A stretch of DNA of 64,000 nt from assembly GCA_965205905.1 (NCBI GenBank), contig CBDBHZ010000012.1, positions 79,528 through 143,527 on the forward strand, written 5' to 3'. Positions 1-64,000 of the stretch are shown one piece after another (position 1 is the first letter of the stretch; every line of letters starts with the position of its first letter). The stretch comes from Alphaproteobacteria bacterium. Lineage in GTDB: Bacteria > Pseudomonadota > Alphaproteobacteria > JABAAW01 > JAHZMA01. A program made the translations under genes and the position numbers. Below the pieces are notes generated by a model. It was not told where the DNA came from. It made no database searches and worked only from the letters and a program-made list of their open reading frames with translations.

Positions 1-322
1 TGATGATATGCTGATTTTGCGGGGCGTGAATTTATTCCCAACCCAAATTGAAGAACAAATTCTGCAAATTCCAACATTAACACCGCATTATCAAATTCAT
101 TTGACAAAGCAGGGGAGAATGGATAATTTAACGGTTAAGGTTGAGGCATCACCCGATGCTAGCTCTGACGAGATGCGCGATAAAAGCAAAAATCTATTGG
201 CAGAGGCAATCAAAAATATGATTGGGGTGAGTGCTGATATTGATGTGTTACCGCCACAGAGCATCGAACGCTCGCAAGGCAAAGCAGTAAGAGTGATTGA
301 TGATAGAAACACCCAAAAATAA
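1..322 (+). CDS. paaK: Phenylacetate-CoA ligase, C-terminal ~105 aa (5' end lies outside the window)
   Basis: The translation ...LILRGVNLFPTQIEEQILQIP...HYQIHL...DNLTVKVE... is colinear with the conserved C-terminus of PaaK (IIRGVNVFPTQIEE motif). The ORF runs to the window edge with no start codon. Confidence 0.85.
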   Translation, partial: DDMLILRGVNLFPTQIEEQILQIPTLTPHYQIHLTKQGRMDNLTVKVEASPDASSDEMRDKSKNLLAEAIKNMIGVSADIDVLPPQSIERSQGKAVRVIDDRNTQK

Positions 323-1247
323 AGCTTTTAGTGATAAAGCTAGCGATAAAACCAGCGAGGCGATTTTAGATAATATTATTGCAAAACTCCATCAAGAAAG
401 TCATCATATGAGGGTATGGTCGATTGTGATGAGCATCTATGGCGATGCGGTTATGCCGTATGGTGGGGCAATTTCTCTCAAAGGCTTGTCGCTGATTTTA
501 ACGCGAATGAATATTGGCACTGGCGCGTTACGCACGGCGATGTCACGGCTTGCCCGCGATGGCTGGATGGAAAGATTTCGTAAAGATAGTAACAGTTTTT
601 ATCGCATTAGCAAGCCGATGCAGCAAGATATTCAACAAGCCAGTTTGCAAATTTATGCAAGCCCTGATGATGATTATATCTGGCAAGGTCATTGGCAAGT
701 GGCAATCCCGCAACGGCAGGCATTAACGCCAAAAATTTTGGAAGATATGCAAATGATGGGCTTTATCCCACTCAATGCGTTACTCTATATCCGCTTTGTT
801 AAGGCTGATGAATTGCTTCCTAATCATGCGGATATTATCTTCATGCAAGCCCAAGCGAGTGATCGTAACAAGGGGGATTGTAAGGGTAATGATTACAATC
901 CGCAACTGATAGAGATTGTTGAAGAAAATCATAAAGGTTCTAAACTTTATCAAATCTTAAGCGTAGAATTTCGTGCGCTTGCTGATAATCTTGATGGCGG
1001 TGGTAGGCTAGCGGGGTTAGATGCGGTGGTTGCCCGTATTTTGTTGATTCATTATTGGCGGCGTGCGGTGCTAGCCGATAATAGCGCACATATTGCCAAT
1101 CCGTTTCGGCATAACGCCCATTTGCTGACCAAGAAAATCTATCAGCATCTGCAAACTGAAAGCGAGAGATGGCTGCAAGATTCTGGCTGTATCGACCAAA
1201 CATTGCCACAAACAAACATCATCACCAACAGGTTTAATGAGGGATAA
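297..1247 (+). CDS. paaX: Phenylacetic acid degradation operon negative regulator PaaX
   Basis: 316 aa with PaaX-family features (N-terminal wHTH, ...SIYGDAVMPYGGAISLKGLSLIL...TGALRTAMSRLARDGW). It overlaps the paaK 3' end, as in paa clusters. Confidence 0.8.
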   Translation: MMIETPKNKAFSDKASDKTSEAILDNIIAKLHQESHHMRVWSIVMSIYGDAVMPYGGAISLKGLSLILTRMNIGTGALRTAMSRLARDGWMERFRKDSNSFYRISKPMQQDIQQASLQIYASPDDDYIWQGHWQVAIPQRQALTPKILEDMQMMGFIPLNALLYIRFVKADELLPNHADIIFMQAQASDRNKGDCKGNDYNPQLIEIVEENHKGSKLYQILSVEFRALADNLDGGGRLAGLDAVVARILLIHYWRRAVLADNSAHIANPFRHNAHLLTKKIYQHLQTESERWLQDSGCIDQTLPQTNIITNRFNEG

Positions 1248-1250
1248 CAG

Positions 1251-1676
1251 ATGGCTTTAGAAAAATTTGATATGGTGCAAATGAAAAATTTGCTTGGCAA
1301 AATTTACGCGCCATGGGTGCAACAATTAAACATCACGCCGCTGGCAAGCACGCATGATGGCTATCAATTTTTATTACCGAAAAATGCTGATATTACCCGC
1401 GATGGCGATATTATTTGCGGGCAAGCCATTGCATCGGTTGCTGATAGTGTGGGGGTGCTAAGCCTGTGCCACCATCATGGGGGGTATCGCGCCATGACAA
1501 CGGTGGAATTGGCAAGTTATTTTATGAGGCCGTTATTTTTAGGTGATATTGTGATTGATGTTACCAATCTTTCTAATGGCAAACGTTTGGCAACCACACG
1601 GATTGATTTTAGGGCAGAAAATTCTGATAAAATCGCCGCCACTGCCAACTGTATCTATGCCTATTTAGATGGATAA
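1251..1676 (+). CDS. paaI: PaaI/hotdog-fold acyl-CoA thioesterase
   Basis: 141 aa, size and GQAIASVADSVG.. hotdog-like core. It lies immediately downstream of paaX. The family call comes from motif recollection and is moderately supported. Confidence 0.55.
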   Translation: MALEKFDMVQMKNLLGKIYAPWVQQLNITPLASTHDGYQFLLPKNADITRDGDIICGQAIASVADSVGVLSLCHHHGGYRAMTTVELASYFMRPLFLGDIVIDVTNLSNGKRLATTRIDFRAENSDKIAATANCIYAYLDG

Positions 1677-1699
1677 TGATTATCCCCGATAATCATTAT
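1673..1699. terminator. Perfect 12-bp inverted repeat (ATAATGATTATC-ccc-GATAATCATTAT) between the convergent paaI and maiA genes; both stop codons lie inside its arms
   Basis: Read directly: arms at 1673-1684 and 1688-1699 with loop ccc. The TAA of paaI (1674-1676) and the TAA of maiA (complement of 1696-1698) sit symmetrically in the two arms. The stem is AT-rich and has no U-tract, so this may be a bidirectional terminator or a protein operator. Confidence 0.4.
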
Positions 1700-2373
1700 T
1701 GGGGTTGATATTTATTGGGGTGGGCGGCAATAAAAGCCGGAAGTTTTTCTGCCCGTTCGGCAATCAATGAAATATTGTGCCAGTCTGAATAATCAATGCC
1801 CCATCTTTTGGCATTGTAAATTTGCGGTATCAGGCAACATTCTACCAAAGAAACCTCATCACCGCAGGCGAATTTTCCTTTATGTTGATTATCTGCAATC
1901 AGCATATTTTCAATATTTTCTAAGCCTTTGCCGATAAAATACTGCCGCCATTGTGCTTTGATTTTTGTTTGCTCGGCACCATCATCAGATATAAGTGGTG
2001 CCAGATGGTTGACGACCGAAAGATTACAAACAGGGTGAATTTCCATCGCAATCGCATGGGAAAGCGCTTGCACCCATGCTTTTTGTTGGGGGAAAACACG
2101 TCGCATAAGGTCGTGTGAATCAGAGGGGTAAACCGAATCCAGATAATCAATAATTGCCAATGATTGCGTCAGCACAATATCGCCTATCACCAATGTTGGG
2201 ATTAATCCTTGCGGGTTATATTGTATATAATCATCTTGTTGCCCTTCATTTTCAAGCAAATCTATCGTGCGGCTTTCAAATTCAAGCCCTTTCATGTGGA
2301 GCGCAATCCGCACCCGATAGCAGGCTGAAGACTGCCAATAATCATAAAGAATAATTTTACTCATGGTTTTCAC
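1696..2373 (-). CDS. maiA: Maleylacetoacetate isomerase (zeta-class glutathione S-transferase)
   Basis: 225 aa. Its N-terminus KIILYDYWQSSACYRVRIALHMKGLEFESRTIDL...GLIPTLV matches the MaiA/GSTZ thioredoxin-fold signature. It is the last gene of the hmgA-fah operon. Confidence 0.85.
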   Translation of the reverse strand: MKTMSKIILYDYWQSSACYRVRIALHMKGLEFESRTIDLLENEGQQDDYIQYNPQGLIPTLVIGDIVLTQSLAIIDYLDSVYPSDSHDLMRRVFPQQKAWVQALSHAIAMEIHPVCNLSVVNHLAPLISDDGAEQTKIKAQWRQYFIGKGLENIENMLIADNQHKGKFACGDEVSLVECCLIPQIYNAKRWGIDYSDWHNISLIAERAEKLPAFIAAHPNKYQPQ

Positions 2374-2572
2374 TTTCCTTAATTGTTGCCTTATTTATGG
2401 CTTGTTTTAAGATTTCTTTATCGCCAATATGGTTCATCAAAATAAGCACCAGCCTCGCATTTAAGGCATGGCTTTGTTCGTTACTCAAACCCTGATGCGC
2501 TTCTAATAATTGTTGATAAATATCATCGCCCTCAAAATTATCGCCAAAATTAGTGTCAGTTATTAATGTCAT
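2357..2572 (-). CDS. Small conserved hypothetical protein (DUF2783-like), 71 aa, next to the hydroxylase gene
   Basis: Short acidic ORF in operon position between the FAD monooxygenase and maiA, overlapping the maiA start by 17 nt. Small DUF2783 proteins commonly accompany MhpA-type hydroxylases. The family assignment is from memory. Confidence 0.35.
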   Translation of the reverse strand: MTLITDTNFGDNFEGDDIYQQLLEAHQGLSNEQSHALNARLVLILMNHIGDKEILKQAINKATIKESENHE

Positions 2573-2587
2573 ATCTCACCTCTTATT

Positions 2588-4195
2588 CTATCCATTGCCG
2601 ATTATTTTGTCAAGCGCGGTTTTGATGCTATCATACGTTGGTATTGTGTGCCAAATGGCAGCAATATGTTGGTCGGGGCGGATAAGATAACAGCCTGCGC
2701 CATAACGCGCCGCAATCAAATTTTCGCTATCATCATAATTGGCAAGATGCAAGATGGTGATTTTTGCATCACATTTATCGCGCCATTCAGCGGACAGCTT
2801 TGCTTCTTTATCGGCAATCAACAGCGTAAATTCCGCGCCCAAGCAATTCAGCAACCAACATGATTTGCTGTTTTTATCGGTGAGTGGCGCATCAGGGCAG
2901 ACCATGCCCGATTGTAAGGAAATGCTCTCTGGCGATAGGGTTTGCAATGATTTTCCCTCAAGCGAGCATGGCACTGATAGTCTGCCTGCGTTGATTAATT
3001 TACGCGCAAACGGCATTGTGCCTGCCAGCTGTAACAAAGAATTGCGAAACAACATTTCAATATCGCTATTGGGCGACATAAATTTGGTGGTGCGGGCAGA
3101 ATTTTTAATATTTTCATCCGCGCCATGAATGCGCTCCTCATCATAAGAGAGTAAGAGATTTGTCTCTGCTTTGCCTTGCAGTATCAGCGCCAATTTCCAG
3201 CATAAATTATCAACATCTTGAATGCCGCCATTGCCCCCACGCGCACCAAAAGGCGAGACAATATGCGCGCTATCGCCTGCAAAAATAATCCGCTGATGGA
3301 TAAATTTTTCAATGCGGCGGCAATGGAATTGATAAATACTCACCCATTCTAATTCAAAGTCGCGGTTTTTCAGCATTTTGTGAATACGTTTTTTAACATT
3401 TTCAGGTTCGGTTTCAAGCGCATTATCAGCATCGGGCGGTAGTTGAAAATCGATGCGGTAAATATTATCGGGTTGCTTATGCAATAATGCCGATTGCCCT
3501 TGATGGAAACTTGGCTCAAACCAAAACCATCTCTCTTTAGGGAAGGGTGCTTCCATTTTTACATCGGCAATCAGGAATTTTTCTGTAAAATGCTGTCCCT
3601 TAAAATCCAAATCTAATAAATGGCGCATTGTGCTATGTGCGCCATCACATGCCAATAAATAATCCGCCTCAATCTGATAATCCCCATATTCGGAGCTGAC
3701 ATGAGCCGTTACTTTGCCTTCATTTTGTGAGACCGCATCAATCTGTGTGCCAAAGCGTAAATCAATATGGTTCGGAAAATCTTGGCATCTTTGCACCAAA
3801 TAATCTTCAACATAATATTGCTGTAAATTGACAAAAGCAGGATTTTTATGCCCTGTTTCTGGTAGCAAATCAAAATGATAAATTTCTTCATCACCCCAAT
3901 AAGTGCGCCCCACCTGCCATGTAACGCCTTTCGCCACCATTGTTTCGCCAACGCCTAGCCTATCAAAAATTTCCAATGTGCGCTTTGCCCAGCAAATTGC
4001 GCGGCTGCCATCTGAAACGCCATTATCCTTATCAATCAGCACCACTTTAATATTCTTCATTGCCAAATCTATGGCGGCGGCAAGCCCGATAGGGCCTGCA
4101 CCCACAATCATTATCTGCGTATCGCAAACCTTATTATCAGAGATTTCAGGTGCAATCTGTGTCTTAAATATGGCGGGGTTGAGTGATTGATTCAT
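2588..4195 (-). CDS. FAD-dependent aromatic-ring monooxygenase (MhpA/PheA-TfdB family) with a C-terminal extension; candidate hydroxyphenylacetate hydroxylase producing homogentisate
   Basis: 535 aa. Contains a GxGxxG motif (IMIVGAGPIGLAAAIDLA), a DG motif (LLACDGAHSTMR) and a GD motif (IIFAGDSAHIVSPFGARGGNGGIQD), followed by a ~170 aa C-terminal domain typical of this family. It sits within the hmgA operon. Confidence 0.75.
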   Translation of the reverse strand: MNQSLNPAIFKTQIAPEISDNKVCDTQIMIVGAGPIGLAAAIDLAMKNIKVVLIDKDNGVSDGSRAICWAKRTLEIFDRLGVGETMVAKGVTWQVGRTYWGDEEIYHFDLLPETGHKNPAFVNLQQYYVEDYLVQRCQDFPNHIDLRFGTQIDAVSQNEGKVTAHVSSEYGDYQIEADYLLACDGAHSTMRHLLDLDFKGQHFTEKFLIADVKMEAPFPKERWFWFEPSFHQGQSALLHKQPDNIYRIDFQLPPDADNALETEPENVKKRIHKMLKNRDFELEWVSIYQFHCRRIEKFIHQRIIFAGDSAHIVSPFGARGGNGGIQDVDNLCWKLALILQGKAETNLLLSYDEERIHGADENIKNSARTTKFMSPNSDIEMLFRNSLLQLAGTMPFARKLINAGRLSVPCSLEGKSLQTLSPESISLQSGMVCPDAPLTDKNSKSCWLLNCLGAEFTLLIADKEAKLSAEWRDKCDAKITILHLANYDDSENLIAARYGAGCYLIRPDQHIAAIWHTIPTYDSIKTALDKIIGNG

Positions 4196-4222
4196 TGCGT
4201 TACGACACTATAATTCTGCCTA

Positions 4223-5176
4223 TCAACTCTGTAAAGCCTGCCACATTTGGGCATCGCGCTCCTCAGTCCAGATGCGCGGTGTATCCATGCCCAACGCCTC
4301 ATCATAAGCGCGCGCCACATTAAATGGCAAGCAATGTTCATAGATGGCATAATCCTTAAATTTCTTATCACATGAAGCCCGCACTGCCGCAAAAGCTTCT
4401 TGCAAATTACCGCCACCTGCCGCGATTTGTGCCGCGGGTTGGTAGGTGCTGATTAAAAAATCATCAGTGCTAGCAATGGCTTCTTGCACTTTTGCCTCGC
4501 CTTTTAAAGCATCACCGCGCCCTGGCACTAATGATAATGGCGAAAATTCAGCAATCGCTTTCAATGTGTTACGCCAATCATGGAAATGACCATCACCACA
4601 ATAACATGCCGAACGATATTCCACAATATCACCGCTTAACATTACGCGCTCATCTGGCACCCATGCCACAATATCGCCTGCGGTATGGGCGCGCCCTAAA
4701 TGAAGTAAATCCACACGGCGTTTGCCAAGATAGAGAGTCATTTTCTTATCAAAAGTGAGGGTCGGGAATGTGAGGCTTGGGATTGTCTCATGCCCCCGAA
4801 ATAATCTGGGGAAGCGCGTAAATTCGCTTTGCCAATCTTCGGCACCACGTTCGTGAATCATTGCGTTACATAATGATGATGAGATAATCTCGCTGGCCTC
4901 GATATAGGCAGAAGCCCCTAACACCCTCACCGCATGGTAATGCGATAACACCACATATTTTATCGGCTTATCAGTTACCGAACGGATTTTTTCAATCACC
5001 TTATCTGCCATTAAAGGCGTTGCTTGCGTATCCACAATCAGCACGCTATCATCGCCAATCACCACGCCTGTATTGGGGTCGCCTTCGGCAGTGAATGCCC
5101 AAATATCGCGCCCAACTTCCGAGAAGCTGATTTTCTTTTCTGTCATATCACCTTGTGATGCAAATTTTTTTGCCAT
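4223..5176 (-). CDS. MBL-fold metallo-hydrolase
   Basis: 317 aa with metallo-beta-lactamase-fold motifs (VVLSHYHAVRV..., HLGRAHTAGDIVAWVPDERVMLSGD). Confidence 0.65.
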   Translation of the reverse strand: MAKKFASQGDMTEKKISFSEVGRDIWAFTAEGDPNTGVVIGDDSVLIVDTQATPLMADKVIEKIRSVTDKPIKYVVLSHYHAVRVLGASAYIEASEIISSSLCNAMIHERGAEDWQSEFTRFPRLFRGHETIPSLTFPTLTFDKKMTLYLGKRRVDLLHLGRAHTAGDIVAWVPDERVMLSGDIVEYRSACYCGDGHFHDWRNTLKAIAEFSPLSLVPGRGDALKGEAKVQEAIASTDDFLISTYQPAAQIAAGGGNLQEAFAAVRASCDKKFKDYAIYEHCLPFNVARAYDEALGMDTPRIWTEERDAQMWQALQS

Positions 5177-5191
5177 TTGTTTTTCCTTAAT

Positions 5192-6211
5192 TTAAGTTTT
5201 ATAGGGCATTACCGTTTGATTGATCGTGCCGAAAATTGAGTTGCCTTCCTCATTGTGCATATCAATGCTGACATGATCACCAAAGCGCATAAAAGGAGTG
5301 ATAGGCTTGCCAGTCAAAATGGTTTCTATCGTGCGTAATTCTGCCAAACAGCTATAGCCAACACCGTCCTCGCTGATGGGTTTGCCCGCACCGCCATCTT
5401 CTGACTTATTAGAAATTGTGCCCGTGCCAATGATAGTGCCAGCGCATAAATTCCGTGTTTTGGCAGCATGCATGATGAGGGTGGGAATATCAAAAACCAT
5501 ATCAACACCCGTTTGCACACGCCCTAATGGCTGTCCGTTTAAGTCTATCCGCATGGCAAGATGTAGCTTACCGCCATCCCATGCCTTGCCTAGCATATCG
5601 GGCGTTACGGCAACAGGTGAAAACGCGCTAGATGGTTTGGATTGAAAGAAGCCAAATCCTTTGGCAAGTTCAGCAGGGATTAAGCCACGTAACGATACAT
5701 CATTCACCAACATGATCAGCAATATTGAAGCTTTTGCGGTTTCATAATCAGCACCCATCGGCACATCATTGGTAATCACCGCAATCTCGGCTTCCATATC
5801 AATGCCCCAAGCCTCGTCCGCCATCATGATAGGTGCGTGTGGCGCTAAAAAACTATCCGAGCCACCCTGATACATTAATGGTTCTTCCCAAAAACTGGCA
5901 GGCATTTCAGCACCGCGCGCTTTACGCACCAATTCCACATGATTAACATAGGCACTGCCATCTGCCCAAGCATAGGCACGGGGCAAGGGTGAGAGCGCGA
6001 TTTTTTGGTCAAACGCCTTGCCACTTGCAGGATTATCGGCTAGCTTTTGCGCTAATGTTTCAAGCAAGGGTGCGACTATCTGCCAATTTTCTACGGCATA
6101 TTGTAAATTTGGTGCAATCATATCAGCATCTAAATAATATTGTAAATCATCAGATACCACAATCAAGCGCCCATCTCGGTTATCAGATGGTAAAGTTGCT
6201 AATTTCATCAT
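5192..6211 (-). CDS. Fumarylacetoacetate hydrolase (FAH) family protein, putative fumarylacetoacetase of the homogentisate pathway
   Basis: 339 aa FAH-fold sequence ([13 protein letters not shown]..., metal-binding acidic residues). It is translationally coupled to hmgA by a 4-nt overlap. Confidence 0.75.
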
Positions 6212-7587
6212 GTTTCCTTATCCCAATTTCCTTGTTTTGTGCCATCAAAATGTAATTCTAGCCCTTGCCAACATGCTGCGTAATCCTTGTGCAATATTGC
6301 TTCATGGGGTGCTTCATTGGCGGCAAATTCGGTGATATGTTGCGGCAGGAATGTTTCAAACATAAATGCCAGAGTATCGGTTAATTTTGTTGGTGTCAAT
6401 GCTGTAATACTGGCTTTTTCAAACGCATCAGCATCAGGGCCATGTGGCAACATGCAATTATGCAAACTTGCGCCACCGCGTTCGAACCCTTCTTCTTTGG
6501 CATCATATTTTCCATAAATCAGCCCCATAAATTCAGACATAATATTGCGATGATACCAAGGCGGGCGAAACGTATTTTCTGCCACCATCCAACGTTCAGG
6601 AAAAATAACAAAATCAATATTCGCAGTGCCCTCAGTGCCAGAAGGCGCGGTTAATACAGTGAAAATAGAGGGGTCGGGGTGGTCAGATAGCAGCGCACCA
6701 ATCGGCGAGAACAGGCGCAAATCATATTTATAAGGTGCATAATTGCCATGCCATGCCACCACATCTAACGGTGAATGATTCAGCTTGCACTGATATAAAT
6801 TACCGCACCATTTTGCTTTTAAGATACCATCAATATCTTTATGCTCAAAAGCAGCATGAGGGGTTAAAAAATCGCGGGAATTTGCCAAGCAATTTGCACC
6901 AATCGGGCCGCGATAGGGCAGGGTAAACGGCGCACCATAATTTTCGCACACATAGCCGCGTGCTTCATTCTGCAATAAATTCACCTGAAAAACCACACCG
7001 CGTGGGATAATAGCAATCTCGGCAGGGGTAACATCAATCACCCCAAATTCGGTGCGGATTTGCAAATCACCCATTTCAGGAACTATCAGCAACTCACCAT
7101 CAGCATTGAAGAAATATTCATCTTGCCCATCGTCATCTCTCATCGAGAGATTCGCCACATAAATATGACACCCCATGCCCGAACGCGCCTGTGCATCGCC
7201 CGCAAGGCTGATAGTATGCAAGCCTTGAATAAAATTCATTTTTTCGTTTGGTATCGGCAATGCCCCCCATCGTAATGCGCCAATGGGTAAGTTGCTTGCA
7301 AAAGGCGCGGGTGCGGTGCGTAAATAACCCGCATCACTCTGCTGATATTGCCCATGATGCTTCACTGATGGGCGGATTCTATAGAGCCACGAGCGTTGAT
7401 TGCTGGCGTTCGGGGCGGTAAATGCCGAACCAGAAAGCTGTTCGGCATAGAGTCCATAAGGGCATTTTTGCGGTGAGTTCATGCCTTGTGGCAGGGCATC
7501 TTCTAATGCTTCGGTGGCAAAATGATTGCCAAAACCAGACATATAACCAGCTGTATAATCAGATATATCAGTTTTATCGTCAGTCAT
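6208..7587 (-). CDS. hmgA: Homogentisate 1,2-dioxygenase
   Basis: 459 aa colinear with HmgA (N-terminal [14 protein letters not shown]...[27 protein letters not shown]-terminal ..FMFETF.. motifs). Confidence 0.9.
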
Positions 7588-7708
7588 ATTATCACCCTTT
7601 TTGTTGTGTCAAAAAAACATATAATGAATATGTTTGTAACAAAACCATTTTATTTTGTCAAGATGGATAAATTGATTTGGAACTAACGGTATTTTATAAT
7701 TAAAGTGA

Positions 7709-7737
7709 TTGACAGTCCATATATAATTTGGTTACAT
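7709..7737 (+). promoter_or_regulatory. Candidate sigma70 promoter for giant lipoprotein gene 1 (TTGACA at 7709-7714; TATAAT at 7722-7727 or TTACAT at 7732-7737)
   Basis: Hexamers read in the 219-bp hmgA/giant-gene divergent intergenic region. No single -35/-10 pair has both good hexamers and ideal spacing. Confidence 0.25.
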
Positions 7738-7806
7738 AGAATATGTGAGACTATGTTTTTAGGGTTTTTTAGGGAGAATGTCTTTTGTTAGGCATTAAGA
7801 GTTACA

Positions 7807-10800
7807 ATGATTAGATTATTTACTTTGCTATTATTAGCACTATTTTTAACGGCTTGCAGTAGCGATACTGTTGGCACAAATTCGGACGGTGATGTCAACA
7901 ATAGCGGCGATGGTAATAATGGCGGTGGCGGTGATGTTTTCACGCCAAGCAACACGGCACTTCTTAATCTGTTTGAAACAAAAGTGGCTGCAAATCCGAA
8001 AGACACCAAGATTGGCGAACATACATCGCTTGCTGCGATTGCGGATGAGATAATTATATTGCAAGGTCTAACAGTCGGGTTATATGATAGCACTGATTAT
8101 ACGCGTGGGGCAACAAGCACAGCATGGACTGATACTGCTAATCTGCAAATTGCCAGAGAAATCACCCCCTTGCGAATCACAGAATCAGCAGTTTCTCTTG
8201 CATTTGGTGGTGCGGGCGTGATGACAAGCGCAACCGCTTATGCCGATTCTGATATTGCGAATGTGGCTGCTGATAGAAACTCTGTTTTCGGCTTTAATTC
8301 TGATAATATGGTGTATATCAGCTGGGGCGTAAACCAAACGACTGAAAATTTAGCGAGTGGTGAAACAACAGGCACACTCACCAATATTGACGGCATGATG
8401 ATTGCAGGCATTGAAACTGCTAGCATTATCGGTGCAGGTAGAGTTGATTTTACAGGCAAGGGTGCAGGCGTTTATGGTACGAAAACTGGTAATATTGCCT
8501 CAAGCCAAAATGTAACATTTGGTGTAACAGCCGCAGTTGATTTCACTGATAGAGATGTTATTATCAGCACTGATAATGATGATGATTCGCTTGATAGCAC
8601 ACTTAATTTTACCACAGCCGCTATCAATTATGGCGGTAGCAATCTTATCAATTATAGCTTTGATGGTTCTACGGAACAGCCGGCTGTCAATGGCATGTTA
8701 GGTCAGCTTGATGCGCGTTTTTATGGTGGTGGCACTGAAGAATTTGGTGGCACATTCATATTAACGCAAGCTGATACAGGCTATTATTATGGTGCTTTTG
8801 GTGCATCACGCAAAGGGGTTACGCCTTTTGTGGCGGGTACAGTGCCACTTGCTCTTAACAGGCTTGGCATGGTAGCTTCAAAAAATCCGCAAACGACTGA
8901 TGTTAAAGGCAATGATTCGCTTGGCACTGTTGCTGGTGAAGCTGTTATCTTGCAAGGTTTAACTGTGGGGCTGAATGATAGCACTGAATATCGGCGTGAG
9001 AAAACGAATGCTTTATGGACTACTGAAGCGAATCTACAAATTACACAAGGGCTGACTGCGACGCACATCACATCATCAGCGGCATCTCTTACATTTGGTG
9101 CAGCTGGTACGATTACAAGCGCAATCGCTTATGCCGATGAAGATTATGCGAATTTGACTGCTGATAGAAGTGCGGTTTTTGGCTTTACTTCTGAATATAT
9201 GGCTTATATTACGTGGGATACAGATGAATCGTTGAATATAGATGATAATACCGCGCTGACGCAAACCGTTACCGATAGTAACGGCATGATGATTGCAGGC
9301 ATTGAAAATAATGTTATCAATATCTTTACTGCGGGTAGGGTTGACTTTAAAGGCAAGGGTGCGGGTGTTTATGGCACGAAAACGGATAAGCATAAAACTG
9401 AATTTAATGTAACCATTGCTGCTGATTTTGATGAAAGTATGTTGAATATCACCACCTCTGAAACCGCTTGCACAGATAATTGCACGCAATTTAACGCGCC
9501 ACCTTATCTTAATTTTAGCACTGGTTTGTTCAGCTATACGGACAATAATATCAGCACGAATTTAACACTTGATGGCACTCTAACAGGCACGCTTGATGCA
9601 AAATTCTATGGCAGTAACGCGCAAGCAACTGGCGGTGGCGCGCAAGAATTTGGTGGTGCATTTGCGTTAGCCCAAGAAGATACCCGCTATTATTATGGCG
9701 TATTTGGTGCAAGTCGCAATGGGGTCGTACCGTTCGTTCCTAGCGATACAACCACTTTTAACGCGCTTGGCACAGTAACAAACGCGAATACGCAAAACAC
9801 TAATATTGGCACACATACCTCACTTGCCACTGTTGCGACTGATACTGTTATCTTGCAAGGTTTAGCGGTTGGGCTGCAAGATGCAACGATTCATACGCGC
9901 TATAAAGATGATGCATGGACTGATAGCGCGAGCGAGTTTCAAAGTGTAAGAACAATTAACGCATCACGCATTACGTCATCAGCTGCTTCTCTCACATTTG
10001 GCGCAACGGCTGGCACGATTACAAGCGCGACCGCTTATGCTGATGCTGATTATGCCACTGCGACTGCCAATAGAAGCATCGGTAATTTTACCGCCAATCA
10101 TCTGGTGCTTGTTGAATGGGGGCAAGATGAATCCTTTAGTTCAAATGCGTCAGGGGAAACCCAAACTATCACCGATATTGACGGCATGATGATAGCGGGT
10201 ATTGAAACCACGTCGGTGCCTACAGGTGCAGGTAATGGCAAAGCTACTTTTATGGGGCGCGGTAAGGGTGTTTATGGTAATATTACTTTAAGTGATGCTG
10301 TAACATTTGATGTGGAAGCGGAAGTTGTTTTCACGAATAACACGATAAGTTTTAAGGCTGAAAATACGGCTTGTGATGTTGGTACAACCTGTGCAACAGG
10401 CGTAACAGCATCTGACCTTAATTTCGCTATAAGTTCGCTCATCTATACTGGCAATAATATCACGACTTCCCTTACCAATATTGATGGTATGAATGGTCAG
10501 CTTGATGCACGTTTTTATGGTAACAGTCAAGCTTTTGAATCCGATGGTAGCGTTACGGGTGCGAATGAATTAGGTGGCACATTTTTAGTCGGCAATGCAG
10601 ACAACTATTATTATGGTGCATTCGCCTCTGCACGTGGTGCGATTGATTTCACTTTCAATAGCGGAGACACAAAAGCTATTAATACGAATGTTGGCGATAT
10701 TACTGTCGCCTCAACTCCGCCTAATAGTGTTGCAACAACTGGTATTATAGATAGCACAAACAGCACTTTGCAAGGTTTGGCTGTTAGCTTGGATGATAGC

Positions 10801-13800
10801 ACTAAATACTTGCGTCCGAATGCCCAGACAAATAGTAATTGGAATCTTAATGATACAAATAATCTGAATATCAATAGGGTGTTTGCTGTATCACAGACGG
10901 CATCAACTGGAACGATGCCTGCGGTCTCTCTCACATTTACTGCTGGTGCTATCACGGGCTTCACTGCTTATGCTGATGCCGAATATACAGGCACGACTGT
11001 GGATAGAAAAGACATTTTTGGTTTCGCCAATAATTCTTCTTACATGGCGTATGTTACATGGACGCAAAATGAAACCTTTAATGCAAGCGTAACAGGGGTT
11101 GAACAGAATGTTACCAATATTGATGGCATGATGATTGCGGGTATTGAAACTGGCGCCATGCTTAGTGATGGTAAAGTTGACTTTACGGGTAAAGGTAAGG
11201 GTGCATATGGCACAAATGACGGCACTAGCATTACAGATTATGATGTATCATTTAATGTAACCGCCGCCGTTGATTTTAAGCAAGGCAATGTTAATATCAT
11301 CACCGATAGCACAAGCTGCACAGCCAATTGTAACTCTGTTACTCTTGCGCCAGACTATCTTAATTTCACCACTGGCGCATTCAGCTATGGCAGTAATGAC
11401 GGCACAACGGATTTAACACTCAACAATCCTCAGGTTAATACAAATCTAGTAGGTGATATTGATGTCCGTTTCTATGGTAATGATGCTGATGATGAGGGGC
11501 TGATTGGTAGCAATGAATTTGGCGGCACCTTCGCACTCGCAAATGCCACTAACTACTATTATGGTGCATTTGGTGCGAATCGTGGCGATGTTTTCGTGAG
11601 TTCTAGCACCTCTGCAATTAATGCGGTTGGCGTTATCTCAATGGATGCAGATAATCCCGTAACCACCATTCCATCAGCGACGACTCTTACAGGCAATCTT
11701 ACTCTGAAAGGTTTGGCATTATCGCTTGATGATGAGGCAACTTACACACGCTATAAAAAGACAAGCGCATGGATGGATGCGACTGAAACGCAGATTGCGC
11801 GTGCTATCACACTGAATCGGGTTACCAAATCAGGTGCTTTGATTGATTTTGCAACTGGCACGGCAACAACAATCTATGCCGATGCAGATTATACTGTGAG
11901 CGATGCGAATGTAACCGCCACGATTGATAGAGACACAATCTTCGGATTTGCTACTGACTCAAATTATATGGCGTATGTTGAATGGGCGCAAACCGAAACT
12001 GTGGCGAACCTTGATAGTGGCAATACATTATCAGAAGATAGCTTCACTAATATTGATGGCATGATGATAGCGGGTCTTGAAACTGGCAGCATTATCGGCG
12101 ATGGCAAGGTTGACTTTTCGGGTAAAGGCAAGGGTGTCTATGGCACAACAGCCGGTGGTGCGGTTACAGTCTATGATGTGGCATTCGGTGTTGCAGTTGC
12201 GGCTAATTTCACAGCAGGCAATGTTACTGTTGTTACTGATACCACAACTTGCATAGCTAATTGTAACGGTAATACTGCGCCAAACTATCTGAATTTCAAC
12301 ACTGGCGCATTTAGCTATGGCAGTAATAATGGCACAACGAATCTAGCGCTTAACAATCCATTGACTGGTAATAACATAGCAGGCACGCTTGATGTGCGCT
12401 TCTATGGTGGTGGCACAGAAGAATTTGGTGGCGCATTCGCGTTATCAAGTGCGAATAACTACTATTATGGCGCGTTTGGTGCAAGCCGTGCAGGGCATGA
12501 TTTATTTCAGGGTTCAGACATAACCACTCTTAATGCGCTTGGCACAGTAGTGGCAACAAGCACTGTAAATCCTAGCACAGCCACCACGCTTACGGGCAGT
12601 CTTACTTTGCAAGGTTTAGCGGTATCGCTTAACAGTGCTGATGAATATACGCGCTACAAAGATGATGCTTGGAATGTTACTTTGGCTGAATTGCAGATTG
12701 ATAGGCAAGTTACGCCAAATCGCGTTACTGATTCAGGCGTTGCGATTGATTTTACGGGTGATACGGTAACAACAATCCATGCGGATACAAATTATACTGT
12801 GAGTGATGCGAATGTAACCGCTACGGTTGATAGAGACACAATCTTTGGTTTTGCATCTGACTCCAATTATATGGCGTATATCAGCTGGAGCAAAGATGAA
12901 TCCTTTAATTCGAGTGCGTCAGGGGAAATGCAAACCGTTACCGATATTGACGGCATGATGATTGCGGGCATTGAAACCGCTAGCATTATTGGTGCGGGCA
13001 GGGTTGATTTTATAGGCAAGGGCAAGGGTGTTTATGGTACGAAAACCGAAAGCTTTGATACGGTATTTTCTGTAACCGCTAAAGTTGATTTTGATGAGCG
13101 GGATATGTTGCTCAGCACCACAACGGAAGCCTGCACGAATTGCAACAATTTTGATGTATCAAGACTTGATTTTACGAATTTATCGTTAGGTTTTGAAAGT
13201 GCTGGCGCTTCAGTCAATAGCATCAGTCAAGCTGTAACGCTTGATACCACACTAACAGGCACGCTTGATGCGCGTTTTTATGGTGGTGGCACGGAAGAAT
13301 TTGGTGGCACATTTGCATTGGCACAAGCCGACATAGGCACAATTGATGGGCGCTATTATTATGGTGCTTTTGGTGCATCACGCAATGGGGTTACGCCGTT
13401 CGAGCCGAGCGATACAACCACCATTGATGCGCTTAACACAACCTCAAACGCAAATCCGCAAAGCACTGATATTGGCACACATACGAGGCTTTCCGCTGTT
13501 GCAGCTGATACCGTAACTGTGCAAGGTTTAGCGGTTGGGCTGAAAGATGCAACAATACATACGCGCTATAAAGATGATTTATGGACTGTTGATGCCAGCG
13601 AGTTTCAGACTGGAAGAACACTCACCGCATCGCGCATTACAGGTGCGTCTGCCTCTCTCACATTTGGTTCTGCAGGCACGGTTACAAGTGCAATCGCGTA
13701 TGTTGATGCAGATTATGCCACTGCCACTGCCAATAGAAATATCGGTGGCTCTAACTATAACTATCTGACTCTTGTAGAATGGGGACAAGATGAATCTTTT

Positions 13801-16800
13801 GGCACAGCTAATATGGCACTAACCCAAACTGTTACCGATATTGATGGCATGATGATAGTGGGTATTGAAACTGCCGATTTAACAATATTCTCTGGCAGCA
13901 CCACATTTACGGGCAAGGGTAAAGGCGTTTATGGCACGAAAACTGGCAATGTTGCCTCAAGCTATGAAACATCATTTACTGCAAGAGCCATTGTTAATTT
14001 TGATACAGACAGGGTAAATATCACCACCACTAGCACATCCTGCACAGATAATTGTAGCGGTGTTACCGTGCCTAGCTATCTCAATTTCACCATAGATTAC
14101 TTCGATTATGATGGCAACAGCAAGGCGGTAACGCTTGATAACACGCTAACAGGCACGCTTGATACGCGTTTTTATGGTGATGTGGTGCAAGAATTTGGTG
14201 GTGCATTCGCGTTTGCCGAAGCTGATACGCGCTATTATTATGGTGCATTCGGCGCAAAACGTCCGTCTTATGTCTATTCTCTTGATGCCCCACAAACATT
14301 TAATGATAATGATTTAGTAAGCTTTGATGATTTGCGTCGCAAGAGCACAGTTGGCAATGCGTTGAAAATCGCTTCTGCTGTTGAGCTTAAAAGAAGTAGT
14401 GGGTCTAATCAAACTCTTAGTATCGCAGACGCGATCGCTGAATTTAACTATAATGCGGATGATGAGTTTAGTTCATTGATTCTCTATTTAGATGGTCAAA
14501 GATATAGCACAACCAATCTTGATGCTAGTGATATAACTGAAGATGCTGTTTCTGATTTGTCACCCGATTCTTATTCTGGCAGCAATACGCCTAATAGGCT
14601 TCAGTTAAGTAAAAGCACTTACTATTTTGCTGATGTGCCAGAATATATGGCGTTGATTAATTGGACATCGGAATCATCCCAGAATATTAATAATCGGAGT
14701 TATGGCTATGCGATGGTTGGTTATGAAACAGATGGTGATGATATTCCTAGCGCGGGTGATATTACATTTACTGGCGAAGGACATGGGATTTATTATACTG
14801 GCAGTGACTTTGAAGATATACGTTTTACGGCGACTGCCATTGTTAATTTTGCGACCCCAAGCATCGCTTTCAGCACCACAGATACATGCCTTGCCTTTAC
14901 TTCTTGTAGCGACACACGGAGTTTCCTCAATATTGACACTACTTTAAGCTACACAGCTGGCACAAAAGATATCAGTGGCGCGGTTACAGCCGTGGGCGAT
15001 GGCGGTCAATTAACAGGCACGGTAAGTGCCAGATTTTACGGTGATTCAGCGCAGGAATTTGGTGGCACATTTAGCCTATTAAATAGTGGTGCAGACACAG
15101 ATTATGTGGGTTTTTTCGGGGCTAATCGTGTCTTTGTTCCAGAATTTGATAAGCCAACAGATTTTAATCATAATGGTTTAACCAGCTTTACGGATGATGC
15201 CCGCAATGGCACAAGCAATAATGCTTTCAAAATTGCAGGGCTTGTGGCGATGAAAGATACTGCTTCTGAGGCAAGAAGTATTAGCACCAGCACTGATGCT
15301 GTGCTTGAGCTTAGCTATGAGCTTGATGGTGATTTTGCCGCTACGAATGGCATGGCATTATATTGGGGTGATGACCGTTATCGCGCACTTAGGGCTAATA
15401 CTAGTAATTCCACTGCGGATGTACTTCGACCTTACTCTACAGATAAAACAGCGGGTGGCAATATTGGGGTGATGAAAATCGATAAAAGTAGCATTCTTTT
15501 TGACTTTGATTCAGAAAATATGGCAGTGTTTGGATTATCTTTGACAGATAGTGGTGATAGCTATAATATTTATGGTATGACTGGTTTTGAAACAGCTGAT
15601 GATAATATCCCGACATTGGATAATGGCTTCTTCTTTACGGGCAACGGAGAAGGGAAATATGGCAGATATGTAAGTGGTTTGGGATATTCAGACTCAATAC
15701 CTACATATTTTGAAGTTACTGCCCATGTTGATTTTATCAGCCGTAACATCACCGTAACAGGCGAAAATACCTGCGCCTCTGGCAATTATTACAGCAGTTA
15801 CGATGATTGTGTGGCTAGCGCTAATTTGTTTAGTCAGCTTGATTTTACGGCTACCTTAAGCTATAACGCAGGCGATAATGATATTACTGGCGCGATTCAA
15901 ACGTCAGGTAGCAATAGCACATTCGACCGCGTAAGTGGCACGGCAACGGCACGTTTTTATGGCATAGGCACTGATGCAGCAACAGAATTAGGTGGCACAT
16001 TTAGCATGGTTAGCACAACTGGTAGTGTTGCTGAGCAGGATACCTATATTGGTTGGTTCGGTGTAGATGCAGGCACGTTCCCTCTGCTTGTTGATATTGA
16101 TGCGAATACTATCGGCACCAGCGCTGGTGGCACACATGCGATTAGCACGAATTATGGCTCGGTTGCAACGGCATCAGCAGGTGCAAATACAATGAATGTA
16201 CCAGCCTATAAGCTAAAAGCCCTTACGGTGCAAACAGTCAAGAGCAACACATATACCCGCCCTGATACTGCTACAGCATGGGATGTAACAAGCCATAAAA
16301 CCGGTGAACATGTTCAGCTTTCAAAAGTGAGTGGCTCAGTTCTTGAAATAAAATATGGACAACATCAGTGGGACGCTGACAAGGTTGCTATTAGTCAAAT
16401 AAAAACTTATGTAGGCACGACAACCAATGTAAGTTTTTTTGCTTCTACCAGTAATACTCCCTATGACCTTACAGGTCAAATTCAGTCTGCACAAAGTGAT
16501 GGCAGAAGCAGTCGCTTAACCCTGATACATGATGTTGACCCTGACTATTCTGACACTCTCCAAACCGAATATGTGGCATTGGTGGCATGGAATGAAGATT
16601 TAGCACTGCCTGCTTTATCAACAACCGCGCTTACTGATAGCCGTGCCTATGAAGATAGAGGCTATATGGTTGCAGGTGTTGAAACTGCTGGCACAGCCAT
16701 CCCCGGTAGTGGCACAGCAGTTGGTTTTACAGGTGGCGGTGTTGGCACTTATGAAGCATCAGATAGCCCGCTACTGAAAAGCACCCACGTATTTAAAACG

Positions 16801-17109
16801 CGGGTTGTGTTTGACCTTGATGTGGAAGTTAATTTTGTAGGTAAAAAAGTGGATATAACATTCGAAAATACAAGGCAAGACCTTGGTAGCCCAGCGATTG
16901 GCGCGATACCCCATCTTGATTTCACCAGTGAATTAAGCTACACGGCAAACATGAATAACGCCAGTAGCACTGTTACAGTTGATGGTATGGTTGGCGAAGT
17001 GAATGCAAGATTTTACGGTCCTACGGCGCAAGAATTGGGCGGAACATTCCATATGTCAAAAAGCAAATATGATTATTATATGGGTCATTTCGGCGCGAAG
17101 AAAGATTAA
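7807..17109 (+). CDS. Giant surface lipoprotein 1 (3100 aa): signal peptide + lipobox, Gly/Asp tether, ~7 type-1 then ~3 type-2 tandem ~300 aa TbpB-like lobe modules
   Basis: Start MIRLFTLLLLALFLTAC|SSD (lipobox LTAC) with an upstream AAGAG RBS. One uninterrupted 9.3 kb ORF. The 'tattattatggtgc' (YYYGAFGA) end-of-module marker recurs at 8776, 9685, 10606, 11553, 12460, 13354 and 14232, a ~900 bp period. Module signature: LQGL.VGL.D.T.YTR ... FGF.S.YMAYISW ... IDGMMIAGIET ... G.V.F.GKG.GVYG ... VTA.VDF ... LDARFYG...EFGGTFAL...YYYGAFGA.R. The C-terminal third uses the second module type (…ARFYG...ELGGTFS...Y(V/I)G.FG…). Confidence 0.85.
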   Translation: MIRLFTLLLLALFLTACSSDTVGTNSDGDVNNSGDGNNGGGGDVFTPSNTALLNLFETKVAANPKDTKIGEHTSLAAIADEIIILQGLTVGLYDSTDYTRGATSTAWTDTANLQIAREITPLRITESAVSLAFGGAGVMTSATAYADSDIANVAADRNSVFGFNSDNMVYISWGVNQTTENLASGETTGTLTNIDGMMIAGIETASIIGAGRVDFTGKGAGVYGTKTGNIASSQNVTFGVTAAVDFTDRDVIISTDNDDDSLDSTLNFTTAAINYGGSNLINYSFDGSTEQPAVNGMLGQLDARFYGGGTEEFGGTFILTQADTGYYYGAFGASRKGVTPFVAGTVPLALNRLGMVASKNPQTTDVKGNDSLGTVAGEAVILQGLTVGLNDSTEYRREKTNALWTTEANLQITQGLTATHITSSAASLTFGAAGTITSAIAYADEDYANLTADRSAVFGFTSEYMAYITWDTDESLNIDDNTALTQTVTDSNGMMIAGIENNVINIFTAGRVDFKGKGAGVYGTKTDKHKTEFNVTIAADFDESMLNITTSETACTDNCTQFNAPPYLNFSTGLFSYTDNNISTNLTLDGTLTGTLDAKFYGSNAQATGGGAQEFGGAFALAQEDTRYYYGVFGASRNGVVPFVPSDTTTFNALGTVTNANTQNTNIGTHTSLATVATDTVILQGLAVGLQDATIHTRYKDDAWTDSASEFQSVRTINASRITSSAASLTFGATAGTITSATAYADADYATATANRSIGNFTANHLVLVEWGQDESFSSNASGETQTITDIDGMMIAGIETTSVPTGAGNGKATFMGRGKGVYGNITLSDAVTFDVEAEVVFTNNTISFKAENTACDVGTTCATGVTASDLNFAISSLIYTGNNITTSLTNIDGMNGQLDARFYGNSQAFESDGSVTGANELGGTFLVGNADNYYYGAFASARGAIDFTFNSGDTKAINTNVGDITVASTPPNSVATTGIIDSTNSTLQGLAVSLDDSTKYLRPNAQTNSNWNLNDTNNLNINRVFAVSQTASTGTMPAVSLTFTAGAITGFTAYADAEYTGTTVDRKDIFGFANNSSYMAYVTWTQNETFNASVTGVEQNVTNIDGMMIAGIETGAMLSDGKVDFTGKGKGAYGTNDGTSITDYDVSFNVTAAVDFKQGNVNIITDSTSCTANCNSVTLAPDYLNFTTGAFSYGSNDGTTDLTLNNPQVNTNLVGDIDVRFYGNDADDEGLIGSNEFGGTFALANATNYYYGAFGANRGDVFVSSSTSAINAVGVISMDADNPVTTIPSATTLTGNLTLKGLALSLDDEATYTRYKKTSAWMDATETQIARAITLNRVTKSGALIDFATGTATTIYADADYTVSDANVTATIDRDTIFGFATDSNYMAYVEWAQTETVANLDSGNTLSEDSFTNIDGMMIAGLETGSIIGDGKVDFSGKGKGVYGTTAGGAVTVYDVAFGVAVAANFTAGNVTVVTDTTTCIANCNGNTAPNYLNFNTGAFSYGSNNGTTNLALNNPLTGNNIAGTLDVRFYGGGTEEFGGAFALSSANNYYYGAFGASRAGHDLFQGSDITTLNALGTVVATSTVNPSTATTLTGSLTLQGLAVSLNSADEYTRYKDDAWNVTLAELQIDRQVTPNRVTDSGVAIDFTGDTVTTIHADTNYTVSDANVTATVDRDTIFGFASDSNYMAYISWSKDESFNSSASGEMQTVTDIDGMMIAGIETASIIGAGRVDFIGKGKGVYGTKTESFDTVFSVTAKVDFDERDMLLSTTTEACTNCNNFDVSRLDFTNLSLGFESAGASVNSISQAVTLDTTLTGTLDARFYGGGTEEFGGTFALAQADIGTIDGRYYYGAFGASRNGVTPFEPSDTTTIDALNTTSNANPQSTDIGTHTRLSAVAADTVTVQGLAVGLKDATIHTRYKDDLWTVDASEFQTGRTLTASRITGASASLTFGSAGTVTSAIAYVDADYATATANRNIGGSNYNYLTLVEWGQDESFGTANMALTQTVTDIDGMMIVGIETADLTIFSGSTTFTGKGKGVYGTKTGNVASSYETSFTARAIVNFDTDRVNITTTSTSCTDNCSGVTVPSYLNFTIDYFDYDGNSKAVTLDNTLTGTLDTRFYGDVVQEFGGAFAFAEADTRYYYGAFGAKRPSYVYSLDAPQTFNDNDLVSFDDLRRKSTVGNALKIASAVELKRSSGSNQTLSIADAIAEFNYNADDEFSSLILYLDGQRYSTTNLDASDITEDAVSDLSPDSYSGSNTPNRLQLSKSTYYFADVPEYMALINWTSESSQNINNRSYGYAMVGYETDGDDIPSAGDITFTGEGHGIYYTGSDFEDIRFTATAIVNFATPSIAFSTTDTCLAFTSCSDTRSFLNIDTTLSYTAGTKDISGAVTAVGDGGQLTGTVSARFYGDSAQEFGGTFSLLNSGADTDYVGFFGANRVFVPEFDKPTDFNHNGLTSFTDDARNGTSNNAFKIAGLVAMKDTASEARSISTSTDAVLELSYELDGDFAATNGMALYWGDDRYRALRANTSNSTADVLRPYSTDKTAGGNIGVMKIDKSSILFDFDSENMAVFGLSLTDSGDSYNIYGMTGFETADDNIPTLDNGFFFTGNGEGKYGRYVSGLGYSDSIPTYFEVTAHVDFISRNITVTGENTCASGNYYSSYDDCVASANLFSQLDFTATLSYNAGDNDITGAIQTSGSNSTFDRVSGTATARFYGIGTDAATELGGTFSMVSTTGSVAEQDTYIGWFGVDAGTFPLLVDIDANTIGTSAGGTHAISTNYGSVATASAGANTMNVPAYKLKALTVQTVKSNTYTRPDTATAWDVTSHKTGEHVQLSKVSGSVLEIKYGQHQWDADKVAISQIKTYVGTTTNVSFFASTSNTPYDLTGQIQSAQSDGRSSRLTLIHDVDPDYSDTLQTEYVALVAWNEDLALPALSTTALTDSRAYEDRGYMVAGVETAGTAIPGSGTAVGFTGGGVGTYEASDSPLLKSTHVFKTRVVFDLDVEVNFVGKKVDITFENTRQDLGSPAIGAIPHLDFTSELSYTANMNNASSTVTVDGMVGEVNARFYGPTAQELGGTFHMSKSKYDYYMGHFGAKKD
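7975..14270 (+). repeat. Intragenic tandem array of ~7 type-1 lobe modules (period ~880-950 bp) in giant gene 1; type-2 modules follow to 17109
   Basis: Periodic protein motif recurrence read from the translation and the DNA marker 'tattattatgg'. Boundaries are approximate. Confidence 0.7.
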
Positions 17110-17155
17110 TATATGCGGCTTGCCCCTACTTTCGTGGGGTCGGTTTATGTATCAA

Positions 17156-17175
17156 GGGGTAAGAAACCTTACCCC
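17156..17175. terminator. Intergenic 8-bp GC-rich hairpin (GGGGTAAG-aaac-CTTACCCC) between the convergent giant gene 1 and glcF
   Basis: Read directly. It has no flanking U-tract, so an intrinsic-terminator role is uncertain. It shares the motif 'tatcaagggg' with the intergenic repeat elements at 25.0 and 25.8 kb. Confidence 0.3.
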
Positions 17176-17190
17176 GTCTTCACCACAATT

Positions 17191-18411
17191 CTAGCGACTA
17201 ATACTAATGTCTAACAATTCCACCCAATGGCTGATAGGGGTGCTGGTGTTGCTTTGCAGATGCATTTGGCAACCAATATTAGCGGTAACAATCTGTGCAG
17301 GATTGGCGATAGTCAGCGCTTTTAATTTATTATCACGCAAGGCTTTGGCAGTCTTGGGTTGCAAAATAGAATATGTGCCAGCCGAACCACAGCATAAATG
17401 CCCATCTTTGGTGGGGGCGAGTGCAATGCCCGCTTTGGCAAATATCTGTTCAATCACGCCATCTAATTTCTGCCCATGTTGCAATGTGCAAGGGCAATGC
17501 AATACAATAGACTGCTGATGAGCATTCACCTTAATCGCCTGCCAATCTTCGGCAATAATCACTTCGCTAATATCCTTACTGAGTGCGCTGATTTTTTGTG
17601 CCTTATCACGATAGGCAGGGTCATCTTTCAGCAATTTATCATAATCTTTCAGCATCACCCCGCAACCTGATGCGGTGCTGATAATCGCCTCTGCGCCTTG
17701 CTCCACATCGTGCCACCATATATCAATATTGCGCCTGATGGTCGCCAAAGTGCGTTCGTGAAAATCCAGATGATGGGTCACCGCCCCGCAACATTGCACT
17801 TGCTGATGTTCACGCACCGCAATATTGAAGCGGTTTAACAAACGGGTTGCGGCTTGATTGGTTTCAGGTTTTGCCACCGATTGCACACAGCCTGATAATA
17901 ATATCATTTTGCGCTTACAATCGGGCTGATTGATGATGGTGCGTGTTTGTTTTTCAGGGATTTTGCGCTTCAATTCACCCCATAATAACGGCTTGCATAA
18001 CTGCCCTAATCGCAATAATAACCCAAATCTTTTTGGAAACGGCACAATCAATATCAGCAATTTTCTGCTGAATCGTGCCCCTAATGGGCGCGTAGTTTTC
18101 TCATCAATTAACTGCCGTCCAATATCAATCAACTGCCCATATTGCACATTAGAAGGGCAGGTCGTTTCGCAATTACGGCATGTCAAACATTGGTCAAAAT
18201 GGATTTGCGTTTTATCGGTGGCATTGCCTGTTTCCAGCATTTGCTTTATCAGCGAAATCCTGCCACGTGGTCCATCGCGCTCATCACTAAAATGCTGATA
18301 GGTAGGGCAGGTGGCGTTACAAAAACCGCAATGCACACATGCGCTAATAATCTGTTTTGCCTGCTTCGCTTGCGGCGTATCACGATAAGATTCATGCAAT
18401 TTTACATCCAT
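17191..18411 (-). CDS. glcF: Glycolate oxidase iron-sulfur subunit
   Basis: 406 aa with two 4Fe-4S ferredoxin motifs (CVHCGFCNATCPTYQ; CLTCRNCETTCPS) and a C-terminal CCG-type Cys-rich domain. It lies downstream of glcD and glcE. Confidence 0.85.
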   Translation of the reverse strand: MDVKLHESYRDTPQAKQAKQIISACVHCGFCNATCPTYQHFSDERDGPRGRISLIKQMLETGNATDKTQIHFDQCLTCRNCETTCPSNVQYGQLIDIGRQLIDEKTTRPLGARFSRKLLILIVPFPKRFGLLLRLGQLCKPLLWGELKRKIPEKQTRTIINQPDCKRKMILLSGCVQSVAKPETNQAATRLLNRFNIAVREHQQVQCCGAVTHHLDFHERTLATIRRNIDIWWHDVEQGAEAIISTASGCGVMLKDYDKLLKDDPAYRDKAQKISALSKDISEVIIAEDWQAIKVNAHQQSIVLHCPCTLQHGQKLDGVIEQIFAKAGIALAPTKDGHLCCGSAGTYSILQPKTAKALRDNKLKALTIANPAQIVTANIGCQMHLQSNTSTPISHWVELLDISISR

Positions 18412-18413
18412 AA

Positions 18414-19514
18414 TCAGCCTATCCTATGATGCGGGTTAAAAATATGCGAAGGGTCAAACGCAGTTTTCAGATTGTTGTATATTCGTTGCAAAGGCGGTGA
18501 GAATAGCGGAGGCGTCACATTTTCGCCTGTGGCAGATATTGCGCCAGATATTAGGATTGCCTCGCCATGATATTTTTGCGCCCATTCTTGCACCGATTGC
18601 GCGGAAACCGCATCAGCCTTTAGCCATCTTCTGGCGCCACCCCAATCAATCAGCCAATCACTTTCGGCTTTGGTGTTGATATTGCTGATATGACACGGCG
18701 CAGTGGCTGGCACTGAAAACCGCCACAAACTCTGCCGATTATCAGCAAAATAAGGCAGTTGCAACTCACGCAAATTTTGCCAAAAATCGCCATCATTATC
18801 AGGGGCATCATCATCGCAAATCTCGCCTTGCCATTGGTCGCAAGCCGCATTCACCGATTGCGTTTCGCCAGAAAACCGCAGATAGACTTGCCCATCTGCC
18901 CATGCAGCACCATCAAGCGGATATTTATCACAGCCATATTGTTGCAGTAATACCAGCCCTTCTGGTAAATCGGTGGCTTTGGTAACAGTTTTGCTTAAAC
19001 GCGGTAGGGGAGATATTTTGAGACTGATTTCGGTGATAATGCCAAACGCCCCCATCGCGCCTGTTTGCAACCGTGCAACATCGTAGCCCGCAACATTTTT
19101 CATTACCTTGCCACCAAATTTGAGATGCTCACCTTTGCCATTGATGAGCCTGATGCCTAGCAGATGGTCGCTGATAGAGCCACGCCATGGGCGCGCAGGC
19201 CCTGATTGATTGCTGGCAAGCGTGCCGCCTATCGTGGCTTTGCCATCAAACCAACGTGGGTCAGATGCTAAATATTGCTGGTTTTTACCTAAAATATCGG
19301 CAATCTCTGCCAATGATGTGCCTGCTTTAACGGTGATGGATAATTCATCAGGTTGATATTCCACTAGCCCCGAATAATCTTTCATCGCCACAATATTATC
19401 GGCTGAGTGCTGATTAGGGTTAAGAAAATTTTTGCTATTTGCCCCTTGAATCGCAAGCGTTGTTTTATCATTAGCGGCTTTTTTCACCTGCTCAATAATA
19501 TCGGTTGCAATCAT
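18414..19514 (-). CDS. glcE: Glycolate oxidase FAD-binding subunit
   Basis: FAD-binding PCMH-type domain. The start at 19514 (MIATDI..) gives an ATGA overlap with the glcD stop. An alternative upstream ATG at 19541 is the track start. Confidence 0.75.
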   Translation of the reverse strand: MIATDIIEQVKKAANDKTTLAIQGANSKNFLNPNQHSADNIVAMKDYSGLVEYQPDELSITVKAGTSLAEIADILGKNQQYLASDPRWFDGKATIGGTLASNQSGPARPWRGSISDHLLGIRLINGKGEHLKFGGKVMKNVAGYDVARLQTGAMGAFGIITEISLKISPLPRLSKTVTKATDLPEGLVLLQQYGCDKYPLDGAAWADGQVYLRFSGETQSVNAACDQWQGEICDDDAPDNDGDFWQNLRELQLPYFADNRQSLWRFSVPATAPCHISNINTKAESDWLIDWGGARRWLKADAVSAQSVQEWAQKYHGEAILISGAISATGENVTPPLFSPPLQRIYNNLKTAFDPSHIFNPHHRIG

Positions 19515-20956
19515 CGCGGTAATGCCCGATATTCTTGGCATCTTTTTAAGGTGGGGATGGCTTTGTTGGGATTCAGCAAATTCTTATCATCAAACGCATA
19601 TTTCACCGCATGGAATTGCTTGATTTCTTCATCGTTAAATTGATACGCCATTTGATTGATTTTTTCCAAACCAACACCATGCTCACCCGTGATTGTGCCG
19701 CCCACCTCAACACATAATTCTAATATTTTAGCACCAAACATTTCCGCGCGCTCAAATTCGCCATCATTGGCACTATCATATAAAATCAGCGGGTGCAAAT
19801 TGCCATCGCCCGCATGAAAAACATTTGCCACTTGCAGCTGATAATGTTGCGAAAAGGCCTGAATTTGCTGTAAAACATAAGCCAATTCTCCGCGCGGAAT
19901 TGTGCCATCCATGCAATAATAATCGGGCGATATTCTGCCGACTGCTGGGAATGCCGCTTTGCGCCCCTTCCAAAATAGCAACCGTTCTGCTTCATTTTGC
20001 GATATTTTGATGGAGGTTGCGCCAATTTTTTCTAATATTGCCGAGATAATATCAATATGCTGACTGACTTCTTCTTTCATGCCATCTAATTCGCATAATA
20101 ATAATGCTTCCACCTCACGCGGATAGCCTGCATTGGCATAATCATCTGCCGCTTGAATCGCAAGCCTATCCATCATCTCCAATCCCGCAGGAATAATGCC
20201 ATTGGCGATGATTTTTGCCACCGCATCGGCTGCTTTGCCAACATCATCGAAACCTGCCAAAATCATTTTGCGATAGTCGGGCGAGGGCAATAATTTCACC
20301 GTTATTTCAGTGATAATGCCAAGCAACCCTTCCGAGCCATGTATCAATGCCAAAAAATTAGCACCATTGCTCTCAAAGCCATGATTGCCAATGCTGATGC
20401 ACTCACCTTGCACGGTTACCATTTTGAGGGCAAGCACATTATGCACCGTTAGACCATATTTGAGACAATGCACCCCGCCAGCATTTTCAGCCACATTGCC
20501 ACCAATAGAACAAGCGATTTGCGACGATGGGTCGGGCGCGTAATACAGACCATGCGCGTGGGCAGCCTCGCTAATGCTGAGATTTCTGACGCCCGGCTGC
20601 ACAATGGCAAGCCTTGCCAGCCTATCAATTGACGTGATTTTATTGAAACGCGCTAACGATAGCAACACGCCATTCGGGTGCGGGGTTGCGCCTGCCGAAA
20701 GCCCTGTGCCTGCGCCCCTGCCAACAATCGGCACATTATATTCATAGCAAATTTCCATGATTTTTTGAACTTGACTGGTGGTTTCAGGCAAAACGGTCAG
20801 CATCGGTTGCTGGCGAAATGCGGTGAGCCCATCACAATCATAGACATGTTGCGTTTCAGCATCTTGTATCACATAATCAGCATCAACAAATTTGCTGAAT
20901 TTTTGTGCAAGCTGGGTGGCAGAAATCATCGGCTCTGTGTGCGTTGTCTCACCCAT
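19511..20956 (-). CDS. glcD: Glycolate oxidase subunit GlcD (FAD-linked oxidase)
   Basis: 481 aa FAD-linked oxidase (…GRGAGTGLSAGA…, C-terminal ..GEHGVGLEK.. region) in glcDEF order. An alternative start at 20929 would remove the 8-nt overlap with dctM. Confidence 0.8.
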   Translation of the reverse strand: MGETTHTEPMISATQLAQKFSKFVDADYVIQDAETQHVYDCDGLTAFRQQPMLTVLPETTSQVQKIMEICYEYNVPIVGRGAGTGLSAGATPHPNGVLLSLARFNKITSIDRLARLAIVQPGVRNLSISEAAHAHGLYYAPDPSSQIACSIGGNVAENAGGVHCLKYGLTVHNVLALKMVTVQGECISIGNHGFESNGANFLALIHGSEGLLGIITEITVKLLPSPDYRKMILAGFDDVGKAADAVAKIIANGIIPAGLEMMDRLAIQAADDYANAGYPREVEALLLCELDGMKEEVSQHIDIISAILEKIGATSIKISQNEAERLLFWKGRKAAFPAVGRISPDYYCMDGTIPRGELAYVLQQIQAFSQHYQLQVANVFHAGDGNLHPLILYDSANDGEFERAEMFGAKILELCVEVGGTITGEHGVGLEKINQMAYQFNDEEIKQFHAVKYAFDDKNLLNPNKAIPTLKRCQEYRALPR

Positions 20957-22304
20957 ATACTTGCGAAGGCAACCATGTAATCAGCGGAGGAAAGAGCATA
21001 CACAAAGTGAGCCCAAATAATTGTATCCCCAAAAATGGTAATGACGCCTTAAAAATATCAGACATTGGAATATCATCTGGCGCAACCCCACGCAGATAAA
21101 ATAGCGCATAGCCAAATGGCGGGCTTAAAAAGCTCATTTGCATATTCACCAAATACATCACGCCAAACCATAGGATTAAATCATTGGGGTCAGAAAGTCC
21201 GAAGGCGGCTGCCCCTAATGTTTTGATAATTGGCACAAAAATCGGCACACATAAAAGCAAGATACCCACCCAATCTAAAAACATTCCTAACACGACCAAT
21301 AATATTTGCATGAATATCAAAATCCCCCACGGACCTAAACCTGTGCCGATTAAGGCATCGGTTACAAATTGTTGCCCGCCTTGAATAACATATAGCCCCA
21401 CAAAAATCGTTGCGCCAAACATAATCCAAATCACCATCGAGCTTGCTTTTAAGGTTGTGGTGCAAGCCTCTCGGATGGTTACCCAATCTAATCTACGGTG
21501 CAAGGCTGCCACAATAATCGCCCCGAAAGTGCCAATGCCCGCAGCTTCCACAGGGGTGGCAGCACCTGAAAATAAAACGCCAAACACAACTAAAATTAAG
21601 ATGATTGGGGCTGCCATATTTTTTGTGATACGTAATTTTTCGGCAACATCTATGCGCTCTTCTTCTGCAATCGGTGGCCCTAATGTTGGGTCAATATAAC
21701 AGCGGATACTGATATATAAAATATATAATCCAGACAGCATCAGACCCGGTATCACCGCGCCGATAAATAATTCACCCACTGATTGTTCGGCAACAACAGC
21801 GTAAATAATCGCTAAAATCGATGGCGGAATCAATATCCCTAATGTGCCACCTGCCATGATTGCGCCCATCGCGATTTTGGTATCGTACTGACGCTTCAGC
21901 ATTGCGGGCAAGGCGATAATCCCCATCGTTACAACGGCAGCGCCAATCACGCCAACCATCGCCGCCAATATTGTAGAGGCAATCACAGTTGCTGATGCAA
22001 GCCCACCACGTAAACCGCCCAGCAATTTATAAATCACATCAAACATATTTTTGATGATGCCCGCGCGTTCTAACATCGCCGCCATAAAGATAAATAAAGG
22101 GATTGCCGATAATTGGTAATCGGTCATAATCGGGAAAATGCGGCTTGGCACAATATTTAATGTTTGGGCATCGCCTAGAATGAATAAAAACACACATGCC
22201 AGCCCACCAGTTACAAATGCCAAAGGCAAGCCTGCCAATAATAGCACCAATAGGCTACCAAACATGATTAATGTCAGCCACCCTATGCCTATTTCAATGC
22301 CCAT
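20949..22304 (-). CDS. dctM: TRAP transporter large permease
   Basis: 451 aa polytopic membrane protein with DctM-family conserved segments. It sits between the dctQ-like and glcD genes. Confidence 0.85.
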   Translation of the reverse strand: MGIEIGIGWLTLIMFGSLLVLLLAGLPLAFVTGGLACVFLFILGDAQTLNIVPSRIFPIMTDYQLSAIPLFIFMAAMLERAGIIKNMFDVIYKLLGGLRGGLASATVIASTILAAMVGVIGAAVVTMGIIALPAMLKRQYDTKIAMGAIMAGGTLGILIPPSILAIIYAVVAEQSVGELFIGAVIPGLMLSGLYILYISIRCYIDPTLGPPIAEEERIDVAEKLRITKNMAAPIILILVVFGVLFSGAATPVEAAGIGTFGAIIVAALHRRLDWVTIREACTTTLKASSMVIWIMFGATIFVGLYVIQGGQQFVTDALIGTGLGPWGILIFMQILLVVLGMFLDWVGILLLCVPIFVPIIKTLGAAAFGLSDPNDLILWFGVMYLVNMQMSFLSPPFGYALFYLRGVAPDDIPMSDIFKASLPFLGIQLFGLTLCMLFPPLITWLPSQVYG

Positions 22305-22351
22305 TATTTATCTCCTCAATTCTTGCGATATTATGATATTCATGCCCATAT

Positions 22352-23581
22352 TCATACATTGCTTTGCCTGATGACATCAATATCTTTTAATAATTTTGAA
22401 ATTCCTTGCAACAATAATAATATCGCCCCTACCACCATTCCAAATTTAATCGGCCAATATTGTATCGCCCATTCGGTGAACGAAACTTCCATCTGCCCTA
22501 ATGAATCAAACGCGAAAATCAATCCTGTTACCAATAATGTGCCAACAAAAATGAAGAAGAACACAGATGTTACGATATCAACGATGGCTTTTTTGCGGGC
22601 AGAAAATTTTGCATAAAAAATATCAACCCTCACATGGCTATTGGTGAGATAGGCGTAGGCGCCAGCCATTAAATATTGCATACCAAACATGAGAAACATC
22701 GATTCATGCGCCCAATTTGTAGGTGAATTAAACACGTAACGCACTGTTACTTCGTAATAATAAACAAACACCGCAATCACCGACCAATAGGCAACATATT
22801 CGCCTGAAAAAAGTGATATTTGGTCAATTTTTCTGATAAGTCCCAGTTTTTTATAAACGAAATCTGAGTCATTTTCCAACTCAGCTTGCAATTCAGGTGC
22901 TTCTGTATCGTCAGCCTCCGCCTGTTGCATTGCCAGTTTTTGATTGGCTTTTGCCACCATTTTAGGAAGCAAAATAGCATCAGCAATCATTAAAATAATC
23001 ACCGCAATAAAGGCGATAAGCGCGTAACTTCCCCATTTTTCTTTTTGCCCCGATGTTTGCCCCGCCACAGCTTGTAAGATGGTTAATTCATCGCGACCAT
23101 CACTCATGCGTGTTGCTATATCTTGTTTTTGCGCGGTTAATTTATCCAATTTACGTTGATGACGCTGATAATCGTTTGACTCGGCATCTTTATCAGCTTC
23201 GGCTTCCGCCATCAGCTGCTTGGTCTCCACCATATCTTCATCAATGTTGAGGCTCTTTTTTGCGTTCCGCGCCATCGATGATTCTAGCGCCGTAACATTT
23301 GCCACACTATCAGAATGCGTTACCCTTGCCTTATTTGCCGATGATGAGGCAAATAGAATGGTGGCGAATAACGCGCAAAACACAATTCCTAACAGGTTTT
23401 TGAGGTAAAAGCGATGCAGACCTAAAAATCCGCCCACCAGCCAAATGAAATAGGCAATATTATTTTGATAAGTCGTCGTTCTATTCAGCGTTTTGCGTGC
23501 CAAATACATCGCAATTAGCGGGAAAGCAAGTATCCCCACCCAATAAAACCAATGAGGCAATGTAAAATTAACGTCAGGCAT
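22352..23581 (-). CDS. TRAP small permease (DctQ) domain fused to an N-terminal TM2-domain plus a coiled-coil/charged linker (409 aa)
   Basis: The C-terminal ~170 aa are DctQ-like (4 TM helices). The N-terminus has ..FIWLVGGFLGLHRFYLKNLLG.., a TM2-domain (G.HRFY.G) hallmark, followed by an ~150 aa Ala/Glu/Lys/Gln-rich segment. The reading frame is continuous. Confidence 0.7.
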   Translation of the reverse strand: MPDVNFTLPHWFYWVGILAFPLIAMYLARKTLNRTTTYQNNIAYFIWLVGGFLGLHRFYLKNLLGIVFCALFATILFASSSANKARVTHSDSVANVTALESSMARNAKKSLNIDEDMVETKQLMAEAEADKDAESNDYQRHQRKLDKLTAQKQDIATRMSDGRDELTILQAVAGQTSGQKEKWGSYALIAFIAVIILMIADAILLPKMVAKANQKLAMQQAEADDTEAPELQAELENDSDFVYKKLGLIRKIDQISLFSGEYVAYWSVIAVFVYYYEVTVRYVFNSPTNWAHESMFLMFGMQYLMAGAYAYLTNSHVRVDIFYAKFSARKKAIVDIVTSVFFFIFVGTLLVTGLIFAFDSLGQMEVSFTEWAIQYWPIKFGMVVGAILLLLQGISKLLKDIDVIRQSNV

Positions 23582-23673
23582 AGGCGCGTTTCCAATTTCA
23601 TAAAAACAGCTTGCGCCACCTTAAATGCACTTTAAAATGCAGATGGCACAGGCTGATGATAAACAGGTGATGC

Positions 23674-24801
23674 TTAAACTTTTAAGCTATAACCTTTAAT
23701 TTGGTCTGGCGTTACATAACCCAGCGACCCTGATAACATATAATCAAGCTGAATTTTGAACACCCGTGCGGCATATTTATCTTTATTTGCCCACGCAAAC
23801 CATCTTTCCACCGCAATTTCAGTAACCGCTTCCACATCATCTTGGCTCAAGCGGGTGATTTTTGTGCCATCTGCTTCAAACTTTTTCCATGCTTCTTGGT
23901 CAGCCACTTGGATTTTTGCATGATGCTCAATCGAATATGACCGCACTTCGTTATGCACAAAGGTTTTCAAGTTTTTCGGCAATTTCTGCCAAGTTTTCAT
24001 GCCAACGGTTAAATCCATGACATCAACGGGTTGATAAATTGACATAAATCCGGGAGGCCCCATCGAGATATAGTCAGTTACCTGCCCAAAGCCGAGCGCG
24101 TAATTGACTGCTGGCCCAACATAATCGGCAACATCAATCGTTCCTTTTTCCAATGCGGGGAAAATTTCTGAACCCGGTAGTAATGTGGTTTTCGCACCTA
24201 ATTTTTGGAACACTTCGGCAACCATACCACCCGGTAGACGCATTTTACGCCCGCGGAAATCATCAATCGAGCGAATAGGAACTTTAGAATGAATGATATT
24301 CGGGCCATGATGAATCGGGCCAACATAATACATGCCCTGCTTGGCGAATAATTCACGGGCGATTTCTAAGCCACCCAAGCCATAATAAAACACATCCCAT
24401 TCATGCGGGTTACGCATACTAAGCGGGTAAGATGATAAGAAAACCGATGCTGGAATACGCCCCGCCCAATAGAGTGTAAAGGGGTTCATGCCTTGAATCA
24501 CGCCATTTTTAACGGCATCAAATAGTTGAAAATCGCCAACCACGTCTTTTGCGCCAAAGGGGATAAATTCAAGCTCGCCACCGGTTTTTTCTTTGATTGA
24601 GTTACACCAATCTTTGAAGATTTGCAAGCCAACACCGCCGGGCCATGATGTTTGAATTTTCCATTTGATTGTTTTACCAGCGGCTGTGGCAATAGCGGGT
24701 GCGGCTAATGCGCCCACGCCTGCGATACTTGCGACTGCTGCGGTCTGAGTTAAGAATTTGCGCCGCGATTTAATATCGCTATTATCTGCACTATTTGTCA
24801 T
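23674..24801 (-). CDS. dctP: TRAP transporter substrate-binding protein (DctP family) with a twin-arginine-like signal peptide
   Basis: 375 aa. N-terminus ..KSRRKFLTQTAAVASIAGVGALAAPAIATAAG (S-R-R-x-F-L Tat motif followed by AxA), then a DctP-fold body. Confidence 0.85.
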   Translation of the reverse strand: MTNSADNSDIKSRRKFLTQTAAVASIAGVGALAAPAIATAAGKTIKWKIQTSWPGGVGLQIFKDWCNSIKEKTGGELEFIPFGAKDVVGDFQLFDAVKNGVIQGMNPFTLYWAGRIPASVFLSSYPLSMRNPHEWDVFYYGLGGLEIARELFAKQGMYYVGPIHHGPNIIHSKVPIRSIDDFRGRKMRLPGGMVAEVFQKLGAKTTLLPGSEIFPALEKGTIDVADYVGPAVNYALGFGQVTDYISMGPPGFMSIYQPVDVMDLTVGMKTWQKLPKNLKTFVHNEVRSYSIEHHAKIQVADQEAWKKFEADGTKITRLSQDDVEAVTEIAVERWFAWANKDKYAARVFKIQLDYMLSGSLGYVTPDQIKGYSLKV

Positions 24802-24920
24802 TATAAATCTCCCTTTTAAATATCAAACTTACCAACAATCTCACTTATGAAATTCTTGATAATTGCATTTTACAGATATGATTTGTTAATGTCAACTCAT
24901 TATTTTGATAATAAGATTAA

Positions 24921-25090
24921 AGGGGGGCAAACACGGTAGGAGTATTGAGTACGGCGGTGGGGGGTTGTTGAGGCAAGCACGGGAGGAGTATTGAAATACA
25001 GCGGGGGGATTATCAAGGGGGGTACGCGCAAGGGAGCGGACGTAAGTCTCGCGACCGAGAAGTTGCGCCGCACCCCCCTTGATACAATAA
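24921..25090. repeat. Intergenic repeat element copy A (~170 bp; poly-G tracts, ~40-bp internal sub-repeats, terminal 12-bp inverted repeat tatcaagggggg / ccccccttgata around a ~50 nt loop)
   Basis: Read directly. Sub-repeats ggagtattgagtacggcggtgggggg / ggagtattgaaatacagcgggggg. Inverted-repeat arms at 25011-25022 and 25074-25085, ending ..cttgatacaataa. A homologous copy lies at 25690-25878. Confidence 0.7.
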
Positions 25091-25092
25091 TG

Positions 25093-25299
25093 CTATTTTT
25101 CTGTGGGCTCTAATGCGCGGGTGGGGTCTCCAACGATGATGGCGCGTTGCAACATATCCAGACGTTCAGGTGTCATAATGCTTTGTGGCACATAATCATC
25201 TCGGTTGATATATTCCTCGATGCCTTCGATAAGTTCTCTTTCTTCTTCATCGCAATAGCCATCAATGAATGGTTCAAATGATTCCATTTCTTTTTTCAT
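25093..25299 (-). CDS. Hypothetical small acidic protein (68 aa)
   Basis: ORF with a 4-nt overlap (translational coupling) to the upstream 122-aa ORF. No family recognised. Confidence 0.4.
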   Translation of the reverse strand: MKKEMESFEPFIDGYCDEEERELIEGIEEYINRDDYVPQSIMTPERLDMLQRAIIVGDPTRALEPTEK

Positions 25300-25664
25300 T
25301 GGCTAGAGGCTATTTTTTCAGTTGATTCAGTATTACTCGCGTTATTTGAAGATTTATTTAAGATAGCAACATCAACGGCAATATTCCGTAAGGTTTCATT
25401 AACCTCGTCAAATTTTGCATCTATTTTATCAAACCCTTTCGTTACATCAGCACGTAGATTTTTGACATCGTCATCTATGTTATTTACTTTTGCATCTAAT
25501 GCTATGACGTTTGAGTATAAGCCAGATATGAAAAAACTACCTGATAAAAGAGCGGTTCCCACTGCCAACACCACGCCAGCAATAACGCCAGTTACTGACG
25601 CAACCATCCACCATTTCTTTAAGTTTACCATACCAGAATTTATCATTATATTTTCTCCTTTCAT
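25296..25664 (-). CDS. Hypothetical membrane-anchored coiled-coil protein (122 aa)
   Basis: N-terminal hydrophobic helix (WWMVASVTGVIAGVVLAVGTALL) followed by heptad-like DAKVNNIDDDVKNLRADVTKGFDKIDAKFDEV. It is the first gene of a two-gene cassette bracketed by repeat copies A and B. Confidence 0.45.
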   Translation of the reverse strand: MKGENIMINSGMVNLKKWWMVASVTGVIAGVVLAVGTALLSGSFFISGLYSNVIALDAKVNNIDDDVKNLRADVTKGFDKIDAKFDEVNETLRNIAVDVAILNKSSNNASNTESTEKIASSQ

Positions 25665-25689
25665 ATATTTGTTTTATTTTATATGAGAT

Positions 25690-25878
25690 GGGGGTGGGTG
25701 TCAAGAAGTTCTCGATGGGAGTGTTAGGTACAGCGGTGGGGGGGGTGGTGAGGGGTGAGGCAAGCTAGATATGAGTATGAGGTATGGCGGGGGGATTATC
25801 AAGGGGGGCATCACGAGCTGATTGGCGCACCGCCAGAATCAGCGAAGTGTATGTCGCACCCCCCTTGATACAATAACG
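25690..25878. repeat. Intergenic repeat element copy B (~190 bp), homolog of copy A with the same terminal inverted repeat and G-tracts (G8 at 25738-25745)
   Basis: Read directly. gcggtggggggggtggtgaggggtgaggcaagc...ggcggggggattatcaaggggggca...gtcgcaccccccttgatacaataa. The ends are conserved and the central loop is divergent relative to copy A. Confidence 0.7.
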
Positions 25879-25880
25879 AC

Positions 25881-25915
25881 AACAAAAAAGGCGCGGTGCT
25901 TGAGAGCATCGCGCC
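25881..25915 (-). terminator. Rho-independent terminator of the minus-strand giant lipoprotein gene
   Basis: Stem GGCGCGGTGC (25890-25899) / GCATCGCGCC (25906-25915) with a 6-nt loop. On the minus strand it is followed by TTTTTTGTT (complement of 25881-25889). It lies 22 nt downstream of the stop at 25938. Confidence 0.75.
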
Positions 25916-25937
25916 TTTGGTATTTAGTCTCTATCGG

Positions 25938-28900
25938 TTAATTATTCGGGTTATCCGCGCCGAAGAAGCCTACGAAGCTTGAGGTTTCACCGCTTACCGA
26001 GAATGTGCCGCCTAATTCTTCTGATGCTGGTCCGTAAAATCTGGCATTGGCTGTGCCTGATAATTCCGTGCCGTCAGCATCAACCGTGTCAAAATCTAAA
26101 TCAGTGCCTGCGGTTTTAACCGTGCCATTGATTTCGTTTGTGCTATAATTTAATGTGCCAGTCATATTCAAGTGTTTGTTAGCGCTGTCTCCACAAGGAT
26201 TAACGTTACTGCTAGAGCATGTTTCGGTTGTGTTGAAAGTGATACCCTTCGCTGGTTGGCTAAAATCAACTGTTGCTGTTACCTTAAAGTAACGTTCATG
26301 ATGAGTGCTAGCAGTCGTATTATATCTGCCACGACCTTTTCCTGTAAATGTTACTTCGCCTGCATCGGTTGGAATAGCAGCAGTTTCAAAACCAGTAATG
26401 ACATAACCTTTATCATACGTGTCAATCCCCCAAAAAAGTGTTGCCATATATTGTGCGGTAAAGCCATAATTAATGGAGGGTGTTCTGTTGAAATTAAACT
26501 CTATCGGATCCACACCATCGCTACTGAAGAAATTTGTGCCACTACCTTGAAAGTAAGTGTCATCAGCATTAGTTGCTGTAACAGTATGTTTTCTATCACC
26601 GATATAGGTTGAAACGCTTGTGATATTACCAAGACTACTATAGGTGATTTCAGCGACGCCACTTGTATAATGATAATTGTTGATTGTTTCAGCAGTGGTA
26701 TCTTTGTTTGTTCGCACTGCATTGCTCGTGCGGAGGGTGAGAGGGTTATTGGCAATATTATTCTTACGCTCCTCATCAGCAAAACCATCTGTGTAATCAG
26801 CAATATCAGCAAATGTAGTTGGCACATTATACGTCATGCCATCGCCTACATCGTCATAAGTTGCCTGCGTTGCTTTCACCTGCGTTGTTACCAACCAACC
26901 ATCGCGTTGCGCGCCGAAATAGCCTGTATAGCCTATACCTCCGTTGGCGAAGCTGAATGTGCCACCTAATTCGACGGCACCTGTTCCGTAAAATTTAGCA
27001 TTGGCATCGCCCGTAAGGCTTGTGGTGCTACCAGCATCATAGCTAAAGTCAGTACCCGTGCCATCTGTATCCGTATATGCGGCGTAGGCACCGCCTTTGG
27101 TGGTGAGTGCTTCGCCACCAGTATTATTGGTGCTTAAATCATTATCGCCATCGGCGTATGTTAATGTGCCAGTGAAGTCGAGGTCAGGGCGGGATGTAGC
27201 AGTGCAATGATTCTCTCTTAAACATGTTTTGGTGCTTGATAATGTTACTGTGCGCGCACTAAAATCAACATTGGCATTAATATCAAAATAATATAGAACA
27301 ACACCAGTATTACTAGCATCAAGGCTACCAGCACTATAACGTCCTTTCCCTGCGCCTGTGAAACTGATATTTTGATAGCCTTTCAGGATATCATCGCCAT
27401 CAGTGGTAAAGCCAAAAATGCCATAGCCAATTTCATAGGTTTTATTACCCATACCATCAGCAACACTTGCCACACTCCATTCAATCAGTGCCAGATAGTT
27501 TGGCACAACACCGAAACTTGATGTATCTCTGCTGAAAATAAATGTATACGGGCTATCAATCTGATTACTATTTGTAGTATAAGCCAAAGAAACTTCACCA
27601 CCAACTGAAGCTCCACCTACACCTGCATTATATAATCCACTCGCTGCCTTATATTTTGTCTCATCAAAATATGCTGTTAGGCTGGTTGGATCAATCGGAG
27701 CATTAGTAGTATTATTATATTTATATTTAACCACGCCACCGCTGATAATATCACTGGTAACAGTTTTATTAATACCATCATGGGTGATGCTCACCAGATT
27801 GTCGATTTCAAAAGTGGCTGTTTTATTTTTGCGGACATCATCATTAAAACTTGTGAATGGTAAGGTGAAATCTGTTGGCAGATTATCGCCTGCAACCATG
27901 CCATCATTATCTGAATCGGTTGTGGTAGTGGTTTCATTAACAATATAACCAATCTCGCCCCCAAAGAAGCCCACATAGGCTGCATTGTCGCTTGTGAGGT
28001 TGAATGTGCCGCCGAATTCGTTGGATTCTGGTCCGTAGAATTTAGCAGTTGCATCGCCTGTTAAACCGCTTGTGGTTTCAACATTATCGAATGCAAGGTC
28101 GTTACCTGTGAATTTCGCCATATCGGTTGTGCCGTAATCTACACTTGCTGTGAAATTAAGGTCAGCGCGCGCTGTGCCACAACTTACGCCAGTGCATGTG
28201 CCTGTGCTTGCCAATGAAACCGTGCGGTTGCCAAAATCAACATTGGCATTGATATTAAAGTTAGTGCTTATATTGCCAAAGCTATCAGAATAGCGACCAA
28301 CGCCCGCACCTGTAAATATAGTTGTGCCAGCAGCTAATGGCGCGACGGTTGCAAAACCTGTGATGCCATAGCCTACTGTTACTTTGGTTGAATCATCTGT
28401 ACTATCCGTAATGTCGGTATCATCTGTTAATACCCATCTCACCCTTGCCATATAATTTGCGGCGGTATCACCAAATGAATTTCTGCTTAAACTAAGATAA
28501 GCAGGGGCAATATTATCACTACTGCCCAGCGTGTAAGCTGTCTTATTAGCATTAAGCTCCTCATCAGTGGTTACCGCACCTTCTGTCCAATATTTTCTAT
28601 CACCAAGATAGATTGAGAGCGGTTTGCCTGAGCCTGCAAAATTGCCACCTGCATAATCAAACACAACCACGCCATTGGTGAAAATATCGTTATTTATCGA
28701 CTTATCCACAGAATTTCTGGTTATCTGCACGAAATTGGCAGATAAAGCATTGTCTAGCGTGCCGGTTTTAGCCGAATCGGTAAAGTTTGCGAGTGTATTC
28801 GAGTTTAATGTTGTCGGCACTGTTTCGGTTACGAGGTTTTCGGGGTCTGTATTATCCGTTACAATCTCAGCCAATGTTGCGGTGGTGATGGTTGCGGTGG

Positions 28901-31771
28901 TAACATAGCCACGCTCTGTGCCGAACCAACCGACATAACCGCCATTTAGGCTTGATAGGCTGAATGTTCCGCCCAATTCGTTGGTTAAACCGCCATAGAA
29001 ACGGGCAGAAGCCGTGCCTGTAAGTTCACTATCACCTATAATGGTAAAAGAATTATCAGAGCCTTGAGTGATAACATCAGCGAAATTGAGCGCGTTTGTG
29101 CCTGCGGTGTAAGTTGCATCACCCTTGAAATTAAGGTGATTGCGTTTTTCGGCACTTGCGTTACAACCTGCAGAAGAGGTGCAAGTGCCACTGCTTTCTA
29201 GCATAACCACGCGTGTGCCAAAATTAACATCTGCTTCAATGTTAAAGGAAATGGGGGTGCTTACCATGCCACCGCCATTGGTATTATAGCTATAAGCGCC
29301 TGCGCCCTTGCCAGTGAATGTGGTTGAACCAGTGCTGAAAAGCGGATTATCGCCATCGGTAGCGGTTTCAAACCCGCCAATGCCGTAGCCGATAGTATCG
29401 CCGACAACCCAATCAATCCGTGCCATATAGGTGGCATCAAAGCCGAACGGAGTTCTATCTAGGTTGAGAGACGCGCCCGAATCAGCCGTGCCATCTTTAT
29501 CAATATCAACAGCCGTGCCAGAAATGGATTTTAAATCAGATGAGGTGCCTAACGTTACCTGATAGATGCTACCGCCAATATAGAGTGTGGGCGCCTTTGA
29601 CGTTTCATTGAACTTATATCAAACGAACCACCACCATAGCGATAGCTAACCGCGCCACCCGTGAAGGTTTCGTTGGTAACAATATTGGCAGTGTTATCGG
29701 TGGTGATTTGCGCCATAGAGGCAACAGGTAGCGCGATAATACGTTGGACGCCGCCATCTACGACAAAGCTTGTTGCGCTATCAAGGCTTTGCACTGGCAC
29801 GTTATCGCTATCAGTTGCCACAGCATCTTTGGCATCAATCACATAGCCACGTTCTGTGCCGAATAAGCCAACATAGCCTATGGTGCTATCTGTTGTGCCG
29901 AAATTGAAAGTGCCGCCGAATTCTTCGGCGTTTGCTCCGTAAAATTTGGCTTGGGCTGTGCCAGAAAGGGAGGCGATATTGTTTGCGGGTGTTTGCGTAT
30001 CAACAAGCCCTGCGGTGGTTACCGCGCCCGTGATGGCGTTTGTGCCTGTATTGTAGCTTAAATTGCCCGTGAAGTTGAGGTCATCACGTTCCGTGTTTAT
30101 GCATTCACCAGAGCATGTGTCAGTGGTTGCGAGTGCAACATTGCGCGCGCCGAAATCAACTGTGGCGGTAATATCAAAGCTAGTGCCAAAAGTTCCAATG
30201 CTATCAGAATAGCGACCCCAACCCTCGCCCTTGAAGATGGTAACGCCAGAGGGGATAAGTGCCGTGCTGGCGGTTTCAAAGCCAGTAACGCCAAAGCCGT
30301 AATTATCGTAATCATAGTCAATATCAGTTGTGCTGGCGGCATTATCGTTATCTAGCACTTTCCATCTTAAACCGAGCATGTAATCAGCCTGAAAGCCGAA
30401 CAGAACGCGTCTATCAAGGCGGGCAGTATTAGGGGCAATGCCATCAGTGCTGGTTACGCTGCCAGCACTGGACGCAGATTGAATGTAATCAGCATCAGTT
30501 TCGGCATTTTTCGTGATTATCTGATAGGTGGTATCAGTAAGATAGAATTTGATGCTAGTAGAAAGAAAGTTTAAGCCATTATAAGCAAATTCTAACGTGC
30601 CAGTGATGTTTTCAGCATTGATATTCATGCCATCAGCAGGACGGGTGATGCCCACCAGTGAATCAATATCAAAGATAACAGTTTTATTAGCACGATTGGC
30701 ATCGTTAAGACTGGTTAATGCCATAAGGTCTTCAGATGGGCGCAATATGCCACGTTGACCGCCATAAAACGCGCCATAATAGTAGTTTGTTGCGCTTGAG
30801 ACGGCGAATGTGCCGCCAAATTCATTGGCACCACCGCCAGCCGCATTGCCATAGAAACGGGCATCAAGACTGCCTGCCATGCCATCTAAATCAGTGAAAC
30901 TGTGGTTGATATTGTTTATAGTGGCATAGTTGATGTTGGTTACGGCGAAATCAAGTTGCGTCAACTGTTCTGTTCCCGCTTTTGTGTTGTTGGCGGTGAT
31001 GTTTACATTGGTATTTGTAAAATCAGCGACGGTGGTAACATCAAATGTAACATCTTTGCCGCCATCAACAGTGCCATAAACACCCGCGCCCGCACCCGTA
31101 AATGTGGTTGTGTTAGAGAGAGGGATATTGCCATCTTCGGTGAGAACACCCGCGATCGCCATGCCGTGAATATTGTTAGATGAGCCTGTTGTTGCGCTAT
31201 CCGTAAATTCGGTTTCGTTAATGTTCCAGTTGATATAGGCGACATAATCAGAGGCAAGCCCGAAAAGAGTGTTTCTAGTAACCGTGCCAGTTAGCGATTC
31301 GCCAGCATCGCCATAATTTATGGTTGCCGAATCAGCGGTAGCGTTAAATGTGATGTTAGCAGTCGCGCCAGTGATTCGCGTTGGGGTGATTTGCTGATCG
31401 ATTTGTAATTTTGATTTATCGTTAATATCCCAAGCCGTGTTGGCAGCCGAATCGGCACGTGTGTAGTCGCCGTTATCGTTCAGGGTAACCGCCAAAGCCG
31501 ATAATGTTATGAGGGTATCGTCAGTAACATCAGCAAGTGTAGGGTATGTGGCGCTATCAAAAACGGTATCGTTCGGGGTTGTGGTTGATACCATATCAAG
31601 CGGGTTGATGGTTGCTGATTCGCTTCCCACGAAGACTGGGTCAGTAGGGGCAGGGGCAGGGTCAGGGTCAGTATTGCTAGCGCCTCCGCCTCCGCCAGAA
31701 CTGCCACCGTTACAAGCGGTGAGGGTGATCAGTGATAAAACTGAGATGGTTGAGATAAGTAAATGACGCAT
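25938..31771 (-). pseudogene. Giant surface lipoprotein 2 (~1940 aa if intact), interrupted by a -1 frameshift near 29555-29620; 1 type-1 + ~5 type-2 lobe modules. It is either a true pseudogene/phase-off allele or an assembly error in repetitive DNA
   Basis: True start ATG at 31771 (MRHLLISTISVLSLITLTAC|NGGSSGGGGGASNTDPDPAPAPTDP, RBS AAGGA), 39 codons inside track ORF 29555..31888. Frame A ends ...VSYRYGGGSFDISSMKRQRRPHSILAVASIR* at 29555. The conserved sequence continues in the -1 frame (YKFNETSKAPTLYIGGSIYQVTLGT...RTPFGFDATYMARIDW), running into track ORF 25938..29426, whose listed 'M' is an internal Met of the conserved FGF...YMA.I.W motif. Confidence 0.6.
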
Positions 31772-31807
31772 GATTTCTATCCTTTTAACATAGCGATAGA
31801 TAAAATT

Positions 31808-31836
31808 ACTATAATGTTTTTTTGGTTGGGGTGCAA
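31808..31836 (-). promoter_or_regulatory. Candidate sigma70 promoter of giant gene 2: -35 TTGCAC (31836-31831), 17-nt spacer containing an A7/T7 homopolymer (31817-31823), -10 TATAGT (31813-31808)
   Basis: Read on the minus strand: TTGCACcccaaccaaaaaaacatTATAGT, ~37 nt upstream of the ATG at 31771. Confidence 0.4.
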
Positions 31837-31877
31837 TAGTGGTTATGGAAATTTTGATAATATCAGCGAGATATAAC

Positions 31878-31905
31878 TTGACTATCATTTGATATTGCTT
31901 ATGAT
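31878..31905 (+). promoter_or_regulatory. Candidate sigma70 promoter of giant gene 3: -35 TTGACT (31878-31883), 16-nt spacer, -10 TATGAT (31900-31905)
   Basis: Read directly in the 166-bp divergent intergenic region; the ATG is at 31938. Confidence 0.4.
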
Positions 31906-31937
31906 ACAGGGTGGTTTTGTTATTTGAGGATTAAGTT

Positions 31938-34900
31938 ATGAACAAATATTTTTATATCATCACTTTATTAATGGTTTCTGTTTTTTTGAATGGTTGTAGC
32001 ACAGAACGTGGTGGCAGTGGCATTGTGAGCTCTGGCGTTGTGAGCGATGATGTGTTTATCGCTGATAGCATTAAGAAAGATGAGACTGATGAAGTTTTTG
32101 CAACCGTTACTCCCTATGGTTCGTTGACGGCAGCATCGGCTGATATCGAGAATACGGACGATAAAATATTCACCTTGCAAGGGTTGGCGGTGCAAGGTGG
32201 TGAGGTTACCAATTACACTGCCGGTGGCGATTTTGGGTGGTCGCAAGATGGTGAGACAAGCATCACTGTTGCCACCATCACAGCGCCTGCTGTGAGCCTC
32301 ACTTTTGATGGTAATGGCAAGATGTCGGCAGTAAAAGCTTATTTCGCTGATAAAACCTATGAAGTTTCCGCTAATGGTAATGATTCCGCCATGCAGATTA
32401 GCGCAACAAATATCACCAGTGGTGCACAAACAGATGCCACTATCGCCACACTTACTGTGGATAGAGACGAGGTTTTTGGCTTTGATTCTAACTATATGGC
32501 ATATATTGGCTGGAATCTTGAAAGAACGCAAGGTGATGCTAATCGTTTAGACTCGCTTGGTAGTGGTAAGGATAGGGCTTATAGTATCAATGGTAATATG
32601 ATTGTAGGAATTGAAACCGATGATGTGAGTATTCCTAGAAATGGTGAGGTTAGTTTTATCGGCAAAGGGCGCGGCTATTACAGCCATGTTGATAAAGGAA
32701 TCAGTAGCCATGCCACGATATTTGATGTTACGACTGATGTTGATTTTTCTACTCAAACTATCAATGTTAATAGTGCGAATACAATGCAATGTGGCAATAG
32801 CATTGATGTTAGCAGTTGCAAAACTGCTGTAGGTGCGCTTGAATTTAGCACGCAAGAAACATTTGTTTACATCACTAATAATAAGATTGGTTTTCGTGGC
32901 GATGTTTCGCTGAAATCCGATAGTAGTTTTACAGGCACCATTGATGCGCGTTTTTATGGCAGTCGCGCACAGGAATTAGGCAGCATATTTGCGATGCGTG
33001 ATGAAACAGGTGGCTATTATTATGGCGCATTTGGCGGTGAGCGCGAGGGGGTGGAAGCGCCCAGCGTATTTAATACAGCAATAGGTGATGAGGCATTAAT
33101 TGTTGCCGAAGAAATAAAGATAGATAATAAGATTACAAACAACCTTCCTGTTAATTCGCTGACCGCTGTGGCTGATGCGGGCGATGGCAATGCGTTTACG
33201 ATGCGCGCTTTAACTGTTTATAAAGATGATACCACCGATTACATACGTGCGCCAAATCGGGATTGGGCTAGGGCGGATACAGCGCGTATGGTTGGACTCA
33301 CACAATTAAGTGGCGCTGCGGCGTCTCTCACTTTTGATGCTGCTGGTAAGATATCAGGTGTAACTGCCTATTTGAATAGTAAAACCTATACAGTCAATGT
33401 GATTGATGACACACTTACACCCACTGCCACGATGTTTAGTGCCAGTATTAACGGTGCGGATAAAGATGCACGCACGACTAACATTACTGTTGATAGAGGC
33501 GATAAATTTTTTGGCTTTGATTCTAATTATATGGCGCATATCAGTTGGAATTTGGAAAAAACAGACGATAAGCTTACGACCGATATGTTGGATGTATATG
33601 ATGACATTTATCATATCAGCGGTGCGATGTTGGCAGGGATTGAGACTGATGATGCGGATATTCACTTGTTCGGCAATCAAGTTTCCTTTAATGGTAAAGG
33701 GCGTGGCACTTATGGTGATTTAGATGGAAGCTATGATACTATATTTGATATAACAGCGATTGTTAATTTTAGCGCGCGCAATCTACTGCTTGCTAGCTCT
33801 AATACTTGCAAAGCGACTGACTGCGAGAATGAGGCGATGCGTGACCTTGATTTCAGTATTTCATCAGCGCCGATATTCTATAATAGTAATAATATCAGTG
33901 CTAATATAAATGATGCAGATTTCGGCTCAGTTGCGCTTGATGCGCGTTTTTATGGCGGTGATGCGTGGGAGTTTGGTGGCACATTCGCGATAACATACGC
34001 GACTAATAATAGCTATTATTATGGCGCATTCGGTGCGTTACGTAAAGGTATCACTGCGCCATCGATATTTGATGCCACAATAGACAGTGAGACGGTAAAG
34101 CTACCAGATAATGTTACGGCGCCGTTTATTCCTATTGATATTGCTACCAACAACCCTTATGAATCTCTCACTGCCATTGCAGGCACTGATAAACGCGTGG
34201 TGCTGAATGCTCTATCAGTTTATAAAGATGATACCACTATTTACACACGGGCGCCAAAGCGAGATTGGGCAACAGATGCGGATAAGGTAACAACAACCAG
34301 TATTCTCAGGCTTACTGACTCTGTTGCATCGCTTGTTTTTACTGGCGATAATAAAGGTGAAACGCTTTACGTGAATGATGTTTATACCAATGATAATGCC
34401 ACAATTACTGTTGATAGAAGTAAGGTTTTTGTTTTTGGTTCTAGCTATATGGCTTATATCAGTTGGGGCATAGATAATGAATTTGATAATGATAACACGG
34501 GCTTAACGGGTGAAGTTGTTGATATTAGTGGTAAGATGCTTGCTGGTATTGAGACCAATGATATGAATATCGCCTTAACTGGCGAGGTTTCCTTTAACGG
34601 CAAAGGGCGTGGCACTTATGGTAATGCAGACGAAGAAATCTACGATACTGTGTTTGATGTTAGGGCGGGAGTTGATTTTGTCGCCAAGAATGTTACGATT
34701 TGGAGTGAGAACACATGCAAAGCAGGTGATGATGCAAAATGTGATGTTGGTGGTGCAGATAGGCGTGATTTTCTTGATTTTACATCAGCGATATTAAGTT
34801 ACGCTGATGGGGAAAGCAATGCGGTCAATCATATCAGCGGTGCTGTTCATGCAGATGGCTTGGCGGGCACAATTGATGCGCGTTTTTATGGTGGTGCAAC

Positions 34901-37900
34901 CGAAGAATTTGGTGGCACATTCGCGCTTACCAACCTATCAAACTATTATTATGGGGTGTTTGGTGCGTTGCGTGGTGGCATTGCTGCATCGACAATATTT
35001 GATAACAACATCGTTGATGAGACGGTAACGCTTCCAGCTGATGTTACCATCAGCACCACTCATAACTCCCTTACCGCTGTGGCTAAAGCAAGCGGCACGA
35101 ATAGTCTCACAATGAAAAGTTTAGCGTTTTATCAAAAAGATACCACCGATTACACGCGGGCGGAAGGTCGCGAATGGAGCACAGCAGATGAGCAAAAAAC
35201 AAGCAGCATGGTCAGGTTGCTGGATTCTGCCGCATCACTTAGTTTTGATGGTGGCGATGTTTCAGCTGTAACGGTTTATTTGAGTGGCACGAATCATACT
35301 GCTGACGCAAGCAAAGTGAAGCGCGCGGCTGATTTTTTTGGCTTTGATTCAAACTATATGGCCTATATCAGTTGGGACATAGATAATCATTTTGATGATG
35401 ATAGCGAGGGTTTAGAGGCGAGTGTTGTTGATTCTAACGGTGTGATGCTGGCGGGTATAGAGACTGCTAGCTTGCTAGATATAACCGCTGGCACAGTTGA
35501 CTTTATCGGCAAAGGGCAGGGTTCTTATGGAGATGCGGACACAAGCTATGACACCATCTTTAATGTGATTGCATCAGTTGATTTTGCTGCAAATAATGTA
35601 ACGATTCGCAGTGAAAACACATGCAAGGCAGTTGAAAATGCTGATTGTGGCGAGAGTGGCACTGATAGGGTGAATGGTCTTAATGTCAACACAGTCGCAA
35701 TCGGCTATGCTGCTAATAGTATCAGCATAAGAAACTTAAATGTAAAAGATATGGATGGTGCGCTTGATGCCCGTTTTTATGGTGATGCAACGCGAGAATT
35801 TGGTGGCACATTCGCGTTTGCCAGTAATATAAGCTATTATTATGGCGCGTTCGGTGCGGAACGTGATGGTGTTGCTGCGCCGATTATATTGAATGTTGCG
35901 AATAATGTGTCGGTAACGTTGCCAAATGATGTTAACATCAGCACCACCTATAACTCTCTTGCCGATGTGGCTGATAGCATCTCTCTTGCCGATATTTATT
36001 ATGGCATAGTCACGAAAAGCATCACGATGAACGCGCTATCTGCCTATCACGATGATACCACCCTTTACACGCGTGCAAGCACGGATAAAGTTTGGACTAC
36101 TAAAGCCGATAAAGCGCAAACCATTGATATTAAAAGTTTTCGTGGCGCGGCGGCATCTCTCATTTTTGATAGTGATGGCAATATATCAGGCGTAACGGCC
36201 TATTTGAACGGGCGCACCTATATTTCCGATGTGATTGATGGCACACTTACTGCCACATCATTTGAAGCAAGCATTACTGGTGCAGATAGTGATGCCAGCA
36301 CGGCAACCATCACTGTTGATAGAAGCGCGCTTTTCGGCTTTGCCTCTAACGATATGGTTTATATCAGTTGGAATCTGGAGAAAACTGAAAGCGCACTTGA
36401 TAACACAATAGAAGATAGCATTTCTAGCAATACTGGCGCGATGATAGCTGGCATTAAAACGTATGAGCTCAATAGTGTCAAATTTCTCAAGGATATAACA
36501 TTTTCAGGTAAGGGGCGTGGCACTTATGGCACGGTGGAAAATAATGAGCTCAAGGGTTATAATACCGTTTTTGATGTTATCGTTGATGTTAATTTGGCTA
36601 ATGCTAGAAAAGCAACGATTCGCAGTGAAAAAACATGTGAGGCGGTTGATAATCCCGATTGCGCGGATGGTGGTGCGAATCGGAAGGATTTTCTTAATTT
36701 CAGCACGGGCGAAATCGCTTACACAGGCAACAGCATCAGCGGTGATGTTGCGCTTGGCAGTAGTAATCTATTTAAAGGCACGCTTGATGCCAGATTTTAC
36801 GGCTATGTTAGGCATGAAATTGGTGGCACATTCTCGCTTGCCAATAGTAACAGCTATTATTATGGTGCGTTTGGTTCAAAGCGCGATGCAGTTTATCAAT
36901 TTGATTTGAATGCTAGTCAGGTTGAATTGCCTGTGGGTGTTGTTGCGAAGCAGAATGTCGCTATACCTGATGCTTCTATTTATCATGCGATTAGTGATAA
37001 AAGTGGCACAGAAGATAGGCTGTTTACCATGAAGGCACTCTCTGTTGGTGTATTTGCTTACACTAATTATGCGCGCTCGCCCAACTATGAGGCATGGGAA
37101 ATATCTGATAGAGATAAATATGTACAATTGGCAAGGTTTGAAAATTCTTTTGCATCGCTTACCATTGATGGAAGCGGAAATTTATCGAATATAGAGGCTT
37201 ACACAAAGGCTGGCTTCGCTAATCTTTCTTACACAGGCAGTTCCTCTAGCCTCAATCAAACCACATTAAGCAGTGATATCAATAATTTTAGAGGAAGCTT
37301 TGCATGGTATGAGACTGATAGCACAACAATCAACGTATCGCGTGATACCAGTCTGTTTGGCTTTGAAGCGACTGATATGGTCTATATCAGTTGGAATATC
37401 GTTGAAAAATTAGGTAATTATGAAAAGCGGGATAGGCAACAAAAACGGCATGGCATGATGATTGCGGGCATTGAAAGTGAGCTTGCACAGATTCCCACCA
37501 TAGAATCAGTAACATTTTCAGGCAAAGGGCGCGGTTATTATGCAAATCTTAAAACTGAAACTGGCTTCCATACAATCTTTAATGTAACGGCGCAAGTTAA
37601 TTTTGCTAATAAGAGCCTATTCATTAGCAGTGATGCGCCTCAAAGATGCACGGATGTGGAAGATGCCAGCACTTGCACTGGTTCGGGGCTTAATGGCTTC
37701 AACGCAATTAATATTCAGTTTTTGGCTAATAATATCAGTGGTGATATTGCTATGGCTAGTAGTGGTACTATACCTCGCTTATCAGGCAAGTTTGATGCGC
37801 GGTTCTATGGTGATGCGGCGCATAAATTGGGTGGCACATTTGCCCTAAGTGATAATGATGGTGATAGTGATAATACGCGCTATTATTATGGGGCGTTTGG

Positions 37901-40900
37901 TGCGCAACGGCTAGATGCTATCACGCAATTTAAGTTTGATGAGACATTGGCTGAAGAATCAGGGCCAAAATCAACATTAGCCTATCTTACCGACAATCAA
38001 ACAGAGTATGATTCGCTTCATGCGGTGGCAGTTACTGATGGCAGTAATAGCTTTACCACCAATGGCAGCGCTGTCTATCAAAGCAATCATATTGATTATG
38101 CCAGAATTGCCAATAAGCAATGGGGTGATGCCAGCACTGATACCGACCATAACATTAATCTCGGCAGGCTTAGTGATGTGGGTGCATCGATTAATTTTGA
38201 TGCTAATGGCAATATTTCAGGCTTTGCCACCTATCTATCAATTAATCCCTATATTGCCACCAATATCTATACAATTACGGTGGATAATCCAGTCTCTAAT
38301 ACTGATGTGGTCTCGCAAAATATCACTGCTACTGATACTCCTGATGATGCCATTACGGGCGTGATGAATCTCTATCGCGGGCAAAGCTTTTTCGGCTTTA
38401 ACTCATATTATATGGCTTATATTGATTGGCAGGTTACCAGAGACTTTACCGATTTAGGCACTGGCACCACTGATAAAAGCTATGATTATAGCGGCGCCAT
38501 GCTCACGGGTATAGAAACAGAGGATGTTAGAATTTTCAATTTGACGGAAGGCATATTTGACTTTAAGGGCAAAGGGCGCGGTGTCTATCACAATACGGAT
38601 ACGGGCAAAGGCGGGCAGACAATCTTTGATGTAACCGCCAATGTTGATTTTGCCACTAAAAAACTCACCATCAATAGTTCAAATAGCATTGTCTGTTTAG
38701 ATATTAACAATATCGGCACTTGCACATCTAACCATAATATCGGTGAATTTTCTAACGGAAGCACCCCTATATCTTATATTGGTAATAATATTAACGGAGC
38801 TGTTACTGCCACTATCGGTAATGCTAGCCTATCAGGCACACTTGATGCCCGCTTCTATGGTGTTAGCCCGTATGGTAGTGGCGCGTATGAATTAGGTGGC
38901 ACATTCGCCATGACTGGAGGCGATTATTACTATTATGGCGCATTCGGTGCTGAACGAATCTATACCAGTGTTGAAAATGTTGCTACCACCCATTCTGAAA
39001 CTCCCTCATCCTCTGATTTTAATAAGCATACTCTAACAGGCTTTAATGCTAACAATCTTGCAGGTAAAACAGGTAATGCCCTACCTGCCAATGCGGTGCA
39101 AATAACAGAATATGACAGTGATCAAAAAATCCTCACTGAAAACATCATGGGTGCAGTGGTAGAATTTGATTATGATGGCGATAGTGAATTTAGCAAATTA
39201 ACATTATATTTTGATGATAAAAAATACATAACAGACGGTTATCCAAACACTGATTCTTTATACATTAAGGATGATTCACCCAGTGGTGGTGCCTATTCAA
39301 TATTCTTTAGAAGAGATTATATTTTCGGTTCTACGAAGAATTATATGGCGGGTGTTGCATGGTCTGTTTCAGTAGATGATTATCCTGAATATTATACTGC
39401 AAGTTATGCCGTTACGGGTTTTGAAACTGTTACAATTCCGGGTAGTGATATGATTGTGTTTACAGGCGAAGGGCGCGGATATTATTCAACGAGTCAGGGG
39501 TTGGGTGAGACTAGTAGTTATGTTTTCTTTGATGTAACTGCCAATATTGATTTCAGCAACCGAAAAGTATATCTATTTGCCAGTGATACTTATCATTTTC
39601 CTCAACTTGATTTTACGGGTCAATTAAGCTATCAAGCAGGCACTAATAACATTAGCGGTGCTATTGAAACAATCGGTGATGGTTATACCAACCTAACAGG
39701 CACAGCCGATGCCAAATTTTATGGCACAGGTGCTGATAGTGCCACAGAATTTGGAGGCACATTCAGCCTGTATAACGAGCAATCAGCCTATGTTGGTTAT
39801 TTCGGTGCAAGCAAATTTATTGATAATATCATAACGACAACCATTACCACTCCTGCACTTAATCAACATAATTTAACAGGCTTTTATGATGGCAACCGCA
39901 CAAGTAAAACCAATAATGCCCTTAAAGCAAGCACTGTGCAGATAACCAAACAGAAAAGCGGTGATGAAGAAATCACCAACGATAGAATCACGGGTGCTGT
40001 GTTTGAATTTGATTATGATGCTGATGGTGATTTTGTGGGTATTCACCATTATTTAGCTGATAAAAAATATAGCAGGACTTCTTCTAATGGCGGTGAAACT
40101 CGTCTTGAATGGGGAACGGTTACGACAAGTAATGGTGACAAACTTAATAATTTTGCGTTCAACACAGAAGGGAGATATATGGCAAGGGTTAAATGGAGAT
40201 TGCTTGAAGAGGAATATACCTATAGAACTTATGCTTATGGTTTCACTGGTTATGAAACCAACTCTATCCCTACCACTGGTGCTGTTAGATTTGCTGGCGA
40301 AGGGCAAGGACAGTATTATTCTACTGACGATTATCCTGATGAGATTTACTTTGATGTAATCGCCAATGTTGATTTTAGCAACCATAATATAACTTTATTA
40401 GTCGGCGAGCTATTATTCGGCAATGAAATTGATCAGAGTCACCATCTTGATTTTACCGCTAATTTAAGCTATCAAGCAGGCACAAATCTTATTAAAGGTG
40501 CGGGTGTAACCATTGGTGATGAGTACGGTAACAACAAACTAATAGGCACGGTTGAAGCAAAATTTTACGGGCCCAATGCCGTAGAATTTGGCGGCACCTT
40601 TAGCTTAAGCAATGATGATACAGCATATATAGGTTACTTTGGTCTTTCACAAAAATATACTCTCTCTCATCAAACATTGGCAACCACATTTCCCAATGTG
40701 CCAACAGCGCCAGCTACCAGCATAACAGGTTTTGATGATACAAACCGCAACAACACAAGTAACCATACCTTAAACAGCACTGTGGTGCAGATGATAAGCA
40801 ACCCTGCTGATAAAATCACCACTCAAAGTAACATTACTGGTGCGGTGATACAGTTTGACTATGATTCTAATGCTAATTTTAACGGCGTAAGGTTCTATTT

Positions 40901-42380
40901 TGATAATAAAAAATATAGCACGACTGCAACTGGAGATAATAATAAATTGAACGATAGTTGGACTGTTGATGCAGGCATTCATAATAGTCCCGATGATTTT
41001 AAATTCACCCAGAAGGCTGTGCCTGATGACTACAATAGCTTCGACTTTGCCCCTAGCTATATGGCATGGCTTAATTGGCACTCCTATGAATATGGCTATG
41101 TTGACGATGGTTATGCTGTTACTGGTTTTGAAACGGCTGATATTCCTACCGTTACGGGCATAACCAGTTTTACAGGCAAAGGGCAAGGGGAGTTGAATGA
41201 TGATACTTATTTACTTATAGCTGCTGATGTTAATTTTAACAGCCTTCAAGTAAAACTATCAGCCACACATGAAGGTTATCTTAGCGAGCTTGATTTCACA
41301 GGTATATTAAGCTATGTAGCAGATAAAAATCTGTTTGCAGGTGATATTACAACCACAGGTGGCATTTATTTCTCAAAAATGTTTGGCACAGCCGAAGCCA
41401 GACTTTACGGACCCAATGCTGAAGAATTTGGTGGCACATTTGCTTTACAAAATGATGATTTTGCCTATATTGGTTGGTTTGGGGCGATACGACCTGCGGG
41501 AACTCTTACCAATCAAGCACCAGTGGCTGACTTTGAACAAGATAAAACAACCTCCACTCCCACCACTGCGCCTGCGGTTTTCAACCAAAACAATCTCACT
41601 AGCTTGAGTGATGATGCCCGTATCGGCACAAAAGGTAATAAATTACTTGGCATGGTAACCACGCTCACCAAAGCAAGCGATAATACAGTTACCAATGGCG
41701 GTATCACCTCTGCCGCAGCTGAACTTTCTTATGCTGATGATGCTAAATTTAATGGTTTAACTCTCTATCTGCCTGATAGAAAATATAGCACAACCGATGA
41801 AATTGATACGGATAATTATATTTATGATAATACGCCCAGTGCTGATGACGGGCATGATACACCGAACACCTTTGGGTTAAGCAAATCTGCCTCGCCTTTC
41901 TCGTTTGCCGCAGATTATATGGCACGCATTTACTGGCGATTAGATAAAGCGAGTCATGGTTATGATGGCTATGGTTACGCCATCACTGGTTTTGAAACTG
42001 ATAGCAATAATATCCCCACCACTGGCGGAGCTACATTCACAGGCAAAGGCGAAGGGCAATATTATAGTAATAATAGCAGTAAGAAATATTTTACTGTAAC
42101 CGCCACTGCTAATTTTGCCACCCGCAATATCAACCTAGCAACCACGCATACTGATACGAACTATAGTTATCTTAACCTAACAGGCACTTTAAACTATGCG
42201 GAAGATACAAACGCCATCACTGGCGCGGTTGAAACCGTTGGCACTGGCACGGAAGCATCAAAACTGAAAGGCACGGCAGAAGCCAGATTTTACGGGCCAG
42301 CGGCAGAAGAATTAGGCGGGGTATTCAGCGTTAGCAATGAAAATGCAGGCTATATCGGCTATTTCGGAGCGAGGAAATAA
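31938..42380 (+). CDS. Giant surface lipoprotein 3 (3480 aa): lipobox FLNGC|ST, ~7 type-1 + 4 type-2 TbpB-like lobe modules
   Basis: Start MNKYFYIITLLMVSVFLNGCSTERGGSG... The YYYGAFG marker recurs at ~33010, 34011, 34944, 35834, 36854, 37880 and 38925. Type-2 module ends (AYVGYFGASK, AYIGYFGLSQK, AYIGWFGAIRP, GYIGYFGARK) fall at ~39790, 40630, 41470 and 42350. Each module carries a conserved Cys pair (e.g. NTCKAGDDAKCD). Confidence 0.85.
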   Translation: MNKYFYIITLLMVSVFLNGCSTERGGSGIVSSGVVSDDVFIADSIKKDETDEVFATVTPYGSLTAASADIENTDDKIFTLQGLAVQGGEVTNYTAGGDFGWSQDGETSITVATITAPAVSLTFDGNGKMSAVKAYFADKTYEVSANGNDSAMQISATNITSGAQTDATIATLTVDRDEVFGFDSNYMAYIGWNLERTQGDANRLDSLGSGKDRAYSINGNMIVGIETDDVSIPRNGEVSFIGKGRGYYSHVDKGISSHATIFDVTTDVDFSTQTINVNSANTMQCGNSIDVSSCKTAVGALEFSTQETFVYITNNKIGFRGDVSLKSDSSFTGTIDARFYGSRAQELGSIFAMRDETGGYYYGAFGGEREGVEAPSVFNTAIGDEALIVAEEIKIDNKITNNLPVNSLTAVADAGDGNAFTMRALTVYKDDTTDYIRAPNRDWARADTARMVGLTQLSGAAASLTFDAAGKISGVTAYLNSKTYTVNVIDDTLTPTATMFSASINGADKDARTTNITVDRGDKFFGFDSNYMAHISWNLEKTDDKLTTDMLDVYDDIYHISGAMLAGIETDDADIHLFGNQVSFNGKGRGTYGDLDGSYDTIFDITAIVNFSARNLLLASSNTCKATDCENEAMRDLDFSISSAPIFYNSNNISANINDADFGSVALDARFYGGDAWEFGGTFAITYATNNSYYYGAFGALRKGITAPSIFDATIDSETVKLPDNVTAPFIPIDIATNNPYESLTAIAGTDKRVVLNALSVYKDDTTIYTRAPKRDWATDADKVTTTSILRLTDSVASLVFTGDNKGETLYVNDVYTNDNATITVDRSKVFVFGSSYMAYISWGIDNEFDNDNTGLTGEVVDISGKMLAGIETNDMNIALTGEVSFNGKGRGTYGNADEEIYDTVFDVRAGVDFVAKNVTIWSENTCKAGDDAKCDVGGADRRDFLDFTSAILSYADGESNAVNHISGAVHADGLAGTIDARFYGGATEEFGGTFALTNLSNYYYGVFGALRGGIAASTIFDNNIVDETVTLPADVTISTTHNSLTAVAKASGTNSLTMKSLAFYQKDTTDYTRAEGREWSTADEQKTSSMVRLLDSAASLSFDGGDVSAVTVYLSGTNHTADASKVKRAADFFGFDSNYMAYISWDIDNHFDDDSEGLEASVVDSNGVMLAGIETASLLDITAGTVDFIGKGQGSYGDADTSYDTIFNVIASVDFAANNVTIRSENTCKAVENADCGESGTDRVNGLNVNTVAIGYAANSISIRNLNVKDMDGALDARFYGDATREFGGTFAFASNISYYYGAFGAERDGVAAPIILNVANNVSVTLPNDVNISTTYNSLADVADSISLADIYYGIVTKSITMNALSAYHDDTTLYTRASTDKVWTTKADKAQTIDIKSFRGAAASLIFDSDGNISGVTAYLNGRTYISDVIDGTLTATSFEASITGADSDASTATITVDRSALFGFASNDMVYISWNLEKTESALDNTIEDSISSNTGAMIAGIKTYELNSVKFLKDITFSGKGRGTYGTVENNELKGYNTVFDVIVDVNLANARKATIRSEKTCEAVDNPDCADGGANRKDFLNFSTGEIAYTGNSISGDVALGSSNLFKGTLDARFYGYVRHEIGGTFSLANSNSYYYGAFGSKRDAVYQFDLNASQVELPVGVVAKQNVAIPDASIYHAISDKSGTEDRLFTMKALSVGVFAYTNYARSPNYEAWEISDRDKYVQLARFENSFASLTIDGSGNLSNIEAYTKAGFANLSYTGSSSSLNQTTLSSDINNFRGSFAWYETDSTTINVSRDTSLFGFEATDMVYISWNIVEKLGNYEKRDRQQKRHGMMIAGIESELAQIPTIESVTFSGKGRGYYANLKTETGFHTIFNVTAQVNFANKSLFISSDAPQRCTDVEDASTCTGSGLNGFNAINIQFLANNISGDIAMASSGTIPRLSGKFDARFYGDAAHKLGGTFALSDNDGDSDNTRYYYGAFGAQRLDAITQFKFDETLAEESGPKSTLAYLTDNQTEYDSLHAVAVTDGSNSFTTNGSAVYQSNHIDYARIANKQWGDASTDTDHNINLGRLSDVGASINFDANGNISGFATYLSINPYIATNIYTITVDNPVSNTDVVSQNITATDTPDDAITGVMNLYRGQSFFGFNSYYMAYIDWQVTRDFTDLGTGTTDKSYDYSGAMLTGIETEDVRIFNLTEGIFDFKGKGRGVYHNTDTGKGGQTIFDVTANVDFATKKLTINSSNSIVCLDINNIGTCTSNHNIGEFSNGSTPISYIGNNINGAVTATIGNASLSGTLDARFYGVSPYGSGAYELGGTFAMTGGDYYYYGAFGAERIYTSVENVATTHSETPSSSDFNKHTLTGFNANNLAGKTGNALPANAVQITEYDSDQKILTENIMGAVVEFDYDGDSEFSKLTLYFDDKKYITDGYPNTDSLYIKDDSPSGGAYSIFFRRDYIFGSTKNYMAGVAWSVSVDDYPEYYTASYAVTGFETVTIPGSDMIVFTGEGRGYYSTSQGLGETSSYVFFDVTANIDFSNRKVYLFASDTYHFPQLDFTGQLSYQAGTNNISGAIETIGDGYTNLTGTADAKFYGTGADSATEFGGTFSLYNEQSAYVGYFGASKFIDNIITTTITTPALNQHNLTGFYDGNRTSKTNNALKASTVQITKQKSGDEEITNDRITGAVFEFDYDADGDFVGIHHYLADKKYSRTSSNGGETRLEWGTVTTSNGDKLNNFAFNTEGRYMARVKWRLLEEEYTYRTYAYGFTGYETNSIPTTGAVRFAGEGQGQYYSTDDYPDEIYFDVIANVDFSNHNITLLVGELLFGNEIDQSHHLDFTANLSYQAGTNLIKGAGVTIGDEYGNNKLIGTVEAKFYGPNAVEFGGTFSLSNDDTAYIGYFGLSQKYTLSHQTLATTFPNVPTAPATSITGFDDTNRNNTSNHTLNSTVVQMISNPADKITTQSNITGAVIQFDYDSNANFNGVRFYFDNKKYSTTATGDNNKLNDSWTVDAGIHNSPDDFKFTQKAVPDDYNSFDFAPSYMAWLNWHSYEYGYVDDGYAVTGFETADIPTVTGITSFTGKGQGELNDDTYLLIAADVNFNSLQVKLSATHEGYLSELDFTGILSYVADKNLFAGDITTTGGIYFSKMFGTAEARLYGPNAEEFGGTFALQNDDFAYIGWFGAIRPAGTLTNQAPVADFEQDKTTSTPTTAPAVFNQNNLTSLSDDARIGTKGNKLLGMVTTLTKASDNTVTNGGITSAAAELSYADDAKFNGLTLYLPDRKYSTTDEIDTDNYIYDNTPSADDGHDTPNTFGLSKSASPFSFAADYMARIYWRLDKASHGYDGYGYAITGFETDSNNIPTTGGATFTGKGEGQYYSNNSSKKYFTVTATANFATRNINLATTHTDTNYSYLNLTGTLNYAEDTNAITGAVETVGTGTEASKLKGTAEARFYGPAAEELGGVFSVSNENAGYIGYFGARK
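32100..38960 (+). repeat. Intragenic tandem array of ~7 type-1 lobe modules in giant gene 3 (period ~900-1050 bp), followed by 4 type-2 modules to 42380
   Basis: Motif periodicity read from the translation. Boundaries are approximate. Confidence 0.65.
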
Positions 42381-42384
42381 CATC

Positions 42385-45300
42385 ATGAACAAATATTTTT
42401 CTATCATCACATTATTAATGGTTTCTATTTTTTTGAATGGCTGTAGCACAGAACGCGGTGGCAGTGGCATTGTGAGCTCTGGCGTTGTGAGCGATGATGT
42501 GTTTATCGCTGATAGCATTAAGAAAATCGATACTGATGGGACTTATACAACTGCTGCCCCCTATGCTTCTTTAACGGCAGCATCGGCTGATATTGATAAT
42601 CAAAACGATAAGATATTCACCTTGCAAGGGTTGGCGGTACAAGGTAGTCAGGTTACCAATTACACTGCCAGTGGTTCTTTGGGGTGGAATCAAGAGGGTG
42701 AGACAAGCATCACTGTTGCCACCATCACAGCGCCTGCTGTATCTCTTACTTTTGATGAAGATGGCATGATGTCGGAAGTAACCGCTTATTTTGCTGATAA
42801 AACCTATAAGTATGATATTGCGCTTGATGAGAGCGTGTCTGCATCTGCTACGCTTATAGATACAAAAGATATTACCAGTGGTGCACAAACCGATGCCACT
42901 ATCGCCACGCTTACTGTAGATAGAACCGAGATTTTCGGCTTTGCTGACAATCAAGGTAACGCACTTGAGTCGAATTATATGGCGTATATTGGCTGGAATT
43001 TTGAAAGAACGCAAGGCGACCCCAACCGATTAAGTTCGCTTAGCAGTGATAAAGATACGGCTTATAGTATTAATGGCAGTATGATTGCGGGCATTGAAAC
43101 AGCGAGTGCGAATATTCCTAGCAATGGTAAGGTGGAATTTATCGGCAAGGGACGTGGGTTTTACAGCCATGTTGATAAAGGCACAGCAAGCCATGCCACC
43201 ATATTTGATGTTACCACTGATGTTGATTTTGTTGCAAAAACAGTGGATGTTAATAGCAAGAATACCATGCGATGTAGTGATAAGAATAAAGCCAGTAGTT
43301 GCACAACTGCCCTAAATGGACTTAATTTTGGCACGACAGAAACATTCATTTACATTATCGGTGATGCGGTTGGTTTTCGTGGTGATGTTTCATTGAAAGC
43401 GAATAAAACTTTTACGGGTACAATTGATGCGCGTTTTTATGGTGGCAGAGCGCAAGAGCTAGGCAGTACATTTGCGATGCGTGATGAAACAGGTGGCTAT
43501 TATTATGGCGCATTTGGTGGTGAGCGAGAGGGGGTTGAAGCATCGCCTTTATTGGATGCCACAATAGCTGATGAGACGATAACGCTTCCAAATGATGTTA
43601 TCGCGCCATTGATTCCCATTGATATTACGACCGCCAACCCTTATGAAAATCTGACTGCTATTGCAGGCACTGATAAACGTGTGGTGCTGAATGCGTTATC
43701 GGTTTATCAAGATAATACCACGCAATATATACGGACACTGAATCGGGATTGGGCAACAGATGCTGATAAGGTAACAACAACCAGTATCGTCAGGCTTGCT
43801 GGCTCTGCGGCATCGCTTGTTTTTGCTGGCGATAATCAGGGTGCAACGCTTTACGCGAAAGAGATTTATACCAATGATGATGCGACTATTATTGTTGATA
43901 GAAGCACGATTTTTGGTTTTGGTTCTAGTTATATGGCCTATATCAGCTGGGATGATATAGATAATGAATTTGATAATGATAACACGGGCTTAACGGGTGA
44001 AGTTGTTGATATTAGTGGTAAGATGCTTGCTGGTATTGAGACCAATGATATGAATATCCCCTTAACTGGCGAGGTTTCCTTTAACGGCAAAGGGCGTGGC
44101 ACTTATGGCAATGTAACGACAAGCGAGGATACTGTGTTTGATATAACAGCAGAGGTTGATTTTGTTGGCAAGAATGTTACAACAATTAGTAGCAAGAACA
44201 CATGCAAAGCGTTTGATGGTGCTAAATGTGGCGTTGGTGGTTCTGATAGGCTTGATTTTCTCAATTTCACATCAGCGATATTAAGTTACGCTGATACAGA
44301 TAATGCGACAGTCAATCATATCAGCGGTGCTGTTCATGCAGATGGTTTGGCGGGCACGGTTGATGCACGTTTTTATGGTGGCGCAACCGAAGAATTTGGC
44401 GGTACATTCGCGCTTAACGATAGTTCAAATTATTATTATGGGGTGTTTGGTGCGTTGCGTGGTGGCATTGCTGCATCAACAATATTTGATAATAACATAG
44501 TTGACGAGACGGTAATGCTTCCAGCTGATGTTACCATCAGCACTGGCAATAATTTGCTTAATAATACGAATGATGGTGATATTGTAACGTTGAAAGTGCT
44601 ATCATTTTATCAAAATGATAGCACCGATTATACGCGGGCGGAAAATCGGGATTGGGGCACAGCGGATGAGCGAAAAACAACCAGCGTGGTCAGGATGCTA
44701 GGTTCTGCGGCATCGCTTAGTTTTGATGGTGGCGGTAATATATCAGGCGTAACGGCTTATTTGAAAGATTCCACGCACACGGCTGACCCAAGCAAAGTGA
44801 AGCGCGGGACTGATTTTTTCGGGTTTGATTCAAACTATATGGCTTATATCAGCTGGGATATAGATAATCATTTTGATGATGATAGCGAGGGTTTAAAGGC
44901 GCGCGTTGTTGATTCTAGCGGTGCGATGCTGGCGGGTATAGAAACGACTAATTTGCTAGATAATACAGCTGGCACGGTTGAATTTAAGGGCAGAGGGCAG
45001 GGTGCTTATGGCGATGCGGACGACGATTATGCCACCATCTTTGATGTAACCGCATCAGTTAATTTTGTTGATAATAATATAACGATTTACACTGAAAACA
45101 CGTGCCAAGCAGATGATTGCACGAAGCAGCCAGAGAATAGTCTTAATTTCAACACAGGCGCAATCGGTTTTGCTGATAATAGCATCAGCAAAAGGAACTT
45201 AAATGTAAAAGGGATGGATGGTGCGCTTGATGCCCGTTTTTATGGTGAGAAAACGCGTGAATTTGGCGGCACATTCGGGTTTGCCAGTAATTTAAGCTAT

Positions 45301-48300
45301 TATTATGGCGCGTTCGGTGCGGAACGTGATGGTGTTGTTGCGCCGATTACATTGACTACTTTTAACCCGAATGGCGCAAATGTTTCAACCATCAATACTG
45401 CTATTGCTGCCAATAATCCTTCTTTCAACTCCCTTACCGATGTGGTTGATGCAGGTGATGGCAATGCTTTCACGATGCGTGCGCTATCAGCCTATGAATA
45501 TGATAACACAACCTACACACGCGTGAGTAACAATAAAGAGTGGAGCAGCAAAGCCGATAAAGCGCAAAGCATTTATATTGTAGGGCTTTCAGGCGCGGGC
45601 GCCTCGCTCACTTTTGGTGGTGATGGCAATATATCGGGCGCAACCGCCTATTTGAACGGCATCACATATACAACCGCTGACCTTACGGTTGATAGAAGCA
45701 CGATTTTTGGCTTTGCCTCTCACAATATGGCTTATATCAGTTGGAATTTGCAGAAAGCTGAAAGCGCGCTTGATAATGAAAGCGATTATTTATACGATTT
45801 CATCTTTGACGATGCAGGTATGATGCTAGCGGGTGTTGAAACCGCTGAAACTGTTTACGATATGGATGGCGATGTTGAAACGGAAGGCAAAATTCTCACA
45901 TTCGCTGCGGCTGAATTTACGGGCAAGGGCAAAGGCACTTATGGTACGGTTACCAATAATGTTCTCACGGGCTACAATACCATCTTTGATGTGACCGCAT
46001 CAGTTGATTTTGAGGGTAGGGCGGTAACAATTCGCAGTGAAAATACTTGCGAGGCGGTTACAAACCCCGATTGCACAGATAATGGCGTGAATCGGCAAGA
46101 TTTTCTTGATTTAAGCACATCGGCTTTAAGTTTTGTCAGTGCTCCTGATATTTATGGAGATAGCGTTGCTGTCAACAGCATCAGCGGTGATGTTGCGCTT
46201 GATAGCAGTAATATATTTAAAGGCACGCTTGATGCCAGATTTTACGGCTATGCTGGGCGTGAATTTGGTGGCACATTCTCGCTTGCCAACGCCAGCAGCT
46301 ATTATTACGGTGCGTTTGGTGCCAAGCGCGAGACGGTTTACAAGTTTGCTTTGGATGATGCGAAGATTGCGGCACCTGATAGACGAGATGCTCAATTTAC
46401 GCTAGATGCTCCTGATGTTTCACTTCATCATGCGATTAACGATGCAAGCGCCACAGAAGATAGAGAGTTTACGATGAATGCATTGGTTGTCAGTGCAAAT
46501 AATTACACTGATTATGCGCGTGCGCCCGGTGAAGCATGGGAAACATCGAATAGAAATAAAAAGTTTAGTCTGGGAAGAGTTGCAGGGTCGCATATATCAC
46601 TTACCATTGATGAAGATGGCAAACTATCTTATATGGTTGCGCGCGAATTAGGCAGCGGCTCTCTCACTGATGATGGCAAAGGCGATCAAACTTTATCAGC
46701 AGTTGATAGAAATGAGACGAACACTAGTCTAGACATCATCAACATATCGCGCCGTGAAGAGATATTTGGTTTCGTGATGACTGATATGGTCTATATCGAT
46801 TGGAACAGGAGTAATAAATTGCTTGCAATCGGTGATCCCGAAACAGAAGCCTTTATAGGCGGAAATCATGGCATGATGATTGCGGGTATTGAAACTGATT
46901 ATGCACAGATGCCTACCGCAAACGCAGTTGTTACTTATTCTGATGATGATGAAGAAGATGATTATGATATAGGTAATGATCATTATGCTATTGCAGTTAA
47001 ATTTACGGGCAAAGGGCGCGGCTATTATGCAAATCTTAAAACTGAAACTGGTTTTCATACTATCTTTGATGTAACGGCGCATGTTGATTTTGTTAGTGAA
47101 TATATAACGATTGATAGCGGCGCCCCTCTTAAATGCACAGATGTGAATGATTCAAGCACATGCTCTGCTTCAGGGCTTACTGGTTTTTATGCGATTGATG
47201 ATATATATTATAATGCTAATGATATAAGCGTTGATATTGCGCTTGAAAATGATTATCAATTTCAAGGCACGCTTGATGCGCGCTTCTATGGCGATGGCGC
47301 GCATAAATTTGCTGGCACTTTTGCCATGAGTGATAGTGATAATACGCGTTATTATTATGGTGCGTTTGGCGCGCAGAGAGAAACGGCGATTGAAGAATTT
47401 AACTTTGATAAAACATTGGCTGAAGAATCAGGGCCTAAATCAACATTAGACTATCTTACAGTCAACCAAACGCCACATGAGTCGCTTCATGCAGTGGCGG
47501 TTGCTGATGGCAAGAATGGTTTCACCACGAAAGCTCTGGCAGTCTATCAAAGCAATCATAAAGATTATGCCAGAGTGCCAAATAAAGCTTGGGATGATGC
47601 CAGCACTGATAAAGACCATAATATTAATCTCGGCAAACTTAGCGGTGCTGGTGCAACCATTGTTTTTGATGAAAATGGTAATATTTCAGGCTTTGCCACC
47701 TATTTATCATCTAACCCCTATATTGCCACCAATATCTATACAATTACGGTGGAAAATCCTGTCTCTAACAGTGATGTGGTTTCGCAAAATATTACGGATA
47801 CCGATACTCCTGATGATACCTCTACGGGCGTGATGAATCTGTATCGTGGTGAAAGCTTTTTTGGCTTTAACTCAGAATATATGGCATATATTGATTGGCG
47901 GGTAACCAGAACATTTGCTGATTTGGGTGATGACACCATTGATAGAAGCTATGATTATAGCGGTGCCATGATTGCGGGCATAGAAACGACAGACACAAAG
48001 CTTTCTAATAATTCATCAGGTATAGTGAACTTTAAGGGCAGAGGGCGTGGCTCCTATTACAACACCAACACGGGCATTGGCGAGCAAACAATCTTTGATG
48101 TAACCGCTAAACTTGATTTTGGCAATAAAAATGTTACCATCAATAGTGCCAACACCATTGCCTGTGCTGATTTCAGCAATATTGGCACTTGTGGCATTTC
48201 TGATATTGGTGAGTTTTCTACGGGCATTATATCTTATAGGGACAATCTAATGTATTCTCATAGTGCTCATAATAATATCAGTGGCGCTGTTAAAGCCAAT

Positions 48301-51300
48301 ATCGGCGCTGCCACCTTAACAGGCACGCTTGATGCCCACTTTTATGGTAATAAGGGTGGAATTGGTTCAAATGAAATAGGTGGCACATTTACCATGAGTA
48401 ATGAGGCATATTATTATTATGGTGTATTTGGTGCAGAAGGACTTTATGTTAACGTGAATAACATTGATTCCACTGTTAGCACCGATGAGGAATTCACCCA
48501 AAATAGCACAACTATGACCGCGCCAATAAAAGACAATCTTAATATAAATGGTCTAACAAGCTTTAATGATGATGCCCGCAAAGGCAAAAATAATAACGCT
48601 TTTAAAGTATCAACTTTTACAACCATGAAAGCAAATGATAATCAAACTATGGATATTAATAAATTTTCTGATGCTGTGGTTAGTGTTGATTTTTTAGGTG
48701 GTGGTGGTTATGACGATGGTTATATGGGTGATTTTAGACTTTATTTTGATGATAAAAAATATGACACCACTATGCAAGACTCAAGTAAAAGATGGCGTAA
48801 CACGAACTATGTTTATGTAGCTTATCCATCAGATATTGACACTCACCAGATTATGTTAGACAGATCTGTAGGGGAACGGAATTTTGGTGCTGCTTTTCGT
48901 CCCGGCTTTACTCCCGATTATATGGCAAAAGTTGGATTTTTCACTCCGTCCGGCTATAGAGAGACTATAGGTTTTGGCATCATCGGCTTTGAAACTGCTG
49001 CTAACAATATGCCGATGGCAAGCAGTGCTGTATTTGCTGGCAGAGGGCGGGGGCACTACATGGATAATGGCGGTCAGGTGAACACATATTTTGATGTCGC
49101 CGTCAATGTTGATTTTAACATGCGTGATATTGAATTCTTTGCTATTAATACATGTAGCGATGATTCGTTTTTATTTTGCAGGCAAGGTGCTCATTCGGAA
49201 AAGCATTACTTGGATATGATAGCAAATTTAAGCTATACAGCGAGTAATAACACCATCAGCGGTGGTATTACAACTGCAGGCGGTGGGCTTAATGAAACAT
49301 TAACAGGCACCATCGATGCCAGTTTTTATGGCACAAAAGGCACAGGGTATGATAATGCGGCAAAAGAATTTGGTGGCACATTTCTTGTGAGTAATAATCG
49401 CGAAGCCTATGGCGGTTGGTTTGGCACTAGAAGAGTAGCAAGCATTGCGAACCTAGCAACCACTATTACGACGCCTACACTTAATCAACATAATCTAACA
49501 AGCTTTGATGATGCTAACGGTGCCAATACAACCGGCACCGCCCTTCCAGCAATGGCTGTGCAGATAACAAAACAGAAAATGGGTGATAAAACAATTACCA
49601 CCGACAAAATAACGACACCTGTGGTTGAAGTGAGTTTTGGTAATTATGATGAATTTTACACTTATCATGTTAATGATGAATCAGATAGTGGTTGGGGTCG
49701 GCTTAACGCTCCTGTATTCGCTGGCTTTAACATCTATTGGGCTGATAAAAAATATAGCACAACTGGCGCAAATAATAACAGCGCTAATCACATCAAACAC
49801 ATAAATTTTTATGATAATAGCATGCCTACTACCAGCGCTGGTGAGACACCTTCTGAGATTCGCCTCAGCAGATACAATGGATGGGCTGCTACCTACGACG
49901 GCAAAGGACATTATTTTGGGTTTCTTCCTAAATATATGGTAAGAATTAACTGGATGTTGGATGAGAATGCATATGAAGCTGAGGGGCATGGTATCGCTGG
50001 TTTTGAAACTGATGGTAGCAATATTCCGAGCGTGGGGCATATCGAATTTAAAGGCAGAGGGCATGGACGCTATTATTCTAACTCAAGTGCCGAGTATTTT
50101 TACTTTGATATAACCGCCAATGTTAATTTTGCCAGCCGTTATGTAACATTAGAAAGCTCAAATACATGCAATAAAGCTTACCGTTACAATGCAGCATGTT
50201 CGAATGCAAGTGCGCGGCGAGAAGATTTTGATTTTAATGGGATATTAAGTTACAAGGCAGGTGAAAATAAAATGAGTGGTGGGGTTACCAACTTTGTTGA
50301 GTCATCAAAATTATTTGGCACAGCTGAAGCAAGATTTTACGGACCAGAGTTTCAAGAATTTGGTGGCACATTTGCCATGCAAAATACCGATGCAGCCTAT
50401 GTCGGCTATTTCGCTACCGAACGAATTACCAGTGTTATCCCAACTTCGCCTACTCCCTCCAGCAACAGCAACCATAACAATCTTGTTAGCTTTACTGATG
50501 ATGCCCGTAACGATACAAGCGGTAATAAATTTATAGCCATCGCCACCAACATCACCAAACATAGCGATGGCACAATTACCAATGGCGATTTCACCACTGC
50601 CGCGGTTGAATTAGCCTATGATGCTGATGGAGATTTCAGTGATGCCAGTCTCTATTTGCCTGATAGAAAATATAGCACAACCGCTAGCAGTGTTGGCACA
50701 AGCGATGATATTACTGATAACGCGCCTGTTGTTGCTGATAACACTCATGATACACCTGCTACTTTATTGTTATCTAGAAATACCGATAAATTTACTTTTA
50801 CGCCTGAATATATGGCAAGTCTTTATTGGCGGGTAACTAAAGATGCTTACGAGACCAGTGGCTATGCGATGACTGGTTTTAAAACTGATGGCAATAATTT
50901 TTATAGCCATGGTGGTGTTAAGTTCTCAGGTGGTGGGGAAATGAGCTATTCTAGTAGCAGCAGTAACATTACGAGTTCGTTTTCTACAACTGCCAATGTT
51001 AATTTTATAGATTATAATATCAGTCTAACAACAGACCAGAATGATAACAATAATGATTTTCTCAATCTTACGGGCGATTTAAGCTATAATCCTAAAGTAA
51101 ACCGCCTTACTGGCACGGTTAAAACGGCGGGCAATGATAAAAATCATGATGCGCTTGACGGCACAGAATTATCAGGCACCGCAGATGCCAGATTTTATGG
51201 TCCCGATCTAGAAGAATTAGGTGGTATATTTAATGTCAGCAATGCTGATGCAAGCGCCGTTGGTTGGTTCGGGTTAGAAAAACTTGGTGAAACTTTTACT

Positions 51301-52140
51301 AACTATCCTGAAATACCAACAACATTTAATGAACATAATCTAACCAGTTTTACTGATAATAATCGCAAAGGCACAACGGGTAATGCGCTAAAAGTGTCTT
51401 CGGTTGTCAGTTTAATCGATGGTAATGATATATTCACGGATGTGAGAAGTGACGGTTCGGTGGTTGTTTTTGATTATGATGATGGTGGTAATTTTGATAA
51501 CTTCACATTATATATTGATGATAAAAAATATGGCACGAGTAATGTTAATGGCGACGATATTAGTATTAGTGATACATCGCCTACTATTTATGGCGAGCAT
51601 CATGCGCTTCGCGAATTCTTTCTTGACAGACAGAGTGGTGCTTTTGGGTTTACGGCCAATTATATGGCGAGAGTTTATACGCTGACAGCATATAATTATT
51701 ATTACACGAACACAACTTACGCCATGACTGGTTTTGAAACGATGGGCAATAATATCCCTATGAATGGCGCTTCTGTTAACTTTTCAGGCAGGGGCGAGCT
51801 GAAATATCATGGCACTAATTTTAACACTGGTACTGCTTTTGATGTTACTGCCACTGTTAATTTTGAAACCCGCAATATCAACCTAGAAACCGACCATAAT
51901 GATGAGGAACGACGCTATCTCGATATGACGGGAAATTTAAGCTATGAACCTAATACAAACGCACTTACGGGCACATTTACAACCGTAGGCGATAGTAGCA
52001 ATGTTGAGAAGCCGTCATTAACAGGCACAATAGAAGCCCGCTTTTACGGGCCAGCGGCAGAAGAATTTGGTGGCACATTCAGCGCAAGCATACCTGAATC
52101 AGAGATAGGCTATATCGGCACGTTCGGCGCAAAAAAGTAA
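42385..52140 (+). CDS. Giant surface lipoprotein 4 (3251 aa): colinear paralog of gene 3, ~6 type-1 + 4 type-2 lobe modules
   Basis: Real start ATG at 42385 (MNKYFSIITLLMVSIFLNGCSTERGGSG..., RBS GAGGAA), 4 nt after the gene-3 stop. The track ORF start at 42337 is read-through. The first ~140 nt are near-identical to the gene-3 start. YYYGAFG markers fall at ~43495, 44421, 45295, 46295, 47350 and 48410. It lacks the counterpart of gene-3 module 2. Confidence 0.85.
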   Translation: MNKYFSIITLLMVSIFLNGCSTERGGSGIVSSGVVSDDVFIADSIKKIDTDGTYTTAAPYASLTAASADIDNQNDKIFTLQGLAVQGSQVTNYTASGSLGWNQEGETSITVATITAPAVSLTFDEDGMMSEVTAYFADKTYKYDIALDESVSASATLIDTKDITSGAQTDATIATLTVDRTEIFGFADNQGNALESNYMAYIGWNFERTQGDPNRLSSLSSDKDTAYSINGSMIAGIETASANIPSNGKVEFIGKGRGFYSHVDKGTASHATIFDVTTDVDFVAKTVDVNSKNTMRCSDKNKASSCTTALNGLNFGTTETFIYIIGDAVGFRGDVSLKANKTFTGTIDARFYGGRAQELGSTFAMRDETGGYYYGAFGGEREGVEASPLLDATIADETITLPNDVIAPLIPIDITTANPYENLTAIAGTDKRVVLNALSVYQDNTTQYIRTLNRDWATDADKVTTTSIVRLAGSAASLVFAGDNQGATLYAKEIYTNDDATIIVDRSTIFGFGSSYMAYISWDDIDNEFDNDNTGLTGEVVDISGKMLAGIETNDMNIPLTGEVSFNGKGRGTYGNVTTSEDTVFDITAEVDFVGKNVTTISSKNTCKAFDGAKCGVGGSDRLDFLNFTSAILSYADTDNATVNHISGAVHADGLAGTVDARFYGGATEEFGGTFALNDSSNYYYGVFGALRGGIAASTIFDNNIVDETVMLPADVTISTGNNLLNNTNDGDIVTLKVLSFYQNDSTDYTRAENRDWGTADERKTTSVVRMLGSAASLSFDGGGNISGVTAYLKDSTHTADPSKVKRGTDFFGFDSNYMAYISWDIDNHFDDDSEGLKARVVDSSGAMLAGIETTNLLDNTAGTVEFKGRGQGAYGDADDDYATIFDVTASVNFVDNNITIYTENTCQADDCTKQPENSLNFNTGAIGFADNSISKRNLNVKGMDGALDARFYGEKTREFGGTFGFASNLSYYYGAFGAERDGVVAPITLTTFNPNGANVSTINTAIAANNPSFNSLTDVVDAGDGNAFTMRALSAYEYDNTTYTRVSNNKEWSSKADKAQSIYIVGLSGAGASLTFGGDGNISGATAYLNGITYTTADLTVDRSTIFGFASHNMAYISWNLQKAESALDNESDYLYDFIFDDAGMMLAGVETAETVYDMDGDVETEGKILTFAAAEFTGKGKGTYGTVTNNVLTGYNTIFDVTASVDFEGRAVTIRSENTCEAVTNPDCTDNGVNRQDFLDLSTSALSFVSAPDIYGDSVAVNSISGDVALDSSNIFKGTLDARFYGYAGREFGGTFSLANASSYYYGAFGAKRETVYKFALDDAKIAAPDRRDAQFTLDAPDVSLHHAINDASATEDREFTMNALVVSANNYTDYARAPGEAWETSNRNKKFSLGRVAGSHISLTIDEDGKLSYMVARELGSGSLTDDGKGDQTLSAVDRNETNTSLDIINISRREEIFGFVMTDMVYIDWNRSNKLLAIGDPETEAFIGGNHGMMIAGIETDYAQMPTANAVVTYSDDDEEDDYDIGNDHYAIAVKFTGKGRGYYANLKTETGFHTIFDVTAHVDFVSEYITIDSGAPLKCTDVNDSSTCSASGLTGFYAIDDIYYNANDISVDIALENDYQFQGTLDARFYGDGAHKFAGTFAMSDSDNTRYYYGAFGAQRETAIEEFNFDKTLAEESGPKSTLDYLTVNQTPHESLHAVAVADGKNGFTTKALAVYQSNHKDYARVPNKAWDDASTDKDHNINLGKLSGAGATIVFDENGNISGFATYLSSNPYIATNIYTITVENPVSNSDVVSQNITDTDTPDDTSTGVMNLYRGESFFGFNSEYMAYIDWRVTRTFADLGDDTIDRSYDYSGAMIAGIETTDTKLSNNSSGIVNFKGRGRGSYYNTNTGIGEQTIFDVTAKLDFGNKNVTINSANTIACADFSNIGTCGISDIGEFSTGIISYRDNLMYSHSAHNNISGAVKANIGAATLTGTLDAHFYGNKGGIGSNEIGGTFTMSNEAYYYYGVFGAEGLYVNVNNIDSTVSTDEEFTQNSTTMTAPIKDNLNINGLTSFNDDARKGKNNNAFKVSTFTTMKANDNQTMDINKFSDAVVSVDFLGGGGYDDGYMGDFRLYFDDKKYDTTMQDSSKRWRNTNYVYVAYPSDIDTHQIMLDRSVGERNFGAAFRPGFTPDYMAKVGFFTPSGYRETIGFGIIGFETAANNMPMASSAVFAGRGRGHYMDNGGQVNTYFDVAVNVDFNMRDIEFFAINTCSDDSFLFCRQGAHSEKHYLDMIANLSYTASNNTISGGITTAGGGLNETLTGTIDASFYGTKGTGYDNAAKEFGGTFLVSNNREAYGGWFGTRRVASIANLATTITTPTLNQHNLTSFDDANGANTTGTALPAMAVQITKQKMGDKTITTDKITTPVVEVSFGNYDEFYTYHVNDESDSGWGRLNAPVFAGFNIYWADKKYSTTGANNNSANHIKHINFYDNSMPTTSAGETPSEIRLSRYNGWAATYDGKGHYFGFLPKYMVRINWMLDENAYEAEGHGIAGFETDGSNIPSVGHIEFKGRGHGRYYSNSSAEYFYFDITANVNFASRYVTLESSNTCNKAYRYNAACSNASARREDFDFNGILSYKAGENKMSGGVTNFVESSKLFGTAEARFYGPEFQEFGGTFAMQNTDAAYVGYFATERITSVIPTSPTPSSNSNHNNLVSFTDDARNDTSGNKFIAIATNITKHSDGTITNGDFTTAAVELAYDADGDFSDASLYLPDRKYSTTASSVGTSDDITDNAPVVADNTHDTPATLLLSRNTDKFTFTPEYMASLYWRVTKDAYETSGYAMTGFKTDGNNFYSHGGVKFSGGGEMSYSSSSSNITSSFSTTANVNFIDYNISLTTDQNDNNNDFLNLTGDLSYNPKVNRLTGTVKTAGNDKNHDALDGTELSGTADARFYGPDLEELGGIFNVSNADASAVGWFGLEKLGETFTNYPEIPTTFNEHNLTSFTDNNRKGTTGNALKVSSVVSLIDGNDIFTDVRSDGSVVVFDYDDGGNFDNFTLYIDDKKYGTSNVNGDDISISDTSPTIYGEHHALREFFLDRQSGAFGFTANYMARVYTLTAYNYYYTNTTYAMTGFETMGNNIPMNGASVNFSGRGELKYHGTNFNTGTAFDVTATVNFETRNINLETDHNDEERRYLDMTGNLSYEPNTNALTGTFTTVGDSSNVEKPSLTGTIEARFYGPAAEEFGGTFSASIPESEIGYIGTFGAKK
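42540..48440 (+). repeat. Intragenic tandem array of ~6 type-1 lobe modules in giant gene 4, followed by 4 type-2 modules to 52140
   Basis: Motif periodicity read from the translation. Boundaries are approximate. Confidence 0.65.
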
Positions 52141-52145
52141 TAGCC

Positions 52146-52880
52146 GTGGATTTTAGCGATAAAGCTGTTTTAATTACGGGTGGCAGTGGCGGTATCGGCA
52201 AAGGGATTGCACAAAAATTTAAGCAAGCAGGTGCGAAAATTGCGTTGGTTGACTTAAAGTTTGAAGGTGAAACATTTGCTGATGCGTGTTTTACGGGCGA
52301 TATTACCGATGCGGATTATGTTCAAAATTTACCGCAAAAAACCATTGATGCGCTAGGCGGTTTAGATGTTATTGTCAATAATGCAGGTGTGATGCGGCGT
52401 GGTAAAATCACCGATAGCAGTGATGCTGATTTTGATGTTTCGGTTGCCGTCAATATCAAAGCGCCGTTTCAATTATGCCGTGCCGCCATTCCTTTGATGG
52501 CAAAAAATGGCGGTGGCGCGATTGTGAATATCGCCTCGTGCTGGGGGGTTCATGCGGGGGCAGACCACGCAATTTATTGTATGAGCAAAGCGGCATTGGC
52601 ATCTTTAACCCAATGTATGGGGCGCGACCATGCCCATCAAAATATTCGCATTAATGCCGTCTGCCCGAATGAGGTTGATACGCCAATGCTCCGCACGGGA
52701 TTTGAATTGCGCGGCTTTAACCCCGAAACTGCGATTGCTGAGTTGGGTAAGACTGTGCCGTTGGGGCGGGTTTCAACCCCTGACGATATTGCGGAAATTG
52801 TGCTGTTTTTGGCATCTGACCATGCGCGCTATATGTGCGGTTCATTGGTTGAAGTCAATGGTGGCAAGGCGGTAAGTTAA
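52146..52880 (+). CDS. SDR-family oxidoreductase (short-chain dehydrogenase/reductase)
   Basis: 244 aa with TGGSGGIGKGIA Rossmann motif, NNAG, and a catalytic S...Y..K (YCMSKAAL). It has a GTG start 5 nt after the giant-gene-4 stop. Confidence 0.75.
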   Translation: MDFSDKAVLITGGSGGIGKGIAQKFKQAGAKIALVDLKFEGETFADACFTGDITDADYVQNLPQKTIDALGGLDVIVNNAGVMRRGKITDSSDADFDVSVAVNIKAPFQLCRAAIPLMAKNGGGAIVNIASCWGVHAGADHAIYCMSKAALASLTQCMGRDHAHQNIRINAVCPNEVDTPMLRTGFELRGFNPETAIAELGKTVPLGRVSTPDDIAEIVLFLASDHARYMCGSLVEVNGGKAVS

Positions 52881-53671
52881 TGCAAGATTTACCGCAAGAA
52901 TTGCCGCAAGATTTAGTGGGCAAAGTGGCTTTGGTAACAGGTGGCAATAAAGGCATTGGGCTTGCGATTGCCGATGAATTGCAAGCGCAGGGCGCACAGG
53001 TTTTTACCGCGCAACGTACTGCAAATAACAGCAATGGTAGCGCAAATAACAGCAATGAGATTCAAGCTGATTTTACCGATAAAAATGCTCCGCAACAAGT
53101 CATTGATACAATCATTACGCAAACAGGCAGGCTTGATATTCTCATCAATAATGCAGGAATGATGCAAGAAGCATCGATTGAGGCAACCAGTCTTTTGATG
53201 TGGCAAAATATGCTAGATGTTAATTTAACTGCACCTTTTTTATTGATTCAAGCGGCGCTGCCTTACCTTAAAAAAAGCAAAAATGGCGGTGCGATTGTGA
53301 ATATTGGGTCGATTGAGGGGATTGGTGCGAACCCATCTCATGCTGGGTATGTGGCATCAAAAGCAGGTTTGCATGGTTTAACGCGTGCGGTGGCAGTTGA
53401 TTGTGGCGGTGATAATGTGCGTTGTAACATAGTCGCCCCCGGTTGGATTGATACTGACCTGAATAATGACTTTATTGCGGCGCAAGAAAACCCTGAAAAC
53501 TTTAAACAAAATATCGGTAAAATTCATCCGCTTGGCAGAACTGGTAACCCGCGGGAAGTGGCAAAATTGGTGGCGTTTTTAGCATCAGCGCAAAGCAGTT
53601 TTATCACGGGGCAGATTTATGTGATTGATGGTGGTAGAACCGCGAAATTGAGTTTACCAGTGCAAAGTTAA
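52880..53671 (+). CDS. SDR-family oxidoreductase
   Basis: 263 aa with TGGNKGIGLAIA, NNAG and YVASKAGL motifs. A TAATG overlap couples it to the upstream SDR. Confidence 0.75.
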   Translation: MQDLPQELPQDLVGKVALVTGGNKGIGLAIADELQAQGAQVFTAQRTANNSNGSANNSNEIQADFTDKNAPQQVIDTIITQTGRLDILINNAGMMQEASIEATSLLMWQNMLDVNLTAPFLLIQAALPYLKKSKNGGAIVNIGSIEGIGANPSHAGYVASKAGLHGLTRAVAVDCGGDNVRCNIVAPGWIDTDLNNDFIAAQENPENFKQNIGKIHPLGRTGNPREVAKLVAFLASAQSSFITGQIYVIDGGRTAKLSLPVQS

Positions 53672-53697
53672 ATGCAAAGTTAAGCGACGCTTTAAAT

Positions 53698-55251
53698 TTA
53701 ACATTCCTGATTTAGAAAATCTGATGCCGGGATTTCTTGCTCGCGTTTGGCGATATAGGCAAGCAATTCTTCATTTTTCGCCTCGTCTAATTTTGGCTCC
53801 TGATATTCATTCAGCAATTTTTGAGCATATTTACGGGCGCGTTCATTGATTTCAACCGCGCCTTCGGCTTGCCATTGTTCGATTGAAAAATTATCAAATA
53901 AGTCTGGCATAAAATAAGCCCGCTGAAAATTGGCTTGCGTATGTTCATGCCCCAAATAATGCCCGCCCGGTCCAATATCTTTAATCGCCTTCATGCCTTC
54001 AGCAAAATCATCCCAACGCACCGATTCTCCCATTCGGTAAGCCATTGCCGCTTGTTCGGCATCTACCACAAATTTCGCCATAGAACAGTGCATTCCAGCC
54101 TCGTTCCAACCTGCTGAATGCCAGATATAATTTGCCCCCGCATGTAAGGTTGCCGATAGGGTGGTGGCAGATTCATAACCTGCTTGCGCGTCAAAAGTTT
54201 TTGCCCCGCCCAAATTAGACGAGCTACGCCATGGCACATTATAATAGCGCGCCATCTGCCCAATCATAAAATTCATCAGGCTGATTTCAGGAGTGCCCGC
54301 CATAGGTGCGCCCGAACGCATGGAAACAGTTGAAAGATAATGCCCGTAAATGGCAGGCGCGCCTTTGCGGATGACTTGCGTATAGGCAAGTGCAGAAAGT
54401 GCTTCGGCATTCAGCTGGGCAACGGTAGGTGCAACTGAAGCGGGCGTATTAGCACCGCCTAACACAAAAGGCGAGCATAGCACAGGCTGATTGCGTTTGC
54501 TAAATTCACGCATCGCGCCCAGCATCACCTCGTCCCAAACAAGGGGGGAATTGCCATTACAATTTCCTGTTACCACAGCATGATTTTCCATAAAATCTTT
54601 GCCGAATAAAATCGCGCACATATCCATCACATCTTCGGCATTTTTGCCACTGGTGGTCATGCCCATAAAAGTTTTATCAGAATATTTCATCGATGAATAA
54701 GTGATGCGTAAATGGCGCTGACTAACAGGGTGGTCAAAAGGCTCTACAATATGATGGGCAGAGCTATGAATGGCAGGTAACATCTGCGATAATTTGTGAA
54801 AATTACTCAAATCCTCCATCATAGGGTTGCGCCTAACATCATCTAAATCGCGCAAATAGGGCGCGCCCGTCATGGGGACAAAAATACTATTGCGCCCACC
54901 AACAGCAACATTATTTGCGGGATTGCGGGCATGATAGGTGATATTTGCAGGGATGGATTTTATGAGTTCACGCACCAAATCACGGTCTAAATAAACCATC
55001 TCGTCACGCACTTTTGCACCTGCTTTTTTCCAATCGGCAAGGGCGATATCATCACGGAATAACACGCCGATATTTTCTAAAATATCCATTGAGGCATTAT
55101 CGATACGTGTTACCTCTTCTTCATTCATAATATTGCAAAGGGGCAGTTTATTAACCAAAGTTGGCAGCATCGCCACATCAGGTGCGTTTCTTATAACGCG
55201 CCTTGCATCTCTACCGCCTAAACGGCTTTTTCTTGGTTCAGAATCAGACAT
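53698..55251 (-). CDS. MttB-superfamily (trimethylamine methyltransferase family, non-pyrrolysine) methyltransferase; candidate quaternary-amine (betaine-type) demethylase
   Basis: 517 aa. The N-terminal ..RKSRLGGRDARRVIR.. and overall length fit the MttB/MtgB family of TIM-barrel methyltransferases. It is the last gene of the operon that also encodes the betaine ABC importer. Confidence 0.65.
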   Translation of the reverse strand: MSDSEPRKSRLGGRDARRVIRNAPDVAMLPTLVNKLPLCNIMNEEEVTRIDNASMDILENIGVLFRDDIALADWKKAGAKVRDEMVYLDRDLVRELIKSIPANITYHARNPANNVAVGGRNSIFVPMTGAPYLRDLDDVRRNPMMEDLSNFHKLSQMLPAIHSSAHHIVEPFDHPVSQRHLRITYSSMKYSDKTFMGMTTSGKNAEDVMDMCAILFGKDFMENHAVVTGNCNGNSPLVWDEVMLGAMREFSKRNQPVLCSPFVLGGANTPASVAPTVAQLNAEALSALAYTQVIRKGAPAIYGHYLSTVSMRSGAPMAGTPEISLMNFMIGQMARYYNVPWRSSSNLGGAKTFDAQAGYESATTLSATLHAGANYIWHSAGWNEAGMHCSMAKFVVDAEQAAMAYRMGESVRWDDFAEGMKAIKDIGPGGHYLGHEHTQANFQRAYFMPDLFDNFSIEQWQAEGAVEINERARKYAQKLLNEYQEPKLDEAKNEELLAYIAKREQEIPASDFLNQEC

Positions 55252-55363
55252 TTTAATATCCTAATCATCTATCTTGGTTTGCGGGATTTTCGCAAATTCT
55301 AGAATGTGTAAAGAGGGGAGGTGCGATATAATGCAACGCCCCTCTTACACGAGAATAATAAAA

Positions 55364-56359
55364 TTATTTGGCTGCGCGTGCGGCTTTTAACCAACTATTA
55401 TATTCTTTTTTATTGGCTTTAATCCATTGTGCAACATGGCGGTCAATTTCTTTAGAGCTATCTTCGCCATCAGCAATCTTTTTATTTTGCGCTGAAACAT
55501 CATTGATGTCTAATTTGGCAACTTCAAAAAGCTTTTTAGCGGCAGGGTTTGCGTTCAAGAATTTATCAGTGGCAACCACAATGATATTATCAAGTGCGAA
55601 ACCAAGTTCTTTGCCCTTAAAGTTCGTTTCACCTGAACCACCATCGGGTAGAGAGCTATAAGGCACTGCAAGCCATTCCACATTTTTACCGGGTACCAAT
55701 ACACCAGATACCCAATAAGGTGTCCATGTATAATAAAGCGTATCTTTGCCTGATTTGATTTTTGCGATTGAATCAGCCATAATCGCATCATAAGCGCCTT
55801 GATTATGGTTAATCGTATCACGCAAACCGAACTCAGTTAAATGATGTTCAATCACGCGTTCGCAACCCCAACCGGGTGCACAGCCTGCCAAATCAGCTTT
55901 GCCATCACCATCAGAATCAAAACGCTTTGCGTTTTTAGGGTCTTTTAAGTCACCTAAATTTTTGATGCCTGAATCATAGGCAGATTTGTTGATAAGATAG
56001 CCTTGCAACGCGCCTTCAATGTAGGTGCCAATTTTTTCTAATTTTGCATCGCCACCAGATTCTTCAAAAAATGCGTGATGCAACGAATTCCAATGCACAG
56101 CAGTGAAATCAGCATCGCCTGTGCCTAATGCCAGATGAATGGTCTGATATTCTACTTCTTCTGGTCGGGCAACTTTGTAACCCAAATCTTTCAGCGCCTG
56201 AAATAAAATACGATGCTGAAAAATTTCTCCAGCGTTTGGTGCCATAACAGGGCGCACAGTTACGCCTTTACCGGGCTTGCTCGCTGCAAATGCTGATACT
56301 GACATAACAGATATGGCAATAACCGCAATCGCAGATTTTAATGATTTAATGTTTAACAT
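55364..56359 (-). CDS. proX: Glycine betaine/proline betaine ABC transporter substrate-binding protein
   Basis: 331 aa with a signal peptide (MLNIKSLKSAIAVIAISVMSVSAFA) and ProX/OpuAC-fold motifs. Confidence 0.75.
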   Translation of the reverse strand: MLNIKSLKSAIAVIAISVMSVSAFAASKPGKGVTVRPVMAPNAGEIFQHRILFQALKDLGYKVARPEEVEYQTIHLALGTGDADFTAVHWNSLHHAFFEESGGDAKLEKIGTYIEGALQGYLINKSAYDSGIKNLGDLKDPKNAKRFDSDGDGKADLAGCAPGWGCERVIEHHLTEFGLRDTINHNQGAYDAIMADSIAKIKSGKDTLYYTWTPYWVSGVLVPGKNVEWLAVPYSSLPDGGSGETNFKGKELGFALDNIIVVATDKFLNANPAAKKLFEVAKLDINDVSAQNKKIADGEDSSKEIDRHVAQWIKANKKEYNSWLKAARAAK

Positions 56360-56382
56360 AAATATTACTCCTAATAATACAA

Positions 56383-57351
56383 TTATGATTTAATTTTGGT
56401 CATGATTTTATTTTTTAATGGTAAAATCAAACCGATGGGACCACCTTGCCACCAATGGCGATGCCCCCTTTCTCGTCCTGATTGCCCCATTCCTTGGGTA
56501 ATCCTGTCAAGAACTATGGCGAGGATAACAATCCCCAAACCCCCTATCAATGCCTTACCAGCATCTAGCCTGCCCATAGCACGCAAAACCTCGTTACCAA
56601 GCCCGCGCACCGAAATCATCGATGCAATCACCACCATTGATAAGGATAGCATGATGGCTTGATTAACCCCTGCTAAAATTGTTGGAATGGCTAATGGTAA
56701 TTCCACTTTGAATAAAATTTGTCTCGGGTTTGCGCCAAATGCCGATGCCGCTTCCACAACGCTAGGGCTTACCCCACGAATGCCAAGTGATGTTAATCTA
56801 ATCAGTGGTGGCACTGAAAAAACCACCGTTACAATCACGCCCGAAACATTGCCAATGCCAATCAGCATCACCACAGGCACTAAATAGACAAAGGCTGGAA
56901 TGGTTTGCATGGTATCTAGCACAGGGCGCATGGCAGCATCACATTGATTGTTTTTGCCTGCCAATATGCCCAACGGCAAACCGATGATAAAACAGACCAA
57001 TACCGATACCATCACGATTGCCAATGTCGTCATCGCCAATTCCCATGCGATTGGGCTTAAAAAACCCAACATCATCAAACAGAAAAACACAATGATTGCC
57101 ACTTTACGACTGGCAAATTGCCATGCAAATAACGACAAAAACAAGATGGTGATCATGGGTGGCACAGCCAGTAAAAAACTATCGATTGAATTGATAATAT
57201 CGGTGAAAAAAAGTTTGAAGGGTTGAATGCTCTCGCGGTTTTCAATCGCCCATTGCTTGATGCCATCAGCACTTTCTTCTAAACCAAGGTCGGTATTCAC
57301 AAATGGATTGAGTAGATTCTCTAGCATGATATATACGCTTTCATTAAACAA
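56383..57351 (-). CDS. proW: Glycine betaine/proline ABC transporter permease
   Basis: 322 aa membrane protein with an ABC TMD (EAA-like loop ..SLGIRGVSPSVVEAASAFGANPRQ..). Confidence 0.8.
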   Translation of the reverse strand: MFNESVYIMLENLLNPFVNTDLGLEESADGIKQWAIENRESIQPFKLFFTDIINSIDSFLLAVPPMITILFLSLFAWQFASRKVAIIVFFCLMMLGFLSPIAWELAMTTLAIVMVSVLVCFIIGLPLGILAGKNNQCDAAMRPVLDTMQTIPAFVYLVPVVMLIGIGNVSGVIVTVVFSVPPLIRLTSLGIRGVSPSVVEAASAFGANPRQILFKVELPLAIPTILAGVNQAIMLSLSMVVIASMISVRGLGNEVLRAMGRLDAGKALIGGLGIVILAIVLDRITQGMGQSGRERGHRHWWQGGPIGLILPLKNKIMTKIKS

Positions 57352-58408
57352 TATCCCCCTTAATTGCCAGCAACAGCCTATCTTTGCTAATCACGCCTAC
57401 AACCTTACCATCATCACTGACAATAATCGGCTTATCAGACGTTACGGAAAGATTTATCAGCGCACTTAACGGGGCATCAGGGCTGGCTTGTGGACAGCTT
57501 TTGACTGTAAGTTTCTTATGTTTCTTTTCATATTTAGAAAGTGGCTCTAAGATTTTACATGCTGATACCAATTCCAATTTAGAAATGCCTGCCACAAAAT
57601 CCGATACATAATCATCGCAAGGATTGGTAACAATATCTTCGGGGGTGCCAACTTGCACCAACACACCATCTTTCATAATGGCAATGCGGTCGCCAATCCG
57701 AATGGCTTCATCTAAATCATGGGTAATGAACAGAGTTGTCTTTTTCATCTTTGCCGAAAGCGCCATAAATCTATCTTGTAATTGCCGTCTAATCAAGGGG
57801 TCAAGCGCGGAAAATGGCTCATCCATCAATAAAATGGAAGGGTCTGCGGCAATGGCGCGCGCCAAACCAACCCTTTGTTGCATCCCGCCCGAAAGCTCAT
57901 CAGGATATTTTTGGTGCCAACCATCTAATTCTACTTCGGCAATTGCGCGCATCGCGGTTTTATGCCTATCAGCGGTAGAAAAGCCACGCACTTCTTGCGA
58001 AAACGCAACATTATCCAACACATTTTTATGGGGCATCAATGCCATGCTTTGAAACACCATGCCGATTTTTTCCGCCCTTAATGCGCGCAAATTTGATGCG
58101 GATAAATCACCGATATTCTGTCCTTCAATATGGACACTGCCAATGGTTGGCTCAATCAAGCGGTTAATATGGCGGATAAGAGTGGATTTCCCGGAGCCCG
58201 AAAGCCCCATAATGCAGAATATTTCACCGCGGGCAACATCAAAACTGGCATCTTGCACGCCCACCACACAATCATAGCGGTCGCGCACCTCAATTTTGCT
58301 CAAGCCCTCATTCTGAATGGCTTGCAATGCTTTATCAGCATTTTTACCGAAAATCTTCCATAGATTACGGCATTGGATAACATTATTTTCAGACTTATTT
58401 TCTGTCAT
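57344..58408 (-). CDS. proV: Glycine betaine/proline ABC transporter ATP-binding protein with tandem C-terminal CBS domains
   Basis: 354 aa with Walker A (GLSGSGKST), signature (LSGGMQQRV) and Walker B (LLMDEPFSALD) motifs, plus a CBS pair at the C-terminus. Confidence 0.85.
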   Translation of the reverse strand: MTENKSENNVIQCRNLWKIFGKNADKALQAIQNEGLSKIEVRDRYDCVVGVQDASFDVARGEIFCIMGLSGSGKSTLIRHINRLIEPTIGSVHIEGQNIGDLSASNLRALRAEKIGMVFQSMALMPHKNVLDNVAFSQEVRGFSTADRHKTAMRAIAEVELDGWHQKYPDELSGGMQQRVGLARAIAADPSILLMDEPFSALDPLIRRQLQDRFMALSAKMKKTTLFITHDLDEAIRIGDRIAIMKDGVLVQVGTPEDIVTNPCDDYVSDFVAGISKLELVSACKILEPLSKYEKKHKKLTVKSCPQASPDAPLSALINLSVTSDKPIIVSDDGKVVGVISKDRLLLAIKGDIV

Positions 58409-58456
58409 TTTATCCCTCTTATTATTATTCGTGTCTATTTTATAGCAGATATTCTA

Positions 58457-58485
58457 TTGACGTGTCAAATTATTTTATTTATGAT
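58457..58485 (+). promoter_or_regulatory. Candidate sigma70 promoter of the dapA-family operon: -35 TTGACG (58457-58462), 17-nt spacer, -10 TATGAT (58480-58485)
   Basis: Read directly in the proV/dapA-like divergent intergenic region; the ATG is at 58517 with a GAGGGGA RBS. Confidence 0.35.
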
Positions 58486-58516
58486 GGGTTTATATCAAAT
58501 ATTGAGGGGACATAGA

Positions 58517-59437
58517 ATGCCTATTTTTCAGTTTGAAGGAATTTACACGCCCATCATTACGCCATTCTTTGAAGATGGCAGTATCAATTACGATGCATTG
58601 GCGGATATGGTGGATTATCTGCTTGCCCATAAGGTGAATGGCATTATTGCGGGCGGTTCAACCGGCGAGAATTACGCCAAAAATACCGCCGAACGGATTG
58701 AGGCTGCCACATTTATTTGCAAGCGTATCAATAAAAAAATCCCTTTCATGGTGGGCACTGGCACAATGATGACCTCTGATTCGGTGGCACTTGCCACTGC
58801 CGCCAAGCAAATGAAAGCAGATGCCATTATGATTGCTTCCCCGCCTTATGCTGTGCCAACCGACCGCGAAAATGCTCTGAATGCCCTGCATATTGATAAA
58901 GCTGCCGATTTGCCGATTATGCTCTATAACTACCCGGGACGCACGGGCATTAATATGGGTGAAGAATTTTTAGATAAAATAGGGCGGTCGCGTAATTTTT
59001 GTGGCATTAAGGAATCTTCAGGTGATATTAACCGTTTGCATTTATTGGCGCGTGACTACCCGCATATCGGGCTTGCTTGCGGTATGGACGACCAAGCGTT
59101 AGAATTTTTCGCATGGGGTTCAAAATGTTGGGTCTGTGGCGGTTCAAATTTTCTGCCCGATGAGCATCAGGCATTATATCAAGCTTGTGTGAAGCAAAAT
59201 GACTTCACCAAAGGGCGCAAGATAATGTCGGCGATGCTGCCTTTGATGGGGATATTAGAACAAAGTGGCAAATTTATCCAAAATATCAAATATGGGGTGC
59301 AGTTAAACGGCATTGATGCAGGGGCGATGCGCCCACCATTAAAGCATCTGAACAAAGATGATAAGCGCGTGTTAGAACAGGTGTTAAAAATCTTAAAACC
59401 AACCATTGCCAAGATTCAAGCAGGGGATAAATCATGA
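58517..59437 (+). CDS. DapA/NAL-family (dihydrodipicolinate synthase-like) lyase/dehydratase
   Basis: Real start MPIFQFEGIYTPIITPF... at 58517. The track ORF 58373.. carries a 48-codon intergenic read-through. Class I aldolase-family motifs (GSTGE, Schiff-base Lys region ..YNYPGRTG..). Confidence 0.75.
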   Translation: MPIFQFEGIYTPIITPFFEDGSINYDALADMVDYLLAHKVNGIIAGGSTGENYAKNTAERIEAATFICKRINKKIPFMVGTGTMMTSDSVALATAAKQMKADAIMIASPPYAVPTDRENALNALHIDKAADLPIMLYNYPGRTGINMGEEFLDKIGRSRNFCGIKESSGDINRLHLLARDYPHIGLACGMDDQALEFFAWGSKCWVCGGSNFLPDEHQALYQACVKQNDFTKGRKIMSAMLPLMGILEQSGKFIQNIKYGVQLNGIDAGAMRPPLKHLNKDDKRVLEQVLKILKPTIAKIQAGDKS

Positions 59438-60930
59438 GCTTACTTACCACCCAAGAATATCAAACCATTGCCGATAATTTAAATTTGCCTAACACAGCCT
59501 TCATCAATGGCGGCTATCGCCCCGCAAAATCGGGTGCGGTATTTACCAGCATCAACCCCGCAACAGGCAAAAAATTAACCGATATTGCCGCATGTGATGC
59601 CCAAGATGTTGATGAGGCAGTTATCAAAGCACGCGAAGCATTCGATGATGGGCGGTGGTGCAAATTACACCCCAGTGAGCGCAAAAATATTCTCATCACA
59701 TTATGTAAATTACTCACCCGCAATGCGCGCGAATTGGCGGTGATGGAAAGCATGGATAGCGGCAAGCCGATTTATGATTGCGAGAGCGTTGATGTGCCAG
59801 AAATGATTGAGTGCATCAAATGGCATGCCGAATTGATTGATAAGATTTACGATAGTGTCGCGCCGGTATCTGATGAGCATATCGCGATGATATTGCGTGA
59901 GCCGATTGGTGTGGTGGGCTTGGTATTGCCATGGAATTTTCCGCTATTGATGATGGCATGGAAGATTGCACCTGCATTGGCGGCAGGCTGTTCGGTGATT
60001 GTAAAGCCCGCCGAAGAGACGAGCTTAACAGCGTTGCGCGTGGCGGAATTATGCCACGAGGCAGGCATTCCTAAAGGCGTTCTGAATATAGTGCCGGGCT
60101 TGGGCGCACAAGCGGGCGAGGCATTGGGGCGGCATCATGATATTGATATGATTTCGTTCACAGGTTCAACAGTAACGGGCAAGAAATTTTTAGAATATTC
60201 AGCGCAATCAAATTGCAAGGAAGTGGTGCTAGAGATGGGCGGTAAAAATCCGTGTATTGTGATGGATGATGCGGAAAACTTAGATGCGGTGGCACAGCAT
60301 ATCGTCAATGGTGCATTTTGGAATATGGGCGAAAATTGTTCGGCAATATCGCGTTTGATTGTGCATAAAAACATTAAAGAAGATTTGCTGAAACGGGTGG
60401 AACATCATATTCAGCACTGGAATATTGGCAATCCGCTAGACCCCGAAACGCGTTTGGGGGCATTGGTTTCTGATGCACATTGCAAAAAAGTATCGGGCTA
60501 TATCAACAAGGCAAAGACTATCCGCGCAGGTGGCAAGATAGAAAAAAATTATGTTGAGGCAACTTTGATTGAGCTTGCCAGCAATCAAGATATTCTGGCG
60601 CGTGAAGAAATTTTTGGACCCGTGTTAAGCATTCTAACGATTACCAGTTTTGATGAAGCGATATTGGTTGCCAATGATACCAATTACGGGCTAACCGCCG
60701 CGCTTTTCACCAGCAATATCAAAAATGCCATTCGTGGCGGACGGGCATTGCAGGCAGGCACGGTTACCATCAACAGCTATGGTGAGGGCAATATCACCAC
60801 GCCATTTGGCGGTTACAAGCAATCAGGTTTTGGTGGGCGCGATAATTCAATTCATGCCCATGACCAATATACGCAAATCAAAACTTTGTGGATTGATTTG
60901 ACCGATGATGCCGATAGCAATGTGGATTAG
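59434..60930 (+). CDS. NAD(P)+-dependent aldehyde dehydrogenase (candidate 2-oxoglutarate-semialdehyde dehydrogenase)
   Basis: 498 aa ALDH with a catalytic Cys region (..ENCSAISRLIVH..) and Glu motif (LEMGGKNP). An ATGA overlap couples it to the upstream DapA-family gene. Confidence 0.8.
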   Translation: MSLLTTQEYQTIADNLNLPNTAFINGGYRPAKSGAVFTSINPATGKKLTDIAACDAQDVDEAVIKAREAFDDGRWCKLHPSERKNILITLCKLLTRNARELAVMESMDSGKPIYDCESVDVPEMIECIKWHAELIDKIYDSVAPVSDEHIAMILREPIGVVGLVLPWNFPLLMMAWKIAPALAAGCSVIVKPAEETSLTALRVAELCHEAGIPKGVLNIVPGLGAQAGEALGRHHDIDMISFTGSTVTGKKFLEYSAQSNCKEVVLEMGGKNPCIVMDDAENLDAVAQHIVNGAFWNMGENCSAISRLIVHKNIKEDLLKRVEHHIQHWNIGNPLDPETRLGALVSDAHCKKVSGYINKAKTIRAGGKIEKNYVEATLIELASNQDILAREEIFGPVLSILTITSFDEAILVANDTNYGLTAALFTSNIKNAIRGGRALQAGTVTINSYGEGNITTPFGGYKQSGFGGRDNSIHAHDQYTQIKTLWIDLTDDADSNVD

Positions 60931-60933
60931 AAT

Positions 60934-62319
60934 GTGACGGGGCAAGACAGTAATGGGTGGGGTGATAATAGGCGCAAGATATATTCCGCGCGCCGCTTAC
61001 CAAATGAAACAGGCATTGCGGCATGGAAAGCAATCCTGCCCGCATGGGAAGAATATCCGCCACTAACCGAAAACATTACCGCTGATTTTGCGATTATAGG
61101 CGCAGGTTTTGCAGGGCTTTCTGCCGCATTGCGCTTACAACAATTACAGCCAACAGCGCGGATTGTTATTTTAGAGGCACAAAAACTTGCCGAAGGCGCG
61201 AATGGGCGCAATAGCGGTTTCATGGTTGATATCCCGCATAATTTACAATCCACCGATTATGCGAGCGATGATAATGCTGATAAAAATTTACTCAATCTGA
61301 ATCGCCATGCCATTGAATTTGCCAATCAAGCCGTGCAGAAATATGATATTAACGCCGCTTTTTTTGACCCATCAGGCAAGGTAAATGGTGCGGTTACCCA
61401 GATAGGCGACGCGCATAATCATAGTTTTGCAAAACATTTAACCGCGCTTGGCGAGCCTTGCGAAATGCTGGATAGCCAAGCCATGTATGAATTAACGGGC
61501 AGTCATTATTATCTTTCGGGGCTTTACACCAAAGGCGCGGTAACCTTGCAACCTGCGGGCTATATTCAATCGCTTGCAGCGGGTTTGATGCGCGATGCTC
61601 AGGTAACAATTTATCCGCAAAGTGCAGTGCTTGAATTTAGGCAACATCATGATGGTTGGAAACTTAAAACGCCCAAAGGCACGGTTGAAGCAGGGAAAAT
61701 TATTCTTGCCAATAACGGACATTTGGAAAGTTTTGGCTTTGCGCGTCAAAGGTTGATGCATGTTTTTTTGTATGGTTTGATGACCGAAAATTTAGATGAT
61801 GAGGCATTGAAATTACTAGGCGGTGCACCACGTTGGGGCGTTACCCCTTCTGACCCTTTGGGCACCACCATGCGGAAAATTGATACAGAGCAAGGGGGAA
61901 ACCGTATCATCACGCGTAGCTGTGTCACATTTCACCCCAACATGCAGACCAATCAGCGCAATTTGACGCGTACCGCAAAAGAGCTTCGGCGTAGATTTGA
62001 TGTGCGGTTTCCGCAATTACAGAATGTTAAAATGGAATATAGCTGGTCGGGGCATTTGTGTTTAACGCGTGATGATTTATCGATTGTGCGTGAAATTGAG
62101 GATAATGTTTTTACCGCCTGTTGCCAGAATGGTTTAGGGGTATCACGCGGCACGCTAACAGGAATTGCGGCAGCAGAAATGGCGTGTGGCGCTACCAGCC
62201 ATGTTACCGAATTTTTTGGAGATTTGCCATTGCCTAAGAAGATTCTGCCCGCGCCTATTTCTAGCATTGGGGCAAATATCTATTTGCGGTTTCAAGAATG
62301 GCGCACCAGAAACGAGTAA
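60934..62319 (+). CDS. FAD-dependent oxidoreductase (DAO family, PuuB/OrdL-like)
   Basis: 461 aa with ..DFAIIGAGFAGLSAALRL.. dinucleotide-binding motif after a ~50 aa N-terminal extension. It has a GTG start 3 nt after the ALDH stop. Confidence 0.7.
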   Translation: MTGQDSNGWGDNRRKIYSARRLPNETGIAAWKAILPAWEEYPPLTENITADFAIIGAGFAGLSAALRLQQLQPTARIVILEAQKLAEGANGRNSGFMVDIPHNLQSTDYASDDNADKNLLNLNRHAIEFANQAVQKYDINAAFFDPSGKVNGAVTQIGDAHNHSFAKHLTALGEPCEMLDSQAMYELTGSHYYLSGLYTKGAVTLQPAGYIQSLAAGLMRDAQVTIYPQSAVLEFRQHHDGWKLKTPKGTVEAGKIILANNGHLESFGFARQRLMHVFLYGLMTENLDDEALKLLGGAPRWGVTPSDPLGTTMRKIDTEQGGNRIITRSCVTFHPNMQTNQRNLTRTAKELRRRFDVRFPQLQNVKMEYSWSGHLCLTRDDLSIVREIEDNVFTACCQNGLGVSRGTLTGIAAAEMACGATSHVTEFFGDLPLPKKILPAPISSIGANIYLRFQEWRTRNE

Positions 62320-62454
62320 CATCGATTCCGCTAGTGTTAAACACAAACCGCAAAGCCCCCCCATATGTATTAATGCCAAAAATAATCGATGAGTTTCCAA
62401 CCAGTTTCTGCTATTATCCTATATTAAAATCATCAGCAATAGGTAAAATCAACA

Positions 62455-64000
62455 ATGCCCGCACCCAAAGAAATTAAAGAGCTTGTCCAACGATTTAGCG
62501 AACAATTACCGCAATATAAGCGTGGCAATTACAACGAAAGCCAAGTGCGTGCCGATTTTATAGACCCATTATTCAAAGCCTTAGGCTGGGATATGGATAA
62601 TAAAAGCGGCTATGCCGAAGCCTATCGCGATGTGATTTACGAAACCAGCATTGATGTAAAAGGCGCGAAAAAAACCCCCGATTATGGCTTTTATATCGGT
62701 GGTGTGCGTAAATTCTTCGTGGAAGCCAAAAAGCCCTCAGTCGTTGTAAAAGACGATATAAGCGCGGCATTTCAAATCCGCCGCTATGGCTGGAGCGCAA
62801 ATCTGCCGCTATCTATCCTCACCGATTTTGAAGAATTTGCCGTCTACGATACCCGCATCAAGCCCTATATGGGCGATAAGGCAGCAAAAGCGCGTATGCT
62901 TTATTATACCTATGAAGATTATGTTGAAAAATGGGACGAGATTGCCGAAATCTTTGGCAAAGAGCAAATCCAAAAAGGCAAATTTGATGCCTTCATCACC
63001 AACAAAAAAGGCAAAGGCACAGAAGCGGTTGATGAATCATTCCTGAAAGATATTGAACAATGGCGCGAATTGCTTGCCAAAAATATCAAGAAAAACCACA
63101 GCAATATCACATCGCGCGATTTAAACTATGCCGTGCAAATCACCATTGACCGCATCTTGTTTTTACGCATTTGCGAAGATAGAAAAATTGAACCCGATGA
63201 GCGCTTAAAAACATTTATCAGCCATGCGAATATCTATAAATTACTGTTACAAAATTTCTACGAAGCTGATGATAAATATAATTCGGGGCTGTTTCATTTT
63301 AAGCAAGAAAATAACAGGGCGGGCAAGGCAGATGGTATCACCCCATCATTAACCATTGATAATGCGCCGCTAAAACAGATTATCAAAGGGCTTTATCACC
63401 CTGAATCGCAATATGAATTTTCGGTAATGCCCGCCGATATTCTGGGCAGTGTCTATGAACGTTTTCTAGGCAAAACCATCATCTCAACCGATAAACAGGT
63501 GCGGATAGAAGAAAAGCCCGAAGTGAAAAAAGCCGGCGGGGTGTATTATACGCCTTATTACATCGTTGATTACATTGTGCAAAACACGGTGGGCGAATTG
63601 GTAAAGGGCAAAACCCCCGACCAGATAGCGCATCTCAAAATCCTAGACCCCTCTTGTGGCTCAGGCTCGTTTTTGATTGTCGCCTATCAATATTTGCTGG
63701 ATTATTATTTGGCTTACTACACGCAAACGCCTGAAAAATACAAGAAGAAAAAATACATCGTGCAAAGCAATATCGGCATCTGGCGGTTAGAAATCGCCAC
63801 CCGCAAACAGATTTTATTACGCCATATTTACGGCGTGGATATTGATAGCCAAGCGGTGGAAGTCAGCAAATTATCACTGCTACTGAAAGTGCTAGAAGGG
63901 CAGTCCGAAGCCAGCATCAAGCAAAATGCCACCCTATTTAACGAACGCGCTTTGCCGAATTTAGCCGATAACATCAAATGCGGCAATAGCCTGATAGGCT
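62455..64000 (+). CDS. Type IIG/IIL restriction-modification fusion enzyme (N-terminal PD-(D/E)xK endonuclease + Eco57I/MmeI-family N6-adenine methyltransferase), 5' partial; continues beyond the window
   Basis: ATG at 62455 with an AGGTAA RBS; no stop by 64000 (the ORF is absent from the track). N-terminal ..PDYGFYIGGVRKFFVEAKKP.. is a candidate PD...EAK nuclease motif. Later ..ILDPSCGSGSFL.. is SAM-binding motif I and ..NIKCGNSLIG matches the Eco57I-family motif preceding NPPY/W. Confidence 0.7.
   Translation, partial: MPAPKEIKELVQRFSEQLPQYKRGNYNESQVRADFIDPLFKALGWDMDNKSGYAEAYRDVIYETSIDVKGAKKTPDYGFYIGGVRKFFVEAKKPSVVVKDDISAAFQIRRYGWSANLPLSILTDFEEFAVYDTRIKPYMGDKAAKARMLYYTYEDYVEKWDEIAEIFGKEQIQKGKFDAFITNKKGKGTEAVDESFLKDIEQWRELLAKNIKKNHSNITSRDLNYAVQITIDRILFLRICEDRKIEPDERLKTFISHANIYKLLLQNFYEADDKYNSGLFHFKQENNRAGKADGITPSLTIDNAPLKQIIKGLYHPESQYEFSVMPADILGSVYERFLGKTIISTDKQVRIEEKPEVKKAGGVYYTPYYIVDYIVQNTVGELVKGKTPDQIAHLKILDPSCGSGSFLIVAYQYLLDYYLAYYTQTPEKYKKKKYIVQSNIGIWRLEIATRKQILLRHIYGVDIDSQAVEVSKLSLLLKVLEGQSEASIKQNATLFNERALPNLADNIKCGNSLIG

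Follow-up and report, generated by a model that had tools for sequence, protein, structure and literature searches.

Tandem genes for giant TbpB/fHbp-like lipoproteins carry an identity mosaic that points to interlocus gene conversion

Analysis of a 64,000-nt stretch of contig CBDBHZ010000012.1 from an alphaproteobacterium (hereafter the window) uncovered two very large genes, g3 and g4, which encode lipoproteins built from repeated modules. As the original prediction had stated, the genes are adjacent on the same strand and separated by only 4 nt.

31878–31905, + strand: sigma-70-like promoter candidate 5′ of g3, TTGACT-16-TATGAT (consensus scan, 10/12 matches)
31938–42380, + strand: g3, open reading frame for a 3480-aa lipoprotein with 11 TbpB-lobe/fHbp-like modules, 7 A-type and 4 shorter B-type
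42381–42384, + strand: g3–g4 spacer of 4 nt (CATC), read from the sequence; junction kept in genes A and B of a related contig, L002
42385–52140, + strand: g4, open reading frame for a 3251-aa lipoprotein with 10 modules, 6 A-type and 4 B-type

Each gene is complete and has a start codon, a ribosome-binding site and a lipobox of its own. The g3 stop codon (TAA, 42378–42380) is followed by the CATC spacer and the g4 ATG at 42385, and the g4 ribosome-binding site, GGAGCGAGGAAA, lies within the 3′ end of g3. The N-termini of the two proteins follow the pattern MNKYF.IITLLMVS.FLNGCSTERGG, a lipoprotein signal peptide with the lipobox LNGC and Cys20, and the g4 protein is identical to the public protein P0146. 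No terminator-like sites were found on the + strand between g3 and g4 or directly 3′ of g4, and an Rfam scan of the window returned zero RNA families. The genes are probably translationally coupled and would be co-transcribed.

The same arrangement occurs in L002, a related metagenomic contig from an independent long-read assembly of another sample (3x, with frameshifts), in which tandem genes A and B form a syntenic pair with the same end-to-start junction, ...GGAGCGA(G/A)GAAATAACAT(C/G)ATGAAC. Since this pair keeps the junction, g3 and g4 did not arise from a single gene through an assembly error, a concern raised with the original prediction, and the duplication is older than the split between the two lineages. 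A single gene split by error was also rejected, on account of the clean stop, the ribosome-binding site and the new signal peptide, all of which are kept in L002.

The modules are ~310 aa in size, and each combines a TbpB-lobe/fHbp-like β-sheet handle with an 8-stranded barrel. A module HMM matched 11 times in g3. Hits to the Pfam domain PF01298 (TbpB_B_D) reached E 1.7e-57 in g3, with nine matching stretches, and E 1.9e-43 in g4; the best stretch is the extreme C-terminus of each protein (residues 3359–3480 of g3 and 3143–3251 of g4). An AlphaFold (AF2) model of g3 module 3 (pLDDT 89.2, pTM 0.89) yielded fHbp, TbpB, the LbpB N-lobe and HphA as top Foldseek matches in the PDB (probability 1.00), with NHBA as a further match (E 1.6e-8 to 7e-7 for the five), and PDB 7nru, a “natural chimera of fHbp”, is among the fold matches. 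The modest TM-scores (0.3–0.5) come from a difference in how handle and barrel are oriented to each other. Judging from this model, the modules of g3 and g4 share the handle-plus-barrel lobe fold. Against NCBIfam NF041636 (slam_lipo), g3 scores 74.7 bits and g4 34.8 bits, both short of the 80-bit equivalog cutoff. A Pfam scan of the 27 open reading frames of at least 150 aa in the window detected no Slam (DUF560), and the window holds no TonB-dependent receptor partner gene. We infer a surface location for both proteins.

The motifs YMAYISW, G.MIAGIET, GKGRG.Y, IDARFYG and YYYGAFG are present in all modules, and a conserved motif marks the module ends.

34864–34925, + strand: reference copy of the module-end motif, IDARFYG...EFGGTFA (repeat family D1 and module-boundary alignment)

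Across g3 and g4 this motif is found in 16 copies spaced ~0.85–1.07 kb apart (wider where a copy was missed), and these repeats are a likely substrate for in-register unequal recombination.

The two paralogs had been described as colinear, module by module, along ~10 kb. Colinearity holds for the first six module pairs (3.1–4.1, 3.3–4.2, 3.4–4.3, 3.5–4.4, 3.6–4.5 and 3.7–4.6; 57–80% aa identity), which form a diagonal in the module identity matrix, but it breaks down in the last four modules, which are 33–50% identical in amino acids and match best off the diagonal or with another module of their own gene (3.11 with 4.9, 4.10 with 3.8, 3.8 with 3.9). The colinear block joins 31938–38957 of g3 to 42385–48438 of g4 (~7 kb vs ~6 kb) at 77% nucleotide identity, and the blastn HSPs between the genes are colinear, with identities of 78.7%, 79.7%, 68% and 75%. 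Exact g3–g4 runs of at least 20 nt number 30 in the 5′ block vs 2 in the 3′ block.

33054–34052, + strand: g3 module 2, without a g4 counterpart (module HMM; alignment gap of 333 aa, 33057–34055)
38958–42377, + strand: g3 modules 8–11 (B-type), not colinear with g4 modules 7–10 (48439–52137); 40.6% aa and 57.7% nucleotide identity, dS 0.8–1.7

The HMM-defined module and the 333-aa gap agree with the earlier claim that g4 lacks an equivalent of g3 module 2. This module is also missing from L002 A, L002 B and L001, a distant 4-kb fragment that was the sole match in a genome-contig search. A g3-specific gain was rejected, since a distant homologue (L004/P0145) carries the module. The breakpoint lies inside the conserved module-end motif IDARFYG...YYYGAFG, and no recent donor was found, the best match being 70% over ~370 nt. 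Module counts differ within the family, with 11 in g3, 10 in g4 and 9, 7 and 14 among relatives, the largest of which reach 14 modules and 4,491 aa; these counts support the proposed size variation. Two metagenome-contig scans gave nothing, and there were no closer relatives in the genome or metagenome contigs searched.

Identity between g3 and g4 is distributed as a mosaic, in which the following stretches stand out.

31938–32240, + strand: putatively homogenised 5′ tract (partner 42385–42687) which spans the signal peptide, the lipobox and the linker at the N-terminus; 88% over 300 nt (repeat D8)
34180–34690, + strand: broader region enclosing the best tract, with g3 nearer to g4 than to either L002 gene (partner ~43664–44175); g3–g4 identity 0.83–0.99 vs 0.66–0.86
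34470–34621, + strand: putative youngest conversion tract, g3 copy, at the start of the module-3 barrel; 151/152 nt identical to 43957–44108
36716–36890, + strand: candidate older conversion tract (partner ~46128–46335), not significant alone; g3–g4 identity 0.85–0.87 vs 0.69–0.78 for g3–A
37504–37670, + strand: candidate older conversion tract, weak and in poorer alignment (partner ~46932–47155); g3–g4 identity 0.88 and 0.78 vs 0.73 and 0.70 for g3–A
43957–44108, + strand: putative youngest conversion tract, g4 copy, in module 2 of g4; identity, dS and run test as for 34470–34621

The 5′ ends are as nearly identical as had been proposed, with 136/143 nt (95%) shared between 31938–32080 and 42385–42527 and a dS of 0.14 over the first 51 codons (~150 nt). 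Throughout 31938–32240, g3–g4 identity is 0.83–0.94 vs 0.72–0.83 for all cross-genome pairs, and sites at which g3 matches g4 and differs from A outnumber those at which g3 matches A and differs from g4 by 46:17. Here and at 34180–34690, g3–g4 identity exceeds that of every cross-genome pair; L002 A and B have an independent 98% tract of their own. The best tract forms repeat family D4 (157 nt at 99%). It contains the longest perfect run, of 102 nt; a further perfect run between the genes measures 69 nt. Of two internal tracts named in the original prediction, the one pairing 34470–34620 with 43955–44105 is indeed near-identical (150/151 nt), with its g4 coordinates 2 nt off (true partner 43957–44107), and the same columns of 34470–34621 are just ~79–80% identical to L002 A and B. 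Neighbouring segments, put at ~80%, are ~77–85% identical. The other tract, 35281–35440 against 44791–44950, had been mis-registered; its true partner is 44762–44921, at 138/160 nt (86%), and the L002 homologue matches the stretch just as well, so that it does not qualify as paralog-specific. The peaks at 35742–35891 and 32985–33035 are likewise as conserved in L002 as between g3 and g4, and all three thus reflect constraint or shared motifs, not paralog-specific conversion. In the candidate tract at 36716–36890, pS is 0.18 vs 0.47–0.50 in the flanks, and informative sites favour g4 by 46:18 in the 36738–37038 bin; at 34038–34638 the ratio for g4 over A is 93:37.

The uniform divergence named beforehand as the observation that would speak against recombination was not seen. 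Between g3 and g4, dS is 0.03 at 34470–34621 vs 0.40 and 0.42 in the flanks of the same module, 0.4–0.6 in tract flanks or neighbouring sequence elsewhere, and 0.8–1.7 in the 3′ modules. A row of 47 identical synonymous codons at 34470–34619 is unexpected under permutation (P~0.001), while the next-longest runs (at most 25 codons) fall individually within the null, and 34470–34621 is the only tract individually significant in the pairwise g3–g4 data. A Sawyer-type run test on polymorphic sites gave P<=2e-4 for 34472–34566 between g3 and g4 and, independently, P<=2e-4 for the A–B pair in L002. A 3SEQ-like walk over g3, g4 and A gave P<5e-5, unchanged on well-aligned columns only, and the mosaic test on third codon positions alone gave just P~0.03–0.04.

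Phylogenetic relationships also switch along the genes. g3 is nearer to g4 than to A at 31938–32238, 34038–34638 and 36738–37038, and nearer to A than to g4 at 35838–36438 and 37038–39230. Informative sites for (g3,g4|A,B) are distributed 53:14:19 in module 1, 67:22:11 in the next module and 68:67:40 farther 3′. At 37013–38330, where g3–g4 identity is 0.54–0.82, g3–A identity is 0.76–0.97, which marks g3 as the orthologue of A, and the 3′ end of g3 is 77% identical to that of A vs 66–69% to g4. Trees rooted with the L004 outgroup (~70% identical) were too noisy to assign the direction of conversion. Together, the heterogeneous dS, topology switches and run tests bear out the proposal that mosaic identity arose by recombination or gene conversion between the paralogs, although to call it ongoing is to extrapolate from a single very young tract.

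We consider it quite probable that g3 and g4 are old tandem duplicates whose first six module pairs have been patched by short interlocus gene conversions, and whose module-end motifs allow modules to be gained and lost. A tandem duplication would have produced the pair before the split from the L002 lineage. Afterwards, short non-reciprocal homologous-recombination events would repeatedly have copied stretches of ~150–500 nt within the six colinear module pairs; the youngest would link 34470–34621 with 43957–44108, and the 5′ 150–300 nt may have been homogenised fairly recently too. Such conversion would maintain many exact runs of at least 20–100 nt in the 5′ block that could seed further RecA-type recombination, while the four 3′ modules may now lie below the recombination threshold and so diverge freely. 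The ~20-nt conserved motifs at every module end would permit in-register unequal exchange, by which whole modules may be added or deleted (g3 module 2; 7–14 modules).

The mosaic might instead stem mainly from allelic homologous recombination, with divergent segments imported from other strains or species. Several observations favour import: g3 is 90–97% identical to A at 37960–38330, against ~77% for the genes as a whole, which points to exchange between lineages and not between paralogs; g4 is nearer to A than to g3 at 32230–32420 and 35245–35600, and g3 is nearer to B at 32760–32910; and a neighbouring giant gene, g1, shares just ~66–70% identity with the syntenic gene of L003, where flanking housekeeping genes are 87% identical. 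As the main cause it is improbable, since it leaves unexplained that identity in the best tracts is specific to two copies 10 kb apart in one genome and that A and B carry their independent 98% tract; import and paralog exchange probably operate together. Still less probable is that no conversion took place and that the peaks record purifying selection or codon constraint on the signal peptide and the barrel or module-end motifs of steadily diverging paralogs. Several peaks do overlap the motifs common to all modules, the three peaks that are equally conserved against L002 A fit this view, and all synonymous runs except one are within the null. Selection cannot, however, produce topology switching along the gene, and in 34470–34621 the synonymous sites are identical as well (dS 0.03 vs 0.4) in columns that differ from L002 A and B. 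Low dS limited to the paralog pair, along with the topological incongruence, already goes most of the way to refuting this view.

We give least credence, and very little, to an artefact of assembly or polishing, in which the tracts or the whole second copy would derive from chimeric assembly or repeat cross-polishing. The genes are internally repetitive, with their 16 module-end repeats, and public data contain g3 and g4 just once each, on a single contig of 579,725 nt. Yet the tandem arrangement and junction recur in L002, which was assembled independently from a different sample, neither of the ~10-kb reading frames is interrupted, the copies are 77% identical overall, and the tract flanks, at 80–85% identity, are too divergent for routine read mis-mapping. 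The hazard of assembly collapse flagged in the original prediction is low, given that identical runs reach 102 nt at most. A silent-cassette system of the pilE/pilS, vlsE or msp2 type was rejected, as both genes are complete; the window holds no truncated cassettes of the g3/g4 subfamily.

Among known systems, the Slam/T11SS-dependent lipoproteins TbpB, LbpB, fHbp, HpuA and HphA of Neisseria, Pasteurellaceae and Acinetobacter have one or two lobes and 250–700 aa (PMC5449769, PMC9090332, PMC8406197). They resemble the g3 and g4 proteins in the N-terminal lipobox, the C-terminal 8-stranded PF01298 barrel and the handle-plus-barrel lobes, here modelled. Unlike them, the g3 and g4 proteins have 10–11 lobes and 3,250–3,480 aa, sit in a free-living (marine-type) alphaproteobacterial gene context, lack a Slam/DUF560 or TonB-dependent receptor gene in the window and score below the NF041636 cutoff. 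Closer in layout are the multi-TbpBBD “Sphingomonas surface proteins” and “Psychrobacter surface proteins”, presented in the available portion of PMC12282271 as predicted T11SS cargo: these too are lipoproteins of non-pathogen Proteobacteria with several TbpBBD barrels per chain, but their N-termini carry proline-threonine(-aspartate) repeats, which g3 and g4 lack. That portion makes no mention of proteins with 10–14 modules and >3,000 aa or of tandem paralog pairs, and the giant poly-lobe TbpB/fHbp-fold lipoprotein family appears to be undescribed.

Concerted evolution of prokaryotic paralogs is known in general (PMC6053082, PMC3924843), and interlocus gene conversion between outer-membrane adhesin paralogs has been described for babA/babB of Helicobacter pylori (PMC5483490). 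As with g3 and g4, these are full-length paralogs in one genome that exchange short non-reciprocal tracts, leaving mosaics nearer to the paralog than to the orthologue. In contrast, g3 and g4 lie directly next to each other, with 4 nt between them, are each ~10 kb long and consist of modules, and therefore the same recombination would also alter module number. The fHbp and tbpB alleles of Neisseria, of the same fold family, are modular mosaics made by homologous recombination; there, alleles of one locus are exchanged between strains, and tandem paralogs are not involved. Antigenic variation of g3 and g4 is suggested by analogy only, and the variation may have adaptive value.

Gene conversion and unequal exchange between tandem surface-type paralogs are textbook processes, of which g3/g4 is a well-documented new example. 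The TbpB/fHbp lobe, familiar from one- and two-lobe pathogen lipoproteins that bind host iron or complement, also occurs in giants of 10–14 lobes in environmental Alphaproteobacteria. A broader view, that g3, g4 and their relatives form an undescribed class of poly-lobe lipoproteins in uncultured marine Alphaproteobacteria, a self-recombining cassette set reshuffling both sequence and module number, we regard as rather unlikely. If true, free-living bacteria would here have a surface system that generates diversity, under selection from phage or grazers, for instance, or from the need to capture varied ligands, and its export might not require a Slam translocon encoded nearby. For annotators and builders of metagenome-assembled genomes, such loci are best treated as recombining repeats, in which orthology is not safe to assume segment by segment. 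Evolution of the giants is much faster than that of the genes beside them (~67% vs 87% nucleotide identity to a relative), in part, it would seem, through intragenomic exchange.

Ordinary genes for catabolism and transport (hmgA, TRAP and ABC transporters, MttB, SDRs) populate the window, a stretch of chromosome in which TbpB_B_D barrels (PF01298) occur in five ORFs, all within 45 kb:

7807-17109, + strand: g1, 3100 aa, PF01298
25938-29426, - strand: PF01298 ORF
29555-31888, - strand: PF01298 ORF
31938-42380, + strand: g3, 3480 aa, PF01298
42385-52140, + strand: g4, 3251 aa, PF01298

The g3 stop codon (TAA, 42378-42380) is followed by a 4-nt spacer (CATC) and the g4 ATG at 42385, and the g4 ribosome-binding site (GGAGCGAGGAAA) sits within the 3′ end of g3. 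Both proteins open with the lipoprotein signal peptide MNKYF.IITLLMVS.FLNG-C. From this junction, a promoter-like site at 31878-31905 and the absence of a + strand terminator-like site between the genes, we infer that g3 and g4 are probably co-transcribed and translationally coupled. An SDR gene (52146-52880) begins with GTG 5 nt past the g4 stop (52140), and no terminator-like site separates the two; the metabolic genes may lie on the same transcript, or the start called for the SDR may be wrong. The two - strand ORFs look like the parts of a gene for ~1,950 aa with ~6 TbpB-lobe modules, interrupted by a frameshift near 29,600. Its likely lipoprotein start is at ~31771 (MRHLLISTISVLSLITLTAC), and the downstream half (25938-29426) is without a signal peptide and begins mid-module at ‘...YMARIDW’. 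For this split gene (25938-31888), pseudogenisation, sequencing error and phase variation are all possible explanations.

Modules of ~280-340 aa, delimited with an HMM built from the giant proteins’ own sequences, number 11 in g3 and 10 in both g4 and g1. Alignment of g3 with g4 by blastn returned four colinear HSPs:

g3 31938-33092 vs g4 42385-43575: 78.7%
g3 33937-36222 vs g4 43424-45670: 79.7%
g3 36312-37170 vs g4 45685-46612: 68%
g3 37507-38963 vs g4 46994-48447: 75%

In the module identity matrix, diagonal pairs (numbered by gene and module) are 3.1-4.1 (73%), 3.3-4.2 (80%), 3.4-4.3 (73%), 3.5-4.4 (62%), 3.6-4.5 (57%) and 3.7-4.6 (70%), while the last four modules share only 33-50% identity, with best partners off-diagonal or within their own gene. 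Since the diagonal ends after six module pairs, the colinear part spans ~7 kb in g3 and ~6 kb in g4, at 77% nucleotide and 69% amino acid identity; the 3′ third (58% and 41%) is not colinear, and the original prediction of module colinearity along ~10 kb holds for those six pairs alone. As predicted, g4 lacks an equivalent of g3 module 2 (33054-34052). The last four modules (g3 38958-42377, g4 48439-52137) are of a distinct, shorter B-type, closer to one another than to the longer A-type modules, with a terminal AYVGYFG in place of YYYGAFG and a ‘YFDDKKY’ motif. This two-part architecture also occurs in the public proteins P0145 and P0147.

Two of three proposed near-identical tracts stood. 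The 5′ ends (31938-32080 vs 42385-42527) match at 136/143 positions, and 34470-34620 matches at 150/151, with a longest perfect run of 102 nt, although its partner is 43957-44107 rather than 43955-44105. The third, 35281-35440, pairs with 44762-44921 rather than 44791-44950, is only 138/160 identical, and is equally conserved in a related genome. Synonymous divergence between g3 and g4 (dS, Nei-Gojobori) is 0.03 in 34470-34621 and 0.40 and 0.42 in its flanks within the same module, 0.14 in the first 51 codons and 0.58 in the rest of module 1, 0.6-0.8 in the middle modules and 0.8-1.7 in the last four. The longest run of identical synonymous codons, 47 in length, has a permutation P of ~0.001; none of the remaining runs (≤25 codons) is individually significant. 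Uniform divergence, which would have refuted the original prediction, is rejected.

No close relative was found in genome or metagenome contig collections. The best protein match, P0001, is encoded on L002, a 28-kb metagenomic contig from long reads, which bears a syntenic pair: gene A (1384-9999) has 9 modules and is frameshifted through low coverage, and gene B (10001-16849) has 7 modules. The junction between them equals that of g3/g4 base for base save two substitutions; the tandem pair is therefore ancestral and no artefact of one assembly. The predicted hazard of assembly collapse is low, as no identical run exceeds 102 nt. In sliding windows, g3-A identity at 37013-38330 is 0.76-0.97 and g3-g4 identity only 0.54-0.82, showing that g3 is orthologous to A, whereas at 31938-32240 and 34180-34690 g3-g4 identity (0.83-0.99) exceeds that of every cross-genome pair (0.66-0.86). 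Parsimony-informative sites favour the grouping (g3,g4|A,B) at 53:14:19 in the first shared module and at 67:22:11 in the next, against counts of 68:67:40 farther 3′. A random walk of the 3SEQ kind, comparing g3 with g4 and A, gave P<5e-5, also with well-aligned columns alone, and P~0.03-0.04 when restricted to third codon positions. Applied to polymorphic sites, a run test of the Sawyer type flagged g3-g4 34472-34566 and, independently, A-B 2707-2804 vs 11299-11395 (both P≤2e-4), so the two lineages have each homogenised their pair within a shared region of the gene. The A-B tract reaches 98% in a 150-nt window and falls in the same module as the best g3-g4 tract. Such a pattern is characteristic of concerted evolution through interlocus gene conversion (for the concept, PMC6053082, PMC3924843). 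The predicted tandem paralogs with gene-conversion tracts are thus supported by independent lines: dS heterogeneity, topology shifts against L002, and the 3SEQ-like and Sawyer-type tests. The mosaic adds a new case to a process already known.

At some segments the data suggest additional exchange between lineages. Over 37960-38330, g3 is 90-97% identical to A (6442-6815), though the genes are ~77% identical overall, which suggests recent exchange or unusually strong constraint; at 32230-32420, g4 is closer to A.

RecA-type recombination needs identical seeds such as exact-match runs. Runs of ≥20 nt number 30 in the 5′ colinear block (seven ≥40 nt) and two in the 3′ block; because seeds are so distributed, conversion would keep itself going in the 5′ modules and have died out in the 3′ ones, which fits the 5′-to-3′ dS gradient. 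A conserved motif, IDARFYG...EFGGTFA...YYYGAFG, closes every module (16 copies, ~0.85-1.07 kb apart, with wider gaps where a copy was missed), and the module-2 indel breakpoint lies within it, so modules were probably gained and lost through in-register unequal exchange. Since module 2 is kept in the distant homologue P0145 and absent from g4, A, B and a distant 4-kb genome fragment (L001), it is ancestral and was later deleted, a deletion perhaps spread by conversion. Predicted size variation is supported by module counts of 11, 10, 9, 7 and 14; antigenic variation of the proteins may be proposed by analogy.

Modelling of g3 module 3 with AlphaFold2, for which 31 modules were aligned, reached pLDDT 89 and pTM 0.89, and Foldseek matched the model in the PDB to fHbp, TbpB lobes, the LbpB N-lobe, hemophilin HphA and the NHBA barrel (E 1.6e-8 to 7e-7). 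Each module thus folds into a handle and an 8-stranded barrel, the lobe type of Slam/T11SS cargo. NF041636 (slam_lipo) scores fall under the curated cutoff and, despite five TbpB-barrel lipoprotein genes in 45 kb, neither a DUF560/Slam gene nor a TonB-dependent receptor gene was found anywhere in the 64-kb window, so the likeness to that cargo family consists in fold and lipoprotein nature, and Slam dependence of these 3,000-aa multi-barrel lipoproteins is at most putative.

Among 1.84 billion representative proteins, a profile search recovered 156 at E≤1e-30, including g4 (as the identical P0146), g1 (P0148) and some others with 7-14 modules and up to 4,491 aa; all homologues with names come from alphaproteobacterial MAGs. 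In the portions of the literature available to us, giants of this kind were not found described, and multi-TbpBBD cargo came from Sphingomonas and Psychrobacter only. The giant poly-lobe lipoprotein family thus appears undescribed, a more interesting by-product than the conversion itself. Its largest member seen, P0145 (L004 808-14283; GCA_022605385.1 JAHZIR010028512.1; 4,491 aa, 14 modules), stands as one gene, with a divergent Peptidase_S8 gene after it.

The g1 gene adjoins hmgA and is ~30% identical to g3 and g4; a relative’s contig (L003, 1-9754) has its own giant gene in the equivalent place, at least 3,687 aa long. These counterparts are only ~66-70% identical, with scrambled diagonals, whereas the neighbouring hmgA-FAA-MBL genes are 87% identical in nucleotides. 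The giant gene thus changes far faster than its flanks, and the whole family is fast-evolving relative to its surroundings.

Follow-up and report, generated by a model that had tools for sequence, protein, structure and literature searches.

Organization of the locus

Within the 64,000-nucleotide stretch of DNA analysed here (the window), the ORFs coding for ProV, ProW, ProX and a protein of the MttB family are arranged head to tail along the minus strand between positions 53698 and 58408 (Table 1), confirming the gene order given in a preliminary description of the locus. An 8-nt overlap joins proV to proW, and 23 nt separate proW from proX. The 112-nt spacer between proX and mttB folds at the RNA level into a stable stem-loop (−32.2 kcal/mol, z = −4.69, with none of 200 shuffled sequences equally stable), and no clear T-run was found 3′ of the stem. 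Given this gap with its strong stem-loop and no clear T-run, co-transcription of mttB with proVWX is plausible, the hairpin possibly being a partial terminator or an element that stabilises the mRNA. The direct adjacency of proX and mttB noted earlier is present here and is lineage-specific, as it recurs only in locus L001, the spacer of which also forms a hairpin but differs in sequence; other loci cluster the same genes in other orders.

The importer and mttB belong to a module of nine genes, whose other members are the divergent genes coding for a DHDPS-family protein, an aldehyde dehydrogenase (ALDH) and a FAD-dependent oxidase (58517-62319) and two convergent genes coding for short-chain dehydrogenase/reductase (SDR) oxidoreductases (52146-53671). 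The preliminary description had recognised the importer, mttB and the DHDPS/ALDH/oxidase triad but not the upstream SDR genes, and it had placed downstream a triad that is in fact transcribed divergently from proV. Sigma-70-like hexamers, which are consensus matches only, occur on both strands of the proV/DHDPS-family intergenic region (58457-58485, plus; 58498-58469, minus). Most relatives carry a GntR regulator gene at this position; the window contains none. Comparison with orthologues makes ATG 58517 the most likely start of the DHDPS-family gene, in preference to the TTG at 58373 given by the ORF finder. The true start of proW may be an ATG located 8 codons into the ORF.

Table 1. Features of the nine-gene module, with protein identity to the plasmid pB orthologue of Cereibacter sphaeroides and occurrence among 80 loci carrying MttB orthologues.
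Feature	Position	Strand	Family or property	Identity to pB (%)	Loci (of 80)
SDR oxidoreductase 1, 244 aa	52146..52880	+	PF13561/PF00106	67	36
SDR oxidoreductase 2, 263 aa	52880..53671	+	PF13561/PF00106	56	35
Non-pyrrolysine MttB-superfamily methyltransferase, 517 aa, RSP_4008-type orthogroup	53698..55251	-	PF06253
proX-mttB spacer with stable stem-loop	55252..55363	-	RNA fold
proX / hpbJ-type periplasmic betaine-binding protein, 331 aa	55364..56359	-	PF04069, NF008334	62.5
proW / hpbI-type permease, 322 aa from TTG start	56383..57351	-	PF00528, NF008196	68
proV / hpbH-type ABC ATPase, betaine importer, 354 aa	57344..58408	-	PF00005, TIGR01186	66
Divergent intergenic (promoter) region, proV / DHDPS-family gene	58409..58516	.	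108 bp, AT-rich
DHDPS/DapA-family protein, hpbG-type, 306 aa	58517..59437	+	PF00701	63	62
Aldehyde dehydrogenase, hpbF-type, 498 aa	59434..60930	+	PF00171	66	62
FAD-dependent oxidoreductase, DAO family, hpbE-type, 461 aa	60934..62319	+	PF01266	57	65

A betaine importer and a non-pyrrolysine MttB homologue

ProX carries a Sec signal peptide (...SAFA/AS), matches PF04069 (OpuAC, E = 8e-37) and scored 420.8 bits against the ProX equivalog NF008334 (cutoff 215). It aligns with E. coli ProX (1r9l/1r9q) at 316.9 bits, and the betaine-binding residues Trp65, His69, Trp140, Gly141, Cys142 and Trp188 of the latter correspond to W90, H94, W164, G165, C166 and W212, all identical, which bears out the earlier proposal of a betaine-type binding protein. 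Because E. coli-type ligand residues bind glycine betaine and proline betaine alike, their exact conservation counts against the reading preferred below. ProV matches PF00005 (112.7 bits) and scored 355.7 bits against the proV profile TIGR01186 (cutoff 326.6); the match spans positions 6-294 of the 363 of the model, indicating that the C-terminal regulatory part is short. ProW matches PF00528 and reached 349 bits against NF008196, under its cutoff of 439. Compared to the ProU (ProVWX) system of E. coli, the gene order and the ProX ligand contacts are the same, whereas the window importer is embedded in a catabolic cluster, its ProV is short at the C-terminus relative to the proV model, and its ProW and ProV score under the cutoffs of the E. 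coli equivalogs.

mttB is an uninterrupted ORF whose product matches PF06253 over profile positions 2-500 of 500 (707 bits, E = 9.5e-213). With no more than 284.5 bits against TIGR02369, the pyrrolysine-MttB equivalog, the protein remains below the cutoff of 525 and is thus a non-pyrrolysine member; Leu347 aligns with Pyl334, the pyrrolysine position, in agreement with what had been proposed. Its matches in the PDB are 4yyc (477 bits), MtgB (2qne/9yce, 357 bits) and pyrrolysine-containing MttB (7xcl, 100 bits). MtgB, the glycine betaine:corrinoid methyltransferase of Desulfitobacterium hafniense (PMC13080624), shares the fold family and the Leu at the pyrrolysine position, and its carboxylate ligands R312 and H348 align with R342 and H378. 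However, the two proteins are only about 39% identical, the organism of the window is aerobic with neither a corrinoid protein nor MtgA encoded next to mttB, and the cation-π aromatics Y97 and F356 of MtgB are replaced by T128 and G386. This Thr/Gly pair is found in all 71 orthologues, 70-71 of which keep W341, W377 and W382, and 73 positions invariant in the orthogroup are unlike both MtgB and 4yyc. The MtgB Tyr is kept in 4yyc and in a paralogue, 39% identical, that adjoins a dimethylglycine-dehydrogenase-like gene.

Among the scanned window ORFs of at least 120 aa, none was found to code for a B12-binding, pterin-binding or RamA-like protein, and the six reading frames of the window contained no B12 motif, as the preliminary description had remarked for the corrinoid partner. 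This is no anomaly, since both Eubacterium limosum (PMC8604678) and the aerobic Ruegeria pomeroyi (PMC12478193) are documented to have MttB-family genes that lie away from the gene of a shared corrinoid protein. In R. pomeroyi DSS-3, also an Alphaproteobacterium, the pfam06253 proteins of the MtgBCD system depend on an unlinked MtgC and on the pterin-binding methyltransferase MtgD; up to seven pfam06253 paralogues of unassigned substrate are present per genome (PMC12478193). The proteins induced there by glycine betaine, SPO2108 and SPO2134 (MtgB2), are encoded in other genomic contexts than the mttB gene of the window, SPO2134 being next to a gene for an outer-membrane protein.

Orthology to the hpb cluster and conserved synteny

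Each of the nine proteins shares 56-74% identity with a product of one contiguous cluster on plasmid pB of Cereibacter (Rhodobacter) sphaeroides 2.4.1, which thus holds orthologues of the hpbHIJ importer, oxidase, ALDH, DHDPS-family, two SDR and MttB genes. The window differs from it in lacking hpbD, the GntR and GbdR-like regulators, the Rieske genes hpbB1C1 and the flavin demethylase gene hpbA, and in having mttB directly behind proX. Besides the pB cluster, the closest known systems include the tHyp-B/Pro-B pathway reported for Pelagibaca bermudensis and Paracoccus denitrificans (Zhao et al. 2013, Nature; Kumar et al. 2014, mBio). In R. sphaeroides, hpbJ/I/H are RSP_3998/3999/4000 and hpbD, coding for a hydroxyproline-betaine 2-epimerase, is RSP_4007; these genes are induced 7.5-11-fold by L- or D-proline betaine, an hpbD mutant no longer grows on D-proline betaine, and rsHpbD has its best kcat/Km with tHyp-B (Kumar et al. 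2014, PMC3950512). The gene order on pB fits these tags exactly and assigns 4002-4004 to the DHDPS-family, ALDH and oxidase genes and 4008 to MttB. Neither the MttB-family gene nor the SDRs have a part in the published pathway, and the word 'methyltransferase' is absent from the main text (PMC3950512).

We examined 80 loci with MttB orthologues of 75-84% identity, whose neighbours were found by tblastn. The triad is present in 62-65 of them, so that the link to the DapA/ALDH/FAD-oxidoreductase genes, the tentative part of a preliminary description that is supported overall, is the part that held best. A GbdR-like GlxA regulator gene occurs in 45 loci, and SDR 1, where found, always adjoins the MttB or oxidase genes. 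An hpbD orthologue is found in 28 loci, in 21 of these directly behind the MttB gene and within 150 bp. The neighbouring enolase-family protein matches 4e8g/4izg/4j1o at 605 bits and 2pmq/4h2h at 527 bits; 4j1o is pdHpbD. In four loci, an OYE+FAD flavoprotein resembling N-methylproline demethylases is encoded 14-17 bp behind the MttB gene; its architecture is the one that HpbA, the flavin-dependent N-methylproline demethylase, would be expected to have. Nine loci, and R. sphaeroides as well, carry Rieske genes together with the MttB gene, which argues that MttB is no simple replacement for the Rieske enzyme.

The DHDPS-family protein (PF00701, 170.7 bits) reached 179 bits against the true-DapA equivalog, under its cutoff of 206, and is only about 25-33% identical to the Sinorhizobium plasmid homologues. 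The ALDH (PF00171, 521.6 bits) matched no NCBIfam equivalog at cutoff (PuuC, 515.7 of 850; GucD, 350 of 770), and the oxidase (PF01266, 143.9 bits) has L-pipecolate oxidase as best NCBIfam match (145.5 bits, cutoff 600) and no PDB relative at E ≤ 1e-10, nor any close relative that has been characterised. The reactions assigned to the DHDPS-family protein and to the oxidase, a predicted cis-4-hydroxy-D-proline oxidase, thus rest on context; the ALDH is predicted to be an α-ketoglutarate semialdehyde dehydrogenase. The DAAO, DHDPS and ALDH triad is the established signature of conversion of c4Hyp to 2-oxoglutarate, used also by tHyp-B-growing organisms (PMC4113996), from which we took our logic linking DHDPS family to function. 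The two SDRs, of which SDR 1 matches the uncharacterised SDR 3uxy (332.8 bits), are members of the module with no place in the pathway proposed below.

Predicted role of the MttB-family protein in betaine breakdown

The nine genes make up a cluster, widely conserved in bacteria, for the import and breakdown of hydroxyproline/proline betaine, in which the MttB-type enzyme probably takes the first methyl group. After import by ProVWX (HpbHIJ), the betaine would be held in the MttB-family protein through its carboxylate by Arg342 and His378, and one N-methyl group would move to a Co(I) corrinoid protein of the MtgC type, encoded elsewhere in the genome, and from there to tetrahydrofolate. N-methyl-hydroxyproline would thereby be formed with no use of O2, a step performed in the published pathway by the Rieske oxygenase HpbB1C1. 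A second demethylation and a C2 epimerisation would follow, by enzymes encoded outside the window, in which hpbD, an hpbA-like gene and a corrinoid- or pterin-binding partner are all missing. The DAO-family flavoprotein would then oxidise the resulting cis-4-hydroxy-D-proline, the DHDPS-family protein would carry out a deamination, and a further oxidation by the ALDH would yield 2-oxoglutarate.

We give modest credence, a little above even, to the MttB-family protein being a (hydroxy)proline-betaine methyltransferase that depends on a corrinoid protein whose gene lies elsewhere. This predicted activity would be ordinary in kind and of modest novelty as an assignment, giving a role in betaine demethylation to an MttB type previously left unassigned. 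MtpB of E. limosum, a non-pyrrolysine member that demethylates proline betaine with the shared MtqC/MtqA/RamQ (PMC8604678), offers a parallel, since it acts on a cyclic betaine and its gene lies apart from that of its corrinoid protein, MtqC; E. limosum is, however, a strict anaerobe that directs the methyl group to acetogenesis, and any likeness in specificity would be an analogy. Against the preferred reading, P. denitrificans deprived of both Rieske demethylases does not grow on proline betaine, so that no MttB route compensated where tested, in a strain that may or may not carry an MttB orthologue.

A possible but rather unlikely variant is that the enzyme acts on another methylated compound of the same regulon, such as another stereoisomer or a ring-hydroxylated proline betaine, N-methyl-hydroxyproline or another algal betaine. 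The SDRs would then prepare or follow its product, and the published hpb scheme would be only part of the work of the module. The conservation of SDRs that have no published role, the orthogroup-specific invariant positions and the Rieske/MttB co-occurrence, which suggests non-redundant substrates, all fit this view. Yet HpbD, which was tested on Hyp-B and Pro-B isomers, is the commonest immediate downstream neighbour, the characterised non-pyrrolysine MttB members act on quaternary amines, and no positive evidence was found for any particular alternative compound.

That the protein is instead an aerobic MtgB, with ProVWX importing glycine betaine and the triad serving another purpose, we consider improbable. 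Glycine betaine is the sole substrate experimentally tied to pfam06253 in aerobic Alphaproteobacteria, and both the ProX pocket and the strong MtgB match with its carboxylate ligands would suit it. The loss of both aromatics throughout the orthogroup nevertheless argues otherwise, as Y97A and F356L substitutions raise the Km of MtgB several hundred-fold (PMC13080624). The Tyr-keeping paralogue next to the dimethylglycine-dehydrogenase-like gene is a distant one, no dimethylglycine or sarcosine catabolic genes are found in the window, the neighbour of MtgB2 differs, and most loci link the orthogroup to hpbD and hpbEFG-type genes. Very improbable, finally, is a mere osmoprotectant importer with mttB as a decayed or functionally unrelated passenger. 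The family assignments of ProX, ProV and ProW fit ProU-type importers, salt also induces the hpb transporter genes of P. denitrificans and R. sphaeroides, and a hairpin stands between proX and mttB. However, the C-terminal part of the proV model has no counterpart in ProV, the intact MttB protein is strongly conserved over many genera with invariant active-site residues, and the linkage of mttB to catabolic genes survives repeated rearrangements.

The betaine importer and the MttB-family protein

The preliminary description proposed a minus-strand succession of proV, proW, proX and an MttB-like gene, and ORFs matching the corresponding family profiles were found at these positions (see table of features). 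The proV and proW ORFs overlap by 8 nt and 23 nt separate proW from proX. The 112-nt spacer between proX and mttB is predicted to form a stable hairpin (-32.2 kcal/mol, z = -4.7) that is not followed by a clear T-run, leaving co-transcription of mttB with the importer genes plausible only.

Features of the window with their coordinates and principal matches
Feature	Coordinates	Strand	Match
Homogentisate block	297-7587		
Giant ORF	7807-17109	+	
Oxidase set and TRAP transporter	17191-24801	-	
Giant ORF	25938-29426	-	
Giant ORF	29555-31888	-	
Giant ORF	31938-42380	+	
Giant ORF	42337-52140	+	
Two SDR genes	52146-53671		
SDR1	52146-52880		PDB 3uxy, 332.8 bits
MttB-family protein, 517 aa	53698-55251	-	PF06253, E=9.5e-213, profile positions 2-500 of 500
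proX-type binding protein	55364-56359	-	NF008334 equivalog, 420.8 bits (cutoff 215); PF04069, E=8e-37
proW-type permease	56383-57351	-	ORF
proV-type ABC ATPase	57344-58408	-	TIGR01186 proV, 355.7 bits, over cutoff
DHDPS-family gene, likely start ATG	58517		
Type IIG restriction-modification enzyme, cut by window end	62455-64000	+	

The betaine class attributed to ProX withstood a ligand-class check, as the protein scored above the NF008334 cutoff, matched E. coli ProX (1r9l/1r9q) with 316.9 bits, and carried W90, H94, W164, G165, C166 and W212 in alignment with the identical residues W65, H69, W140, G141, C142 and W188 of E. coli ProX, which we take to be ligand-binding residues (Trp box and His/Gly/Cys carboxylate contacts). 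Judging from this alignment, the Trp box and the His/Gly/Cys contacts of a ProU-type binding protein are present in the window ProX. The TIGR01186 match of ProV stops at model position 294 of 363, no CBS domain was matched in it by Pfam, and P. inhibens and R. sphaeroides have orthologues of about the same short length; this catabolic importer may have a reduced form of the osmosensing C-terminal module of ProU/OpuA ATPases.

The assignment of the fourth gene to the MttB family was confirmed by PF06253, whose TIM-barrel domain is full-length in the window protein, and PDB searches returned 4yyc, 2qne/9yce and 7xcl. The ORF is unbroken and contains no in-frame UAG. Leu347 aligns with the 'X' given at position 334 of the Methanosarcina-type MttB structure 7xcl (pyrrolysine, replaced by Lys in 7xcm); MtgB, the glycine betaine:corrinoid methyltransferase, likewise carries Leu317 at the pyrrolysine position. 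Since the protein also scored 284.5 bits against TIGR02369, the pyrrolysine-MttB equivalog, under its cutoff of 525, it is by sequence a non-pyrrolysine member, in agreement with the preliminary description.

In MtgB, R312 and H348 bind the carboxylate of glycine betaine, Y97 and F356 bind the trimethylammonium group by cation-pi contacts, and replacement of Y97 or F356 by a non-aromatic residue raises the Km several hundred-fold (PMC13080624). The carboxylate pair corresponds to R342 and H378 of the window protein, both invariant in 71 of 71 orthologues. In contrast, the aromatic pair is replaced by T128 and G386 in the window protein and in 70-71 of the 71 orthologues, whereas the Tyr is retained by the S. 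meliloti structure 4yyc and by a 39%-identical paralogue adjoining a dimethylglycine-dehydrogenase-like gene. Trp341, Trp377 and Trp382, close in sequence to these active-site positions, are invariant in the orthogroup. This pattern fits a carboxylate betaine bulkier than glycine betaine and does not alone single out hydroxyproline betaine. No dimethylglycine/sarcosine catabolism gene and no mtgC or mtgA was found in the window, and of the 80 orthologous loci only 5 have a DMGDH-like gene within 10 kb of the MttB orthologue.

Correspondence to the hpb cluster and conservation of the neighbourhood

Divergent from proV, across an AT-rich spacer of 108 bp, lie genes for a DHDPS/DapA-family protein, for which the ORF finder gave a TTG start in place of the likely ATG, an ALDH and a DAO-family FAD oxidoreductase. 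Two SDR genes converge on the 3' end of mttB, and the base composition of the module region agrees with that of the remainder of the window. All nine proteins share 56-74% identity with products of a cluster on plasmid pB of Cereibacter (Rhodobacter) sphaeroides 2.4.1, annotated in the order MttB-family, enolase, SDR, SDR, followed on the opposite strand by FAD oxidoreductase, ALDH, DHDPS-family and GntR, and then ProV, ProW, ProX and GlxA. ProV, ProW and ProX, 62-68% identical to their pB counterparts, correspond by gene order to RSP_4000, RSP_3999 and RSP_3998 (HpbH, HpbI and HpbJ).

Kumar et al. 2014 (PMC3950512) described RSP_3998/3999/4000 as hpbJ/hpbI/hpbH and RSP_4007 as hpbD, and reported that these hpb genes are induced 7.5-11-fold by L- or D-proline betaine, that D-proline betaine does not support growth of the hpbD mutant, and that the kcat/Km of rsHpbD is highest with the hydroxyproline betaine tHyp-B. 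Counting genes from ProX as 3998 reaches the enolase at exactly 4007, which assigns 4002-4004 to the DHDPS-family, ALDH and oxidase genes, 4005-4006 to the SDRs and 4008 to the MttB-family gene. The matching of the names hpbE, hpbF and hpbG to genes follows gene order and is to be taken as our assumption. The enolase-superfamily neighbour matched 2pmq/4h2h, presumably Pelagibaca bermudensis HpbD, with 527 bits and 4e8g/4izg/4j1o with 605 bits. HpbD is 4-hydroxyproline betaine 2-epimerase/proline betaine racemase, and 4j1o is its structure from Paracoccus denitrificans (PMC3950512).

Three enzymes, namely an oxidase of the DAAO family, a dehydratase/deaminase of the DHDPS family and an ALDH, convert cis-4-hydroxy-D-proline to 2-oxoglutarate, also in organisms growing on tHyp-B (PMC4113996). 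This triad is complete and contiguous in the window and orthologous to the pB genes (57-66% identity). Given this orthology and the triad, the window is an hpb locus in compact form, devoid of regulators, hpbD, the Rieske demethylase and the flavin demethylase. In the window, tblastn detected no HpbD homologue (E<=1e-5), although one is present in R. sphaeroides and in 28 of the 80 loci, no homologue of the Rieske oxygenase HpbB1C1 or the flavin enzyme HpbA, and no match to the regulators of the hpb locus. HpbD may be encoded elsewhere in the source genome; HpbB1C1 (RSP_3978/3979) and HpbA (RSP_3861) are likewise unlinked from the cluster in R. sphaeroides (PMC3950512). A 2026 P. inhibens paper on algal betaine and H2O2 was rejected as a source for the cluster's function, for its subject is sarcosine oxidases, and mttB serves there as no more than a generic marker.

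The 80 loci, drawn from one-genome-per-species bacterial assemblies, belong nearly all to Rhodobacterales and Hyphomicrobiales and encode MttB orthologues 75-84% identical to the window protein. They were searched with the window proteins and with representatives of other recurrent neighbours.

Recurrent genes within 10 kb of the MttB orthologue
Gene	Loci (of 80)
DAO-family oxidase	65
ALDH	62
DHDPS-family gene	62
GntR regulator	59
GbdR-like GlxA regulator	45
Two SDRs	35-36
Enolase-superfamily gene (HpbD-type)	28
ProVWX genes	8-11
Rieske oxygenase	9
OYE+FAD flavoprotein	6

Gene order differs between lineages and the set nevertheless remains clustered, a pattern expected of a functional module. 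The link to the DapA-family/ALDH/FAD-oxidoreductase genes that the preliminary description had suggested is borne out by these frequencies (62-65 loci) and by the R. sphaeroides pB cluster, thereby sharpening the earlier reading into an hpb-type module for (hydroxy)proline betaine uptake and catabolism. The closest relative, an alphaproteobacterial MAG (L001), has all nine genes with the same proX-mttB adjacency; the best match among GTDB representatives, at 84% identity, is an alphaproteobacterial MAG. The module is often plasmid-borne in roseobacters, and in Paracoccus versutus the same DHDPS-ALDH-oxidase block adjoins betaine ABC transporters. A Rhizobium plasmid region for which only the DHDPS and ALDH genes are listed also has an OYE-type flavoprotein gene. 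On a Leisingera methylohalidivorans plasmid (locus L082), two short tblastn fragments of hpbD (15653-16056, 65-74% identity, different frames) are all that lies of this gene between the MttB and SDR genes, which suggests an hpbD pseudogene; a few kb off, this plasmid also has a LysR-Rieske pair and a second enolase-family gene.

The reactions of the window oxidase and DHDPS-family protein are predictions assigned by context. Our searches returned no close characterised relative of either and no PDB match for the oxidase, and the ~25-33% identity of the DHDPS-family protein to Sinorhizobium plasmid homologues speaks neither for nor against close kinship with the hydroxyproline-pathway enzyme of Sinorhizobium. 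In annotation, 'DapA', 'PuuC-like ALDH' and 'FAD oxidoreductase' at this locus would denote hydroxyproline-pathway enzymes rather than lysine or putrescine ones. PDB searches with the SDRs returned generic or uncharacterised SDRs only, with no substrate indicated; C4 oxidation-reduction or epimerisation by the pair is a guess. The close solved relative of SDR1, 3uxy, is labelled only 'short-chain dehydrogenase/reductase SDR', so that a structure of this unexplained pathway component already exists without an assigned function.

A putative corrinoid-dependent demethylase

In the published pathway, the first methyl group is removed by HpbB1C1 and the second by the flavoprotein HpbA (PMC3950512). 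The main text of that paper makes no mention of the MttB-family gene, and no later assignment was found in the literature searched. Its position is suggestive: in 21 loci it directly precedes hpbD (of the 28 loci with the enolase-superfamily gene, 21 have it no more than 150 bp from the end of the MttB gene), in 4 loci it directly precedes an HpbA-like demethylase (with the OYE+FAD flavoprotein 14-17 bp behind it in 4 of 6), and in the window and L001 it directly follows the importer genes. Characterised non-pyrrolysine members use a quaternary amine as methyl donor and a Co(I) corrinoid protein as acceptor (PMC13080624, PMC8604678), and the substrate of E. limosum MtpB is proline betaine (PMC8604678). 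Position, family chemistry and active site together suggest that the imported cyclic betaine is demethylated by the MttB protein, which would remove the first methyl group via a corrinoid. We consider the corrinoid-dependent first demethylase of the (hydroxy)proline betaine module to be its most likely role.

Among cyclic betaines, linkage to the hydroxyproline-specific triad makes tHyp-B or cHyp-B more likely than plain proline betaine, since catabolism of the latter ends in PutA (PMC3950512); activity on both is quite possible. R. sphaeroides and 9 of the loci have Rieske genes in addition to the MttB gene, arguing that the two demethylases are not simple alternatives; they may differ in substrate, stereoisomer or O2 regime. 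Loss of both Rieske enzymes ends growth of P. denitrificans on proline betaine (PMC3950512). A more elaborate proposal, which we regard as rather unlikely, is that the RSP_4008-type MttB and the two SDRs form an undescribed B12-dependent, O2-independent hydroxyproline-betaine branch in aerobic marine and rhizosphere Alphaproteobacteria, in which MttB would pass methyl groups via shared MtgC/MtgD to folate and the SDRs would invert or oxidise the 4-hydroxyl, thereby funnelling stereoisomers into the oxidase/deaminase/ALDH route. Such a branch would extend the cobalamin-dependent processes of ocean and soil to a second abundant osmolyte of algae and plants.

As the preliminary description had remarked, no corrinoid partner is visible in the window. 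Pfam detected no B12-binding, pterin-binding or RamA-type protein among ORFs of at least 120 aa, short ORFs nested within larger genes being excluded, and a scan of all six frames found no B12 motif. A motif screen revealed a B12-binding protein within 10 kb of MttB in 0 of the 80 loci, indicating that the orthogroup is consistently a corrinoid 'orphan' at its loci. The only candidates that this motif yielded, in a screen covering the window and 1,399 neighbouring ORFs, were GTPases of the UreG/CobW type and SDRs, which were dismissed as false positives. The missing partner is no anomaly, as unlinked partners are usual for the family. In E. limosum, the genes for MtpB, MtcB and MtyB lie in clusters apart from those for the shared MtqC (the single corrinoid protein), MtqA (methyltransferase) and RamQ (activase) (PMC8604678). 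In the aerobe Ruegeria pomeroyi, glycine betaine demethylation requires the unlinked corrinoid protein MtgC and the pterin-binding methyltransferase MtgD, which also serve as parts of a split methionine synthase (PMC12478193). The glycine-betaine-induced R. pomeroyi paralogues SPO2108 and SPO2134 differ from the window gene in context; SPO2133 is an outer-membrane protein.

Non-pyrrolysine MttB proteins are numerous in aerobic Alphaproteobacteria, with up to seven pfam06253 paralogues without known substrate per genome, and only glycine betaine has so far been tied to them (PMC12478193). The window and its relatives supply a specific, cheaply testable hypothesis for one paralogue, the unassigned MttB gene that in the experimentally studied hpb cluster adjoins the gene for the Hyp-betaine epimerase. 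If correct, it would provide an O2-independent alternative to the Rieske oxygenase for the first demethylation, help to explain the presence of both systems in facultative anaerobes such as R. sphaeroides, and extend the osmolyte-recycling reactions that require cobalamin. Both superfamily and pathway cluster are known; the novelty lies in an MttB member without prior assignment rather than in a new type of system, and its value is as an annotation aid and a good experimental target.

Other genes of the window

The five giant ORFs are Thr/Ala/Gly/Ser-rich paralogues, three of them of 3100-3480 aa. Their sole Pfam match is a C-terminal TbpB_B_D domain (transferrin-binding protein B beta-barrel); four of the five begin with a lipoprotein-type signal sequence ending in Cys, BLAST self-matches at offsets of ~300 aa reveal internal repetition, and an 'ARFYGP..EELGGTF' motif occurs at their C-termini. 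They resemble giant surface lipoproteins assembled from tandem TbpB-like modules rather than NRPS/PKS. The possibility that they are NRPS/PKS with the flanking SDRs as tailoring enzymes was thus rejected, all the more since the SDRs accompany the MttB cluster in 35-36 loci.

Between these ORFs, a glycolate/D-lactate-oxidase-like set (a protein with FAD_binding_4 and FAD-oxidase_C, a second FAD_binding_4 protein and a CCG/4Fe-4S protein) adjoins a TRAP transporter with DctP, an unusually long DctQ of 409 aa and DctM. Directly behind the FAD oxidoreductase gene lies the gene for the N-terminal 515 aa of a type IIG/MmeI-like restriction-modification enzyme, with matches to MmeI_Mtase, HSDR_N, N6_Mtase and Eco57I. 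The homogentisate block comprises homogentisate 1,2-dioxygenase, fumarylacetoacetase, an MBL-fold protein, an FAD aromatic hydroxylase and a GST, with a PaaX-like regulator and a thioesterase beside it. Since the dioxygenase and the hydroxylase need O2, the host is very likely an aerobe.
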